IMG/VR virus record: IMGVR_UViG_3300042554_002381
Coordinates: 43,437-107,436 of that record
Length of the DNA stretch: 64,000 nt
Strand: one strand, 5' to 3'
From: a virus
Taxonomy: Duplodnaviria; Caudoviricetes
The position numbers and the translations under genes are program-made. Each line of letters opens with the position of its first letter. The stretch's first letter is position 1. The notes beneath the pieces were generated by a model, which searched no databases, was not told the origin of the DNA, and saw only the letters and a list, made by a program, of their open reading frames with translations. Positions 1-64,000 of this stretch are shown piece after piece.

Positions 1-1
1 T

Positions 2-388
2 GAGACCATTCAGTCTTCCAGAGGTGCGTATGGTCGTTTTGAAAAGTATGTCAAGACCAACACAGCCAACACTGCATCTTTGGGTGTGCTAATACCGTTT
101 CTTACCAATCCTTCTGCTACAGTGCTGGCGCCTCTTTCTTCCAGCAACAGAGGTTTTGACTGGACTGCGCAAGGTGTCGTTGGTAAAAACGGACAGCCTG
201 AGATCATGATCAACTTTAAGTATAAGAACCCAAAGACCAACATGATAGATCAAATGACAGAGCGCATGCCTTATCAACCTGGCAACGTAGAGTCTATTGA
301 CGCTGTGCTGAAGCTTATTGCTGACAGAGATGCCAATCACTTCATGAGCATAACTGCTTATGAAAACTACATTAACCAACAACGCTAA
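2..388 (+). CDS. 3' part of a probable virion/ejection-module protein (5'-truncated by the window)
   Basis: The frame of ORF 80..388 is open back to base 2. Its TAA lies 6 nt before the 1442-aa gene. Confidence 0.7.
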   Translation, partial: ETIQSSRGAYGRFEKYVKTNTANTASLGVLIPFLTNPSATVLAPLSSSNRGFDWTAQGVVGKNGQPEIMINFKYKNPKTNMIDQMTERMPYQPGNVESIDAVLKLIADRDANHFMSITAYENYINQQR

Positions 389-394
389 AGGATA

Positions 395-3300
395 ATGGCT
401 GACAATGTTTTTAACTTTCTGGATGATAACACGCTTGGCGTTGAAGAAAACAATCCTACAGGCAAGGCACCTCAGACTGATGAGTTTTCTGTAGCGTTTC
501 AGAAACTTAACCAGCAAAGTGACTTTGAAAGACAGCAGGCATCACGCCCACAGTCTCTCACAGAGCGTTTCAATGCGCCTGTTGGTCCATCTACTTTTAC
601 ATACACCCCAGAACAGACAGTAGATCCTTATCGCTACCAGAAAGGTTTCCAGGGAGAGTTCTTTAACCCTCTGGACAGCACCAACTACCAAAAGTTTGCT
701 GACCGCGAAACGTTTGGTTCAGCCCTGAGTAAAGGCCTTGACAGTTTTGCTTACAAGTTTGGAAACACCTTTGTAGACTACTGGAAAGGATATGGACGTA
801 TGGCAGATGCACTGGTTCACATGGACTGGGACCGCATGAAGCCTGATGAAGAAACCCTTGCCACGCAGTACTATAAAGATCAGCTTGACATGAATCGCAA
901 CTTTGTGTTTGAGCAACCTGAAAACGAAGACAGCATTTTTTCTAAGCGCACTATGAGTGAGTTTATAGGCAATGCTGGTTTTGCTTTGGGAACCTTTGCA
1001 GGTCTTGGTATTGAAATTGCAGCAGATATTGCCATTACAGCTGCAACTGGAGGCGCAGGTGCTGTAAGTTTTGGCGCAACAGCTGCAAGGCTGGGCGCAA
1101 AACAAGCTGCTGCACAGACAGCAAAATCAGGATTTAGATTTGCAGATGCACTGACAGACGTAGGCAAAGGATTTTCTTATGGCAACAAGAGTGTAGATGA
1201 AATATCTGCAGCTGCAAAGGTTGCAGGAAAGATTGATGAAACAGCAGCCCTTGGTAACATGAGCCGCAGCGCATTGCGTGACTCAATGTCTGAGACGTTC
1301 ACTGTGTACTCTAATAATTTTTTCAACATTGCAAAGTCAAAGAACTTGGGAGAAGTTGCCACCAACCTGCTGAAAGGAACACCGCTGGTGGGTACTGGTG
1401 TACGCTATGGTGAAAAAATTGCCGCGGCCTCTAAAGCAGGAGCCTCTACAGGCCAAATGATTGGCATGGGACTGCAAGGACTGCGTCGTGTGGCGCAGGA
1501 ACTTAACATGGCAGGTACAGAGGCAAGTTTTGAAGCAGTGACCTCTTATGGTGATACGCTGGATAAAATGGTTAAGCAGTATCAGGTAGACAACGAGGGA
1601 GCTGTACCTACAGCCGAAGAGTTTGAAGAGATGAGAAGTCTTGCAATGCAGGCAAGTACCGCTAACTATAACACCAACCTGGGACTGCTTCTTGCTACCA
1701 ACAAACTTCAGTTTGGAAACTTGTTTAACAGGTTTATTCCTGCCAACAAGTTTATGACAGAAGCTGCAGAAAACGTAATGGTTATCAACTCTAAAGCTGG
1801 CCAAGCGCTAATTAACAAATCAGGTTTTTTTGGCAGCTATGGTGTACTTGGAAAGGTTGCCAGAGAGTTTGGTAAAAAAGAAGCTGCCTGGCAGTTCTCT
1901 AAAGCTTTTACTAAGGACTTTTTGAAGTTTGAAGTCTCAGAAGGTCTGCAAGAGAATCTTCAAGAAACATCTGCTACTGCATGGCGTGACTACTACGCCG
2001 GTCAATTCAATGGTTTAGAAACCTCACTGTCTGACGCTTTTGGAAAAGGTGTCAGTGAGCAGTTTACTAAGCAAGGTCTGAAAACGTTTCTGATGGGCGC
2101 GTTTACAGGATCACTGATTCGCGTGCCAACAGCGCTTGCTTCCAGTTCATTTGAAGCTGCTAATCGCGCACTTATTAACCGCGAGTATGCAAAGACTCCT
2201 GAACTTAACCCCTACAAGCGTGCAGAAGAACAGTTCAAAAAAGACCTTGAGATACAGAACGCACTTTTCAAGCAGGCCAAAGAAGGCAGCTTTAAAGAAA
2301 AGATCGTAAACTTTGTGGCACAGACTGATGCTGCTCAACAGCAGGCAGAAGCTGCAGCCAAAGGATTGCGCTATGAGTTTGAAAACGGTCGCGACAACGC
2401 ACTACTTGCAGCAGTAGCGTCTGCTCAAAGAACGAACTCAATAGGCATGTTGCAACGCGCTATCAAAGACATGGGTAAGGACATGACGGCAGAAGAATTT
2501 GAAAAGTCTTTTGGTGTCAAGTTAGAAGACACTAAATACAAATCTGCAAGCGAGTTCTCAGAATCTGTTGCTAGAGATGTTAAGAAATACTCAGACGTTA
2601 TTGAGGGCCTTCGCACTAAGTTCAAAAGCACCATGGCCAATCCTGCACAGTATGACAAAGGCAGCAGAGGCCAGTACGTTGCAACATTGATGCGCGGTGC
2701 GCAGGAAGAAGCCATACAGGTTCTTGCCCTTAACGCTATTAAGGGTGACATGTCAGCTAACAGAGCCAAACAGATTGCTGAAGAACTGATGTCTTCACCT
2801 GGGATTGGAACCAGTGCAGATTACGCATTGCGAGCACTCACTAGTGCTACATCACTGCAAGGTGAACTTAAATCTTTGTATGCAGAAATCAGGATTTTAG
2901 AAGAGCAGCTTAAAGCTGAAGGTCTTGATGCTGACACAAAAAACAGCATCAAAGAGCAACTTGACAGTAAGATTAAAGAAGAAAAACTGCTGTCAAAGTG
3001 GGCCAGTTACTGGGAGGTCAGAGACAGCATTATAGGATACGACAAGGAGAACAAACCTGTTAAAAGCAAGCAGATTGTAGATGTCTTTGTAGGAAAATCT
3101 ATTGACAAAACACAGACTGTCACAGATGAAAACGGCAATGAGGTTGAAACAGTAGACAGGACATTTGATCCTACTGACCCAGAGGTTGTAGAAACGTTTC
3201 GCCAGTTAATGAACATCAAAAACAAACAGGCAGGAAACAGCACTGATATTTCTGAAGAGGTCATGCGTGACAGCTTTCAGAAGATCTATGACTACATCCG

Positions 3301-4723
3301 CCTGGACCGCGACACCAAAGACTACATGCGCAGTGTTGATGTGCTCATGAACCCTGATAACTTCCGCCAAATGCAGGAGCGTATGGTAGATGGCAAGTTT
3401 AAGTTCAACCTGATTCTCTATGTTGACAAACTAGACGATGATTTATACAACAGGACTTTGGAGATTCTTAATGATCTGGCGCCTGGTGAACAAGATGCAG
3501 TAAACATAATTGAAGACTTAAGAAGCGCACTTGTTGACTCTGAGAACTATAAGAATTTGTTGGTAGTAATTACTAACCCTGATATAAGCATTGAGCAGGA
3601 AGACTATGCGTTTAAATTGTATGAAGATATTGTTCAGGACTTGCTTAAAAAAGAAGCAGAGATCAGAGTCAAGTATGCACCTAAAGAATACACAGATGAT
3701 ATCTCACAAGAGGACTATGACGAGATCATTGCTACTAAAGAGTTGGATCCTGTAATTAAGTATCTTATTGCAAACAAACTTTCACAAGGTATAGCGTTGT
3801 CTGAGCGTGAAGAAAAGGTTTACAATATTTATAAAGACGCAATAGACAAAGAAGTAGCACCTTCTGAAACACCTGTTACGTCTGGCACTACTGTAGATCC
3901 TGCAGAACAAACTCCTGCCCAGGAGTTACCACCTGTAATTACAGTTGGACCTGATGGTGAGGAGGTTATTGAGGAAACTCCCGCAATAGCAGCAACACCT
4001 TCGCAAACTTCTGAAACTTTTACAGACTCAGTGGACGATGCAAATCTTGCGTTTTTTGGAATGAGTCCACAGACTGCTGTCACAGAACAAGAGACAGCTT
4101 TAGAGCAAGAAACACCTTTTGCTGCCACCGGCACAGAAGAGCAGGGATACGACGTAGTAGATCGCAACAACAATGCAGTTAATCCTGAAAAAATCTCTAG
4201 TGCTGAACAAGCTGTAGAGCTTGCAGAGAGCATGAACACTACCAGGGCTGACCTGGATTTTGTGCAGAAGCTTATGGGCACTACAGACACAGCAATGGTC
4301 ACCAAAGCACTTGAGATATTTCAAAAGTCCATGGAGCAGTACAACAAGCGCAAGAAGACCGGTTTTACTACACTGGAAGAGTATTACAAAACTCCTGATG
4401 GTAAACGTTTGATAGATGCAAACAAAGAAGCATTGATCACAGGTAAACCTGTAAACTACAAGCAAAAGCCTGTGGCTGTGGCAGTTAGCCCTGTCACAAG
4501 CCAGGTCACATTGTTTGACTCACCAGCCACCGGAAACGTTGCAAGTTTAACTCTTTCAAGTTTAGAAAGTCTTCACGCTAAAGTCAAAGAATTTAGAGAG
4601 CAAGCTCTACAAGATCCAACTAAATTTAGTAAATTTGTAGAGACAGGAAATGTGCCATCTGCTCCCATCACAGAAGCTTCTATTCTTAACAAGCTTCAAG
4701 ACATTACTCGTTGCTTTTCATAA
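395..4723 (+). CDS. Large virion ejection (cargo) protein, 1442 aa
   Basis: Long helical ORF with a Gly/Ala-rich hydrophobic segment (GNAGFALGTFAGLGIEIAADIAITAATGGAG) and an EGLQENLQ motif typical of phage ejection proteins. It lies directly upstream of the vRNAP. Single Cys at residue 1440. Confidence 0.75.
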   Translation: MADNVFNFLDDNTLGVEENNPTGKAPQTDEFSVAFQKLNQQSDFERQQASRPQSLTERFNAPVGPSTFTYTPEQTVDPYRYQKGFQGEFFNPLDSTNYQKFADRETFGSALSKGLDSFAYKFGNTFVDYWKGYGRMADALVHMDWDRMKPDEETLATQYYKDQLDMNRNFVFEQPENEDSIFSKRTMSEFIGNAGFALGTFAGLGIEIAADIAITAATGGAGAVSFGATAARLGAKQAAAQTAKSGFRFADALTDVGKGFSYGNKSVDEISAAAKVAGKIDETAALGNMSRSALRDSMSETFTVYSNNFFNIAKSKNLGEVATNLLKGTPLVGTGVRYGEKIAAASKAGASTGQMIGMGLQGLRRVAQELNMAGTEASFEAVTSYGDTLDKMVKQYQVDNEGAVPTAEEFEEMRSLAMQASTANYNTNLGLLLATNKLQFGNLFNRFIPANKFMTEAAENVMVINSKAGQALINKSGFFGSYGVLGKVAREFGKKEAAWQFSKAFTKDFLKFEVSEGLQENLQETSATAWRDYYAGQFNGLETSLSDAFGKGVSEQFTKQGLKTFLMGAFTGSLIRVPTALASSSFEAANRALINREYAKTPELNPYKRAEEQFKKDLEIQNALFKQAKEGSFKEKIVNFVAQTDAAQQQAEAAAKGLRYEFENGRDNALLAAVASAQRTNSIGMLQRAIKDMGKDMTAEEFEKSFGVKLEDTKYKSASEFSESVARDVKKYSDVIEGLRTKFKSTMANPAQYDKGSRGQYVATLMRGAQEEAIQVLALNAIKGDMSANRAKQIAEELMSSPGIGTSADYALRALTSATSLQGELKSLYAEIRILEEQLKAEGLDADTKNSIKEQLDSKIKEEKLLSKWASYWEVRDSIIGYDKENKPVKSKQIVDVFVGKSIDKTQTVTDENGNEVETVDRTFDPTDPEVVETFRQLMNIKNKQAGNSTDISEEVMRDSFQKIYDYIRLDRDTKDYMRSVDVLMNPDNFRQMQERMVDGKFKFNLILYVDKLDDDLYNRTLEILNDLAPGEQDAVNIIEDLRSALVDSENYKNLLVVITNPDISIEQEDYAFKLYEDIVQDLLKKEAEIRVKYAPKEYTDDISQEDYDEIIATKELDPVIKYLIANKLSQGIALSEREEKVYNIYKDAIDKEVAPSETPVTSGTTVDPAEQTPAQELPPVITVGPDGEEVIEETPAIAATPSQTSETFTDSVDDANLAFFGMSPQTAVTEQETALEQETPFAATGTEEQGYDVVDRNNNAVNPEKISSAEQAVELAESMNTTRADLDFVQKLMGTTDTAMVTKALEIFQKSMEQYNKRKKTGFTTLEEYYKTPDGKRLIDANKEALITGKPVNYKQKPVAVAVSPVTSQVTLFDSPATGNVASLTLSSLESLHAKVKEFREQALQDPTKFSKFVETGNVPSAPITEASILNKLQDITRCFS
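4630..4637 (+). promoter_or_regulatory. Bacteroidota -7 promoter element TAAATTTG upstream of the vRNAP gene
   Basis: Matches TAnnTTTG, is followed by TAGA, and lies about 115 nt before the ATG at 4751. Confidence 0.4.
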
Positions 4724-4750
4724 GCACATTTCTTCTTTAACCCAACTATA

Positions 4751-7700
4751 ATGGCGTGTCAAATACAAACTGACAAGTACACTGGCATTGTTCTGGATCT
4801 GATAAGACTGGAGCCTACTGTATATAATAACTTTGACAATGCTGCTTCTTTTATTCTGAGAAGCGGGCTGACTCCAGAGCAGAAGATGCTCTCTGTGCAT
4901 AACCTGGCGCACATCTACGCAGGTCTTGCTGACTTGGACTCTTCCTACTATGAGAAAGGCAAGGCTGATCAGGTCAGCAGCATGATCGCTGCTACAGAAA
5001 ACCCTGAGGGATATGTAAAGATACTTTCAGAACTTTATGGTATATCCAAGCCTGCAGAACTCAAGCTGGACAGCATCACTAAAAAAATTGAGGCACTTGG
5101 TGGCAAAACAGTCATCAACCGCGCAGACTTGGTAGGCACCAATGGCATAGTAACCCTGATCAAAAACTACTTTGCTACCCACAGCTTTGCCAATCTGGAA
5201 GAAAGAACCCAGTTACTGGAGCAACTTTCAGCGGCACTGCGTCAGCAAATCATAGACAGTCAGATGCCTCAGGACAACAAAGATGGCCTTGAGTCTTTGA
5301 TAGGTGACATGTTTGCCAGTCTGGACAAGCGTTCAGACTTTATTCCTATTACTGAAATTGCGCAAGAAGCACAGCTTAGAAACATGCTGGTAACTCTTGC
5401 CAATGGAGAAATGGTAGAAGCTATCTCAGAAAACGAGGTGCTCTATATGATCAGTAACGACGGTTCACTTGAAGCTCTTTCTGAAGACCAGATTGTAAAC
5501 TTCAAGCAGTCGCGTCCCACAGACACTTTCCAGGGAAACTCCAGTGAGCATATTTTTTATGAGGACACCATTTTAAGCAGTCTGCGTGTAAAGCCTGTTA
5601 ATCCTGAGGATACAGCAGAAATATTTAAAGCACTCAATCATCCACAGCCTCTTACAATGGTGCGTATTCATGCTGTTAAAGTCAGCAGCGTGGGTGATCA
5701 GCGTGTGGAGCGTATCCAGAATTTGGCGCAGTCTGATCCAGCAATGGCAAAGCTCGCCAACAGGCAGCATGAAACTTTTGAAAACAAAGCGCAAACAGAA
5801 TATCTACTTTCTGAAAGCACTGGTAAAGTAGTGACCTTGTCACGTCCAAAAGCATCAGAGCAAAGCTTTGTGCTTGTAGGAAATATTATCGGCACAGACA
5901 AGAAGTTTTACCTGTACAGTAATGACAATCTTACATTTGTATCTTCTGACAACACTACTGAGCGGGTTGATTTCAACAACCCAGGGCACCTTGCAGAGTT
6001 AAAGCGCCTTAGTGTCAAAACAACCGGCGCAGAAAGAGTGGAGTTGACAGACCAGGATATTGAAACACTGCAGGATAGTGCCAAACACTACCAAGAGTTT
6101 GTGGCTTCTGTACAGGATGATTTGATGTCAGAATTTGCTGGCGGAAGAACCTCTGTGGACATTACAGAGCAGTTTGCTCAAGCGTATCAGATGCAGTCCA
6201 CACGGCCTTTTAAGACTCTCACACCTCTTGGTAAAAAACTTGAGTCCGACCCTTCACTGTACAAGCTGCTTACTATTGTCAACACAAAAACTGGGGCTAA
6301 AGAAGAGCGCCAGATACCGTTTTTGTACAATCGTGTTCAGGGGGTTCTAGCAAATTTTCAGCTGGTAGATGTCCTTGATAAAGATGAAAGAATAGAGCAT
6401 ACGCCACAGCCAGGTGCTGAACCAGTGCTTATGAACATGGATGATTATGCAAAAGAGGTGCTTGGTCTTAACTCTAACAGTGTTGAAAAGCTTTTAAAAT
6501 CTACAGACCAGCGTCAAATGAACGTGGTCATTAAGTTTAGAGAGGGTGCTGTTCCTACCTACAACATTGCAGAAAATGTGGCTACAATGTCACCGGTGGA
6601 AGAGTTTGCCAACTTTATTTTTGAGCTTGGCAGTGTATTGACCAACAGTACCAACAGAGGTACAGACGTGAAAAACTTTGATGTTTTTCAGTATGCTTTT
6701 AAACCTGCTACTAGTAAAGCAGTAGGCGACAAACCACTTTATGTTGCGTTTTCAACCACTATAAAAGGACAGCTGCAGTTTTGGATTAAGCCAGCCAAAA
6801 GAGATGGTCGTTATGGTTTTATGGAAGAAAACAAAAAACCTTACAACTTTTTGTTTGATGAGAAAATTATTACTACTACTGCAAAAGCACTTAGTGAAGG
6901 AAAGCTTGTAAAACAAATTCAGGAAAAGTTTCCTGAGCTTGCAAAGTTTGATCTTAGTAAACCTGAAGATCTTTACGAGTTTTACAGAACAATTACTGTC
7001 ATGAGCCGCAGAGGTTCTGTGGATGCACTAATTATAGATCTTGCCAATGCTGTCAAAGAAGCGCAAGAAAGGTTTTCTCAGCAAATCCGTGATCAGGTGC
7101 TAAACAAACTTGAGTCACAGACCAGTGAAGATACCAGATTCATGCAGAATCTTAGAGAGGATTTTACTTACAATGGTGTATTTAAGCCAGAGTTTTTGTT
7201 TTTTCGTGAAGAAAAAGATGGTAATGTTGTACCCAACATTTCTTTTTCACCAAGATACACTCCTAAAAATGGCATTAATGCACGCACGCGTTTTGCTTCT
7301 AATCTGAACAACTACATGCATGTGGATTCAGGTGCAAGACGCTTTGTCATTACTCCTAAAAATGATGTCAGCAACCTGAGTAGCATTCCTGCTCCTGCGC
7401 CAGCACCTGTAACAGTAGAATCCCCTGCGCAGATACATGTACAAAATCCTGTGCAACAACCTGTAGCACCCAGTACTATTGATATACCACGCATGCCCAT
7501 GTTTAGCATGATGGCAGGCAATGTAGAAACAGAAACAGATGCTGAACGTCTTAGCGCTGTTGCCTGGTTAAAGAAAACATACCCTCAGTTTCAGCTTTCA
7601 GAGTTTGACCTTTCTACACTGATTGAACTTTCCAGTCTGGATGGAACTGTACTGGGGATGTTCAAAGACCGTGTGATCTATCTCAACAACCAGATCAAAG

Positions 7701-10700
7701 GTAAAGGTACTGTTTACCATGAGGCCTTTCACGGTGTGTTCAGGTACCTGATGACAGATCCATATCGCGCAGGTCTTGTAGACTTAGTATCTGGAATGAA
7801 AGTCCATGCTTCTAAGTTTACAGAAGAGTCACTCAAAGAGTTTGCACGCAAGCGTAACTATGTCTATGACAAGACGCGCATGAAACAACTTCAGGCAGAA
7901 GAAATTCTTGCAGATGGTTTTCAAAAATATATGACAGACAACAAGAAACCTAAAGGTGTTCTTGGTGACCTGATGCAGTTGCTCAAGCGCTTGATTGAAA
8001 TGTTTACAGGCAAGAGCAATGAGATTGACAGACTGTACTCTCGCGTAAGCAGTGGTTACTACACAGGCTCTGTCATGGCTTCTGAAATATATGATGGTCA
8101 GGCAGCGTATGAGATCATTGAAGGTCTGGTTGAAATTGAAAATTTGCCTGGTGGTGTAGGAATTACAGACAGGATTGGCAGTCTTAATTCTGCAGAACAG
8201 CAAAATGAGCTGGTCAATATGGTGACTTATTACATGCTCAAAGGATACAATGACAAGCAGACGTTTGAGCAAAACTTTGACAGAATGGCTAAAGTTATTC
8301 TGGATAAAGAGTACAACCTTGACAGGCTTATTGCAAACCATCCTGAGAAACGTGATCAGATTCTTGAAGTTCTAGGTAATACCTGGAAGAACTACCGTTT
8401 CATGTTGGGTGCACGCATGCTGGGTGAAGTACTGCCTGACTTAAACAACACAGGCAATCCTGACTATGATAATCTGGTACGCCCTAACTCAGTAAAGCGC
8501 AATGACGGTGCAGGAGATAGCTTTGTAGACAACGCCAATGGTCAAGAGTCTAAAAAGACCCTGATGAAGCTTGTCAAAGCAAACTTTGAAAAGATTAATG
8601 CGCTTGTAGAAGGCAAGCCAGAACAAGAAGACACGCTTACAGCAGATAGAATTGACGAGCTCATTACAGATGAAAATCCTGCTGTTTACAATGAAGATGA
8701 TGAAACCGGTTCTAATGACCAAGAAACTGACTCTGCAGATTTTGACAGTGGATTGAATCAGTACAACAAACTTGAAGGAGTCAACAAAGAGATCAGAAGG
8801 TTTTTGGCACTGGTAAAGTATGACCGTGTAGATGAAAGACTGGGCATTACGCTGCCACGTCTTGTCAACGGCAATCAGATGTTTGGTGTACTTATGAGTG
8901 TTACATCAGACATAGAGGTAGATAACATTATTGACCACATTAAGGTTGTAGCAAAAACTGCACGCTATGATGGAAACAATTTGCTGGCCGATGATCTTGA
9001 CAACATTTACAGTAAGCTGCAAAAGCTTACAAACATTGACAGCAATGGTAGGCCTCAAAGCAATCAGCAGCTTTACAACATGATGATTGATGCGTTGGAT
9101 ACTACTGAGCTTGACTTTATAACTACTACAGTCTATACCAATAAAAAAACTGACCCATACTCTGGAGAGGACATGGGTACAAGCACAGGAAATTACACAA
9201 TCAAAGACCAGGTTTTGTTTCAGGACACCAATCTGCGCAAAACAAATATCATTACCTCCATTAAGACTAAGCATGCTTCTTCTGCAAAAGATGAAGCATA
9301 TCTTAAGGCTGCTAGAGATCTGTATGATCTGGCAAAGAACAAGATTTATGCTGGCAACTATATTTTAGACAGTGCTGGTTCTAACCAGGGTCAAAAGCTT
9401 GAAGAAATTTCTACTCAGTTGCACACTCTCATGGGAGAAGTTGGCATCAATGTACCCAAGTCTTTGATACGTCTGTCACTACTTGCTATAGATAAAATAC
9501 AGAACAATGTGGTGCACGACAATGCACAGTTTAGCCAGGATGTTTTGGATCACTACAACAATCATGAACAGATGATTGCTGAAGGGATCTATTTTGAAAA
9601 GGACTTCTTCTTAAGCATATCACAGATTCTTGAAGAGGCTGTAAAAAATACAAACAATCATGATGCTTTTGCAAGGTATATAACTAAAGACAAAAATGCA
9701 GAGTTACCAGTAGATCGTTTTAATGTAATTCTGCGCAGAGCAGCTGCCTACATTGTCAAGTATGACCCACAAGGTATACAGAGTACAGTTAAAGACTCAG
9801 AAAACAAGTCGCGTTACCGGTTTGTGAGTTACACGCCGGCGCTACGTCTGGCGCAAACTTTGAGAAGAAAAGGACTGGAGGAGACACTGAAAGAAGACCC
9901 TTACTTTGAACAGTACATAAACGACTGGTTCAAAGACAATCCAGCAATGGGGGTTCTACTTGATCCAAAAGGCAGTGCTACTGACAAAGCAAAGCAAGAA
10001 CTGTTCTTGCGCAACTTCCGCGTTGCCATGTTTGGTGGTGTTAACCAGGTGTTTGACGGCAAGTTCAAACCTGGTAAGAGTTTTAAAAACATTGACAGCA
10101 AGTCAATGTATATCACACACCTTCTTTCTTTTCTGAACAGAACCTCTCACAAACAAGTTGTTAAAGATGCTGAAGGAAAAGACACACTTGTTGAGATACA
10201 AACTTACCTGCGCAGTTTTTCACAGCTTGAGTCATCGCAGACTAACTTTTTGATTTCTGCAATGTACGAGCAGTATGCTGACAACACCGGCATGCTGGAA
10301 ACAAAAGATGGACACCTCAAGATTACAGACATACTTACAAATGCTGTGCGTCAGGAATACAATCGTATTCAGCGTGAGTACAACAAAAGACTTGAAAGAA
10401 AACAGGTCTTTGACGCAGGAGAAAAGCACAGTCTGATTTTGAAGTTTAACGCTACACATCAAAAAGACGATGTGACAAAGGCAGAAGTTAACAGCACAGA
10501 CTTGCGTGCATACAACTTTATTGGCAAGATACCAGATTTTTTTCAGGCAAACGCAGAACTGGTCACTAATGACACCAACACTGGTTTGCGCGATCTGGCT
10601 TTTGCAGGTACAAAGTTTGAAGAACTGCCTGAAGATGTAATGGTTACACTTCGTAACCAGTTGAACACCTATGCACAACAAGCGCTTCAAAAACATCTTG

Positions 10701-13700
10701 ACAGGCTTGTTGAACTTGAAGTGCTAAAAAAAGATTCACAGCCTACAAGAACTGCTGCAGGCGCAGCCTTTGTTCAGAAAGGAACTGATGGAACCATTAC
10801 AAAGTATACATCAAATCTTATTGCGCCTACACTTATTGTAGATGGAAAAAAAGAAGGAAACGTTCTTGAAAACAAGTATTACAAAACACCCAAGAACTAT
10901 GGTGAAAAGTTAAAAAACACAGAGATACCATCTGATGAAATTCCAGCACCTGTTGAAATTCCAGCACAAGAAAACATGGAAGGTTTTGTGGCAGATGCGT
11001 TCTTTAACTTCTGGGCTAACTCACTTACAGTAAATGACTTGCTGGATGGTGACAGTGCCATGAACGTAAAAGATCCTTCTGATTATTTCAAGCGTCAGAA
11101 AAAACAACTTGCTGCAGGATCTACGCCTAAACGCGGCGATCACAAAGTTGCGTATATCAATACGATCAAAGCTTTTATACATGAGACCTACCCAATGTAC
11201 GGGCCTTATTACAACGCAGATGAGATCCTGGGTGATGAAAGGCTTTCTGAAAACCTGCGTGACATCTTAATTGCTGACTTTGCTAAAGCACAGAGCGGCG
11301 TAAAAGAAAGAATTACTGACCCAAGCACAGGTATTGAAAGAACCATTAAGTATGGTGACATGATGCGTGAGGTTTTTGATGGTCAGAGTTTTTCTACACT
11401 AATGCACCAGATGGATATGCACGATGCCATGGGTCGTCTGAGTGCAGAGGCTGCAGAACTAATGATAGCAAAGCACTATCGCAAGCTTACTGCAGATGAA
11501 ATATCATTGCTTGAGAGAAACAACATTGTAAACAACTCTAAAAAGACAGTGACTTCAACGCGCAATGCGTATCATAAACAGTCTGAGGTTCACATTGACC
11601 GTAACGATGTGTCTGTGTTTGTTATCCCTGAAGAAGTTCTTGTGTCTCCTGAAAGAAAAAGGGAATACATCAAAAAAGCACAGGACACTATTCACATGCT
11701 TTACGCAGAAGTCTATTCTTTAAGGGATGCTGCAAAAGAGGCGAAAATTGCTGGTCTGGATCCTGCACCATTTATGACACAGATAAAGGTTAACATGCAG
11801 GAGATACATAAGTACTATAAGCCTATTCCTTCTCGCAAAATACTGCATGATCTGTTGAACGCCATGGAGTTCCACCAGATAGATCACTTGATGGACACCA
11901 CTGCGTCTAAAAACGCCACACTGCTACCGGTTGATATCTTTACTGAAAGTCAAAAGCTTACAGAAGGAAGTTACATTAACCTTGAAATGTCTTCTATGGC
12001 TGTTGACAACCGCTATAAGTTTCTGCAGGTAGAAACATCAGGTGTCAAAGACACAGCTAAGTTTTCTGTACAAGCCAAAGCGCTGATAGCTGCAGACCTT
12101 TTAAATATTGCTGAAATCATGCGCGCCTCTGGAAGAGACATTGCAGAGAGTGAGCAAAAATCTATGGAAAAAGTTGCCACTATTCTGAGAACTTATCAGC
12201 GTACACTTAAAGACGTCGGTGAGTCAAACTTAGTTAACTTGAAAACAATCTTGCGTAAGGACGGCGACTTTGAAGTGGGTAAAATCTTCACCCTTATCAG
12301 AACTTCTTTGGAGTCTCAGGGAGCACCAGTAAACACGCTTAAGCTGTTTGATCTGAATGTTGATGGTACACCGGTGCACTCGCCCAACCTGCCAGGAATA
12401 CGTAACATGCTGGAGTATTATTTCTTCTCACAGTACTCTAAGCATATCACTGATGAAAAGCGTTCTGGCTTTAAAAGTATTCACATGTCTTCTTTTGGGT
12501 ATGACCTAATGACAGACATGGATGGCAACATCATTCGCAGTGAAGACTACCGCAGGAACTCTGCCAGGTATCCTAATGTCAAAACGCGTCCTTTGGGGGT
12601 GTCTGTAGAGACAAATCCGGATGGCACCAAGACCTATTTTGTAGAAGTGATTGTACCCAAACCTCAGTTCAGAAATAAAGAACATGAGGAGTTTTACATG
12701 AAGCAGCTGACCAAGATGTTTGCCACACGTATTCCTACAGAGGATAAGCGATCTATGATCGTACTTAAGGTTGTAGACTTTATTGACAGTGCAAACCTGA
12801 ACGGTATTATTGTACCGCATTTTGTGCATTTACTGGCAGGTTCTGACTTTGACGTGGACAGCTTGTATGGACAGACACTTGCGCATTACTTTAATGCTGA
12901 TGACAAGCCTGTACTCTATGGAGACTACAGCGCTTATAGCTCTGAAGACGCCGGTCGTTACACAGAGTTTGTGGAGTACATGAGCAAAGACGATGATGTA
13001 AGTATGTTGGTTAAGTCAGAACTCTCTAAGATTGAAGCGCTGGGTGAAAACTATACACCTTCTGACAATGCTAAGACTTTAGTAGGATACACTGCAGAAA
13101 GACTTTCAGAAGACGTTGATACGCTCAAGAACTACGACGCTGTATTAGCTGCATTTGAAAAGCTGGGTCTACCTGTCACACTAGAGAACTTTCTTGCCAA
13201 TCCTAAGTACAAAAAAGTAACGCGCCCTGCGTTTCAGAATGCAAACCTGCGTTCAATGATGGATATTCTGTCAAACGAAGCAGTGTTCAATTATCTCTAT
13301 ATCAATGAGCGTTCTTCAGTGCAGGCCTTTGAAGACATTGCTGAAGAATTTGGAAGAGACGTTAAGCAAATGGGTGGTGGGTACAACCACTTGTCTATTG
13401 ACGGTGTGGTTACCACCAAGAATATCAGTGGTGTATACAAGTCAGGTATTGGTATTGCAGCTAATATCAACAAGTTTGTTGCGCTGGCGTCACAGTTTGG
13501 ACTTGAGTTAAATTCTCAAAACGTCATTTGGCAGTTTCAAAACGCAGTTGAGAAAGGCAAAACAGAAACAGGGGAGACTGAGTATGACCTTACTTTGAGG
13601 AAATACACCAACTTTGGTACTCTGAGTGAGGAAAACCAGCGCGTTATTGCAAGCATAGGAAACATCCTGGGCATGTTTGCAGATGGTATGAAAAAACCTA

Positions 13701-16384
13701 TACCTTCTGCATTGGGCATGAACGAAGAAAACGTAGGCACCACGCTTGTAATGATAGGACTGGGTCTTTCGCCTACGTTTGCAGTTGGGTTTAACTTCCT
13801 ACCAGAAGTAAAAAACGCTGTTGAAGCAGTCCAGGCTACTAAGTACGCCATCAGCAGTTCTGATGTCAACAGTTCAAAGTTTTTACATCAAGAAGTCAAA
13901 AATCAGATTGCAAAACTGGTAAAAGAAAATCCTGGTGTTCTTGAAGAATTGAAAAACGCTGGTGTTGTTTCTCCTCTTTCTAAGTCTTATGATATTGCAC
14001 TGAGAAAAGAAAATATTGCACTTAGCTTTAAGGCTCAAAAACTAGATGCCGCCAAGGTTAATAGCAATACTCTCACTTCTAAAGAAATTGGGTATGATGT
14101 CAAAGCTGTAAACAATGACACCAACACAGTTGAAAATTTAAGCGAAGATGCTCAGCGCATCGTTCTTCTCAGCTACTATGCAAGTCAGGCGCAACAGCAA
14201 TTTAATGTTCAGAGAGCAGGAAGCATTCTGAACACGTTTAAGAAACTAAACCCCAGGTTTGTAACTTTTGACAAGCTACTTAAAAACATGACTGATCTTG
14301 CTGAAGACGGCGAGAACAGCATTTTTACAAGTGAGTCTGTAAGCAAAATCTTTGAAGATGACCAGGTGTTCAAGTATCTTTTTGAGGCCATGCAAGATTT
14401 GAATGAGCAGTCTTCTAAGTTGTTTCTGGAAAGAACAAGCTTTTTTGTACCGGTCAAGCAGCTGTTTGAGGAGGTCTTTGAAGACAAGAGCACCATTGCA
14501 AAGATGATCACCAGCTATATTGCTCTTCGTCAGTACCAGCGTTTGATGCCAGGATCCAGAACAACGGGCGTTGAGGCTATAGACAACCTGCTTGCACAGG
14601 ATGATCAAAACCTGCGTGATACATTTAAAGCAGAATATTTTTTTACTAACAATTTAAAGGACGAAGTAGAACAGATGCTGCAGAAGTATCCTGACAACAA
14701 GTTCTTACAGTTATTGGTCAGTGAAAATGGCGACGCTGCTGCTTTTACAGAAAAAGGCGTAAAGATCACAGAAAGAGGTCTTAAACTGGTCACTAAAGCA
14801 AACATTTCAGGTAGCTACGCATCTAATGTAACAGACGACGCATACGCGCTTATGATCAAAGAAAACCTTTTTGCCAAAAAGCTTTTCTATTACGAGCTTG
14901 CCAAAACAGGTCTCATGTACAAGTCAGGTTCGTTCTTGCAACTTCTTCCTACAGAGATGATGCGACCTTTCTCTCCTTACATCAATGACTTTGTAAAAGC
15001 GCTTGAGAATGCAAAGGGTAATCCTGTAAAACTGATGAGTGCTGTAAAAAGCATCTTAGGTAATGAAGCCACAGACGCAGACGTGTACAACTTCTTTGAC
15101 GAGGTCTTCATGCTCATGGCCAATGCAGCCAGCCAGGAGGCAAACAACAACAAGATCAGGATTGCAAGACAATTCTCTTTTGCAAAAGACAAAAGCTTCA
15201 TGCAGTCTTTTAGGTTTTCTGAAACAACCACTGAGAAAACAGAGCGTCTTGCTATTGTAAGCAGTGCTCTGATGCACTTCATGGGTCAAACATCTAAAGA
15301 CGCGACAAAAGGTTACACGCCTACAAGTAGAAACGCAGCCAATGAGGTGATAAGTGAAATTACACTTGATATGTCAAAGCCTGCGTCAATTCCCGAGGTC
15401 AATGAAAACACAATGACTGAAATAGGGAAAAACTTTGGCATAAGACCTGTATTTGGCAAACCTGGCGTTTACAAGTTTCCTTTGATGTTCAAGATTGACA
15501 GCAGACAAGGAAGTGTCACATACTTACTGCAAGGTGTAGGTGAACAGGTAGCGTATCAGAACTTTGGTGAGAGTATGTTCAGGTCTATTACAGGCACTGG
15601 CGCGTCCAGTGTAGAAGGCAACATTGCCAAGTACAAGGCTATCCCAGCAGTTGTATCTACTGGACTTATGTCACCTATAGGTATGCCTAAGCAAGAGATT
15701 GAGAAGTACGTTGCTTACACAACTAACAAAGCAAAGCTTCCTGCTGTTGCTGCACCGGCACCTGTCGCAACACCTGCTCAACCCGCACCAACTCCTGCAG
15801 CACAAGCCGCGCAGGAAGACATGACTGGTACGCAGGATGCTACAGACATGCTTCTCAGCATGATGCCAGCAACACCTGTAGAACAACAGACAGAAGCAGC
15901 TATTGAACCAGGTCAATTTGTCAAGTTCAACAACGAGACTTTCATAGTGACTAAGATAAACAGTAATGGTACCGTGCAGGTTTACAATCCCACTTTAGAG
16001 GGCCCTGCTTCTAAAAAGTCAGTGTCTGCTTCTAACCTTACAGCGATTCCTGGCAGTAAAGCACTCCTGGTAGACTACAAAGGCTCTCAGTATCTGGTGA
16101 CACCTAAGAACACGATTATCTCTATGACCACCAACAAAGCCATGCAATGGCAAGAGAACAACGGCGACCGTGTTGCAGTACTTGAACTAGCTTCTCAGAA
16201 CAAAAATGTGACTATGGACATGAACAATCTGAACCTCACACAACCGGTTGTTGACTATCTTTACAACCAGTCTAGCAAGCGTCTTTCTAAAGACAACTTT
16301 AGACAAGCTGCTGCTGCAATGATTGCAAACCTCAGAGCTTCTACCCCAACAGATCAGATCCTGGAAAAAATCAAGTGCCTATAA
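4751..16384 (+). CDS. Virion-packaged DNA-dependent RNA polymerase (crAss/phi14:2 gp66-like) with zincin protease domain, 3877 aa
   Basis: Catalytic loop AGSDFDVD (12845-12859) preceded by the TRIP motif. HEAFH (7718-7732) with downstream EEILAD zincin signature. Size and gene context match crAss-like phages. Confidence 0.9.
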   Translation: MACQIQTDKYTGIVLDLIRLEPTVYNNFDNAASFILRSGLTPEQKMLSVHNLAHIYAGLADLDSSYYEKGKADQVSSMIAATENPEGYVKILSELYGISKPAELKLDSITKKIEALGGKTVINRADLVGTNGIVTLIKNYFATHSFANLEERTQLLEQLSAALRQQIIDSQMPQDNKDGLESLIGDMFASLDKRSDFIPITEIAQEAQLRNMLVTLANGEMVEAISENEVLYMISNDGSLEALSEDQIVNFKQSRPTDTFQGNSSEHIFYEDTILSSLRVKPVNPEDTAEIFKALNHPQPLTMVRIHAVKVSSVGDQRVERIQNLAQSDPAMAKLANRQHETFENKAQTEYLLSESTGKVVTLSRPKASEQSFVLVGNIIGTDKKFYLYSNDNLTFVSSDNTTERVDFNNPGHLAELKRLSVKTTGAERVELTDQDIETLQDSAKHYQEFVASVQDDLMSEFAGGRTSVDITEQFAQAYQMQSTRPFKTLTPLGKKLESDPSLYKLLTIVNTKTGAKEERQIPFLYNRVQGVLANFQLVDVLDKDERIEHTPQPGAEPVLMNMDDYAKEVLGLNSNSVEKLLKSTDQRQMNVVIKFREGAVPTYNIAENVATMSPVEEFANFIFELGSVLTNSTNRGTDVKNFDVFQYAFKPATSKAVGDKPLYVAFSTTIKGQLQFWIKPAKRDGRYGFMEENKKPYNFLFDEKIITTTAKALSEGKLVKQIQEKFPELAKFDLSKPEDLYEFYRTITVMSRRGSVDALIIDLANAVKEAQERFSQQIRDQVLNKLESQTSEDTRFMQNLREDFTYNGVFKPEFLFFREEKDGNVVPNISFSPRYTPKNGINARTRFASNLNNYMHVDSGARRFVITPKNDVSNLSSIPAPAPAPVTVESPAQIHVQNPVQQPVAPSTIDIPRMPMFSMMAGNVETETDAERLSAVAWLKKTYPQFQLSEFDLSTLIELSSLDGTVLGMFKDRVIYLNNQIKGKGTVYHEAFHGVFRYLMTDPYRAGLVDLVSGMKVHASKFTEESLKEFARKRNYVYDKTRMKQLQAEEILADGFQKYMTDNKKPKGVLGDLMQLLKRLIEMFTGKSNEIDRLYSRVSSGYYTGSVMASEIYDGQAAYEIIEGLVEIENLPGGVGITDRIGSLNSAEQQNELVNMVTYYMLKGYNDKQTFEQNFDRMAKVILDKEYNLDRLIANHPEKRDQILEVLGNTWKNYRFMLGARMLGEVLPDLNNTGNPDYDNLVRPNSVKRNDGAGDSFVDNANGQESKKTLMKLVKANFEKINALVEGKPEQEDTLTADRIDELITDENPAVYNEDDETGSNDQETDSADFDSGLNQYNKLEGVNKEIRRFLALVKYDRVDERLGITLPRLVNGNQMFGVLMSVTSDIEVDNIIDHIKVVAKTARYDGNNLLADDLDNIYSKLQKLTNIDSNGRPQSNQQLYNMMIDALDTTELDFITTTVYTNKKTDPYSGEDMGTSTGNYTIKDQVLFQDTNLRKTNIITSIKTKHASSAKDEAYLKAARDLYDLAKNKIYAGNYILDSAGSNQGQKLEEISTQLHTLMGEVGINVPKSLIRLSLLAIDKIQNNVVHDNAQFSQDVLDHYNNHEQMIAEGIYFEKDFFLSISQILEEAVKNTNNHDAFARYITKDKNAELPVDRFNVILRRAAAYIVKYDPQGIQSTVKDSENKSRYRFVSYTPALRLAQTLRRKGLEETLKEDPYFEQYINDWFKDNPAMGVLLDPKGSATDKAKQELFLRNFRVAMFGGVNQVFDGKFKPGKSFKNIDSKSMYITHLLSFLNRTSHKQVVKDAEGKDTLVEIQTYLRSFSQLESSQTNFLISAMYEQYADNTGMLETKDGHLKITDILTNAVRQEYNRIQREYNKRLERKQVFDAGEKHSLILKFNATHQKDDVTKAEVNSTDLRAYNFIGKIPDFFQANAELVTNDTNTGLRDLAFAGTKFEELPEDVMVTLRNQLNTYAQQALQKHLDRLVELEVLKKDSQPTRTAAGAAFVQKGTDGTITKYTSNLIAPTLIVDGKKEGNVLENKYYKTPKNYGEKLKNTEIPSDEIPAPVEIPAQENMEGFVADAFFNFWANSLTVNDLLDGDSAMNVKDPSDYFKRQKKQLAAGSTPKRGDHKVAYINTIKAFIHETYPMYGPYYNADEILGDERLSENLRDILIADFAKAQSGVKERITDPSTGIERTIKYGDMMREVFDGQSFSTLMHQMDMHDAMGRLSAEAAELMIAKHYRKLTADEISLLERNNIVNNSKKTVTSTRNAYHKQSEVHIDRNDVSVFVIPEEVLVSPERKREYIKKAQDTIHMLYAEVYSLRDAAKEAKIAGLDPAPFMTQIKVNMQEIHKYYKPIPSRKILHDLLNAMEFHQIDHLMDTTASKNATLLPVDIFTESQKLTEGSYINLEMSSMAVDNRYKFLQVETSGVKDTAKFSVQAKALIAADLLNIAEIMRASGRDIAESEQKSMEKVATILRTYQRTLKDVGESNLVNLKTILRKDGDFEVGKIFTLIRTSLESQGAPVNTLKLFDLNVDGTPVHSPNLPGIRNMLEYYFFSQYSKHITDEKRSGFKSIHMSSFGYDLMTDMDGNIIRSEDYRRNSARYPNVKTRPLGVSVETNPDGTKTYFVEVIVPKPQFRNKEHEEFYMKQLTKMFATRIPTEDKRSMIVLKVVDFIDSANLNGIIVPHFVHLLAGSDFDVDSLYGQTLAHYFNADDKPVLYGDYSAYSSEDAGRYTEFVEYMSKDDDVSMLVKSELSKIEALGENYTPSDNAKTLVGYTAERLSEDVDTLKNYDAVLAAFEKLGLPVTLENFLANPKYKKVTRPAFQNANLRSMMDILSNEAVFNYLYINERSSVQAFEDIAEEFGRDVKQMGGGYNHLSIDGVVTTKNISGVYKSGIGIAANINKFVALASQFGLELNSQNVIWQFQNAVEKGKTETGETEYDLTLRKYTNFGTLSEENQRVIASIGNILGMFADGMKKPIPSALGMNEENVGTTLVMIGLGLSPTFAVGFNFLPEVKNAVEAVQATKYAISSSDVNSSKFLHQEVKNQIAKLVKENPGVLEELKNAGVVSPLSKSYDIALRKENIALSFKAQKLDAAKVNSNTLTSKEIGYDVKAVNNDTNTVENLSEDAQRIVLLSYYASQAQQQFNVQRAGSILNTFKKLNPRFVTFDKLLKNMTDLAEDGENSIFTSESVSKIFEDDQVFKYLFEAMQDLNEQSSKLFLERTSFFVPVKQLFEEVFEDKSTIAKMITSYIALRQYQRLMPGSRTTGVEAIDNLLAQDDQNLRDTFKAEYFFTNNLKDEVEQMLQKYPDNKFLQLLVSENGDAAAFTEKGVKITERGLKLVTKANISGSYASNVTDDAYALMIKENLFAKKLFYYELAKTGLMYKSGSFLQLLPTEMMRPFSPYINDFVKALENAKGNPVKLMSAVKSILGNEATDADVYNFFDEVFMLMANAASQEANNNKIRIARQFSFAKDKSFMQSFRFSETTTEKTERLAIVSSALMHFMGQTSKDATKGYTPTSRNAANEVISEITLDMSKPASIPEVNENTMTEIGKNFGIRPVFGKPGVYKFPLMFKIDSRQGSVTYLLQGVGEQVAYQNFGESMFRSITGTGASSVEGNIAKYKAIPAVVSTGLMSPIGMPKQEIEKYVAYTTNKAKLPAVAAPAPVATPAQPAPTPAAQAAQEDMTGTQDATDMLLSMMPATPVEQQTEAAIEPGQFVKFNNETFIVTKINSNGTVQVYNPTLEGPASKKSVSASNLTAIPGSKALLVDYKGSQYLVTPKNTIISMTTNKAMQWQENNGDRVAVLELASQNKNVTMDMNNLNLTQPVVDYLYNQSSKRLSKDNFRQAAAAMIANLRASTPTDQILEKIKCL

Positions 16385-16387
16385 TCT

Positions 16388-19300
16388 ATGAACACATGTC
16401 CTAATCCCAACAGTCCTGAGTGGAAGCGTCTTGTTGATGCTTTAGGTGAAGGTAACGCTATGACGGCTTACACCCTGAACAACAATGAGACACCTGATGT
16501 TTATGACGCACAAAGGCTTTTGGCTGGTCTGAAAGCTGAAGAAAAAGATGAGCAGATTAGCAAAAGCTCAGATGAGTTTAAGCTGGAGCGTGCCAAAGCT
16601 CAACTGACAATGCTTCAGCGTGCCAGGTTTAATGCGAAACCTTTGCAAAGAGTGACGCTTGACAAGCTTATGGAAATGAACATGCGGCAACAGGAGTTTT
16701 TGCGTGAGAACATTCAACTGGTTAAAAACGGCATGCCTCCCAAAAAGACGGTCAGTGTTTCAAACTTTATTGGTGCCTCTGACTTCAAAGGAGATCCTTC
16801 TAAGTATGAAGCGTTCAAACTGTTTGGTACGTTTATGCACGAAGCTTTAGAGCTTGCACAGGTAGAAAGTCTTACATCTGGTGTTGCCATTTATGATGTA
16901 ATGACACAAGAGTTCTTTGACAACGCGCTAAAGAACTACAAAGAAAAGTATCCTTTCAATATTGATAACCTCACTGAACAAGCCATGTTTGAAATGGCGC
17001 GGGGTCTTGCTATGCACATTACAGTCTTTAATGACAAAGGCTTTATGATTCTGCCAGAGGTTACTATTACAGGTACCACAAAGACAGGCAGCATGGTGGT
17101 GGGTCGTCTTGACTTGCTCTTGATTGACTCTCAAGGACGTGTAAACGTGTTTGACTTTAAGACCAAGAAGGTTAAGCGCCTTATGGAAACAAACCCAGAT
17201 GGCACAAGGTCTATAAACGTAGACGGTGCACTGGTTCATCTTGCAGAAAAGACCTTTACTGTAGACAACAAACCTGGTACAGAGGCAGCATTCAAAGGCA
17301 CCAACCGGTCAGCCTATGACACCTGGACTTTGCAATTGAAGGTCTATGAAAACATGCTGATACAAAATGGCCTGGAGGTCAATGATCAAAGCATTGTGGC
17401 ACTGATGTATGAGACAGACGATGATGGCAAGTTTGAAGGTGCCGCCATACATGTCTTTGATGAGAAGTACTACTACGACTATGCAAAAGGCGCCAATGTT
17501 CCCAACAACAACGGGTATTGGAAAACAGAACCCACTTTTGGCTATCAGAAACTTGATTCTTTCAGAAAAACTGTAGATCAGCAGATTCCTATTTCTGAAG
17601 AAGCTCAGGCAGAATCAAAAAGAAAAGCTCTCATCAGCGATCTTAAAATCACCAAAGAACAGAACACTGCCCTGAAGACCAAGATACAGGGTGCCATTAC
17701 CACAGAGCTTAACGATACACTGATACAGATTGAAAAACTCAAAAGAGAGGGTAATGACACAGTGTTGCTGGCAGCACTTGAAACCCGTCGCAGTACACTG
17801 CGCACCTACCAGGATATTGTAGGTAAAGTGACAGACGACAGTGAGCTATCTTTTGCGTATAATTTCTCCAATCTTTTGGACACAGTTGAGCGTGACGTTC
17901 TCAGGCTAAGCAACCTTGCAGACAACGCAATGAAAAACTTTAAGCTGTCTCCTGACCTGGCGGTCAGTAAAGAAGGACAGGAAATATTGAGGATCTATCA
18001 GATGAGCAACTCTCTTGGTCTGGTCTTTGATCTTTTACAAGACACCATTACTGAAGCGCGTAAAAATACTGAAAACGCTTTTGTCGTAAGTGAGTTGATT
18101 GATGATAGATTCACTGCTATCCATGGAGCACTTAACAATATTGAAGCAGCATTTTCATATACTGCCTTGCACAATGCTGTGCAGGTTTTGAAAGTTCCAG
18201 GAGAAAAGATATTTACCAACGTAAACACAGAACTCAAGGAAGTTCTTGAGCTTGAAATAAAAAAGCTTGAGGAGCAGCTTAAAAAACTGGAAGAAGGCAA
18301 GTCAGCATCAGTTCTGAAAGCTTTTAAACACAACGCGCTGATGTTTATGGACAGCTCTTACAAAAAGCGTGTGGCTGAGAAACTTTCACAAAATGGTTTA
18401 GAACCAGGTGTACTGGTTCAGATGGAAAACTTGCAACGCCAGATCCTGCAGAAAAAAGCACTGCTGGAGAGCGGATACATGTTCAATGATGAGTTTTTGA
18501 AAAAGTACATTGAAGGCATCAGAGATCCTAATGCTCAGAACTATGCAGGCCGTCAGGGTACTTTCTCTGGCTCAGGGTTTTTCCGTAACACATATATGGA
18601 CCAGTTTATTTCTTCTGCGTCCAACTCTGAACTGGCGATCAGTGCGTTCACCATTATGCTCAAGAATGCAGAAGCTGAGGCGCGTCTTGCTATTCAGAAC
18701 AACTTTGCGTCTATGCAGTTTGACCAGAAGCGTGACGCACTTTTACAACGATACACTGTAGAGGAGCTTAATGACCTGATGTCTGAGTATCGCGACCACA
18801 CGTTTTTGAACAGCAACGGTGAGCTAGAAACAGTACGCCGTCTTTACATGAGCGCACCTTATACAGAAGCCTATAAAAACACGTTCAAAGAGTACAACCT
18901 TAAGTTGCAGATTTTCAGAAAAGAGATGTCCAATCTCAAAGCTGAAAGCCACAAGAAAGCTAACACGCCGGAGGGTCCTGCAGCCAAGCAGGTTTACCTG
19001 GACAAGGTTGCGGAGTATGAGCAGTACAAAGACCAGTACTTGCAATGGATGATAGACAACGCACAGCTTCCTTATACAGAAGCTTTTTACTCTTTGCAGA
19101 AAGCCTTGCCTCAGTCTATCCGCGAGGAGTTGCAGAAACGCTACTTTGAAATGGAGACCATTGTCTATGACGTAGGTAAAGGCAATGAAATACTTCTGGA
19201 AGAGTACGACTTTGAGCGTATTCAAGAACTTGAACAGGAGATCAGAACCCTGCGCCAACAGGCTAAAGAAATGAGCCCTGAGTACGCGCAGTACATGGAC

Positions 19301-22300
19301 CAGCTCAATGATCTTTATGAGTATGATGTCAATATCAACTTTTATGAGCGCATGCGCGACAGCGCCATGGTACGCTACAAAGACTCACACCCTGAGCTTT
19401 GGGAAAAGTGGCAAAAGACCAACGAGGTACAGCGTCCAACAAAAAGACCTGAATTGCCTAAAGAACTAACGCGCGGCACTAATGTCATGTACCAGGATCA
19501 GATCTGGACAGTTGTCACAGAACGCGCAGCAGGATCAGTAGACCTGGTCAATGAGGACGGTGAAACTGTGGTAGCTATGCGTGAGGATCTGCAGATGCTT
19601 AACTGGCATGAACAACTGGGGCTTCTTTATGAAGCCAAAGCAGCCATTGCAGGCAGTGATCCTGAGATACAAGAGCTGATGGAAGAACGTCGCGCCATTC
19701 TGCGTCAGTACAAAGTGGGAGGACGTCTGCAGCCCAAGTTTATGAGCGAGGATCATGTGACAAGACTTGATGAAATTGCAGGTCTGATAGAAGAGATCAT
19801 GTTGGAAAAGAGAAACACCGGTATGCTGGATATTCAGCAGAAAGCACAACTTGTTCAGATATCCAATGAAATCAAGAAGATCTCTGAGAAACGTCTTGCA
19901 CAGGGATACCTAGATACTTTTGATGAAAAACTCAAGATTCTCTACGCCGCACAGCGTGAGATGATCACTGCAGAAAATGATCTTGCTACAGCGACTACCA
20001 AGGCAGACAAAAAAGAAATTGATGCAGCACAAACTGCTTTAAGCAAAGCAGAGGCTAATTTCAGTAAAAAGGAAAAAGAGTTTCGCACCTGGTACAATCT
20101 GCATCACAATAACAAATACCAGTCTGTCAGCACAGGTTATGATGTAAGGCAAAATGCACTGCCTAAGTCATACAACTTTGAGAACCTGCCAGTTGAGTCT
20201 TTGTATTCCTTGTACATGGAGACAGTGCCGCATCCTAAATACAAAATCAAGCGCATCAAAGAAAGCGCCAAGAACCCTGACTTTTTACAGAGTCCTGAAG
20301 GTATCCCCATGCCTAAGGCGGTGATGCAAAACAGCAATGGTCAGTATGTAATACGTCCAGGCTTTGAGAGTTCTCCAAACATTTCTGACAAGTACAGAAA
20401 GCTTATGGCAGACCCAGAGCTGTTTAGTTTCTACAACGACACCATGACCATGTACTTTGACATTCAGCAAAAAGTAGAAGGTCGCAAGATGGGTTACCTA
20501 GTGCCAGGTTTTACTGCAAGCACCGTTGAGAATATTGCCAGAAAAGGTCTTGTAGGGTCACTGAATAACGAGTACCAGAAGTTTGTAGAAAACACCTGGC
20601 GCACTCACAGCAAGATTGACCAGGTAGATGGCATCTACGGTGATCTGAACGGCAAGCTGCGTCATCGTTTTACAGAGCAACTTCCTGAAGAACTGCAGAC
20701 ACGTGACGCTATTGGGGCTATTATGAAGTACACCGTTGAAGCCCAGCACAACATTGCCATGCAAAAAGTGGCACCGGCTGTAGAGCAGTACATCGCTTAC
20801 TTTGAACTTCAGCTTACAGAGCTGCGCAAAGAGGTTGGTACAGGAAAGAAATTTACCACTGAGTCTGGTGTACAGGTAAACATGGAAGAGCGTGTGAAAG
20901 AACTTGAGGAGATGCTTAGCATTCTAAACTTTGAAAAACGCAAGTTTCTCTATGGGCAAAGCAAAAGTGCTGCTGCTGGCGACAGAGCTATCAATAAAAA
21001 GCTTAACTCAGCATTGGCTTACTCGTCCTTTATACGCATTGGATTTGACCTGGTAAACCAGACCAAGAACTACATTTCTGGTAATGTACAGGCATTCATT
21101 GCTGCAGGTGGTCTTGCGTCTGACCAATACTCGCGTAAAGACTACATGTGGGCCAAAAGCAAGGTGTATGGCTACGGCGGGTTTTTGCACAACTACTTTG
21201 CAGATTTTGGCAAAATTGGTGACGTCAGTGAGTCTACCATGCTGTACAGGTTTTTTAACCCTGCACAGAAAGACTTTTTGGGATACATGAACGAGGTAAC
21301 TGGTGGCAGAAAGCGCAAAGTAGCTTCGCATCTTACCAGCATTCAGGAACTTGGGTTCATGTTCCAGGACAAAGGTGACACAGAAATTGCTGTCACAGTT
21401 ATGTACGCGGTGATGAACAACAATCGCTATCGCGTCATTGCGGGCAAAGACGCCCAAGGCAATCCTATCTATCAGAAGGATGCTAACGGGGAGGATGTCA
21501 TGATCCCTGTGCACGAGATCTATTACAAGGACAGCACAGGCCAGCTGCAACGTAGGCAGGATGTAGAATATGACCAGCAGGATGAGAACCGCGTGCGCAA
21601 CATCATCTATTCTGAGATGCGTCGCACCCAGGGTAACTACGCCAAAGCTGACCAGACCAAGCTGGAAGAGTCGCCTTTGGGTACGCTTATTATGTTCTTC
21701 AGAAAGTACCTGGTTCCTCAGCTGCTCAACCGCTTTGGCTTTTTACGTCCTAACTGGGAAGCTGGTGAAGCTGCCTTGGGTTACTGGAGCGCTGTGGGGA
21801 TTGTATTCAGAAACTATGGCCCAGGTTACGCAATGAAGCACTGGATCCGTGGGTCCAAACACATGAGCAAGACTAACCAGAACCAGTTGGGTCAACTGCT
21901 TTCTCGCAAGATGGACCAGGCAGGGCGTGACGCTATTGTAATGGCTATTTTGACTATGGTGTCCATGATGGCACTGATGTACGTGCGCAAAAAGAACGAT
22001 GAAGATGAGGAACTGAGCTTTTTGGAGGGCAACGCCATTCGCATCTTGTGGGGTGTAAAAGGTGAAGCAACCTCCATGTTCCCTGTAGGGGGAGGTTCTC
22101 AGGAGTACATTAAGAACTTCACTACGGCAGTGCCTCTGGTGCGTGAATTTATGGCTTTGCAGCGTCTTGGCAGCCATGCTTTTTACTATGGGCAAGCCAT
22201 GCTCATCAACGGTGGCCAGGAGCCAGACCCTATGTATGACAGTGAATACTACCAGGAGATCTGGAAAGACGCGTTTTATTCACGCAAAAGCGGTGTTTAT

Positions 22301-22414
22301 GAGAAAGGTGACCCTAAGATCGCCAAGGATTTCATGGATCTTACAGGTCTGAAGAACTTCCGCGACTTGGCAGATCCCAACTACAGAATTGACATAATGA
22401 AACGCAACCAATAG
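16388..22414 (+). CDS. Large virion ejection protein with N-terminal PD-(D/E)xK nuclease domain, 2008 aa
   Basis: GTFMH...E...GRLDLL...FDFKT...QLKVY is a RecB/Cas4-like motif set. Long coiled coils and a C-terminal hydrophobic helix (AIVMAILTMVSMMALMYV) follow. Confidence 0.8.
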   Translation: MNTCPNPNSPEWKRLVDALGEGNAMTAYTLNNNETPDVYDAQRLLAGLKAEEKDEQISKSSDEFKLERAKAQLTMLQRARFNAKPLQRVTLDKLMEMNMRQQEFLRENIQLVKNGMPPKKTVSVSNFIGASDFKGDPSKYEAFKLFGTFMHEALELAQVESLTSGVAIYDVMTQEFFDNALKNYKEKYPFNIDNLTEQAMFEMARGLAMHITVFNDKGFMILPEVTITGTTKTGSMVVGRLDLLLIDSQGRVNVFDFKTKKVKRLMETNPDGTRSINVDGALVHLAEKTFTVDNKPGTEAAFKGTNRSAYDTWTLQLKVYENMLIQNGLEVNDQSIVALMYETDDDGKFEGAAIHVFDEKYYYDYAKGANVPNNNGYWKTEPTFGYQKLDSFRKTVDQQIPISEEAQAESKRKALISDLKITKEQNTALKTKIQGAITTELNDTLIQIEKLKREGNDTVLLAALETRRSTLRTYQDIVGKVTDDSELSFAYNFSNLLDTVERDVLRLSNLADNAMKNFKLSPDLAVSKEGQEILRIYQMSNSLGLVFDLLQDTITEARKNTENAFVVSELIDDRFTAIHGALNNIEAAFSYTALHNAVQVLKVPGEKIFTNVNTELKEVLELEIKKLEEQLKKLEEGKSASVLKAFKHNALMFMDSSYKKRVAEKLSQNGLEPGVLVQMENLQRQILQKKALLESGYMFNDEFLKKYIEGIRDPNAQNYAGRQGTFSGSGFFRNTYMDQFISSASNSELAISAFTIMLKNAEAEARLAIQNNFASMQFDQKRDALLQRYTVEELNDLMSEYRDHTFLNSNGELETVRRLYMSAPYTEAYKNTFKEYNLKLQIFRKEMSNLKAESHKKANTPEGPAAKQVYLDKVAEYEQYKDQYLQWMIDNAQLPYTEAFYSLQKALPQSIREELQKRYFEMETIVYDVGKGNEILLEEYDFERIQELEQEIRTLRQQAKEMSPEYAQYMDQLNDLYEYDVNINFYERMRDSAMVRYKDSHPELWEKWQKTNEVQRPTKRPELPKELTRGTNVMYQDQIWTVVTERAAGSVDLVNEDGETVVAMREDLQMLNWHEQLGLLYEAKAAIAGSDPEIQELMEERRAILRQYKVGGRLQPKFMSEDHVTRLDEIAGLIEEIMLEKRNTGMLDIQQKAQLVQISNEIKKISEKRLAQGYLDTFDEKLKILYAAQREMITAENDLATATTKADKKEIDAAQTALSKAEANFSKKEKEFRTWYNLHHNNKYQSVSTGYDVRQNALPKSYNFENLPVESLYSLYMETVPHPKYKIKRIKESAKNPDFLQSPEGIPMPKAVMQNSNGQYVIRPGFESSPNISDKYRKLMADPELFSFYNDTMTMYFDIQQKVEGRKMGYLVPGFTASTVENIARKGLVGSLNNEYQKFVENTWRTHSKIDQVDGIYGDLNGKLRHRFTEQLPEELQTRDAIGAIMKYTVEAQHNIAMQKVAPAVEQYIAYFELQLTELRKEVGTGKKFTTESGVQVNMEERVKELEEMLSILNFEKRKFLYGQSKSAAAGDRAINKKLNSALAYSSFIRIGFDLVNQTKNYISGNVQAFIAAGGLASDQYSRKDYMWAKSKVYGYGGFLHNYFADFGKIGDVSESTMLYRFFNPAQKDFLGYMNEVTGGRKRKVASHLTSIQELGFMFQDKGDTEIAVTVMYAVMNNNRYRVIAGKDAQGNPIYQKDANGEDVMIPVHEIYYKDSTGQLQRRQDVEYDQQDENRVRNIIYSEMRRTQGNYAKADQTKLEESPLGTLIMFFRKYLVPQLLNRFGFLRPNWEAGEAALGYWSAVGIVFRNYGPGYAMKHWIRGSKHMSKTNQNQLGQLLSRKMDQAGRDAIVMAILTMVSMMALMYVRKKNDEDEELSFLEGNAIRILWGVKGEATSMFPVGGGSQEYIKNFTTAVPLVREFMALQRLGSHAFYYGQAMLINGGQEPDPMYDSEYYQEIWKDAFYSRKSGVYEKGDPKIAKDFMDLTGLKNFRDLADPNYRIDIMKRNQ

Positions 22415-22445
22415 ACAAATTTTTTTTCATTATGCAGAACTCTTG

Positions 22446-22469
22446 ACAAAATTTACTATATTATTATTG
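22446..22469 (+). promoter_or_regulatory. Candidate late-operon promoter ACAAAAT-N4-TATATTATTA
   Basis: The same motif with the same spacing occurs upstream of the lysis operon (36167-36190). Confidence 0.4.
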
Positions 22470-22526
22470 ACCACTACAAGTATTCAACTTATTTTATCTA
22501 ACTCTATCTTTTAAAGTACCATAATT

Positions 22527-23807
22527 ATGGCTTCAAAATTTTTAGTGCCATTGCACTTAGTAAAGCTGTCAACAACTCCATCTAATCCTGCAACAGGATT
22601 TTTAAAGGTTTACATTAAAGGACAGTACCTTACATCTCTTGCTGATGACGGGACTGAGACAGACGTAGTTCTGGCAAGGCCTATGACAGGTTTTAGCAAC
22701 ACTGCTAATGCCGCCGCTGTTGTTTCAACAGACACCTTGCTTCAGGCTATTAACAAGCTTCAGGCTGGTTTCAGAACTTTTGAGTTGACAGGTGACGTCA
22801 CTGGTACAGGAACCTACTCAGCCAATAAGTTTACGGTTGCTACGACCATTGCACCTGATTCAGTTGCTCTTGGCACTGACACTACAGGTAACTATGTGGC
22901 AAGTATCAGCGCTGCGTCCGGTGAAGGTATCACAGTAAACAATGGCACTGGTGAAGGTAGCACGCCCACAGTAGCGCTCAAAAACGCTGCAAACTTTACA
23001 GAAAAGTATCTGCCAAGGTGGGATGATGCAAATGGTCAGTTTGTAAACAGCTTTATCTCTGAAACTGCAGGTGGAGGAACAAGAATTGAAGGACAGGGAG
23101 TAAATATTGACGGAGTACTTAATGTTGGCAGCAATCTGACAGTAACAGGAAACCTTACTGTAAACGGTACAACCACTACTGTAAACTCTGAAACTGTAAC
23201 CATTGCTGATAATATCATTCAGCTGAACAGCAACGTCAGTACTGGAGCACCTACTGAGAACGCTGGTATTGAAATCAGACGTGGTAGTTCAGCCAGTGTA
23301 CAACTTCGCTGGAATGAAACTACTGACAAGTGGCAGATAACTGAGGATGGAACAACTTTTCATGATATTGTCACATCTGCAAGTGCGCCTAACGTAACAG
23401 CAGGTCCTGGCATAACCGTAACAAGTTCTGGTAATACTGTAACAGTAAGCCACGCTGATACTTCCAGTGCAGCCAGCACTGCAAACGCTGGTGGTGGGAC
23501 TTCTGTAATTCAGAATGTTACTCTTGACACTTATGGGCACGTCACCGCGGTGTCCACAGTTGCTCTTAAATATACTACAACTGTGGGTAACGGTGCAGCT
23601 ACTTCATACACTGTCATCCACAACAAAGGCGAGGCTGCTGTAATGGTTCAGGTCTATGAAACCCCTGTTACTCAGGTTGGAGGTGCTATTACACCTGGAG
23701 CTTATGCTCAGGTTGATTGTGACGTTGTAATTGTTGATGAGGATAGCGTTACGCTTTCTTTTGCAATTGCACCTTCAAACAATCAATATACAGTAGTGAT
23801 TATCTAA
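22527..23807 (+). CDS. Tail fibre protein
   Basis: Thr/Gly/Val-rich. LTGDVTG, GNLTVNGTTTTVNS, RWNETTDKW and DTYGHVT motifs are typical of phage fibres. Confidence 0.8.
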   Translation: MASKFLVPLHLVKLSTTPSNPATGFLKVYIKGQYLTSLADDGTETDVVLARPMTGFSNTANAAAVVSTDTLLQAINKLQAGFRTFELTGDVTGTGTYSANKFTVATTIAPDSVALGTDTTGNYVASISAASGEGITVNNGTGEGSTPTVALKNAANFTEKYLPRWDDANGQFVNSFISETAGGGTRIEGQGVNIDGVLNVGSNLTVTGNLTVNGTTTTVNSETVTIADNIIQLNSNVSTGAPTENAGIEIRRGSSASVQLRWNETTDKWQITEDGTTFHDIVTSASAPNVTAGPGITVTSSGNTVTVSHADTSSAASTANAGGGTSVIQNVTLDTYGHVTAVSTVALKYTTTVGNGAATSYTVIHNKGEAAVMVQVYETPVTQVGGAITPGAYAQVDCDVVIVDEDSVTLSFAIAPSNNQYTVVII

Positions 23808-23840
23808 GCATAATAAACGCTAAACCAACAGCATTATATT

Positions 23841-24410
23841 ATGAGTCGCAGAGTTGAAACAGACTTGCTTGTCAGAGGAGGGTTGGAGGTACATACAGTG
23901 CCTGCCCAAGCATCCGCGGCAAGCAAGTTTCTTACTCTTGATGCCGCGGTAGCCACTGTAAAATATAGAACTGCAGCTCAAATGTTAACAGACATTGGAG
24001 CTGCAGCTGCTACTATAACTCTGGATGATGTACTCAGCAATGGCAACATTTCAACTGAGTCTATTACAGTAGGTGGTCTTGCAGTAAATGGTTCTGTAGC
24101 TTTTCCAAACATTGCTGGTGGAGTATTAAAAGTTGATGCAAATGGAAATGTTTTTAGTGATGCAACACAAACTATTGACATTACAGATTATAATTACGAC
24201 ATTATAGGTGCTAGAGATGGTGCCAACAAACTGTTCAAGCTACGTTTTTCATACATTGAAAATACCACAAAAGTCTTTTTAAACGGTGTAAGACTCACAT
24301 TAGGTTTAAATTATGACTATGATGAAACATTACCTGACGCAATATTTTTCAATGTTGCACCTGTGAGTGCAGATTTGATTACTGTAGATTATAAAATAAC
24401 AGTGCCATAA
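23841..24410 (+). CDS. Tail fibre-associated protein with C-terminal beta-sandwich domain
   Basis: The DGxNxxF...VFLNGV...DY...VDY domain is shared with the 24453 protein. Confidence 0.7.
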   Translation: MSRRVETDLLVRGGLEVHTVPAQASAASKFLTLDAAVATVKYRTAAQMLTDIGAAAATITLDDVLSNGNISTESITVGGLAVNGSVAFPNIAGGVLKVDANGNVFSDATQTIDITDYNYDIIGARDGANKLFKLRFSYIENTTKVFLNGVRLTLGLNYDYDETLPDAIFFNVAPVSADLITVDYKITVP

Positions 24411-24452
24411 ACAATTTCAACTTTTAACCCAACCCCTTAAAAATACTTACCC

Positions 24453-26300
24453 ATGCCAATTACACTAATTAGAAAAAGTCAACTTGTCAACTTAGGCATT
24501 GTTGACGCAGATGTTGCCGCAAACGCTGCGATAGCAACATCAAAGCTTGCTGATGGTGCCAACTTTATCAAAAGAGACGGCTCTGTAGCAATGACAGGCG
24601 CCCTTGCAATGGGCAACCAAAAAATCACAGGTCTTGCGACCCCCACTGCGGCATCAGATGCTGCTACCAAAGGTTATGTTGACGGTCTGGCAGCAGGTTT
24701 AGACATTAAAGCTTCAGTACGTGCAGCTTCTACTGCAAACATTACTTTTTCTGTACCAGGATATGAAGCGACCGAAGGAGCATCAGGTCGCGGTAGAATA
24801 TCAGGCGCACCAAATACTCTTGACGGAGTAACTCTTGCTGCAGGCAATAGGATTTTAATCAAAAATCAAACATCTGGTGCTGCAAACGGTATATACGTTG
24901 TCACAACAGTAGGCACAGGAACTAATGGTGTTTGGGATAGAGCTACTGATTTTGATGAAGATACAGAAGTTACAGCAGGTGCTTTTGTCTTTGTTGAAGA
25001 CGGTACTGTAAATGCTGATTCTGGATGGGTTCTTAGTACCAATAATCCTATTACAATAGGTGGTGCAAGTGGAACTGCTTTGTCGTTTGAACAATTTTCA
25101 GGTGCTGGTCAAATAACTGCTGGCAATGGTCTTACCAAGACTGGCAACACTATTAACGCAGTAGGTACAGCTGACAGAATTTCTGTAACTGCTGACGCAA
25201 TTGATATTGCTTCTACTTATGTAGGTCAAGCAAGTATTACCACTGTAGGTACAATTTCATCAGGTACATGGCAAGGCACTCAGATTACTGACACATATCT
25301 TGCTGGTATTTCTGGATCTAAAGTAACTGGTAATATTAGTGGCAACGCAGGCAACGTAACTGGAACTGTTGCTGTCGGTAACGGTGGTACTGGTGCAACA
25401 TCTTTGACAGGTGTAGTAATTGGTAATGGCACTAACGCAATGTCAGCCGTTACAGGCACAGCAAATCAAGTACTGCGTCGTAATGCTGGAAACACAGCAT
25501 ATGAATTTGCTACACTAGATGCGTCAAGTGTAGGAGCACTTTCAAGTTCTACCAGTTCTACACAAAATGGTTATTTTGGAGACATTTATCTGTATGATGA
25601 TGGCACTCCATCAAATTACCTTCAAATTACTAATTCTGCAAATCTAACTGCAGCAACGACTCTTTCTTTAAATGTAACTGCTAACGCTACACTTGCAATG
25701 GCTGCTAACTTGACAGTTAGTGCAACAGCAAGTGTATCTGGAACCAACACTGGTGACCAGACAATTACGTTGACAGGTGATGTAACTGGTTCTGGTACAG
25801 GTTCTTTTGCTGCTACAATTGCAAATAATGCAGTGACTTATGCAAAATTTCAACAGGTTGCAGGATTATCTGTTGTAGGTAACGCTACAAACGCAGCGGC
25901 AAATGCTGCAAATATTACAGCAGCAAATGACCATCAGGTGTTGCGTCGTAGTGGAACAGGTATTGGATTTGGTGCAATCAACCTTGCGTCTGGCAACGCT
26001 GTTACAGGTTTATTGCCTGTGGCAAACATAGTTACCGCTGCTAGCGGTGTAGTTGCCATTACAAATTACACTGTAAGAGCAACACCTGGTGGAACTGTCG
26101 ATGGAACTAATGCCACATTTACACTTGGAACTACTCCTGTAAGTGGTACGGAAATGGTTTTTGTAAACGGTGTTTTACAAAACGCAGGTTCAGGTAATGA
26201 CTACACGATCAGTGGAGCCACTATTACATTTTTGTCAGGTGCAATTCCACAAACAGGTGATATTGTTCGTGTGACATACATCAGAAATGATGCTGCGTAA
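24453..26300 (+). CDS. Tail fibre protein (gpH-like head segment)
   Basis: DAATKGYVD, LDIKASVRAAST, RILIKNQ..NGIY and GGTGAT repeats, plus the C-terminal VFVNGVLQ..DYT domain. Confidence 0.85.
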   Translation: MPITLIRKSQLVNLGIVDADVAANAAIATSKLADGANFIKRDGSVAMTGALAMGNQKITGLATPTAASDAATKGYVDGLAAGLDIKASVRAASTANITFSVPGYEATEGASGRGRISGAPNTLDGVTLAAGNRILIKNQTSGAANGIYVVTTVGTGTNGVWDRATDFDEDTEVTAGAFVFVEDGTVNADSGWVLSTNNPITIGGASGTALSFEQFSGAGQITAGNGLTKTGNTINAVGTADRISVTADAIDIASTYVGQASITTVGTISSGTWQGTQITDTYLAGISGSKVTGNISGNAGNVTGTVAVGNGGTGATSLTGVVIGNGTNAMSAVTGTANQVLRRNAGNTAYEFATLDASSVGALSSSTSSTQNGYFGDIYLYDDGTPSNYLQITNSANLTAATTLSLNVTANATLAMAANLTVSATASVSGTNTGDQTITLTGDVTGSGTGSFAATIANNAVTYAKFQQVAGLSVVGNATNAAANAANITAANDHQVLRRSGTGIGFGAINLASGNAVTGLLPVANIVTAASGVVAITNYTVRATPGGTVDGTNATFTLGTTPVSGTEMVFVNGVLQNAGSGNDYTISGATITFLSGAIPQTGDIVRVTYIRNDAA

Positions 26301-26356
26301 TTTAGATTAAATTTTTTTACAGAAATAACTTAGTAATAACTGCAAAACCATAAAGC

Positions 26357-26599
26357 ATGCCAGTAACCACCTTAAGAGGACGTCAAGTTTTAGACGGTGA
26401 CATTACCAGAGCTGACGTAAATACTAGCACAGCTGGTTCTGCGGTTATTACTAAAGTTATTGCTGGAACAGGTATATCAATCAGCTCAACAGGAGCTGAT
26501 GCAGGCACCGGCGATGTAACGATCAGCGCGTCAGGTAATTATCTCACAACTGAAGATGCTACTGCGCTGATGATTGCATATGCTGTTGCATTGTCTTAA
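26357..26599 (+). CDS. Small tail fibre adaptor-like protein
   Basis: The N-terminus resembles that of the 24453 protein. VIAGTGISIS fibre motif and C-terminal IAYAVAL. Confidence 0.6.
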   Translation: MPVTTLRGRQVLDGDITRADVNTSTAGSAVITKVIAGTGISISSTGADAGTGDVTISASGNYLTTEDATALMIAYAVALS

Positions 26600-26608
26600 A
26601 CAGAACTA

Positions 26609-27085
26609 ATGAAAACACTGATAACAAACTACACTTTTGATGCGTCAGCAAAGACGATAAGTTTTGATGATTACACTGGTATTGATCTAAACAGAGTACT
26701 GTTGATCACCAATGTGACAACAAATACTATTATATATAACTTTGCCAACTCTCTTCTGGGAGGTTCTGTTTCAGGAAATGTGCTTACACTGACATACAAT
26801 ACAACAAGTATGTCAGACACAGACACTCTTCAGATTTATTATGATACTGAGTATATTCCAGCAAGTGACCAGCTTTTGAATGCTCTTTATGACATGGTTA
26901 AACATTTGGAAGTCCTTTCTTATTCAAAAGGTACTTTTGCAGATATAAGGGTAACACCGACAGTAACACCAAACATGAGCACACTTTCTAACATTAGCTC
27001 TCTTGGTGGCTACTCTGCAGGTTCCTTAATGAAGGATCTTGACAACCTTTCAGCAATCAACTCAAACATCAACAACGTCAACTAA
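26609..27085 (+). CDS. Tail/baseplate-associated structural protein
   Basis: The YTFDAS...LLITNVT...IYNFA...LTYNTTSM...LQIYYD pattern is common in phage tail modules. Confidence 0.65.
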   Translation: MKTLITNYTFDASAKTISFDDYTGIDLNRVLLITNVTTNTIIYNFANSLLGGSVSGNVLTLTYNTTSMSDTDTLQIYYDTEYIPASDQLLNALYDMVKHLEVLSYSKGTFADIRVTPTVTPNMSTLSNISSLGGYSAGSLMKDLDNLSAINSNINNVN

Positions 27086-27087
27086 CA

Positions 27088-28503
27088 ATGGCTATACAAA
27101 ATAACAAGCCGCTTTTGCACCGCAAGGAGTGGCAAATGATGACTCCCTGCCCAGTGTCTACAGGTGCTGGTGTTTTTATGGTAAAAGACCCAGCAGGAGT
27201 AAGACGCACTGCTCTTTTGGTTGCTAGTACCACTTCTCAGTGGCTTTATGATGTAAACCAGGATGCCTGGCAACAAATACCATCAATGGCACTTGCAGGA
27301 ACATTTGCTGCCGGTGCATGTGGGTCTTGGGCGTTGTGGTCAAACACGCTTACTGCAACAGGAGGAACTACTACAACCATCACTCTTACAGGTACAATTA
27401 CAGGAAAGCTAGACGGGCGAACTGTATGGTTTCAAACAGGAACCAATCAAAACGCAAGAGTGGTAATTGACACTGTTAGAATAAATCCTGGTGGAACCCA
27501 TACTATATTTTTAAAGACTGCATTGCCAAACGCAGTAGCAAACGGACATACGTTCAAAATTGACTCCGGTGTATACTACGTCTTAAATGCTTACACTTCA
27601 GTAGCAACAGGTGTGTTTAAGTCATACGATGTTGCTACAGGAACCGTCACTTCACTGACAACCACAAACTTGCCAGCTTCTTGGGGTACTGACGGAAGAA
27701 TTGTCTCAACGCCTTCAAACGTAGGTGCTTTTGTTTCTGGAACAGCTACTGCTTCAACTTCAACCACTTTGGTAAATTCATCAAAAAGCTGGACAGTGAA
27801 CCAGTGGTCAAACTACCAGGTTACAATAACTTCAGGCACAGGTGCTGGACAAACAAGAACAATATCATCTAATACTTCTACAACCCTTACAGTGTCCGCG
27901 GCATGGACTGTAACACCTGATTCAACTTCAGTTTACACAATAGAAGGCAATGATGACTTCCTGTACATTTTAGGAAATGGAGCTGTCACCATGTACAGGT
28001 ACAGCATTTCTGCAAATACGATTACAGCTTTATCTCCTACAGCAGCAAGATCTTCTGCACCAGGCGCAGGAATGGGTGCCAACTGGATAGCAAACACTGG
28101 CATATCAACCTGGACAAATGAAAATGACTTTCTTGATGGAAGATTTATTTATTCTTTCAGAGGTGCAGGTACATCTACTTTACAACGTTATGACATTGCA
28201 CTGAACACTTGGTCAGACGTGGCTTATGCGCGTCAACAAGAAACATTCAACACAGGAAGCTCGTTTGATGCTGATGGTAGAAGAATATACGCTAGCAAAG
28301 AAAATATAGGCAGGATACTTTTTATTGATGTGACAGACAATGAAATGACAGGTTTTAGTACAGACTTTTATCCTCAGTCAACAGCAGTAGTTGGTGACAA
28401 GACTTTTACAGTTTCATACAACGATGGGTCTGGACAAGAAATCAAGTGGCTTTATTATATTGGAAACACCACAAACATCCTCAGAAGGATTATGATATTT
28501 TAA
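27088..28503 (+). CDS. Putative receptor-binding protein, Kelch-like beta-propeller with inserted beta domains
   Basis: Repeated YDV..W / YDI..W blade ends. GTGAGQTRTISSNT insert and a related GTNQNARVVI insert. Confidence 0.6.
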   Translation: MAIQNNKPLLHRKEWQMMTPCPVSTGAGVFMVKDPAGVRRTALLVASTTSQWLYDVNQDAWQQIPSMALAGTFAAGACGSWALWSNTLTATGGTTTTITLTGTITGKLDGRTVWFQTGTNQNARVVIDTVRINPGGTHTIFLKTALPNAVANGHTFKIDSGVYYVLNAYTSVATGVFKSYDVATGTVTSLTTTNLPASWGTDGRIVSTPSNVGAFVSGTATASTSTTLVNSSKSWTVNQWSNYQVTITSGTGAGQTRTISSNTSTTLTVSAAWTVTPDSTSVYTIEGNDDFLYILGNGAVTMYRYSISANTITALSPTAARSSAPGAGMGANWIANTGISTWTNENDFLDGRFIYSFRGAGTSTLQRYDIALNTWSDVAYARQQETFNTGSSFDADGRRIYASKENIGRILFIDVTDNEMTGFSTDFYPQSTAVVGDKTFTVSYNDGSGQEIKWLYYIGNTTNILRRIMIF

Positions 28504-28505
28504 CC

Positions 28506-28685
28506 ATGGGCAACACTGAAAAAATAGAATTTCTTCAAAAAAGGTTGCTGTTTCTAAACACGTGCCTTGCAGGTTTTATGCAGATAGGTGACGTGTCAGA
28601 AGTAGAACGTCATCACATTATGATTGATCAGGCGCAAACAGAACTCTCAGAGCTCATTAAAATAGAAGAAAATGCAGATAGGTAA
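28506..28685 (+). CDS. Hypothetical protein (59 aa)
   Basis: ATG 2 nt after the previous stop; overlaps the start of the next gene. Confidence 0.55.
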   Translation: MGNTEKIEFLQKRLLFLNTCLAGFMQIGDVSEVERHHIMIDQAQTELSELIKIEENADR

Positions 28686-28869
28686 TCAAAACTATCCATG
28701 GACAGACAGTGTTCTGGGTTTTAAGATTCCAGAGTATGATGCCATTGATCTCACCTACAGTGGAGATCATATTACAACTGTAACCTATAAAAAAGCAGGT
28801 GTTGTTGTAAGAGTTCTGACTTTAACATACAATAGTGGCAAATTGACAAATATTACTCAGACAGCATGA
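28672..28869 (+). CDS. Small tail-associated protein
   Basis: YDAIDLTY..TVTYK..LTLTY beta-rich pattern. ATGA overlap with the next gene. Confidence 0.6.
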   Translation: MQIGNQNYPWTDSVLGFKIPEYDAIDLTYSGDHITTVTYKKAGVVVRVLTLTYNSGKLTNITQTA

Positions 28870-30428
28870 CCACAGTTGTATTTAATCCATTATCTGGAAA
28901 GTTTGATCTTATCAATGTCATTGACCCAAATGATCAAATTCTTTCTACAAGAGCAAATGATGTAGCAACAGGTGCTGCTCAAATCTATTTGAACGGTGCC
29001 AGTGGTAACAGAATTGACTTTAATGCAAATGGTACATCTGCGCCAACATTTACAACCAGAAGTACTGGTACTAAAATAGTATTAAATCCTTCAATAACTA
29101 CTACCTCTGTAGATACAGCAATTGGCTACTTGAGTGATGCAGGTGGTCCTGCAATGTGGTTTTCAATGGTAAGTAATATCAGTGGGCGCTTTGCTTTCTT
29201 TGGTGGTCAAACAGAAGTTTTCAGAATAGCTGCTACAGGGCAAATTCAACTCTCTGCAGGCACAGCTGCATTACCTGTAATATCCGCAGGTTTGGCAAAC
29301 AGCGGTGATTCAAATACTGGTATTTATTTTCCAGCTGCAGACACCATAGGTTTTGTTGAAGGAGGCGTTGAAGCAATGCGTTTAGATGCTAATGCAAGAT
29401 TGAATTTAACTGCTGGCACCGCTGCAAATCCTATTATCAACGCTGGTCTAAATAGTTCTGACACTGACACTGGTATATATTTTCCAGCTGCAAATTCTGT
29501 ATCTATTTCTACAGGTGGAACAGAACGTTTCAACGTTAACAGTAGTGGTATTCCTACATTTACTTATTCTGATAATACTTTTCAAGGTATCAACATTAGA
29601 AATACGTCAAATACTTCTAATGCACTGAATGGTTTGACCATTTATGATTCTGCTAATACATCAGTTGGTCAGTTTAATTATGTAAACAGTGTTTTTGCAA
29701 ACGGTGCTTTACAAAATACAGTATTAATCAACAGTGTTGGTAATGTAAAGTTAGGTTTTGTGGCTAGCAGCAACATTTCTGCTAGCACAAATTCTGACAT
29801 TTACTTTCAAGCAGGATCAACAACAGCTGGAAGAATGATCTATGTAGCAGGTCAAGCTGCTATGGTAGGCATTGGAATGGGTGCTACAGTACCTTCTGCA
29901 GCAAGATTGCAAGTAAGAGGTTCAGGATCTACATCATCAACAACGACATTACATGTAGAAAACTCAGCAGCCACTGCTAGTTTGACAATCATGGATGATG
30001 GTCAGATTAGGGTAGGAGCCGGTTCAGTGTCACTTCCAGTAATATCAGCAGGCTTAAACAGTTCTGACACAAACACCGGCATATACTTTCCAGCAGCTGA
30101 TGCAATTGCTTTTGCAACAAATGGAATAAGAAGAGTAAGAATGGACAACACAGGTGTTGGTGTTCATACGGATCCTTCAGCGCATATACATTTGTCTACA
30201 GATCCTGCCACAAGCAAATGGCTCAGAATTGATGCTACAAGAAACGCGCTGGCTCCAGATGAAAGAAACAACGGTGCACCTGATACTGGTGTAGGATCAC
30301 TTGTAAATAATGGTAAGTATCTTGCTGAACCTAATTATTGGATGGAAATATACTTAGGAACAGTCAAAGTGTTAGTGCCTTGCTATACAGAAGGATGTGG
30401 CAACTGTCAATTGCCAGGAGATCCATAA
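28866..30428 (+). CDS. Tail fibre protein with three internal DTNTGIYFPAAD repeats
   Basis: N-terminal FNPLSGKFD anchor, TxGxERxR motifs, and a ~32-aa unit present three times. Confidence 0.8.
   Translation: MTTVVFNPLSGKFDLINVIDPNDQILSTRANDVATGAAQIYLNGASGNRIDFNANGTSAPTFTTRSTGTKIVLNPSITTTSVDTAIGYLSDAGGPAMWFSMVSNISGRFAFFGGQTEVFRIAATGQIQLSAGTAALPVISAGLANSGDSNTGIYFPAADTIGFVEGGVEAMRLDANARLNLTAGTAANPIINAGLNSSDTDTGIYFPAANSVSISTGGTERFNVNSSGIPTFTYSDNTFQGINIRNTSNTSNALNGLTIYDSANTSVGQFNYVNSVFANGALQNTVLINSVGNVKLGFVASSNISASTNSDIYFQAGSTTAGRMIYVAGQAAMVGIGMGATVPSAARLQVRGSGSTSSTTTLHVENSAATASLTIMDDGQIRVGAGSVSLPVISAGLNSSDTNTGIYFPAADAIAFATNGIRRVRMDNTGVGVHTDPSAHIHLSTDPATSKWLRIDATRNALAPDERNNGAPDTGVGSLVNNGKYLAEPNYWMEIYLGTVKVLVPCYTEGCGNCQLPGDP
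29256..30113 (+). repeat. Three ~100-bp imperfect coding repeats (about 29256-29353, 29412-29507, 30018-30113)
   Basis: AGTAALPVISAGLANSGDSNTGIYFPAADTIGF / AGTAANPIINAGLNSSDTDTGIYFPAANSVSI / AGSVSLPVISAGLNSSDTNTGIYFPAADAIAF. Confidence 0.85.
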
Positions 30429-30456
30429 ACCTTAGTTAATTTTTAAAAACACAAAC

Positions 30457-30789
30457 ATGGCTTTACAAGCAACATCATCTCTTAAGTATAATCATGGAAC
30501 TTATGAGAGCCCATATTTTCGCCTGGTGTTACACCTGAGCATCAACGGTAATGAAACACCTGTAGACTGCATGATGTACTCTTCCAAAGAAGATTACACA
30601 GATAATGCAGTTCCTATTACAGTGCTACCGTTTTATATTGCAAATCAAGAACTGAGTGCATCAAACAATGCTGACGGAGTTGTTAACAAGTTTCTGCTTG
30701 AAGTAACCAAAAGAACAAAGTTTCTGTTAGAAGAAATGTTTTCAGGTGCAACTTTTGAAATTACAGGAATCCCTTTAGAGGGAGAGTAA
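30457..30789 (+). CDS. Putative tail fibre assembly chaperone
   Basis: 110-aa acidic ORF starting MALQ, directly after a fibre gene. Confidence 0.5.
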   Translation: MALQATSSLKYNHGTYESPYFRLVLHLSINGNETPVDCMMYSSKEDYTDNAVPITVLPFYIANQELSASNNADGVVNKFLLEVTKRTKFLLEEMFSGATFEITGIPLEGE

Positions 30790-30805
30790 CTAATCCAATA
30801 ACTCA

Positions 30806-30946
30806 ATGAAAGCTAAAACATCAACTCTGTCTACTTTTAACAAACGACCAAAGGTTTCACGCCCTGGTGTTCATGCAAAGACAAAACAAAGCCGCGGAAA
30901 AGGTAGTAGAAACTACAAAAAACCTTATAGAGGTCAAGGAAAATAG
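30806..30946 (+). CDS. Small highly basic protein (46 aa), not in the ORF track
   Basis: MKAKTSTLSTFNKRPKVSRPGVHAKTKQSRGKGSRNYKKPYRGQGK. It fills the intergenic gap and has no acidic residues. Confidence 0.7.
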   Translation: MKAKTSTLSTFNKRPKVSRPGVHAKTKQSRGKGSRNYKKPYRGQGK

Positions 30947-30969
30947 TTGCATGATCTACAAAATGTAGT

Positions 30970-30977
30970 TATCTTTG
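30970..30977 (+). promoter_or_regulatory. Bacteroidota -7 element TATCTTTG
   Basis: TAnnTTTG 22 nt before ATG 31000, preceded by TCTACAAAA. Confidence 0.5.
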
Positions 30978-30999
30978 TAAAGTTTAAACACTCATTATT

Positions 31000-31449
31000 A
31001 TGGCCAAAAATAAAAAAACCAAACTTACAGTTCAACAATTGCGTGATATTCATGTAGAGCTGAATGGTAATCCTACATCAGGTGTAAAAGGATTACTTCA
31101 AGAAAAACTTCCTTTTGTGCTTAAATTCCACATTACTACTGTTGCAAAAATCGCTTCAGAGGTTTATACTACAACAGAAGAGATGCGTATTGAACTTGTC
31201 AACCAATATGGCAAACTCAATGCAGGAGGATTCATCAATGTGGAAGCTACTGTTATTGAAAAAGGTAAAAAAGGTGAACCAGACAAAGAGGTTGTTAACC
31301 CTAACTACACCAAATTTGTCAAAGAATGGAATGACGTAGTGCAAGTTGAAAAGGAAGTTGAGCATCATGCGTTTACTATTGAAGAGTTTGAGGGTCTGGA
31401 AACAGACGCAAACTATCCTGCGTTCTTCAGCTTGTTAGATTTAGGTTAA
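31000..31449 (+). CDS. Hypothetical protein (possible tail assembly chaperone)
   Basis: 149-aa ORF with a promoter-like element upstream and a terminator downstream. Confidence 0.65.
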   Translation: MAKNKKTKLTVQQLRDIHVELNGNPTSGVKGLLQEKLPFVLKFHITTVAKIASEVYTTTEEMRIELVNQYGKLNAGGFINVEATVIEKGKKGEPDKEVVNPNYTKFVKEWNDVVQVEKEVEHHAFTIEEFEGLETDANYPAFFSLLDLG

Positions 31450-31461
31450 AGCACACCTGTT

Positions 31462-31509
31462 AAAAAAAGAAAAGGGCCAAGAGTTTCTACTCAAGGCCCT
31501 TTTTCTTTT
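31462..31509. terminator. Bidirectional intrinsic terminator between convergent operons
   Basis: AAAAGAAAAGGGCC...GGCCCTTTTTCTTTT hairpin with A and T tracts. Confidence 0.8.
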
Positions 31510-31527
31510 GCACTTAATTGAACTGTC

Positions 31528-32208
31528 TTAAAGTTCAAACGCCTGGATAGTTTTTGCAAAAGGAGCTCCAGGTATCTCTTTTACAAGTTTCAGCATCTGT
31601 TGTGCTAGTTCGCGTACTTCTTTTTGAGCATGCTCAGAGTTGCGCAGCTTCAGAAAATGTACAAAGGAACGCCAGTTAAACATCACGTCCATGGTGATCT
31701 GAGAGTTCATGGTCTTAAAGAACCTGGCTGATTCCTTGGCACGCTTACGTCCCAGTACAGGTGTTAGATCTTTAAGTGCCTCGTGATACAACCAGTTACC
31801 TGCAGTGACGTATTCTTCCAGAATGTTTAACCATGTTGGTAGGTCTTCTTGTTGATAACCAACTTGACGTTTTACCATACTGAGTCTTGAAGGAATACTA
31901 TTCCAGTCATCAGGAAGATAAGTCTTGTCTTCTTTAAGTTCCTTGTAACGTGCGCTCTCACCGTTAATACTTACACCAATACGGTGTTTGAGCAGGTGTA
32001 TGTGCGTTGCCTGGTCTACAGTAACCAGGAAGTGTAAACTAGATTTCTCAAAAGGTGTGTGATGACCTTCACTGGCCAGCATCTTAAGCAGCTTGTCAAC
32101 CCGTTCCAGTTTTTCTTCAGACAAGTCCCTGGACGTACTGGTCCACGCTGACTGTGCGTGAACCAGGTCTGTCCCATAGTATCCTAAAAGTTCTACTGTG
32201 TTTTTCAT
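31528..32208 (-). CDS. thyX: Flavin-dependent thymidylate synthase
   Basis: GHHTPFE, LLKHRIGVSINGESARY (RHRx7SxR-like) and LRNSEHAQKEVR. Confidence 0.95.
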   Translation of the reverse strand: MKNTVELLGYYGTDLVHAQSAWTSTSRDLSEEKLERVDKLLKMLASEGHHTPFEKSSLHFLVTVDQATHIHLLKHRIGVSINGESARYKELKEDKTYLPDDWNSIPSRLSMVKRQVGYQQEDLPTWLNILEEYVTAGNWLYHEALKDLTPVLGRKRAKESARFFKTMNSQITMDVMFNWRSFVHFLKLRNSEHAQKEVRELAQQMLKLVKEIPGAPFAKTIQAFEL

Positions 32209-32603
32209 GGCAGTGGTATTACAACAGCAGGGATGTCTTTAAGAAGATTGTAAAAATACTTGAGCTCGTCATCTGTCAGAAACCTGACACGCTTGGTAAT
32301 TTCTTCTAGAGTCACTGTGCAGTCTTTACTCTCACCGGTTTCTGGGTCAACGCCCAGCATTAGAGCGTTGCCCAGCAGTGGTTGTGAAGGATAGAAATCT
32401 GCCCAGAAACCTCCTGGTAAGTCAGAAACATCTTTGAGCAGTGCTTCGTCGTCTACAATCAGATCATCTGTAACAGCAGGATCTTGAGAATATGCTACTG
32501 TAATGACTCTGACGTCCAGTGTTTTGTACAGCTCTTCAAGACCAGGGTTAATGTCTATTTGTTCAACGCGCTTGTCGCGGGCGTTGATAAAAATTGCTTT
32601 CAT
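32205..32603 (-). CDS. Hypothetical protein (DUF3846-like)
   Basis: Likely start MKAIFINA. VDDEALL...LGNALMLG..GES pattern. Confidence 0.6.
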   Translation of the reverse strand: MKAIFINARDKRVEQIDINPGLEELYKTLDVRVITVAYSQDPAVTDDLIVDDEALLKDVSDLPGGFWADFYPSQPLLGNALMLGVDPETGESKDCTVTLEEITKRVRFLTDDELKYFYNLLKDIPAVVIPLP

Positions 32604-32622
32604 AAATTGTTTGTGTTTTTGT

Positions 32623-33240
32623 TTAAGGCCCAAAGTAATGATAGCCTGAAGAAACTTCAGTGTCATTACCTTCAACAATGTTGTAGCACATTGTGGCCAA
32701 GGTTGATGTTGTCGTTTTACTCTTGTCATCTTTTTTGATGAAGTACTTGGAGGTCTGCATGTAGGTGAATCCTGTAGCTTCATCAAAGGTGCTTACGTAT
32801 TTTTCTGTGGCCTGGAATACGTGTTCCCAGGTGTACTCAGGATACTCTTTGAAAAACCACATAAAGCGATCCATCAGCTCACGCGGATTGGTGCGAAAGC
32901 TCACAGAGGAACCTTCTTTCTTGCCTTTAGGAAACATTTCATTGTACCTGGTTACATATTCTTCCCAGTCCTCCAAGTTAACAGCTTTCTTGGCGCGCTT
33001 CATTTTTGTCAAAACATGTTCTGCTTCTCTGAGTAGGTGCAGGCCTTTTTCTGTAACCTTGTAAATGATATTGACACCAGTATTCTCCTTGCGAAGATGA
33101 CCGGTGATCTCCAGCCTGTACTGCTCATGGTTAAAGTTGACATAGTTAGGATACATGTACGAGCAGTGCGTACAATGTAGAACAAACAGCCCGTTGGGAC
33201 TGACCTTGTTCTTTACCAGAAAATCATATAGCTCTTTCAT
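32623..33240 (-). CDS. Winged-helix / replisome-organiser-like protein
   Basis: YKVTEKG wHTH wing. YNEMFP...FFKEYP...ATEKY...YMQTSKYF C-terminal pattern. Confidence 0.5.
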   Translation of the reverse strand: MKELYDFLVKNKVSPNGLFVLHCTHCSYMYPNYVNFNHEQYRLEITGHLRKENTGVNIIYKVTEKGLHLLREAEHVLTKMKRAKKAVNLEDWEEYVTRYNEMFPKGKKEGSSVSFRTNPRELMDRFMWFFKEYPEYTWEHVFQATEKYVSTFDEATGFTYMQTSKYFIKKDDKSKTTTSTLATMCYNIVEGNDTEVSSGYHYFGP

Positions 33241-33261
33241 AGTGTTGGTTTGAATTAAAAC

Positions 33262-34917
33262 TTATCCTGCACAGCTTTCGCAGGACAAAATATCCCTGGC
33301 AAACTCTTGGGCTGCGTTTTGACCAAGTTGGTAGTAAAGGGTCTTTACTCCAAGTTCATGGGCTTTCAACAGCAGCGTGTTTACATCCCTGGTTGCTGTC
33401 TGAGGATGTATCATCAGATTCAGACTCTGTCCCTGGTCAATGTACTTCTGACGGGCGGCAGCCTGGATGATAATCTCCATTTGAGAGATCTCCATGAAAG
33501 TTCTGAAAACAAGCTTTTCATGATCGCTCAAAAAATCCAGGTGCTGCACAGATCCTGCGCGCTGAAGAATGGACTCCCAGACTTCAAAGTTGTCTTTGCC
33601 TTTTTGCTCAAGCAGCTGTTTTAGATAGGGGTTCTTGACAGCATGCTTGACCTTGGCGGTCTTCTTGATATAGTAGTTAGAGGTATAGGGTTCAACAGAC
33701 TGTGACTGCTGGCCCATAATAAACGACGACGAGGTGTTAGGTGCAACAGCTGTAAGTGTTGTGTGTCGTCTTCCATAACCTGCAAGTATTTCTGGTTCGC
33801 CAAAGCGTTCTGCCATTTCTTTAGACGCAGCCCATGCCTGGGTTTGAATTGTCTTGAAGATCTGCAAGTTGATCATCTTGGCTTCCATAGACTCAAAAGG
33901 AACCATCTTGCTCTGCAGGTAAGAGTGATAACCAGAGGCGCCAATGCCAATAGCGCGGTGGCGTCTGGCAAAACGAATGGCACGCTCAATAAATGGGGTG
34001 TCTTTGTAGCGGTTGATAAACTCTTCCAGTACAGCATCAGCAATATAGACAGCCACGCCGACCGCGTCAGTGTCTTTCCACTCATCAAACTTTACCAGGT
34101 TCATGCCTACCAGATCACATACAAAAGTTTCTTGTTCTGTAGAGGGAAGCAGGATCTCCGTGCACATGTTGGAAGAGTTGACCCTCATCTTTTTGTCTTT
34201 GTAAACGTCTACAGTATTGTTGTTTACGTTGTCTGTAAAGAAGATGTATGGGAAACCTGTCCTGTTGCGGGAGTCAAGCACCATGGCCCAGAGCTCACGC
34301 TTGTCCATGTCACCAGCTTTCATATCTTCAATCCACTTGTCAGAAACACAAACGCCAAAAGGAAAACGCTGCAACTTGTGTCCCTCACCGTTGATCCTCA
34401 AGAAATCTTTAATGTCACCGTGGGTGATGTCAAGATAAGCGGCAAACTCTCCTCGTCTGACGTTGCCTTGTGAGATGACATTCTTAGTGATGTCAAACAT
34501 TTGCATAAAGTGTACAGCCCCGTGGGTCTCCCCGCCGGTTGAAATAGCAGTACCTGCAGGACGCAGTTCACCAAAGTAGCCAGAGGTGCCTCCGCCAATC
34601 TTGCAAAGCATGCCTACTTCAGCATTGGCTCTGACAATAGACTCAATGCTATCAGAAATATGCGTGTTAAAGCAGGAGATGCCAGAGCCACGGTTGGTGC
34701 CAGCGTTGGACCACACTGGTGAAGGCAGCACATAGTAACCGCGTCTGATGTAGTCTTTGACTTTTGTTCTGAGTGTTTCATCATTGAACGTATCACCCAC
34801 CATATTACCTATGGATTCTATTCTGTCTTCAATACTTTCATTGTTGTGAAAATATCCTCGCCCCATAAATTCTTGACTGAGGGGTGTATACCAGTCCATG
34901 TAAGTTGTTGTTGTCAT
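33262..34917 (-). CDS. nrdA: Ribonucleotide reductase class I alpha subunit, short, no ATP cone
   Basis: SCF, GGGTSG, SNMCTEI, APNTSSS, DQGQSLN, KTLYY and C-terminal CESC. Confidence 0.95.
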   Translation of the reverse strand: MTTTTYMDWYTPLSQEFMGRGYFHNNESIEDRIESIGNMVGDTFNDETLRTKVKDYIRRGYYVLPSPVWSNAGTNRGSGISCFNTHISDSIESIVRANAEVGMLCKIGGGTSGYFGELRPAGTAISTGGETHGAVHFMQMFDITKNVISQGNVRRGEFAAYLDITHGDIKDFLRINGEGHKLQRFPFGVCVSDKWIEDMKAGDMDKRELWAMVLDSRNRTGFPYIFFTDNVNNNTVDVYKDKKMRVNSSNMCTEILLPSTEQETFVCDLVGMNLVKFDEWKDTDAVGVAVYIADAVLEEFINRYKDTPFIERAIRFARRHRAIGIGASGYHSYLQSKMVPFESMEAKMINLQIFKTIQTQAWAASKEMAERFGEPEILAGYGRRHTTLTAVAPNTSSSFIMGQQSQSVEPYTSNYYIKKTAKVKHAVKNPYLKQLLEQKGKDNFEVWESILQRAGSVQHLDFLSDHEKLVFRTFMEISQMEIIIQAAARQKYIDQGQSLNLMIHPQTATRDVNTLLLKAHELGVKTLYYQLGQNAAQEFARDILSCESCAG

Positions 34918-34919
34918 GA

Positions 34920-35894
34920 TTAAAAAAGGTCTTTACTTGTAATAGATTTTTGAAACTTGGTGTAATTAGTTCCTTGAGTGTTAAAAAAGTCATTGCGTAC
35001 ATAGCCATAGATAGCTTCTACCATCCAGTAAAGTTCACTAAGCAAGTCCTGGTCAATCTCAAAAAGCTCCTCACCACCAATAGCAACAAGCGATGAGTTG
35101 AAACGCGACTTGATAAACTCAATAACAGCAGCCTTAGAGATAGAGTCTATCTCACCTTGCTCAAAGATCCAGTCAATGATGCGGACCTCTGCGTCAAAAG
35201 CTTTGTGACAAGCACGGTAGATCTTTTGATAGAAGTCTTCATCAAACCACTCAGGGTACTCTTTTTTGATCAGGTTGATCACGTGCATGCCCAGCTGAGC
35301 GTGAATGATCTCTTCTTTCATGGTAGCTTCAATGACAGTGTCAACTTCTTTGAGCAGATTCTTCTTTTCAATAAAAGACTTGACAATGGCAAATTGTGAA
35401 AACAGTGATACGTTCTCAATAAACATGGAGAATAGCGCCAGGTTCAGGGTGTAAACCTGCTTTGCGTTTTCTCCTGAGTTTTTTAGGTATTTGGTCAAAT
35501 ACTCTACGCGGCCCCCAATTACAGGGTTTTGCAGGAGCATGTCAAATTCGTCGTTCAGACCCAGTACCTCCAGCAGCTTGCTGTATGCTTCTGAGTGAAC
35601 GACCTCATTTTCTGCAAAGGTTATCCCTACAGAGTTAAATTCAGGCTTGGGGATGTGTTCTCCCAGCTTGGCCCAGAATGTTTTTACAGATACTTCTATC
35701 TGTGATATAGCCAATAAGGTTCTCTTTATAGCCTCTTTTTCGCGAGGCCTAAGTTTGTGTTTAAAGTCAAAGGCGTCAGAGTCAAAATTAAACTCTTCTA
35801 CGTCCCAACGACTGTGCTTGATAGCTTCCCTGAACTTTATTATTTCAGGGTACTCATATGGCTTGAAAGCCACACGTTTGTCAAAAATTCCCAT
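34920..35894 (-). CDS. nrdB: Ribonucleotide reductase class I beta subunit (class Id/NrdBi-like)
   Basis: Likely start MGIFDKR. QIEVSVK, ENEVVHSEAY, IENVSLFSQF, EEIIH and DFF..Y tail. Confidence 0.95.
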   Translation of the reverse strand: MGIFDKRVAFKPYEYPEIIKFREAIKHSRWDVEEFNFDSDAFDFKHKLRPREKEAIKRTLLAISQIEVSVKTFWAKLGEHIPKPEFNSVGITFAENEVVHSEAYSKLLEVLGLNDEFDMLLQNPVIGGRVEYLTKYLKNSGENAKQVYTLNLALFSMFIENVSLFSQFAIVKSFIEKKNLLKEVDTVIEATMKEEIIHAQLGMHVINLIKKEYPEWFDEDFYQKIYRACHKAFDAEVRIIDWIFEQGEIDSISKAAVIEFIKSRFNSSLVAIGGEELFEIDQDLLSELYWMVEAIYGYVRNDFFNTQGTNYTKFQKSITSKDLF

Positions 35895-35964
35895 ATATGT
35901 TAAATTTAGTTGAATATGTAAGCTGTTACATTTCAGAGGCTTGTTTTGAAAAAGCGGTAATGGC

Positions 35965-35997
35965 AAAAAAACCTGGTAAAGCTTTCACTTTCCAGGT
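35965..35997 (-). terminator. Terminator-like hairpin in the nrdB leader
   Basis: The minus strand reads ACCTGGAAAGTGAAAGCTTTACCAGGTTTTTTT. Confidence 0.55.
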
Positions 35998-36166
35998 CAT
36001 TTAATATGCAGGGCAAGAGAGTTGCCTACCCTAATAAGTTACTAAAAACTGTAGCAATTGCCAAGAACTTTAGAACCAAAAAACAGCTCTGAGTAATCAG
36101 GGTTACAAATATCGCACAAATGTGTAGACCATCAAAATAAAATGCAGACTTTTTGGTCACAGATCT

Positions 36167-36190
36167 ACAAAATAGTGTATATTATTAGTG
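36167..36190 (+). promoter_or_regulatory. Candidate late-operon promoter ACAAAAT-N4-TATATTATTA
   Basis: Second copy of the motif at 22446, upstream of the lysis genes. Confidence 0.4.
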
Positions 36191-36236
36191 AGGGTGGTGA
36201 TGATATTGACTGTACATTTTTTGATATTCTTAACTT

Positions 36237-36581
36237 ATGCAAAATTTACAAAATCACCCAAAAGAACAAGTTATTTCAGCCCTTAAGGAGTGGGCAAGCC
36301 CTGTTTTAATAGGAATTGTAGGAATGCTGCTGTGGCGCGATGTCACAGAAATGCGGGCAGATATAAAACTGCTGCTGACTCAGCAAAGCGCTGACAGAGT
36401 CAAGATAGAACAGCTGGAAGATGACGTTAAATTACTTAAAGAACTGTATCTGACAGGCGCTCGCACTGACGGTACATCCAGAAAACCTTTTCAAGAAGAA
36501 CCTTTGTCAGAACATCAACCTGCGTTTATTCAAAGAGATGAGGAATTGTATGTAAATAACAAGCACAAAAACAAAAAATGA
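36237..36581 (+). CDS. Single-TM coiled-coil lysis-module protein (holin/antiholin-like)
   Basis: PVLIGIVGMLLW TM segment plus coiled coil; first gene of the lysis cassette. Confidence 0.55.
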   Translation: MQNLQNHPKEQVISALKEWASPVLIGIVGMLLWRDVTEMRADIKLLLTQQSADRVKIEQLEDDVKLLKELYLTGARTDGTSRKPFQEEPLSEHQPAFIQRDEELYVNNKHKNKK

Positions 36582-36853
36582 ATAAGTTTATCAATTGGCT
36601 ACATGATTTGACAAAAGACGAGCGAGAAAACGTGTCTGTCAAGCCTGTAATTGCCATTATGGGTGCTGTGTTTCTTTGTACAATAATGACTATCAACTGT
36701 ATTATAGATCCTGCTATCAAGCCTGCGGATGTTCTTGTTGACGCCGTGGTTATTATTACAGCTATAGGAATGGGTGCTGACTCTTTTGACAAGTTTTCTC
36801 TCAGAGGAAAAGCATCTTCCACAAAAACACCAAAATCAACTTCAGAAGAATGA
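36578..36853 (+). CDS. Putative holin
   Basis: 91 aa, two hydrophobic segments and a basic C-terminal tail. Confidence 0.6.
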   Translation: MNKFINWLHDLTKDERENVSVKPVIAIMGAVFLCTIMTINCIIDPAIKPADVLVDAVVIITAIGMGADSFDKFSLRGKASSTKTPKSTSEE

Positions 36854-37461
36854 ACAGATATAGCTTTGGCATCATTGTTTTTTTAGTACTCATTATTTTT
36901 CTTCAGCGCAGCTGTAGACCAAAACAAAGTCCTTGCCCAGACCCAGAACCATATACAGAAGTAATTGTTGACACACAGTATGTTTATAGAGATACTGTAA
37001 TCATCAAGTATGTTACTCTAATAAAAAGGGACACTATTCCTGTACCAGGTGATACAGTATTTCTTCCAGACAGCTGCTACGACTCTTTAAAGCTGCAGTT
37101 TGAATCTCTTGCCAGAAACTATGTTGCCAGAAACATTTACAGAGATACCCTGATACTTGACTCCATTGGGCATGTGATACTTTATGACACTATACAATAC
37201 AACAGGTTAAGACAGCACACATACAAACTTTCATATGTAATTCCAACAATTACAAAAACAGTAGCTCTTCCTCCAAAAAGACAACTCTATGTCGGTGGAG
37301 GTCTTTCTGTAAACAGAGCTCTTGATGATTTAAGCATCCAGGCAGGTCTTATGTACAAGAATAAGAAAGACCAGATGTACGGTGTGTATATTCTTTCTGA
37401 CGGTAAAAGACCTGCGCAGGTTGGTGTTTCAAGTTACTGGAAAATTTCCTTAAAAAAATAA
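36850..37461 (+). CDS. Putative spanin-like membrane protein
   Basis: N-terminal hydrophobic anchor ending LQRSC (possible lipobox), DTV/DTI repeats and C-terminal beta strands. Confidence 0.55.
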   Translation: MNRYSFGIIVFLVLIIFLQRSCRPKQSPCPDPEPYTEVIVDTQYVYRDTVIIKYVTLIKRDTIPVPGDTVFLPDSCYDSLKLQFESLARNYVARNIYRDTLILDSIGHVILYDTIQYNRLRQHTYKLSYVIPTITKTVALPPKRQLYVGGGLSVNRALDDLSIQAGLMYKNKKDQMYGVYILSDGKRPAQVGVSSYWKISLKK

Positions 37462-37464
37462 TCT

Positions 37465-37998
37465 ATGAAACTTCCTAAAAATCTTTCATGGCTTAGTCAA
37501 GAACCTGCACCAAGACACTTACTTAAAGCCGTAGAGCTATATGGTACTGAAGAAATTGTAGGACCTAAGCACAATCCTGTAATAATGGGTTGGGCTAAAG
37601 AAACAGGTCTTCAAAGCATGTATACCAGTGATGAAGTTGCTTGGTGTGGTTTATTTATGGCAGTCGTAATGCACAGAGCTGGAAGGCCAGTTCCCTCTAT
37701 ACCTCTCAGAGCACTTGCCTGGAATAGTTTTGGTGTGCAAGTAGATCCTCAAAATGCAATGCTTGCAGATGTTTTGACGTTTACTCGCAAAGGCGGCGGG
37801 CATGTTGGCATTTATATTGGTGAGGATACTAGCGCGTATCATGTGCTAGGTGGAAACCAAGGAAACAAGGTATCTGTAGTGCGTATAGACAAAGCAAGAC
37901 TCTCACAAGTCAGACGTCCTTTATACAACAATATTCCTGAGAATATCAGAAAAATACACCTTGCTTCTAATGGCAGCTTGTCTGTCAATGAAGCATAA
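37465..37998 (+). CDS. Endolysin, NlpC/P60-like (TIGR02594-type) peptidase
   Basis: DEVAWCG catalytic Cys, GGGHVG His and LGGNQ. Confidence 0.85.
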   Translation: MKLPKNLSWLSQEPAPRHLLKAVELYGTEEIVGPKHNPVIMGWAKETGLQSMYTSDEVAWCGLFMAVVMHRAGRPVPSIPLRALAWNSFGVQVDPQNAMLADVLTFTRKGGGHVGIYIGEDTSAYHVLGGNQGNKVSVVRIDKARLSQVRRPLYNNIPENIRKIHLASNGSLSVNEA

Positions 37999-38042
37999 AG
38001 ATATACTACCAGAGGTAGTTGGTTATTTCTTTCTTCTGTTCA

Positions 38043-38071
38043 GAAAGGCCCCCTTTTTCAGGGGGCTTTTC
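38043..38071. terminator. Bidirectional terminator between convergent operons
   Basis: GAAAGGCCCCC...GGGGGCTTTTC hairpin. Confidence 0.8.
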
Positions 38072-38074
38072 GTT

Positions 38075-38392
38075 TTACAGCAATTGGCGCAGGTTAATGA
38101 CATTCACCATCTGATACTCCAAAGAGTTTTTGTCTTTCTTTTCAAGAAAATTAAGCAGCAGTGTGAGTTCTGCAGCTGCACTATAGTCCATTACTTTTGC
38201 AGGTTTTTCTTCCCAGTCAATTTTGTAACCTTCACCAGTGTCTGTGATAGACAAAATCTTTGAGTAGTGAACGTCTTCAGACCATGTTTTTGAGTTGGAC
38301 CTTCTAAGCACGTGACAGTCATCATTGCTTTCTATGATGTACTCTATATCCGCATTTTCATTGTTGATGACAAGATATCTTTCTGTGCTCAT
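38075..38392 (-). CDS. Hypothetical protein
   Basis: 105-aa ORF with an ATGA overlap to the upstream gene. Confidence 0.65.
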   Translation of the reverse strand: MSTERYLVINNENADIEYIIESNDDCHVLRRSNSKTWSEDVHYSKILSITDTGEGYKIDWEEKPAKVMDYSAAAELTLLLNFLEKKDKNSLEYQMVNVINLRQLL

Positions 38393-39099
38393 GCAGGATT
38401 GGTTAGAGGGTCAATAAGATTTAGAACACGACACACGTATCTGACACTGCTGATTAGATCTTCCATAGTACCATTGTTGTCAATGATATAGTCAAAACTA
38501 TAATCGTCAAGCGCTGTCTCACTAGGATGAGTTCCATTGTCCATGTCGCGGTTGATGCGTATCACTACGCCGCCTCGCTTCTTGATAGCCTGCGCTTCAT
38601 TAGGAAAGCGTGTGTCAGTGATAATCCATTTGGAGGCCATTTCTTCATACTCACTACCTCTTTCTGAATAGGGAATAAACTCAGACATAAGCGCATTTAC
38701 CCATGTGTCAGGGTGCAATCCATTACGCATGGCTTCAGTGCCCAACTTTTGCAAGAGCTCACGCACGGTCATAGGCGCCATGTGAATTTGTCCAGGAGCT
38801 ACTTCAACAGGATAGTCCCACATTGCAGGTAGCGTTTGTTTTTTGAACTCCTGGTCTTCAAATCTGTACATAGGAATGCCTGTCAAAGCTGAAGCTACTT
38901 CCTTAAGTTTTCCTGCAAACTTTTTAATAGCCCAGTGACTTAGATCAATACTAGCAGGAGTGTTTTTAAGAAAATGCAACACAAGACCGTCAGAATAATA
39001 GTGCTTGTGTGTAAGTAGTTGTATAATTTTTCCAACAGTGTCTTTGCCAGAACCAATCTTGCCAGAAATACCAATAAGGTTGACGGGTGTTGTTATCAT
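38389..39099 (-). CDS. Deoxynucleoside monophosphate kinase (T4 gp1/T5 dnk-like)
   Basis: GKIGSGKDT P-loop, FAGKLK, RELLQKLGTE, ITDTRFPNE and HPSE. Confidence 0.9.
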   Translation of the reverse strand: MITTPVNLIGISGKIGSGKDTVGKIIQLLTHKHYYSDGLVLHFLKNTPASIDLSHWAIKKFAGKLKEVASALTGIPMYRFEDQEFKKQTLPAMWDYPVEVAPGQIHMAPMTVRELLQKLGTEAMRNGLHPDTWVNALMSEFIPYSERGSEYEEMASKWIITDTRFPNEAQAIKKRGGVVIRINRDMDNGTHPSETALDDYSFDYIIDNNGTMEDLISSVRYVCRVLNLIDPLTNPA

Positions 39100-39263
39100 G
39101 TTGTTTTAGAATAAGTTTTTATGCGGTTAAACAAACAGTCTCTGGAAATTTCCAGCCTGTATTTGAGACGCAGGTAGCGTTTTAGAATGTAAAACTTGCT
39201 AATACGCGTCTTCTTTTTGTGAAGTTTGCAAAAAGCATCTTCAATAATGTCAGGGGTTTGCAT
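39096..39263 (-). CDS. Small basic hypothetical protein (55 aa), not in the ORF track
   Basis: MQTPDIIEDAFCKLHKKKTRISKFYILKRYLRLKYRLEISRDCLFNRIKTYSKTT. ATGA overlap with the dNMP kinase gene. Confidence 0.6.
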   Translation of the reverse strand: MQTPDIIEDAFCKLHKKKTRISKFYILKRYLRLKYRLEISRDCLFNRIKTYSKTT

Positions 39264-39277
39264 AGTAATTAGTGGTT

Positions 39278-39319
39278 AAAAAAGATAGAGAGAGGACAAT
39301 ACCTCTCTCTTTTCTTTTT
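39278..39319 (-). terminator. Intrinsic terminator
   Basis: AGAGAGAGG...CCTCTCTCT hairpin with flanking A/T tracts, downstream of the 39330 gene. Confidence 0.6.
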
Positions 39320-39329
39320 GTATTACAGG

Positions 39330-40160
39330 TTAAAAAGGAAACGTTGACATATCTTCTACTACTTCTGATTCTTTTTCTTCTTCATAAAGCACTTCTGCTT
39401 CAGTTTCAGTTTCAGTAGATAAATCGTCGTCCTCACCTAAGCCAAGCATTTTTTCAAAAAGCTCATGAACCATAACCTGATGATTCATCCAGTCTGAAGG
39501 ATGTGAGTCTTTCAGCGCAATGGTAATGTGATTATACAAGGCCCAAGCAGAGTCGTTGTCAACCTTGTAGTCAAAACTGGGCTTGACTATTTCTGCACGA
39601 ATGGTGTTGAGCTGCATAGTGTTCAGAAGTTTCTTTCTGAAAAACAGCTCACCTAATATGTCATGTTGCGCAGTGCTTGACAGAAGCACTTCTTTAAGTT
39701 GGTTTTTGTGCTGAACAAGCGTGCTCCAGTAAACATCAGAGTCGTTGATAAACTCTGAGATCTTACCTTCTGCCAGCATTCCTGCGGCACCTGTGTGCAC
39801 ACGCTTGTAGCTGCCAAACTTGTTATTAGACAGCATCATGCCGTTGTTGCAAATCTTTACAAGACCGCCCAAGCTGAAACGAAACGCGTACTGTTTGTTG
39901 TAAGAGTTCAAAAAGCTTGCGCTTAGTTCTATGTCTGGGTCAGTTTTGTAGTTCATGCGAAATGTGCCAATGGCTATTTGACCGTCGTTGGTGGCGCGGT
40001 ACTCTTCACCGGTGATAATATAGCCTGCTGATGTGATTTCGCTTCTCACACGGTTGATTACTGCTGTGTGAGCAATCGGTGTGTATGTAGCTGTTTTTGC
40101 TGGCAATGGTGAACCAATCATCTTGGAGTAAGCCATCATGCCGTTTATGGTTCTTTTCAT
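39330..40160 (-). CDS. DUF932-like protein
   Basis: YTPIAH, NSYN...F..G.LVKICNNG, KRVHTG and AWALYNHIT. Confidence 0.7.
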   Translation of the reverse strand: MKRTINGMMAYSKMIGSPLPAKTATYTPIAHTAVINRVRSEITSAGYIITGEEYRATNDGQIAIGTFRMNYKTDPDIELSASFLNSYNKQYAFRFSLGGLVKICNNGMMLSNNKFGSYKRVHTGAAGMLAEGKISEFINDSDVYWSTLVQHKNQLKEVLLSSTAQHDILGELFFRKKLLNTMQLNTIRAEIVKPSFDYKVDNDSAWALYNHITIALKDSHPSDWMNHQVMVHELFEKMLGLGEDDDLSTETETEAEVLYEEEKESEVVEDMSTFPF

Positions 40161-40161
40161 C

Positions 40162-42144
40162 TTAAAAAAATGTTAGTTGAATGTGTTGTTCTTTACGTGG
40201 TAATACAGGAGAAGACTTTTCTATCTTCTTGATCTCTTCATAGATCTTGTCCAAATAAAACTGTTCATTGACGTTGTACTCAGACCAGGGCTTGTTTTCA
40301 TGTCTGTTGAAAATGGTCTGAAGAGATCTACCACTTTCAAGTTGTATTTCCCTGCCATCAGGGTTGCACTTAATGATCTTACATCCTTGGTTGGATATGT
40401 AGTAACGAACTAGTTTCTGCAGTTTTTCTTTGATAAAGGATGTGTTTTCAATACTGTGTTTCATAAAGTACCAGTCACCTCTGAGCTTGGCACCAGCGCA
40501 ATAGTCATAAATATTGCGGTTGGCTTGTAAAAACTCAGCAGGATCAATGCCATGTACAAAGTAGGCGTACCAGGCCTTAGGAATAATCAGCATAGACTTG
40601 TTTTTGTGCAGTGGGAGCTCTTCAAATTCAAAACGTCCTTTGCACTTGGTCTTGCCAGAAGTATCTATGGCAATGTAGTTATTGACATCACCAATGATCA
40701 TCTTCTGATACTCTAATGTTTCCAGCTGCAGCTGTGTCATTGCTTCCCATTCTTTGCAAATCTGGTAAAACAATTCTTCGTATTGCTCATCAATAAGAAA
40801 CTCCAAACCGTCTGTGTTCTGCATCAATGGCTGTGCTCCTGGAATGCGTGTGGCGATCATCTCATAGAGCATGGTAAGTAGCAACTGGCCGTTGATCGTA
40901 ATCCTGAAAGTAAACTCAGGGTCATACAGGAACGAATACTTGTTCTTGCTCAAACCATAGGTAGAGTTCAGGATAATCTTGAACAGATAGTTCAGAGGAG
41001 AAGACTTAGGGTACTTTTTGCGCTCTTCAAAAAACCACTCATACAGCTCACAGAAATCATCTTTGGGGATGTGTGCAGGAGCCCAGCGGTTCTTGATAGC
41101 CAGGTTAGGATAGAACGACGTCACGTCTGCTGAGAGGATCTTTTTACCTTTGGCTGCAGTGTAGATGCCAGAGGCCGCACAACCGTGCAGTCCTCCCAGA
41201 CCATAGTCTGTGGGAACCTCTTTAAAGATCACACGGTGCTTGGGACCTTTGCTTTTTTGAGACTCTTCTGTTTCATCTAGGATCGCTGTATCTACCACCA
41301 GAGATTTAAACCAGTTGTGAACACTGGTAAACTCTGGGGTAGAAAAGCGTACATAGGGAAGTATGATGTCTCTGACAGTAACATGGGAGCGTTCTGTGCG
41401 CATGTTTTTAATGTCGCGCTTATCTCTGCTCAGCTTTTCACTTAAGAAGTGCAAGAACATCTCCTTGCTAATTCTGGGCTCTGAGGCACTGTACAGGGTA
41501 AGGTTATAGGTGGCACTAAGTTCAGCACGCAGATTGATCTGCGAAGCCATAATCTGCTCACCTTTAGCGTTTTTAAGCAAAAAGATCTGCTTGGTGGACG
41601 CCACGTCATTGATACAATACGACACTACTTTTTGCAAAGTGTCATCATCTCTTACGGGTTCATAGTGATGATGCGGCATCTCTTCAACGTTGTTCCAGTC
41701 CATTGAGAACTGAACCCATTTCAGAGAAGTACGCTTGGCATTACTGTCCCAGTGATTGAGTTTGAAGATGTCTACACAAGGTATGCTCAGCTTATATTCT
41801 GGATAGTCAAGAAACTCCTTGCGATCAGTTTTGCCAATGACATGTTGGGCGTACTGATAAATTGTCGTGGTAATTTCTTCTGCAGACCTGCCAGTAAAGT
41901 AGCCGGCGTTCTGCATGATGTACTCAGTAATCTGAGCATCAAAGGACAGGTTGTTGTAACCAAAGTGCCAGTCTTTGCTTGCTTGATTTTGCTTAAGAAA
42001 CTCCAAAAAAGCAGGTATGTCGTTTTTATCGCGATTGACAACAAAAACATGCTGCTCTTCGGAGTCATAAGCACTAAACACAGCAACAAAGCAGTTGACA
42101 ATGGTTTCATAGTCCATTACCCAGAACTTTCGCTGTTGTTGCAT
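40162..42144 (-). CDS. polB: Family B DNA polymerase
   Basis: Exonuclease motifs DYE, YNNLSFD and YCINDV. Polymerase motifs DVTSFYP, KIILNSTYG and NTDG. Confidence 0.92.
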   Translation of the reverse strand: MQQQRKFWVMDYETIVNCFVAVFSAYDSEEQHVFVVNRDKNDIPAFLEFLKQNQASKDWHFGYNNLSFDAQITEYIMQNAGYFTGRSAEEITTTIYQYAQHVIGKTDRKEFLDYPEYKLSIPCVDIFKLNHWDSNAKRTSLKWVQFSMDWNNVEEMPHHHYEPVRDDDTLQKVVSYCINDVASTKQIFLLKNAKGEQIMASQINLRAELSATYNLTLYSASEPRISKEMFLHFLSEKLSRDKRDIKNMRTERSHVTVRDIILPYVRFSTPEFTSVHNWFKSLVVDTAILDETEESQKSKGPKHRVIFKEVPTDYGLGGLHGCAASGIYTAAKGKKILSADVTSFYPNLAIKNRWAPAHIPKDDFCELYEWFFEERKKYPKSSPLNYLFKIILNSTYGLSKNKYSFLYDPEFTFRITINGQLLLTMLYEMIATRIPGAQPLMQNTDGLEFLIDEQYEELFYQICKEWEAMTQLQLETLEYQKMIIGDVNNYIAIDTSGKTKCKGRFEFEELPLHKNKSMLIIPKAWYAYFVHGIDPAEFLQANRNIYDYCAGAKLRGDWYFMKHSIENTSFIKEKLQKLVRYYISNQGCKIIKCNPDGREIQLESGRSLQTIFNRHENKPWSEYNVNEQFYLDKIYEEIKKIEKSSPVLPRKEQHIQLTFF

Positions 42145-42551
42145 TAGCCTTGTTGTTTAGGTTCTTCGTCTTGCTTGCTCTGTTTAATTACTGCAAGTGA
42201 TGGATGGTCTGGGTTAAAGGCAAAAAGCTCTACAAACCGCTCAATGTCTTCCTGGTTGTCCAGGTAGTACTCATAGTAGGTTTCCATCATGCGGCGCTCT
42301 TCAATAAAGCGCGGCTGTGTCGCATCACTGCCAGCTTTTAAAGGAATAGGCATACCTTTGTCGTTGAGCTTGGGCAGCATGTGAGGCTTCTCCTTCTGAT
42401 CGCGACTTATGACTGCCAGCACGCCAGTGTTGGGGTCAAAGATTACTTCATTAAAAGGACATTCCTCATGCATTGGAAGCATGCGAAAAGACTTACGCCC
42501 GTACCAGTCAGTGCTGTATACAAGCATGTTGTTAGTGGTCAATACACTCAT
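42144..42551 (-). CDS. Hypothetical protein
   Basis: 135-aa ORF; its stop overlaps the polB start. Confidence 0.7.
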   Translation of the reverse strand: MSVLTTNNMLVYSTDWYGRKSFRMLPMHEECPFNEVIFDPNTGVLAVISRDQKEKPHMLPKLNDKGMPIPLKAGSDATQPRFIEERRMMETYYEYYLDNQEDIERFVELFAFNPDHPSLAVIKQSKQDEEPKQQG

Positions 42552-42577
42552 TGGTTTTTTTGATTAAATTTTAAAAG

Positions 42578-43138
42578 TTAGTAAAGCTGTTCAATGTCAG
42601 TGGGTACCTGAACAGTGCAGGTTTCTTTTGTAATGTCAAGCAGGTCGCAGAGCTCACCCACTTCCCTGAGTACACGTTCTTCCATGTTCAGGATGTCTGC
42701 ATATTGCTTGAAGTATTTGGCAGGAAACAAAAACGATTCTATGTAGACCCACTCAGGAGTGTGTGTTCCATAGTAATCTGTCAGAAGCTTTTTCACTTGA
42801 GCAGAAAGCAAAGAGTATTTACCATTGATAAAATTATCATAGTCAGCAGCAAAGCTTTGCAAATCAAAGACATACACTACAGTGCTATCGTCAATAGGAA
42901 CAATCTGTTCTAGCATTTTGTGAGTAACCAAATAATTGGCCTCAAAAGTTTTCCATTCTTCTGTGTCTTGTTTTTTAAAAACGCAGATCAGCTTGCGCTT
43001 ATCTGCAGTAAAGCCAGTGCCTTGCCAGCAGATATAAGTCTGCACTGGCCGCGGGTGCTTTGCTCTTTTGAACCCCAACAAGGGGTATAAGAACGTGAAG
43101 GACTTCTGAAAGTACTTCTTATAGATTTCAGATATCAT
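42578..43138 (-). CDS. Hypothetical conserved phage protein
   Basis: 186-aa ORF (KSFTFLYPLL...FINGKYS) with an ATGA overlap. Confidence 0.7.
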   Translation of the reverse strand: MISEIYKKYFQKSFTFLYPLLGFKRAKHPRPVQTYICWQGTGFTADKRKLICVFKKQDTEEWKTFEANYLVTHKMLEQIVPIDDSTVVYVFDLQSFAADYDNFINGKYSLLSAQVKKLLTDYYGTHTPEWVYIESFLFPAKYFKQYADILNMEERVLREVGELCDLLDITKETCTVQVPTDIEQLY

Positions 43139-44190
43139 AGTACTACTTCAGTGTTGATCAAAAATTCATAGGGTAACTCAAAGTCTCTTGTTTCAAAGTG
43201 ATGCACTGCTTGTGCAAGTTTTTCATCCAAGATGTTAAGCCACTCTTGCATTTTTTCATCAGACACGCGAATAGGTGCTATCTGCATATAAGGATCTACT
43301 ACCACAAAGCGAAAGACAATCTTGAAGTCTTTGTACTCAGGACGACTAAGATAAACATGTTCTACCAGCCGGTGATAAATGGCAGCCTGCAGATAGTAGC
43401 GATAGTACTCAACAGAGTCCTTGAAAGAAGAGATGTCTTTGCTTGACTTTTTAAGGTCATTGACTTTGATGGTTTTTGTGGAAGGATCAATTACCAGGTT
43501 GTCAATAAAACCTCTAATACCAAAAGGATAATTATCAGAAAACTTGACCAACTCCACCTCGTTTTGCTTGATGATACCGCGCAGTGGGTCTTCAAAGAAA
43601 CCCATGACATCAATAACAGCAGGAGTGTCTTTAATTTTTTGCACTACACTTTTTGCAAAATTGTATGTATCATGATCTACAATAGTGCGATTTTGTGATT
43701 GCTTGAGATAGTCCCAGTAAGACACATGCTTTTCAGTAATAATCTTGTCCAGACGCTGCGTGTCAGTCTTCAGTGACTGGTACAGGTTCATGTCTGAAAG
43801 AATGTCAATGATCGCACCTGAAAATTCATGCAGTTCTTCGCGCGTGTCTTCAGGATCATGTTGTTTGAGTTCTTTGTAATGATTAAATAACGTCTGCAAA
43901 AGCTGACGTGGATTGTCAGAAGGAATGTCTTGTGCGCTTAGCACAAACTCTTTGTCAAAGTTTTCTGGATTAAGCAGCAAACAGTGAATAAGTTTACCTT
44001 CAACCATGTTGCGGTCTTCTACATCATCGCGCTGACCCAGCACATAGTGATTGTAGAAAAGTGCAGGACTGTACAGAAGTCTGTTAAGTCCTGAATATGA
44101 CAATAAAAATGGTCTGGAGAAAAACTCTTCTTCTTTTTGCATGCGATCTGAAAAAGAGATGTCGGGTGCTATAAACTTGGGTGTTGCCAT
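43135..44190 (-). CDS. PD-(D/E)xK exonuclease (RecE/DUF3799-like)
   Basis: LSYSGL, GKLIHCLLL, RGFIDNL...NDLK and YYLQAAIY. Confidence 0.8.
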   Translation of the reverse strand: MATPKFIAPDISFSDRMQKEEEFFSRPFLLSYSGLNRLLYSPALFYNHYVLGQRDDVEDRNMVEGKLIHCLLLNPENFDKEFVLSAQDIPSDNPRQLLQTLFNHYKELKQHDPEDTREELHEFSGAIIDILSDMNLYQSLKTDTQRLDKIITEKHVSYWDYLKQSQNRTIVDHDTYNFAKSVVQKIKDTPAVIDVMGFFEDPLRGIIKQNEVELVKFSDNYPFGIRGFIDNLVIDPSTKTIKVNDLKKSSKDISSFKDSVEYYRYYLQAAIYHRLVEHVYLSRPEYKDFKIVFRFVVVDPYMQIAPIRVSDEKMQEWLNILDEKLAQAVHHFETRDFELPYEFLINTEVVL

Positions 44191-44381
44191 TTACTTTTTT
44201 CTTTGTGTGAAGGAAACTCTTTCCATCTTTCTTCAGGCAGATACTGAATCAGGTTGATGGCAGGAATAAAACTAAGCAGCTCATAAAGAGCTGTTTCATC
44301 TTGTTCTTGCAAATCTTTTTTGATCTGTTCTACCACAGCTTTGATGAGTGGAGACTCCAGGTAGTTTTTTATGCGGGGCAT
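44169..44381 (-). CDS. Hypothetical protein
   Basis: Likely start MPRIKNY; fills the gap between the nuclease genes. Confidence 0.5.
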   Translation of the reverse strand: MPRIKNYLESPLIKAVVEQIKKDLQEQDETALYELLSFIPAINLIQYLPEERWKEFPSHKEKSKWQHPSL

Positions 44382-44385
44382 AGTG

Positions 44386-44841
44386 TTAACATTTGCAGTT
44401 TTCCATGTCTCTGCCATAGTACCTGCCCAAGATGTTACCATTGTAGCTGTTAGATTTCAGCACGTCATGCTTAATCTGCCAGGACAACTCACAAAAGGTC
44501 AGGTACTTTTTAGTACAGCAGAGCTCAAGGATCTCTCGTTTAAAATTCTCAGGTCCCAGTCTTGCTACATCATGTTTCAGGTCAGCTGAAGAACCATGAT
44601 ATGTAAGCCAATCAGACTCTTTGACAACCTTTTTAAAGATTTTTCTGGTACCTGTAGTTGTCTTTTCTTTTTTTGATAGTCTTGTTTTCCTTGAGGAATG
44701 AAGACTTTTTTTACCAATGTAAAACTTGTCAGTTTTTAAATTAGTGATTCTGTAGACAAAACCTACAATTTCATTGTGGTTAGGCAGATCTTCTAATTGC
44801 AGAACAGCTTTGCCTGTAGGAGAATAAATCCAGTGGTTCAT
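44386..44841 (-). CDS. GIY-YIG (Seg-like) endonuclease
   Basis: GFVYRITNLKTDKFYIGKK, YHGSS, FKREIL and YNGNI. Confidence 0.8.
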   Translation of the reverse strand: MNHWIYSPTGKAVLQLEDLPNHNEIVGFVYRITNLKTDKFYIGKKSLHSSRKTRLSKKEKTTTGTRKIFKKVVKESDWLTYHGSSADLKHDVARLGPENFKREILELCCTKKYLTFCELSWQIKHDVLKSNSYNGNILGRYYGRDMENCKC

Positions 44842-44884
44842 AAGGTTTTGGGATTAATGAAGCTCTACAAAAGTAGTTAAAACT

Positions 44885-45901
44885 CTATAATAAACCAAAG
44901 TGATCAGGGTCTTCTTCAAGATATTTGCTTACTGCAATGTCCAGGCGAGGTACAAATTCTGCCATCGCTTTCTGCACACCATGTATTCTTACCACTTCAG
45001 CAATGTCTTTTTCCAATGGTATATAGATAAATGGTAGGCCGTGGCGTTCTTTGTAGTTCTTCATCGCTTGAATACCTGCCTGGTCACTATCAAAAACAGT
45101 GACAATAGCCAAATAAACCTGCTTAAATTCTGTCATTAAGTCATCGCTAAACATGGTGTTTTCGCTGTCAGGAGCAATAACATCACAGTTTAGATTCATA
45201 CTTTTGATAGCAAGACAGTCTTTCAAAGAGGATGCAATTACCAAATAAGGTTTGTCCTCCAACTGGTCATAGCCCTGGGTGTGATTACAAAGTTTGATAA
45301 ATTTGCGCTCACGGTTTTTGGGCTGATAGATTTTGTAGAGCTGACCTTCCTGGTTAAAGTAACCATAGATAAACTTGCTGACCACTTCAAACTCTTGCTC
45401 AACATTGTTGTCACCACTTTTTTTCTGCATAATATAGCGCGCTATAGGTACGACATTGTACTTTTCTAAAAGCTTGCTAGAAATATTGTAAGAGCCCCAA
45501 AAAGCAGCGTCATCTTTGGTCCATTGTCTGACTTTGTAGTCAGCCACTTGCCAGCGTGCGTGTTCAATAATTCTAGTCTCACAAATTTTACCAGAACGCT
45601 GATACGCTACATAGTCGGTGATGATCTTTTTAGAAGCTTCTGCAAAACCTGTATTCCACAGGTGCATCATCAAATCCACTGCGTTGCCTCCCTTGCCGGT
45701 GGAGAAGCACTTGTAGCGGTATGATTCTGCCTCTTTGTTGTAGTACAAGTACATGGACGGTGTCTTGTCATTGGGATTAAACAAAGAGTTAATGCGTACA
45801 CGTTGGCCTGTCAAAGGCTCTGGAAGACCCAGGTAGTTTTCAAAGATCCAGGTAACTGGAACATGATTGACATCCTCAATAAAATGTTTGCTTGAAAACA
45901 T
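44885..45901 (-). CDS. DnaG-like primase (crAss type)
   Basis: Degenerate Zn-binding region (DKTPS..YKCFSTGKGG), SSLKD, APDSE and Toprim DSD. Confidence 0.8.
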   Translation of the reverse strand: MFSSKHFIEDVNHVPVTWIFENYLGLPEPLTGQRVRINSLFNPNDKTPSMYLYYNKEAESYRYKCFSTGKGGNAVDLMMHLWNTGFAEASKKIITDYVAYQRSGKICETRIIEHARWQVADYKVRQWTKDDAAFWGSYNISSKLLEKYNVVPIARYIMQKKSGDNNVEQEFEVVSKFIYGYFNQEGQLYKIYQPKNRERKFIKLCNHTQGYDQLEDKPYLVIASSLKDCLAIKSMNLNCDVIAPDSENTMFSDDLMTEFKQVYLAIVTVFDSDQAGIQAMKNYKERHGLPFIYIPLEKDIAEVVRIHGVQKAMAEFVPRLDIAVSKYLEEDPDHFGLL

Positions 45902-45921
45902 AACTTCTGGGGAAAGCACAG

Positions 45922-45956
45922 AAAAAAAAGGGATGAGAAATGCTTCCCACCCCTTT
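45922..45956 (-). terminator. Intrinsic terminator
   Basis: The minus strand reads AAAGGGGTGGGAAGCATTTCTCATCCCTTTTTTTT. Confidence 0.6.
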
Positions 45957-45978
45957 AATTCTGTTGCTGGGTTAAAGA

Positions 45979-46764
45979 TTAGGGAAGTCTCAAATCTGCA
46001 ATACCTGGGGTAGTAGTTTGAAACTGAACTTGTGTAGTTGTAATCCCATTAGAAGACGAGACATTCAACATGTCCATAGGATTTCCTTGTGGCATTTGCT
46101 GGCCAGAAAAACTACCCACAGTTTCAGCTACATCTTCTGTTTTTACTACAATGTGCTTGGCACGATCAAAAGTAAGCAGGTTCAGCGGCTGACCGTTTTC
46201 ATCTTCTACTGCAGCAAAAGGAAGCAGTTTTCCTTCAGGTTTTGGGTAAAACATGCGGTAGTTAGGCTTGTCATAACCTTCAGTGAAGTATTCTTGACCG
46301 CCAATGGTGTGATGAGCCCATAGCTCTGGGTTGACCACATACCTTCTGACAGCATCCACGTACTCCTCAATAGTAGTCGCCTCTACGTTGTCAGCATTCA
46401 TCTTGTCCAGTACACCCAGTTGCTTGGCAAGGTTGTTCACCCAGCGAAAAATCTGGTCATCGCGCTGAATAGTACGACCCTCATAGGTGTAGGTGGTGAA
46501 AGGATAGCGTCCTGAACGCACGTTGGCAATCTGCCCGCGGTAGTTTCCACGTGAAGGGTCATTCTTGTCAATGGCAATGCCCTGAAAATCATCACCCAGA
46601 TCAACACCTTCCAAAGTCAGCACTACAAAGTAAGGCTCTTTTTCTGGAGAGTAGGGTGGCCTGTCAAGCTTCAGGTCAATGACGCGACAATAATGAGTGC
46701 CTGGACTCATAATCTTAGGATAGTTACTTCCTGCGTTGGGATTGAAATTTTTTGAATTAAACAT
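45979..46764 (-). CDS. Putative single-stranded DNA-binding protein
   Basis: PGTHYCRV OB-like start, low-complexity tail, and position between the ATPase and primase genes. Confidence 0.55.
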   Translation of the reverse strand: MFNSKNFNPNAGSNYPKIMSPGTHYCRVIDLKLDRPPYSPEKEPYFVVLTLEGVDLGDDFQGIAIDKNDPSRGNYRGQIANVRSGRYPFTTYTYEGRTIQRDDQIFRWVNNLAKQLGVLDKMNADNVEATTIEEYVDAVRRYVVNPELWAHHTIGGQEYFTEGYDKPNYRMFYPKPEGKLLPFAAVEDENGQPLNLLTFDRAKHIVVKTEDVAETVGSFSGQQMPQGNPMDMLNVSSSNGITTTQVQFQTTTPGIADLRLP

Positions 46765-46794
46765 AGTTTTTTTTGTTTTTAAGGTTTTAAATGG

Positions 46795-47568
46795 TTAGTC
46801 AATAAAAATTTTATTCCAGTTATGTGTCACTGATCCATCTTCATTTACTTCAGAAACAACAATTTCTGCGTTGCGAAGATGTTCAGGACGAGCACCACAG
46901 GCAATGTCATCTGAAGTTTTGAAACTCAGAATGTTTTTGTTGCCTTTGCGGTACAAATAGCCAATTGCATCAGCATTAGAACTGGTGATGCGTTTTAGTT
47001 TACCTGTAAGGTCAAGGTCCAGTGAATTAAATTCTGAACCATTTTTTTCCAGAAGCGTGTCCTTAATGTGTCCTACCAAAATCACATGTGGAGCAAGACT
47101 TTTCAACATGTTCAGCATAGTTTCAAATGCTTGACGTAACCATGGGTAACCAGCACCATTGGCCATGTTTAGGATAGAACCATACTTTTCTTTACCTCCA
47201 CCAGCTTTGAACCAGTTGGTACCCATAGAGCTTTTAGAATAGTTGTATTCCGCCAGTGGAATGCACATTTCTTCTAACGCAGTAATTGTGTCAACTGCAA
47301 TATACTTGTAGGGCTTACCTGCTTCTAAAATAGCACGAGCAATGTTACTAAGCTCTGTGACATTTGAAGCTTTGATTTTCATTGCGTCTATGTAATCTGT
47401 ACCATTCTCAAGATCTATAATCAAACAGTTCTCAAGTTTGGAAAGCAGTGTGGTTTTACCCACCTTAGGTTTTGAGAAAATGATTAAGTTTTTGGGACTT
47501 TTTACAGCAGACTTTATTACGCTGGTAGGTAGAACTACACCCTGGGGTTTTACTTCTGTTGTTGCCAT
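46795..47568 (-). CDS. AAA_24 / Sak4-like ATPase
   Basis: SKPKVGKTT Walker A, IDLENG, IAVDTIT and ILVGH. Confidence 0.85.
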   Translation of the reverse strand: MATTEVKPQGVVLPTSVIKSAVKSPKNLIIFSKPKVGKTTLLSKLENCLIIDLENGTDYIDAMKIKASNVTELSNIARAILEAGKPYKYIAVDTITALEEMCIPLAEYNYSKSSMGTNWFKAGGGKEKYGSILNMANGAGYPWLRQAFETMLNMLKSLAPHVILVGHIKDTLLEKNGSEFNSLDLDLTGKLKRITSSNADAIGYLYRKGNKNILSFKTSDDIACGARPEHLRNAEIVVSEVNEDGSVTHNWNKIFID

Positions 47569-48200
47569 TGTTTACCTTTTGAAATGAGTTGGTTTAGCCA
47601 TTTTTTGTTACTCATAGGAACATTCTGCAACATGCAATACAGATCGCGAATGGTCATTGAAGAGTAATGATTGTCATCTTTGTCAACAAAAAGTTCTGAC
47701 AGTTCTTCTTCCATGTTAAAAAGACCTGCAGTATCATCATTGTCAATTGCATTTCCTAAAAATGCAGGTTTTGAAGAAATTTCAGGAGTCAGTGCTCTTG
47801 CGTCAGTTCGGTTTACAAGATCAAAGTCAGACAACTTTACAGCATAAGTAGAAGTTGGAAGCTTGTCAGAAGGAACTTCAACATATTTGCTAGTCTCTAA
47901 ACTCCAGTTAGGATTAAACTTTAGCCTGTAAAGTGTGCGATGTTGTGGATCATAATAATTCTGATTCCAGTCAAACAGTTCTAAGTAATAATCTTGACCG
48001 CTGTTAAGTTCATTAGGAAAGAAACGTACACAAGGAACACGAGTGCCATCATTGCTGAACTCTATACCCATGTAGCACAGCTTAGCGCCAAATTTAGGGT
48101 TGCTCAAGCCCATGTTATCAAAGAGCGGTTGCCAAAAAGTACGATACTCTGCTGTAATCACAGGTATTTGTTTTTTTGGCTTTTCAACACTTGTTGTCAT
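47550..48200 (-). CDS. Hypothetical protein
   Basis: 216-aa ORF with C-terminal MTIRDLY..PMSNKKWLN. Confidence 0.7.
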   Translation of the reverse strand: MTTSVEKPKKQIPVITAEYRTFWQPLFDNMGLSNPKFGAKLCYMGIEFSNDGTRVPCVRFFPNELNSGQDYYLELFDWNQNYYDPQHRTLYRLKFNPNWSLETSKYVEVPSDKLPTSTYAVKLSDFDLVNRTDARALTPEISSKPAFLGNAIDNDDTAGLFNMEEELSELFVDKDDNHYSSMTIRDLYCMLQNVPMSNKKWLNQLISKGKQWQQQK

Positions 48201-48225
48201 AGAAAATTGTTTTTTTTTTGTTAAG

Positions 48226-49215
48226 TTATTTTTTAGGAATCATTCTTGGTATTGGTGCTTCAGTTATTGTCATAGTTTCATATTGAGCTTTGTACCAGTG
48301 TATTGCAGGTTCACCAAAGCGATTTTTAAGCACGTGCATTGCTAATAGGTATTTGTCAGTAATTTCAAAACGCTGTGGTCCATAAAGAGCCAGGTTATAT
48401 TTTGCAGGACGGTTGTATGCAATCATAACATCTGCACACTGCAAAAGATAATCACTGCCAAATACATCAGCCTCTGTGGGATAATTGCTCAGCATTCCTG
48501 GTTTTTGACGTTCTGCGTCATCAATGTCACGATTTAGCTGAGTCAAAATCAAAAATGTAACAGGAAGCCTGTTTTTCATTTCTGTCAGCATGGTTGCTAA
48601 GTTTTGCAAGGTTTGCTGTCTGCTGGTTTCAGAAGCTCCTTGCTTTACAAGCAAAGTATGGTCAAGAGTAACTACCACCGGTTTTCTTATCTCAGTGTAA
48701 AAACTTATAATTGCAGCTTGCATTTCATTGACAGTAAGCGCTTTGTCAATAATGTACTCCTGTCTTTCTCTTTGAGTAGAGGCATATCTCTCAAGTTTTT
48801 TTAAGTCTTCACTTTTGAGAGGTGGAAGACCATCATCTTGGGCGCTTTGCATGTAGCGAATGTTCAAGTTGGTAGCACTTGAAAGTTCTCGCATAGCCAT
48901 GTTGCGTCCAAGCATTTCAAATTGAAAATGCAACACTGCAAAGTTTTGGTCGTGATTAAGCACCTGAAGCTCTCTAGTTAAAGATGCTGCTATAAGTGTT
49001 TTACCAACACCAGGTCTTGCAGCAATCACGTACAGTGACTGCCACTCAATGCCGTTTAAACCTATCTTGTTAAAAGTAGGCCATTGAGTTTTCAGTGACT
49101 TGAGTGAACCATTAGAACGCTTTGTAAGATAATCAATGCTCTCAGACATAATATCTCCATAGCGTTTCCAGGGTTTTTTGGTGGTAGCATCAACTGGTGA
49201 TGCTGAATGTGTCAT
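48226..49215 (-). CDS. dnaB: DnaB-like replicative helicase (C-terminal ATPase domain only)
   Basis: AARPGVGKT, FQFEM, LDH, LTQLNR, ADV and LKNRFG. Start uncertain. Confidence 0.88.
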   Translation of the reverse strand: MTHSASPVDATTKKPWKRYGDIMSESIDYLTKRSNGSLKSLKTQWPTFNKIGLNGIEWQSLYVIAARPGVGKTLIAASLTRELQVLNHDQNFAVLHFQFEMLGRNMAMRELSSATNLNIRYMQSAQDDGLPPLKSEDLKKLERYASTQRERQEYIIDKALTVNEMQAAIISFYTEIRKPVVVTLDHTLLVKQGASETSRQQTLQNLATMLTEMKNRLPVTFLILTQLNRDIDDAERQKPGMLSNYPTEADVFGSDYLLQCADVMIAYNRPAKYNLALYGPQRFEITDKYLLAMHVLKNRFGEPAIHWYKAQYETMTITEAPIPRMIPKK

Positions 49216-49363
49216 AGTTAATGGTGGTTTTGAAGCGTTTGAAGATATAGGTGCCTCTGCATTAACAGACTTAAACATAAATAGGATACTAGGATAAGAG
49301 TTCAAATATACAAATACTGTAGAACATAAACAAGTGAACGTCTACAAAATAGTCAAATTGTCA

Positions 49364-50119
49364 TTACTGCCAGTATATTTCAGGTTTTCCCAATGCGCGC
49401 AGGTTATTGTTGACTTTGTTGAATATATCTTCACAATTCCAATGTTGTTCTCGCTGGTAAGCAGCAGACGCAGGGTGAGAAGCATAGAGTTTAATGTGGT
49501 GATCTCCAATAAGATCACTATACTCTTGTGCTTTTTTGCCCAAAAACACCCATATTATGTCCTTTTTTTGGGTATTTAACATGTCAAACAAATACCCTAT
49601 TAAACTTTTCCACAATTCTAAGTGTTTACCAATTTTACCTATCTCTGTTGTCAGAGAGGTGTTCAACATAAGAATACCTTGCCTGGACCAATTGGATAGG
49701 TCTGGACTAAGCTCTTTGACAGTTATTTTACCTTGGTAAACAGTGTCAATTATTGCTCTTTGCATGTATCGCAAGGATGCTTCAGGTTTCATTGTATTGC
49801 TACAACTGAATGCAATGCCGTCTGCTACACCCATTTGTGGGTATGGATCTTGCCCTACGAAAACTACTTTAAGTTCTGCAATAGGACACTCTTGAAAAGC
49901 TCTAAAAACCTGTCTTAAAGGAGGTGTAAAACGTTTGTTATCAGCTACATACGTTTTTAAGGTTTTGATAATATTTTCAAAATCTTCTGATACCAAAAAA
50001 CCTTTAAGCAAGTTGTGCCAACCAGATGGTCTTAGCATTTCCTGCAGTTTGTCAATAACTTGCCCGTGGTCAAGTACTTGCTCATGGGTAAGTGTAGAAT
50101 TTGCAATTTTATTTTGCAT
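49364..50119 (-). CDS. ung: Uracil-DNA glycosylase (family 1)
   Basis: GQDPYP, GIAFS, LMLNTSLT and SHPAS. Likely start MQNKIAN. Confidence 0.92.
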   Translation of the reverse strand: MQNKIANSTLTHEQVLDHGQVIDKLQEMLRPSGWHNLLKGFLVSEDFENIIKTLKTYVADNKRFTPPLRQVFRAFQECPIAELKVVFVGQDPYPQMGVADGIAFSCSNTMKPEASLRYMQRAIIDTVYQGKITVKELSPDLSNWSRQGILMLNTSLTTEIGKIGKHLELWKSLIGYLFDMLNTQKKDIIWVFLGKKAQEYSDLIGDHHIKLYASHPASAAYQREQHWNCEDIFNKVNNNLRALGKPEIYWQ

Positions 50120-50174
50120 AATGTGTAGAACTTGTGTTTTTTGATTGTATTTTTGTAGACTATAATCAAATCCC

Positions 50175-50501
50175 ATGGAAAACCAAAACAGTACATCTAG
50201 CACAGGTTCTGTAATGATTGATGTCATTAAACCTGAAACTCTGGTCAGTATCTCAATGAGTTCTGGCTATTATAGGAAAATTCAAAGCGCTCTTGCGTTC
50301 TTTATTTCTGGTAAATCAACAGAAGAACTTAATAGCGCACATCAACAAATTTCTTCCCAGGATATTACAGAAGAGTGGGTAAGTCACTATGAAACACTGT
50401 TAATCTTGGCAAAAGAATTTGAAGATGTTGCTAGAAAAGAAGGGTTCATTGTGCAAGTCACACAAGAGAAGGCAGCAGAAATGCTGAAAGAGTCTCTTTA
50501 A
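50175..50501 (+). CDS. Hypothetical protein, lone + strand gene
   Basis: 108-aa ORF preceded by a TATTTTTG -7 element (50148-50155). Confidence 0.65.
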   Translation: MENQNSTSSTGSVMIDVIKPETLVSISMSSGYYRKIQSALAFFISGKSTEELNSAHQQISSQDITEEWVSHYETLLILAKEFEDVARKEGFIVQVTQEKAAEMLKESL

Positions 50502-50890
50502 ACAAGGTGATGGCCAAGCAAATGACCTATTTCAATGCATGTGTCTATTGCTTTTGACAATTCATCCTTGCTGCAATCTGCAAAACTTTTGAGCTTCCAG
50601 TCCTGAGAGCGGGTCCCTGTAACAACATGGAGACCCGCTTTTCTTTTTACTTCATCTTTGATTTCATCAAAGGTGTGACCTGTAAATTCTGCAAGTTCTC
50701 TCATCATTGTGTGAATCCTTGCAAGTTGAGGTAGTGTTTTGTCATTTTTTGAAGCTAAAGACATGTACACTTCAATAGTGCTATTTTCTTTTAAAGCCAT
50801 ATTAAACTGTTTCAGCTTGCCCATTTCTCTTTCAGAGGCTGGAATAAGCTGCCCATTTTTTTTGACAAATGTAAGAGTAGTGCTATGCAT
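50498..50890 (-). CDS. NinB/YbcN-like protein
   Basis: TLPQLARIH...LAEFTGHTFDEIK...KSFADCSKDELS. Confidence 0.55.
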   Translation of the reverse strand: MHSTTLTFVKKNGQLIPASEREMGKLKQFNMALKENSTIEVYMSLASKNDKTLPQLARIHTMMRELAEFTGHTFDEIKDEVKRKAGLHVVTGTRSQDWKLKSFADCSKDELSKAIDTCIEIGHLLGHHLV

Positions 50891-50904
50891 CTGTTGATGT
50901 TAAT

Positions 50905-52014
50905 TTAAAACATAGGATCTATGTAGATTATTTTCTCAGAGTCTAAGTCTCTGAGCGCTTCACCCACCCACTCTGCGTCTATTGTGTCTTGATACATTAG
51001 GATGTGCACAGTAGCTTTTTTGTCAGGGCTTAAACGCAGAAGCCTGCCCAATCTCTGAGAACTTTTACGCTCATTGCTGTAAGCGTGCAGAATAATTCCT
51101 GCGCCCAGTTCTGGAATATTCACACCTTCGTTTAACTGCTGCACACAAGAAAGCTGCAATACTTTACCAGTTTTAAACATCTCAAGATTGGCTTCGCTAT
51201 CAGGGTTTTTGCTGTGATAAGAAAGTGTACACACACGGTCCGCTTGTTCTGTAGTGTTGCAAAACACCAGGCATTTTTCATGAATCATGTTCAGCAGCCT
51301 TATTGCATAACGTTCTTTTGATGAAAATTGCATGAGTGCTTGCATGCGCATGATGCGAAAGATTTTTTGCTGGGTGCTATTAGGGTTTGCACTTAAAATC
51401 CTGTCTGTCCAATACTGATAGTTGGCTTGCTCAGAAGTCATAAAATAACCACCTTTTTTAAGCTGTACGCGATGGTTCTTTACAGTGTCTAAAGGAATGG
51501 TGTGTACAACAATCCGATAGTCATTCAGGATCTTGTCCTCTACGGCATCATCAGTGATGTAAGTGTAAACGATAGGGCAGTACTTTGACACCATCTCACC
51601 CTTTTCTGATTTTTTGAAACGCGGTGGTGTGCCGGTCAGACCCAGGATCTTGCCTGGAAAAGTTGACAGATAAAAATCGTGAGTGTACAACATACTGTGA
51701 CACTCATCTAGGTAAACCACATCATAGTCCCTGGTCTTTTTGCTCAAAGACAGGTAAGTGGTAAATTCAATATGTTCCAGCAAGTGGCTGAGTCCAAACT
51801 TTTCAGCATCTTCTTTCCAGGACTCAAAGATGCTGACCTTTGGGGCTACGACCAGAAACTTTCTGTAGCCGTTAGCGTACTCCTGCTCCATGTGACGCAG
51901 CCCTATAAGAGTCTTTCCAACTCCCATACTTATAGCCAACCCAGAACGATACTTGTTGTGTATCGCTCTGAGGGCTTCTTGCTGAATCAACTCACGTTTG
52001 GTTAATTCAGTCAT
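50905..52014 (-). CDS. SF2 DExH helicase
   Basis: MGVGKT, DECH, GLTGT, EGVNIP and QRLGRLLR. Confidence 0.9.
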   Translation of the reverse strand: MTELTKRELIQQEALRAIHNKYRSGLAISMGVGKTLIGLRHMEQEYANGYRKFLVVAPKVSIFESWKEDAEKFGLSHLLEHIEFTTYLSLSKKTRDYDVVYLDECHSMLYTHDFYLSTFPGKILGLTGTPPRFKKSEKGEMVSKYCPIVYTYITDDAVEDKILNDYRIVVHTIPLDTVKNHRVQLKKGGYFMTSEQANYQYWTDRILSANPNSTQQKIFRIMRMQALMQFSSKERYAIRLLNMIHEKCLVFCNTTEQADRVCTLSYHSKNPDSEANLEMFKTGKVLQLSCVQQLNEGVNIPELGAGIILHAYSNERKSSQRLGRLLRLSPDKKATVHILMYQDTIDAEWVGEALRDLDSEKIIYIDPMF

Positions 52015-52026
52015 TATGATTTTGTA

Positions 52027-52344
52027 TTAGTTATCTTTTACTTTACGCGATTTTTGTGGCGCAGGTGTTCTGCGGACACCAGAGGTTTCTTCTGTTTTTA
52101 CTGGAGAAAGCTTTTGCATTTCTGTTACAGGTTTGTCAGAAACACTTGTTTGACTTTGTGCAGTCTTACCGCGTTCTTCCAAGATTCTGTCTTTGTCAAT
52201 CCAGTAGATACCTAACAGGGTTGAACAAAGAAATCTGCGTAGTGCAGAAGGTTTTTTTTCAGTCCATAATAACAGACCTTTTTCATCTTGTGCGTCTTGT
52301 TTAGTAGTTGCACCAATGATGTAGTAGCCAATGAATTTTTTCAT
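52027..52344 (-). CDS. Hypothetical protein
   Basis: Likely start MKKFIGYY. Confidence 0.55.
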   Translation of the reverse strand: MKKFIGYYIIGATTKQDAQDEKGLLLWTEKKPSALRRFLCSTLLGIYWIDKDRILEERGKTAQSQTSVSDKPVTEMQKLSPVKTEETSGVRRTPAPQKSRKVKDN

Positions 52345-52372
52345 AAAAAGTGTGAAGTGTTTTTTTTTAGGG

Positions 52373-52720
52373 TTAGAGTATAGACCAGTCTTCAGCAAGC
52401 ATATCTGTTTGAGATGCCAGCCAGCCGGTAAGAATTTTCTTGTCAGCAGTAAACATCCTGATGCTGCCAAGTGCCTCAAAAGTCTCTCCGCCTACCTGCT
52501 CTTCAATAACCTGGCGAAGTGCAGGGTCATGAATGGCTTTTGTGGGGACAGTTCCTGCGGGAAGCAAAAACAAAAACATGTTCTTGCCATTCCAGCCACT
52601 GCGTGCAACGCGATGTCCTTGCTTGAGCGCCTCAAGGGCTTCTCCAAAAGTGCCTTTGCCAAGGTGAAGTAGACCTAAAAGTCCAAAACCAAAAGGTCCA
52701 GATGATTCTGATTGTTCCAT
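52373..52720 (-). CDS. tad2: DUF2829 / Thoeris anti-defence Tad2-like protein
   Basis: FGEALEALKQGHRVARSGWNGKNMFL...GWLASQTDMLAEDW signature. Confidence 0.8.
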   Translation of the reverse strand: MEQSESSGPFGFGLLGLLHLGKGTFGEALEALKQGHRVARSGWNGKNMFLFLLPAGTVPTKAIHDPALRQVIEEQVGGETFEALGSIRMFTADKKILTGWLASQTDMLAEDWSIL

Positions 52721-52728
52721 TACGTTTT

Positions 52729-52905
52729 TTAAGATTTTGACTTAGAGTAGATAGACCATACAATAGCAATAGAGGCTAATACTGCACCTGTCAGTTCCTG
52801 CACCTGATCATCAGAAGCCCACCCATTAGTGGCCAAAATAGCACCAAATGCAGAAAAAAGGTGTCTAACTACACCAAGCCATTGTTCAAGAGTTAAGTTT
52901 TTCAT
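52729..52905 (-). CDS. Small two-TM holin-like membrane protein (58 aa), not in the ORF track
   Basis: MKNLTLEQWLGVVRHLFSAFGAILATNGWASDDQVQELTGAVLASIAIVWSIYSKSKS. Confidence 0.65.
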   Translation of the reverse strand: MKNLTLEQWLGVVRHLFSAFGAILATNGWASDDQVQELTGAVLASIAIVWSIYSKSKS

Positions 52906-52925
52906 AAGGTTATTGTTTAATAGGG

Positions 52926-53342
52926 TTAAACTCTGGATTCTGTGAGAAACATTTCTTTAGCGTCAGCGGGGTGTTCCTCTACCCACCGGTGACAGCTTAA
53001 ACATAAAGGGATCCAGGTAGTACTATCAAGATAGTACTTACCGCGACCGCGCGTATGATGTATTGTCAAGTCTTGTCCTGTATGATGCGTGCAGACATGC
53101 AGCTTAGCTCTACAGGTACTGTTCTCTGGCTGATCCAGGAACTGCTTTCTAAGTTTGGAGTACAGCTGATCCAGCGGTTTGCGTTTGTCAGAAACAGGCT
53201 TGATCAGTTTTGATGTAACTGGCTTTGTAGTAGGGGTTTTCTTCATCCAGCAATCTTTGCAGAACTTCTGTCCTTCAAAGTTTTTCCAGATGAGTCTATC
53301 CTCCCCACAGCCTGCGCAAAGCTTGAGTTTTGCTTTAATCAT
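52926..53342 (-). CDS. Zn-finger HNH nuclease (NinG-like)
   Basis: CAGC..CKDC and IHHTRGRG...LCLSCHRWV. Confidence 0.7.
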   Translation of the reverse strand: MIKAKLKLCAGCGEDRLIWKNFEGQKFCKDCWMKKTPTTKPVTSKLIKPVSDKRKPLDQLYSKLRKQFLDQPENSTCRAKLHVCTHHTGQDLTIHHTRGRGKYYLDSTTWIPLCLSCHRWVEEHPADAKEMFLTESRV

Positions 53343-53369
53343 GACATGTGCGCTTACGTGAGCGGCTTC

Positions 53370-53666
53370 TTAAATATCATCAGGTCCTGTATAATCAATA
53401 TCATCAAGCTTTTCCTCAGATGGAATGTCTGTGAGTTCTTTTATGCCAAGCTCTTCTTCAAGGCTTGGTTCTTCAAGAAAATCAAAGTCATCATAATCAG
53501 CTTTTTCGTTACTTGGACCATGTCTAAGGACACTTAAGGCAAAAGGATCGTTAACCTCTTCACCAATGTTGTATGCCATAAACATATTAAGTTCATCATC
53601 GCTCATACTGAGGTATTGCTCTAGTGAAATCTCTATACACTTTCCGTTAGGTAGTTGATATAGCAT
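53370..53666 (-). CDS. Acidic hypothetical protein
   Basis: Likely start MLYQLPNGK, with a TATATTTG -7 element at 53724-53731 (minus). Confidence 0.65.
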   Translation of the reverse strand: MLYQLPNGKCIEISLEQYLSMSDDELNMFMAYNIGEEVNDPFALSVLRHGPSNEKADYDDFDFLEEPSLEEELGIKELTDIPSEEKLDDIDYTGPDDI

Positions 53667-53785
53667 TTTAAGTAGGCAAGTAGTTGCCACTAAAATACTA
53701 CATGTTATAGAGATGCACCTCTGCAAATATACATATTGTAGAAGTATTTTGCACTATATTGCTATGATTTTTCTTCTTTTGAAAG

Positions 53786-53816
53786 AAAAAACCCAGAGCT
53801 GTAAACCCTGGGTTTT
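53786..53816 (-). terminator. Intrinsic terminator
   Basis: AAAACCCAG...CTGGGTTTT hairpin downstream of the HTH gene. Confidence 0.6.
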
Positions 53817-53837
53817 GCAAAAAATTAACAAAATCTT

Positions 53838-54194
53838 TCAGAACCTGACTTGTAGATTGTTTTTGTCTACGCTTACAGATTTGGCTTTTGAAGATATATA
53901 AAATACTACATTGTTGATTTCTATTTTCATATAGTCATCATGCAGCTGACCATTATGAGATGGCTCAGTTATCTTCTCAATAATTGATTCTGCAGGAGAT
54001 GGCGGTATGTTAGAAGGACGTTTACCTCTTACATCTGGTATAACCAACCCTCTTTGCTTAAGCATGCGTTTGTAGTTATGAACGCTGCTCACTGCAATGC
54101 TAAAATGCTTGGAAATGTCTTCAGGAGTTTTACCCTCCATTACCAGTTTTTCCAATTCTTGCTGGTGCTTTGAATCCAGCTTTTTCCTTGCCAT
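53838..54194 (-). CDS. Helix-turn-helix DNA-binding protein (possible repressor/RDF)
   Basis: GKTPEDISKHFSIAVSSVHNY HTH; cotranscribed downstream of the integrase. Confidence 0.65.
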   Translation of the reverse strand: MARKKLDSKHQQELEKLVMEGKTPEDISKHFSIAVSSVHNYKRMLKQRGLVIPDVRGKRPSNIPPSPAESIIEKITEPSHNGQLHDDYMKIEINNVVFYISSKAKSVSVDKNNLQVRF

Positions 54195-54213
54195 TTGGTA
54201 TGATTTTGAGTTA

Positions 54214-55389
54214 TTAATTAGTGTTTGAGTTCTGCAAATTAGTAAAATTTATTGACAATTGCTCTGCATTAAACACTTTGTTAAGTTGTAGGTTGTTACT
54301 ATTACAATGTTTTAAGACACTACGGGTTTGTAATCTAGCATAATGCTCTGTTTGCTTTATTGAAGCATGACCAAGTAGAGTTTGCACTACTTCTATAGGT
54401 ATGCCATTGTTCAAATTAACTGTGGTGGCAAAAGTATGCCTAGCAACATGGGTAGTTAAATTTTTGGTAATTTGACATAGGTCAGCGATCTCTTTTAAGT
54501 AGCCATTCATCTTTTGATTTGAAACTTTAGGTAGAGAGTTGCCGTATTTTTCTAATATTTTCATTGCAATGTCATAAACATAGATCACAGCAGGTTCTGT
54601 GCTTTTTTTTCTATAAATTCTGACATAGTTGTTCTGAACATTTTCAGGTCTAAACAGCATCATATCTGCATAAGATAATCCTGTAAAACACTGAAATAAA
54701 AACAAATCTCTAACCTTATTCAGTCTGTCAACAAGAAACTTTTTACGCATTATTCTCTGCAACTCTGACTCTTCTAGAAAAACAGGTGTGTGTTTTTTCT
54801 TACCAAGTTTTATGCTATCAAAAGGGTTTTTTAACAAGTAACCTTTAACATTTACAGCATGTGTCATAATGCACTTGAAATAGGATAAATGCCTCATGGT
54901 AGAATTATGAGCATTAAACTGATGTAAAAAGTTTTGAAAATCATCAATAAACTCTCTGTTTACAGAAAGAATATTTACATCATCAGTTTGTCTTGCATTC
55001 AGAAAGTCTTTAAGCTGGTTCAAGGTAACCTGGTACTTTTGAACTGTTGACTGCAAAATGATACCTTTCTCAAACTTTGGAAAAATTTTAAGGTTCATGT
55101 ATTCTTGATAAGTTTCAATAAGATACCTGGTTTTGTGCTTTGACTGATAAATGCTTTTGATCGTTGCAGGATCTGCGGGTTCTTTTACAACAAGTCTTTC
55201 ATTAAAGATTTCAGAAAGCTCTTTGAAAACATTGCTTCTGTAAGCCTCTACCTTTTTACTGTTGCTGTTTACAATAAAATCCAGCTTAATTTCTGTTGAC
55301 TGTCCTGCATGACTCAGTCTGACATACAGGTTTTGCTTTTTTGACCCTGATTTACGCGTGAAAAAGTTGATAACCATATGCTTACACAT
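54214..55389 (-). CDS. int: Tyrosine recombinase / integrase (Bacteroidota type)
   Basis: N-terminal arm-binding region (LYVRLS), TGLSYAD, HVARHTFAT, LGH and TEHYAR. Confidence 0.92.
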   Translation of the reverse strand: MCKHMVINFFTRKSGSKKQNLYVRLSHAGQSTEIKLDFIVNSNSKKVEAYRSNVFKELSEIFNERLVVKEPADPATIKSIYQSKHKTRYLIETYQEYMNLKIFPKFEKGIILQSTVQKYQVTLNQLKDFLNARQTDDVNILSVNREFIDDFQNFLHQFNAHNSTMRHLSYFKCIMTHAVNVKGYLLKNPFDSIKLGKKKHTPVFLEESELQRIMRKKFLVDRLNKVRDLFLFQCFTGLSYADMMLFRPENVQNNYVRIYRKKSTEPAVIYVYDIAMKILEKYGNSLPKVSNQKMNGYLKEIADLCQITKNLTTHVARHTFATTVNLNNGIPIEVVQTLLGHASIKQTEHYARLQTRSVLKHCNSNNLQLNKVFNAEQLSINFTNLQNSNTN

Positions 55390-55484
55390 TTATTTTTGAT
55401 ATCAACTGTGAGTGGTTTTTCACAAATACAAACAGCTCACGATAACGCTCAAAAAATCAGTGCAAACCATGCTGGTTACAAAAG

Positions 55485-55520
55485 AAAAAAGTGTTGATAA
55501 CCAACAAGTTACAACACTTT
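55485..55520 (-). terminator. Hairpin downstream of the tRNA 3' fragment
   Basis: AAAGTGTTG...CAACACTTT followed by a T tract on the minus strand. Confidence 0.5.
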
Positions 55521-55531
55521 ACACTGGCGAA

Positions 55532-55558
55532 GGCGGAGAGAGAGGGATTCGAACCCCC
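55532..55558 (-). mobile_element. attP core: 3' end of a tRNA (Ser-like), not a full tRNA
   Basis: The minus strand reads GGGGGTTCGAATCCCTCTCTCTCCGCC (T arm plus acceptor 3' strand), about 140 nt upstream of the integrase. No D or anticodon arm is present upstream. Confidence 0.8.
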
Positions 55559-55651
55559 TGTACAATCCTTTACTGTAAAGCGTTGTAGAGTGTTTGCACA
55601 AAATCACTCACAATGCTTCACAAAGATATAAGAAATTTAAACTTCCAAGAG

Positions 55652-56020
55652 TTAAATGTCAGCTTTAGTCAAAAAACTTATAACAAATTCTTCAAATGAC
55701 ATTTTAAGTGTAGAGTGCTTCTCAGTAGCTGATTGCAGTAGTATTTTGTAATTTACTGTGTCAAGTGTGATAAGTAAATTTACATCTGCATATAGTTGGG
55801 TACCTATACCAAAACCAAGATCAGTATTCCAGCACTCAACTGGCACCATTCTGCAAAAGACCATTTTGGCAAGATAATCAGGGTCATTCCAGCGTTGACG
55901 CATTGAAAGCACACTGTGTACATCATTAACTAAAGAACCAGCACCGCTGTGTGTGTACAGATAAACTCGACCATAGGGTCCTATAATTTCTACTTGACCA
56001 CTGTCTTTGTTGATGTTCAT
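55652..56020 (-). CDS. Hypothetical protein
   Basis: VYLYTHSG...RWNDPDYLAKMVFC...GFGI phage-type pattern. Confidence 0.7.
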   Translation of the reverse strand: MNINKDSGQVEIIGPYGRVYLYTHSGAGSLVNDVHSVLSMRQRWNDPDYLAKMVFCRMVPVECWNTDLGFGIGTQLYADVNLLITLDTVNYKILLQSATEKHSTLKMSFEEFVISFLTKADI

Positions 56021-56041
56021 GTCACAAACTTTTTAAATATT

Positions 56042-56080
56042 TGTGACAAAAGAGCCTTAGTTAAAAAGCTCTCTTGTCAC
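56042..56080 (-). terminator. Hairpin downstream of dUTPase
   Basis: GTGACAAAAGAGC...GCTCTCTTGTCAC. Confidence 0.45.
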
Positions 56081-56092
56081 CAAATACTGTTG

Positions 56093-56512
56093 TTAGTTTC
56101 CTGTAGAACCAAATCCTCCAACTGATCTTTCTGTATCAGAAAGAGTATCTGTTTCTTCAAATTCTACTTGAGGGTAAGGAATAATCATTAACTGCATGAT
56201 CCTGTCACCAACTTGGTAGTGATTCTTATCCATACCTCTCCAGTTAAAGGTAGCCATAATCTCACCGCGATATCCTGAGTCAATCACCCCTACTGAGTTG
56301 CTTAGTGAAAGGTTTTTGTTGCGTACAGAACTGCGTGGAAAGATAAGTCCTACATACCCTTCAGGGATTTCAACAGCAAGACCAGTTCTGTAGTGCACCT
56401 GTTCTTGTTGTATATCAATTGCAATTGCTTGCAAATCCATGCCAGCGTCCCCAGGTTTTGCATAGCTGGGTATCACAGCATTAGGATGTAGTTTTTTGAT
56501 TCTGATTTTCAT
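56093..56512 (-). CDS. dut: Trimeric dUTPase
   Basis: AGMDL, PRSS, GVIDSGYRGEI, GDRIMQ and RSVGGFGSTG. Confidence 0.95.
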   Translation of the reverse strand: MKIRIKKLHPNAVIPSYAKPGDAGMDLQAIAIDIQQEQVHYRTGLAVEIPEGYVGLIFPRSSVRNKNLSLSNSVGVIDSGYRGEIMATFNWRGMDKNHYQVGDRIMQLMIIPYPQVEFEETDTLSDTERSVGGFGSTGN

Positions 56513-56672
56513 TTCTATTATTTATTTCAAGTTGTACAACATGTTTTTTTTCAACAGCTATTTCTTTACTTTCTATTCCAAAATCAGAACACCAACACAT
56601 GTTTGAATATTCTTGGTGTAACTGTGTAATGCTTAATTTTTTAAGCCATTCAGTGTATTGAACATTATTCAT
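56481..56672 (-). CDS. Hypothetical protein
   Basis: 63-aa ORF preceded by TATATTTG (minus, about 56692-56699). Confidence 0.5.
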   Translation of the reverse strand: MNNVQYTEWLKKLSITQLHQEYSNMCWCSDFGIESKEIAVEKKHVVQLEINNRNENQNQKTTS

Positions 56673-56722
56673 TAGGTGCAGTAAAGTTCTACAAATATAG
56701 TAAAAGTCTACAAAATAAACAA

Positions 56723-56752
56723 ACTGAAAAGAGAGTCACCCCTCCTTTCAGT
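56723..56752 (-). terminator. Hairpin terminator
   Basis: ACTGAAA...TTTCAGT stem downstream of the 56768 gene. Confidence 0.5.
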
Positions 56753-56767
56753 GCTTATTCATGTGTT

Positions 56768-57019
56768 TTAGTCAAAAATCCTTGAGATAGAGTTGTCAAA
56801 AGGGTTAAACTCTACCTGGTTGGTCTTGTAATAGACACCAGTTGACAAACGAATAGTGCCATGTTCCTCATGAGTAACAAGCGCAAACTCATCTTTGATC
56901 TCAAACTTGATCGTTTCTTCACCCATTTCTGAAAAACTGATCTTAGAAGCAGCAATTACTGCATGTGTATTGGCGCCCTCACCTGTGGCAAGAACAAGCC
57001 GGTCATGTGTTTTGCTCAT
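56768..57019 (-). CDS. Small His-motif protein (usual partner of DUF6745)
   Basis: LATGEGANTHAV...THEEHGTI..GVY...EFNP. Confidence 0.7.
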   Translation of the reverse strand: MSKTHDRLVLATGEGANTHAVIAASKISFSEMGEETIKFEIKDEFALVTHEEHGTIRLSTGVYYKTNQVEFNPFDNSISRIFD

Positions 57020-57020
57020 T

Positions 57021-57716
57021 TTAGCTTTGTGATTTTAACAATTTCAGGTAGTCTTCTTTTTCAAGATGATGCAGATGACATTCTTCAGAGTTCTCAGAAG
57101 CCTTGGCAATAATGATATCACCTTGCCTTACAATGTATTCTGGATTTGTAATGTTGATCCTAAAAGTCCAGGCAATAGCCTTAATAGCATCATTGTTTTC
57201 ACCAATCCACCTTGGAACATAGATCCAATACTCACGTCCTGTGGTAGTACACCAACAACGCACCGCGTAAGCATCTGCGTTAGAGCGATGCCAGCGATCT
57301 TTTTCTTCAGGAAAAAGTTTATCACCAGGGATTTTGTACAGTTGATACTTGTCCTGAACAGTTTCAACATAAGGATTGCCGTTGATATCTGTAAGATGAT
57401 TTTGAAACTCAATCACTTGTTCGTTTACAAGTTCTGGCTCAAGTTCTTGAAACACTTTTTCAATACCCAGTGCTTTAAAGAAAAGCCTGCGCATCTCAAG
57501 ATTTGTCTGAGACATTGCTATTGCCACTGTTGCAGGAAGAATGCTGTCCCACTCTTTGGCACAATGCTCGCCAAAAGCTTTAAGAGGTTCTTGTGTAATT
57601 ACTTCTTTTTCAAAGTCGCTGAAGTTTGGGTATGCCGTTTTCCAATATATCAGAGCGTTCTCATAAGACACACCTGTGTGTCCTTCTACATGGTAAGTTA
57701 ATTTTTCAAAGTTCAT
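57021..57716 (-). CDS. DUF6745-like protein
   Basis: NLEMRR...VRCWCTTTGREYWIYVP...AIAWTF, then RQGD. Confidence 0.65.
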   Translation of the reverse strand: MNFEKLTYHVEGHTGVSYENALIYWKTAYPNFSDFEKEVITQEPLKAFGEHCAKEWDSILPATVAIAMSQTNLEMRRLFFKALGIEKVFQELEPELVNEQVIEFQNHLTDINGNPYVETVQDKYQLYKIPGDKLFPEEKDRWHRSNADAYAVRCWCTTTGREYWIYVPRWIGENNDAIKAIAWTFRINITNPEYIVRQGDIIIAKASENSEECHLHHLEKEDYLKLLKSQS

Positions 57717-57718
57717 AG

Positions 57719-64000: not shown

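Follow-up and report, generated by a model that had tools for sequence, protein, structure and literature searches.

Terminal cysteine pairs at the breaks between probable giant cargo genes of a crAss-like phage, and the disulfide-joined chain they may form

How ~700 kDa to 1 MDa of protein, an RNA polymerase included, crosses the narrow tail of a phage is the question raised by the locus analyzed here, in which three consecutive genes encode giant proteins (A, B, and C) whose only cysteines lie where one protein faces the next. The locus is part of a window of 64,000 nucleotides (positions 43,437 to 107,436 of IMG/VR virus record IMGVR_UViG_3300042554_002381; Table 1). The rule that it suggests, a Cys pair at every break between cargo genes, is a concrete and directly testable hypothesis. 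It touches the order or coupling of protein ejection and the reason why cargo genes occur both fused and split, and it may account for the way in which new cargo is acquired. Cultured phages with the same signature are phi14:2, crAss001, DAC15, and Leptolyngbya phage Lbo-JY46.

Three cargo proteins and their four cysteines

The tblastn matches of B and its DFDVD and HEAFH motifs mark it as a virion RNA polymerase of the crAss type. Annotated crAss RNAP subunits were matched in 34 records at 23 to 29% identity, and DFDVD, which is of the DFDxD type found in two-barrel RNA polymerases and mentioned in the phi14:2 preprint (10.1101/2020.03.07.982082), was invariant in 50 aligned B sequences. In addition, B 937-1107 matched crAss001 gp47 2103-2293 in the zincin region (E 1e-9); on these similarities, B joins the zincin-bearing C-terminal portion of a gp47-type protein to a two-barrel virion RNA polymerase. 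A is, by profile comparison, homologous to the N-terminal part of the crAss001 gp47-type proteins (A-family 179-893 aligned to gp47 group 171-836, hhalign probability 90.4%, E 1.4e-6), and C is by its sequence distantly related to crAss001 gp49 and phi14:2 gp076, with a PD-(D/E)XK nuclease domain toward its N terminus. By analogy with these proteins, A, B, and C are probably packed and injected by a crAss-like phage. Two features that mark the module, a DFDxD two-barrel RNA polymerase and a zincin-like protease domain, were both found in the window. Comparison with a phage collection placed the window in no named Crassvirales family (no megablast match, protein matches only patchy), no PHROG family was assigned, and the clade of the window phage is known from metagenome contigs alone. 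Accessory domains (PF18760, PF00075, PF25176, and PF08719) were found fused inside homologues of B.

Table 1. Genes, cysteine codons, and domains of the cargo locus (positions are those of the window)
Feature	Coordinates	Strand	Remarks
Upstream cargo-like protein, C-terminal 128 aa	2..388	+	translation Cys-free; outside the chain
Protein A	395..4723	+	1442 aa ORF; sole Cys is residue 1440
A Cys codon TGC	4712..4714	+	third residue from A C terminus, ...DITRCFS-stop
Protein B	4751..16384	+	3877 aa ORF; Cys at 3 and 3876 only
B Cys codon TGT	4757..4759	+	B residue 3, MAC...
Zincin-type HEAFH motif	7718..7732	+	B 990-994; H990, E991, F993, H994 invariant
DFDVD catalytic motif, RNA polymerase	12845..12859	+	B 2699-2703; D2699, F2700, D2701, D2703 invariant
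B connector module, last 59 residues (3819-3877)	16205..16381	+	conserved; adjoins C even where relatives split B
B Cys codon TGC	16376..16378	+	B residue 3876, second from C terminus, ...KIKCL-stop
Protein C	16388..22414	+	2008 aa ORF; sole Cys is residue 4
C Cys codon TGT	16397..16399	+	C residue 4, MNTC..., CPN motif
PD-(D/E)XK nuclease domain	16811..17176	+	C aa 142-263; Pfam PF12705, E 6.8e-6, 26.6 bits vs cut-off 22

Together, A, B, and C contain 4 Cys in 7,327 residues (A-1440, B-3, B-3876, and C-4); an earlier note on this DNA had placed all four at the facing termini, and a re-count returned exactly those positions. The outer ends (the N terminus of A and the C terminus of C) are free of Cys in the window, as that note also had it, and among homologues a Cys was present at 0/120 A N termini and 0/93 C C termini. 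Were four Cys placed at random in 7,327 positions, the chance of finding one no more than 4 residues from each facing end would be ~2e-12. Within the window, the Cys content of the trio was 0.055%, versus 0.25% for the six downstream plus-strand ORFs; in the minus-strand ORFs it was 1.16% (78 of 6,748 aa). The cargo-like protein encoded immediately upstream, which is about 870 to 1135 aa long in relatives, carried no Cys among its first or last 12 residues at any of the 78 loci listing that ORF.

Conservation of the terminal cysteines and their relation to gene breaks

Placement, conservation, pairing, and the tracking of gene breaks could all be observed directly among homologues. For A, 193 homologues were found, and Cys were tallied on the 120 listed, 119 of which had the C-terminal Cys at position -2 or -3. 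The N-terminal Cys of B was present in 53 of 54 homologues (the single miss is N-truncated), its C-terminal Cys in 53 of 54 (that is, in all 53 full-length ones), and the N-terminal Cys of C in 91 of 93 (the two misses are N-truncated); across the three families, every homologue missing a terminal Cys was a truncated protein. Internal Cys were absent from 117/120 A, 39/54 B, and 58/93 C homologues. The terminal pattern was kept down to 25 to 40% identity, with the Cys located 1 to 9 residues from the protein ends in relatives. Although mean column identity of the alignments was only 29 to 44%, all four Cys columns were invariant: C1440 of A in 63 aligned sequences, C3 and C3876 of B in 50, and C4 of C in 67. 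The Cys are encoded by either synonymous codon (TGT 212, TGC 50) amid widely varying flanking peptides (81 and 74 distinct decapeptides), which argues for selection on the Cys residue itself. Where both genes of a junction were on the same IMG/VR contig, both Cys were present at 73/73 evaluable A/B junctions (of 80 loci, 7 were truncated at a contig end) and at 44/44 evaluable B/C junctions (of 48 loci, 4 were truncated in this way). The matched C-terminal/N-terminal pairs foreseen in the earlier note were thus recovered at every evaluable junction and in nearly all orthologues.

The pairs also follow the breaks between genes. Among 21 named crAss-like records and one cyanophage, all 25 of 25 split junctions carried a Cys pair. 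The A/B break of the window falls inside a gp47-type protein, with the zincin domain encoded in B at 35 loci and never (0 loci) in the A-like ORF, while the break of Steigviridae and Intestiviridae lies 3' of the zincin domain and had the pair in 12/12 crAss-like records and also in Lbo-JY46; the break between RNAP and the gp49-type protein had it in 12/12 records. In crAss001 and DAC15 the partner genes lie on opposite strands, and the pairing is therefore not an effect of gene adjacency. Terminal Cys had been expected to vanish where the genes are fused, and they do: no Cys was found at the equivalent joint in the five mapped fused forms (2 Intestiviridae and 3 Suoliviridae, with joints mapped by BLAST and coarsely bracketed), and none at the outer ends of fused proteins (0/17, as 0/9 plus 0/8). 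Lineages with a single junction hold exactly the two Cys of that junction, the upstream one in Intestiviridae and the downstream one in Suoliviridae and Fpv1. Gut relatives tolerate internal Cys, with 4 to 17 in fused RNAPs and one, at position 1334, in crAss001 gp50, which counts against the disulfide chain proposed below.

Some relatives have an extra break near B residue 3820 that yields an additional protein, here called X, of 149 to 744 aa. Each X had exactly two Cys, one at position 3 or 5 and one at -2, and the shortened B of these relatives itself terminates with a Cys. The C-terminal 55 to 65 aa of X align to B 3814-3877, whereas the N-terminal parts are without counterpart in B; the X proteins are hypervariable and belong to no Pfam family. 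Cys pairs were thereby found at at least 4 distinct break points. In cr116_1, a single gene is parted into two exons by a group I intron: no Cys is found at the start of the downstream exon, and the Cys that ends the upstream ORF is intron-encoded. The rule would be useful in annotation, both for true start codons and for separating introns from real gene breaks.

A disulfide-joined chain and the alternatives to it

The reading that we favor, at a probability of about 0.65, is that head-to-tail disulfides turn A, B, and C into one chain in the oxidized virion; we infer the bond, the time of its formation, and its purpose from the sequences. Internal cysteines have been purged from the three proteins, and one is retained a few residues from each terminus that faces a neighbor. 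In the oxidized virion, disulfides would form from the C-terminal Cys of A to Cys3 of B and from that of B to Cys4 of C, joining three separately encoded proteins into an unbranched chain of 7,327 residues in which disulfides replace peptide bonds. Because the links would be at chain ends, the assembly would be linear and could thread through a narrow tail channel or remain ordered within a packed core. The reducing cytoplasm of the host would then open the links and free the subunits. Such links may serve to order or couple the ejection of the proteins, to staple the core in its packed state, or to do both. Against this reading stands the reducing cytoplasm in which virions assemble, where a disulfide could guide co-packaging only by forming within the procapsid; gut crassviruses, moreover, lead a life without oxygen. 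Virions of crAss001 contain many inter-subunit disulfides, and gp47, gp49, and gp50 were identified in them by mass spectrometry (PMC10172136). Laboratory-handled virions are, however, the source of the disulfides seen in crAss001.

In single-sequence AlphaFold2 models, the last 100 residues of A formed a helix at 1427-1439, just before the Cys (mean pLDDT 43.8, low), and the last 100 residues of B one at 3867-3876 (mean pLDDT 50.7, low); the earlier claim that both C termini share a similar helix is matched to the extent that a helix is predicted before each Cys, at low confidence and on a weak check. Co-folding of the C-terminal end of B with the N-terminal end of C, which had been proposed at the same time, hinted at docking: C 1-135 with B 3780-3877 gave an ipSAE of 0.39 versus 0.01 for the best of 3 controls, with contact agreement between runs of at least 63% and partner pLDDT of at least 60, on a mark passed by 58/80 solved complexes and 2/110 mismatched pairs, of which only 7/80 solved complexes and both passing mismatches fall at ipSAE ≤0.60. 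Families differ in their flanking peptides, so that no common docking site is evident.

It is conceivable, although we hold this extension only tentatively, that Cys pairs serve generally to join proteins. With an N-terminal Cys and, at its C terminus, the conserved, Cys-ended connector of ~58 aa, any protein might enter the chain at the level of genes and be co-packed and co-injected. The X proteins might then be swappable payloads between the polymerase and C, the domains PF18760, PF00075, PF25176, and PF08719 might be further payloads, and the whole crAss-like order, together with unrelated podophages such as A4, might eject ~1 MDa as one disulfide-stitched thread.

Disulfides could instead run to something other than the facing end, giving homodimers (A-A, C-C, or B chains) or bonds to the portal, the inner face of the capsid, or other cargo. 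The crAss001 capsid could hold, e.g., 6 copies of each cargo protein (PMC10172136), and with several copies per protein possibly packed, counting leaves room for homotypic links; in the same particle, gp57 is a homodimer via a 47-47 disulfide (PMC10172136). Several Intestiviridae cargo proteins (p-crAssphage gp47, crAss002 gp30, cr107_1 gp38, and Rudgehvirus gene49) have a sole C-terminal Cys, an orphan with no obvious N-terminal partner. We nevertheless consider bonds of this kind unlikely, as they fail to explain why two Cys arrive together whenever a gene is newly broken, with one at either resulting end, and why the outer ends are Cys-free (0/120, 0/93, and 0/17 for fused proteins). Against them also stand the lineages in which one junction is accompanied by exactly its two Cys and the case of A4, where the same signature is a heterotypic bond (PMC12002296).

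It is quite improbable that the Cys serve no cross-link at all and are a packaging or processing signal, a redox sensor that activates the polymerase, or a vestige of protein splicing. In favor of such a role, the crystallized phi14:2 polymerase is self-inhibited, and how it becomes active is unexplained (preprint 10.1101/2020.03.07.982082), yet a sensor does not predict pairs at every break. For a signal, conserved flanks would be expected, yet only the Cys is universal. A split intein has ~100 residues after its first Cys (IntN) and ~35 before the +1 Cys (IntC). Protein trans-splicing by a split intein was rejected, with the Cys of the window 2 to 3 residues from the C termini and at N-terminal residues 3 to 4, and those of relatives 1 to 9 residues from the ends.

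The possibility, raised in the earlier note, that facing Cys coordinate a shared metal ion (zinc, iron, or copper) instead of bonding directly draws on the His that some lineages have two positions ahead of the C-terminal Cys (...DIHACF, ...MIHCIKS, ...MKHCKGE). One Cys per end, however, offers two thiolates per site only, no further ligand is conserved while the flanks vary freely, and the sole solved case of the signature, A4, is a disulfide (PMC12002296), which makes a metal bridge very unlikely. Chance or functionless inheritance, in favor of which only the overall scarcity of Cys in ejected proteins, known for Schitoviridae (PMC11445570), can be cited, has next to no probability and is refuted as far as sequence evidence reaches, given the ~2e-12 of the window, four invariant columns in divergent alignments encoded by both synonymous codons, and the recurrence of pairs at no fewer than 4 different break points.

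Comparison with known systems

The earlier note knew of no description of such a link. This holds for crAss-like phages, for which we found no paper describing head-to-tail Cys pairs, but not for phages at large: in cyanopodophage A4 (Anabaena phage A-4L), cryo-EM located a disulfide inside the capsid from gp27 Cys1715, at the end of a long C-terminal helix, to gp26 Cys5 (PNAS 2025, PMC12002296), so that the terminal Cys signature can be a real bond. In the A-4L record, gp27 (1717 aa) has its sole Cys at 1715 and gp26 (1114 aa) its sole Cys at 5. As in A4, the near-sole Cys of the window lie at the upstream C terminus and the downstream N terminus of adjacent giant internal proteins; unlike in the window, the A4 core is T7-like, lacks an RNA polymerase, and has a single link, from gp27 to gp26. 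Homology of A, B, or C to gp27 and gp26 was detected neither by BLAST (E > 0.1) nor by hhalign of the A family against gp27 (probability 0.3%). In its accessible text, the A4 paper treats the bond as a local stabilizer and draws no rule from it (PMC12002296).

Also close are gp65-gp66-gp67 of phi14:2 (GenBank gp078, gp077, and gp076) and gp47-gp50-gp49 of crAss001, which are homologous cargo modules with the same Cys pattern. In phi14:2 the Cys are residue 1797 of 1797, residues 3 and 2179 of 2180, and residue 3 of 1421, or 4 in 5,398 aa; in crAss001 they are at -3 in gp47, at 5, 1334, and -9 in gp50, and at 5 in gp49. Their upstream break, however, comes after the zincin domain and that of the window before it, and identity to the window trio is only 21 to 33% over patches. 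Word searches (cysteine, Cys, disulfide) returned no occurrence in the phi14:2 preprint (10.1101/2020.03.07.982082) and nothing on these cargo proteins in the crAss001 paper (PMC10172136). The phi14:2 polymerase was purified and crystallized alone, with DTT and TCEP (preprint 10.1101/2020.03.07.982082). According to record notes, the phi14:2 homologues were found in virions by mass spectrometry, and a structure of the polymerase is available (PDB 6VR4). The tail and portal vertex of crAss001 likewise has functional disulfides between separately encoded proteins in a crassvirus particle (PMC10172136), but those bonds are internal, between folded structural proteins, and not at the ends of unresolved cargo.

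Schitoviridae have Cys-free ejection proteins (N4 gp50 and DEV gp71-gp73), which the authors attribute to passage through the periplasm, and gp71 homologues contain 0.00075% Cys (PMC11445570). Giant virion RNA polymerases or ejection proteins with suppressed Cys are thus common to Schitoviridae and the window, but in the former suppression is total and terminal pairs are lacking, whereas the window keeps four invariant terminal Cys. The polymerase of Schitoviridae is a T7-like single-subunit enzyme; B, in contrast, carries the DFDxD two-barrel motif. The two chains of AB toxins are held by an interchain disulfide that is reduced in the target cytosol after translocation. Although toxin chains arise by nicking of one polypeptide, have their Cys in an internal loop, and differ from the cargo proteins in biology and by the lack of homology, the proposed phage chain would resemble them in that a disulfide spans the break between chains and keeps them together while they traverse a narrow channel, until it is reduced in the cytosol.

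Terminal cysteines in the cargo trio

Four cysteines occur in the whole of the three giant, consecutively encoded cargo proteins predicted in the window, namely A, B (which includes the virion RNA polymerase) and C. As the earlier note had stated, all four lie at the ends that face each other across the A/B and B/C junctions, and none was found at the A N-terminus or the C C-terminus in the window translations. Cysteine content was 0.055% in the trio versus 1.16% in the minus-strand open reading frames (ORFs) of the window, a rate at which about 85 cysteines would be expected; the computed chance of four randomly placed cysteines falling at all four facing ends was ~2e-12.

Coordinates of the trio and of features in related loci (L-numbers, fetched relative loci)
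Feature	Sequence	Coordinates	Strand	Description
Protein before A	window	2-388		
A	window	395-4723	+	ORF, 1442 aa; Cys at A-1440 only
B	window	4751-16384	+	ORF, 3877 aa; Cys at B-3 and B-3876 only
C	window	16388-22414	+	ORF, 2008 aa; Cys at C-4 only
Nuclease domain of C	window	16811-17176		PD-(D/E)XK, near N-terminus; Pfam PDDEXK_1
Rudgehvirus gene49	L003	5005-7278		orphan C-terminal Cys
p-crAssphage gp47	L004	5189-7762		orphan C-terminal Cys
cr107_1 gp38	L006	4713-7091		orphan C-terminal Cys
crAss002 gp30	L008	5382-7055		orphan C-terminal Cys
crAss002 gp33	L008	16077-28814		start at Met33 gives M-S-C
cr116_1 intron	L011	14089-14931		group I, with gp050
X	L035	9418-9999		
X	L045	9487-9936		
X	L051	8056-9990		
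X	L055	7756-9990		
X	L057	8002-9999		
X	L058	9034-10014		
Lbo-JY46 protein pair	L153	19371-32277		1552 aa and 2748 aa

This placement was conserved among homologues from a large protein database (A, n = 193, of which the best 120 were examined; B, n = 54; C, n = 93). Cysteine was present in the last three residues of A in 119 of the best 120 of 193 homologues, at residue 3 or 4 of B in 53/54, in the last four residues of B in all 53 full-length homologues, and at residues 2 to 8 of C in 91/93; every homologue without the expected cysteine was a truncated protein. The figure of 54/54 for the C-terminal cysteine of B includes P0126 (2652 aa), a protein cut short, whose cysteine at -4 (counted from the C-terminus) is an internal substitution and marks no true terminus. 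The outer ends had no cysteine in the first ten residues of A (0 of the best 120 of 193) or the last ten of C (0/93), and internal cysteines were absent from 117 of the best 120 of 193 A homologues, 39/54 for B and 58/93 for C. In alignments from which near-duplicates and truncated proteins (P0002, P0025, P0093, P0121, P0126, P0170 and others) had been removed, the four cysteine columns were invariant at a mean column identity of 29 to 44%.

Pairing on the same contig was followed in two scans of IMG/VR, which yielded 48 and 80 loci whose identity to the window ranged from 20% to 98%. Both cysteines were present at B/C in 44/44 evaluable loci (4 were cut by contig ends) and at A/B in 73/73 (7 were cut), an apparent miss at A/B in L137 being due to a start codon called too early. 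All fetched loci together gave a cysteine pair at 131 junctions, whose flanking decapeptides took 81 and 74 different forms. Neither the upstream cysteine-free protein nor the genes after C in the fetched loci had a terminal cysteine, so the proposed chain has defined ends. The protein before A, judged from the window and from the upstream ORFs of L072 to L151, is almost always cysteine-free, measures ~870 to 1135 aa in most relatives and usually starts M-A-T-F/Y; it resembles one more ejected cargo protein, lying outside the proposed chain.

Identity of A, B and C

B is a divergent virion RNA polymerase of the crAss type. A tblastn search with B matched 34 phage records, every one crAss-like, at 23 to 29% identity in two patches, and its DFDVD (B 2699-2703) and zincin HEAFH (B 990-994) motifs were invariant in 50 homologues. 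The zincin region of crAss001 gp47 was matched by B 937-1107 (E 1e-9), and a profile of the A family aligned with gp47-type proteins in their N-terminal part (179-893 on 171-836; probability 90.4%, E 1.4e-6). By these profile and zincin matches, gp47 corresponds to A together with about 1,150 N-terminal residues of B, and the polymerase to the remainder of B. An hhalign comparison of the A family with seven gp45-type proteins of Intestiviridae gave no significant match (probability 0.8%), so the placement of A at the N-terminal end of a gp47-type protein is drawn only from the Steigviridae group. C is weakly related to crAss001 gp49 and phi14:2 gp076; D242, D256 and K258 of its predicted nuclease domain were invariant, and this nuclease may be co-injected with the polymerase. 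Apart from PDDEXK_1 in C, Pfam searches returned nothing for the trio, and no PHROGs family was found for any of the three. Megablast of window positions 1-25000 against the phage collection gave no match, no cultured member of the window clade was found in that collection, and a profile search of genome contigs based on the A alignment turned up no relative.

Cysteine pairs and protein breaks

The cargo block was examined in 21 crAss-like records. A break before the polymerase carried a cysteine pair in 12/12 records (p-crAssphage gp45/gp44, Rudgehvirus, cr107_1, cr271_1, crAss002, cr11_1, cr8_1, ctbg_1, crAss001 gp47/gp50, cr116_1, phi14:2 and DAC15), a count that omits ctcc615, whose upstream gene spans the record origin, and that places the start of crAss002 gp33 32 codons downstream of the annotation on the basis of length relative to cr107_1 gp41. 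A break after the polymerase likewise carried a pair in 12/12 (crAss001 gp50/gp49, cr116_1, phi14:2, DAC15, Fpv1 and seven Suoliviridae). The earlier note's expectation that terminal cysteines come in matched C-terminal and N-terminal pairs was borne out at these record junctions, as at the evaluable ones of the IMG/VR loci. Phi14:2, whose polymerase structure is known (PDB 6VR4), repeats the window pattern exactly, with 4 cysteines in 5,398 residues: the last residue of gp078, positions 3 and -2 of gp077 and position 3 of gp076. Outside the named crAss families, the cultured 125-kb cyanophage Leptolyngbya phage Lbo-JY46 encodes a 1552-aa protein, 25% identical to A, whose last residue is its sole cysteine, followed by a 2748-aa protein with its sole cysteine at residue 4; this phage is a possible laboratory system.

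Fused genes bore out the accompanying expectation that the cysteines disappear where there is no break, with none at the mapped joints, some of which are coarsely bracketed. The polymerase and gp49-type parts are fused in Intestiviridae, with the joint at about residues 2420-2640 in Rudgehvirus RNAPcat and p-crAssphage gp44 (BLAST); neither joint has a cysteine, and none of the 9 fused polymerases has one within 70 residues of its C-terminus. The gp47-type part is fused with the polymerase in Suoliviridae and Fpv1, where an N-terminal cysteine was found in 0/8 fusions and no cysteine at three mapped joints, all coarsely bracketed. In the window clade the classical joint is fused and the gp47-type protein is broken ~940 residues before the zincin motif. 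In 35 loci the zincin region lies in the ORF that follows the A homologue, and in 0 loci does the A-like ORF contain it.

Several sublineages have a second break of B at about residue 3820 (window equivalent ~16205), where a variable protein X (149, 193-195, 326, 644, 665 or 744 aa) separates the shortened polymerase from C. The C-terminus of X corresponds to the last 55 to 65 residues of B, and no other part of it matches window B; each X has exactly two cysteines, one at position 3 or 5 and the other at -2, while the shortened B has one at its new C-terminal end. No Pfam family was found for the six X proteins searched. An intron in cr116_1 provides a control: the polymerase gene is interrupted there by a group I intron that contains a homing-endonuclease-like gene (gp050), both intron halves matched Rfam RF00028 with scores under the gathering threshold (E 4e-6 and 9e-7), and the downstream exon begins without cysteine, the record annotating exons gp051 and gp049 as separate proteins. 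With pairs at splits and none at the mapped fusion joints or at the intron, the cysteine pairs track real protein breaks at at least four different places.

Several side observations concern these genes. Precomputed Pfam hits place extra domains (PF18760, PF00075, PF25176, PF08719) in B of other relatives, which together with X suggests that B can accommodate additional cargo domains. The annotated start of crAss002 gp33 seems 32 codons too far upstream, since Met33 gives the M-S-C start of the cr107_1 orthologue, and the cysteine rule may aid in choosing start codons. The late genes of cr109_1, cr52_1, cr60_1 and cr7_1 (Suoliviridae, L020 to L023) have 6 to 148 in-frame stops per protein under table 11, which suggests recoded stop codons; the terminal cysteine pattern holds despite them. 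Another Intestiviridae cargo protein has its sole cysteine 2 to 11 residues from the C-terminus, often in C-G-G-K-K-K, and the protein after it has no N-terminal cysteine.

A candidate disulfide chain and its precedents

A disulfide joining the facing cysteines of neighbouring proteins, as the earlier note proposed, would be the simplest chemistry needing one cysteine per end. Such bonds would have to form inside the procapsid, since the cytoplasm is reducing during assembly. They could thread the proteins together for ejection in order, staple the packed core, ensure that the proteins are delivered one to one, or release the self-inhibited polymerase by a redox change. Homotypic bonds between copies of one protein are compatible with copy number but give no account of why the pairs follow breaks. 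Two other schemes, in which A pairs with C while B closes on itself or in which the C-termini of A and B pair with each other, were rejected as general rules: Intestiviridae show the upstream pair without a downstream one, and Suoliviridae and Fpv1 show the downstream pair without an upstream one. A nucleotide-level coupling or re-initiation signal that encodes cysteine by accident was likewise rejected: both codons are used at the junctions (TGT 212, TGC 50), the spacing between genes runs from overlap up to 32 nt, and the cysteines are still in place in crAss001 and DAC15, where the upstream partner is encoded on the other strand than its two companion genes. A split intein is ruled out by the cysteine positions.

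At B/C, the co-folding that the earlier note had suggested gave weak support: C 1-135 with B 3780-3877 scored 0.39 (best control, 0.01), against a mark reached by 58/80 solved complexes and 2/110 mismatched pairs, with scores of 0.60 or below among 7 of the 80 solved complexes and both passing mismatches. Contact agreement in the co-fold runs was at least 63% and partner pLDDT at least 60. Low-confidence single-sequence folds of C-terminal 100-residue pieces of A and B placed a helix directly before each C-terminal cysteine.

A head-to-tail disulfide in crAss-like cargo is plausible given three published observations. Particles of crAss001, which contain gp47, gp49 and gp50, are reported to have many inter-subunit disulfides (PMC10172136); the ejected proteins of N4-like phages avoid cysteine, which the authors attribute to periplasm passage (PMC11445570); and a cryo-EM structure of cyanopodophage A4 has a disulfide between Cys5 of gp26 and Cys1715 of gp27, the latter ending a C-terminal helix that lies in a cleft of gp26, a bond that the authors suggest staples the packed core (PMC12002296). 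For crAss-like phages, literature searches turned up no account of terminal cysteines or cargo disulfides, and a word search of the available text of the crAss001 article and of the phi14:2 preprint returned no mention of cargo cysteines. The earlier note knew of no description; as far as these searches reach, that stands for crAss-like phages and needs correcting for the principle, of which A4 is a solved case. Homology of A4 gp27 and gp26 to A, B or C is not detectable, and yet in the A-4L record the bonded cysteines are the sole cysteines of proteins of 1717 and 1114 aa, the same signature as in the window. The principle is thus already known from one solved precedent (PMC12002296), and what would be new here is a chain of at least three proteins, an RNA polymerase among them, kept as a rule across a phage group.
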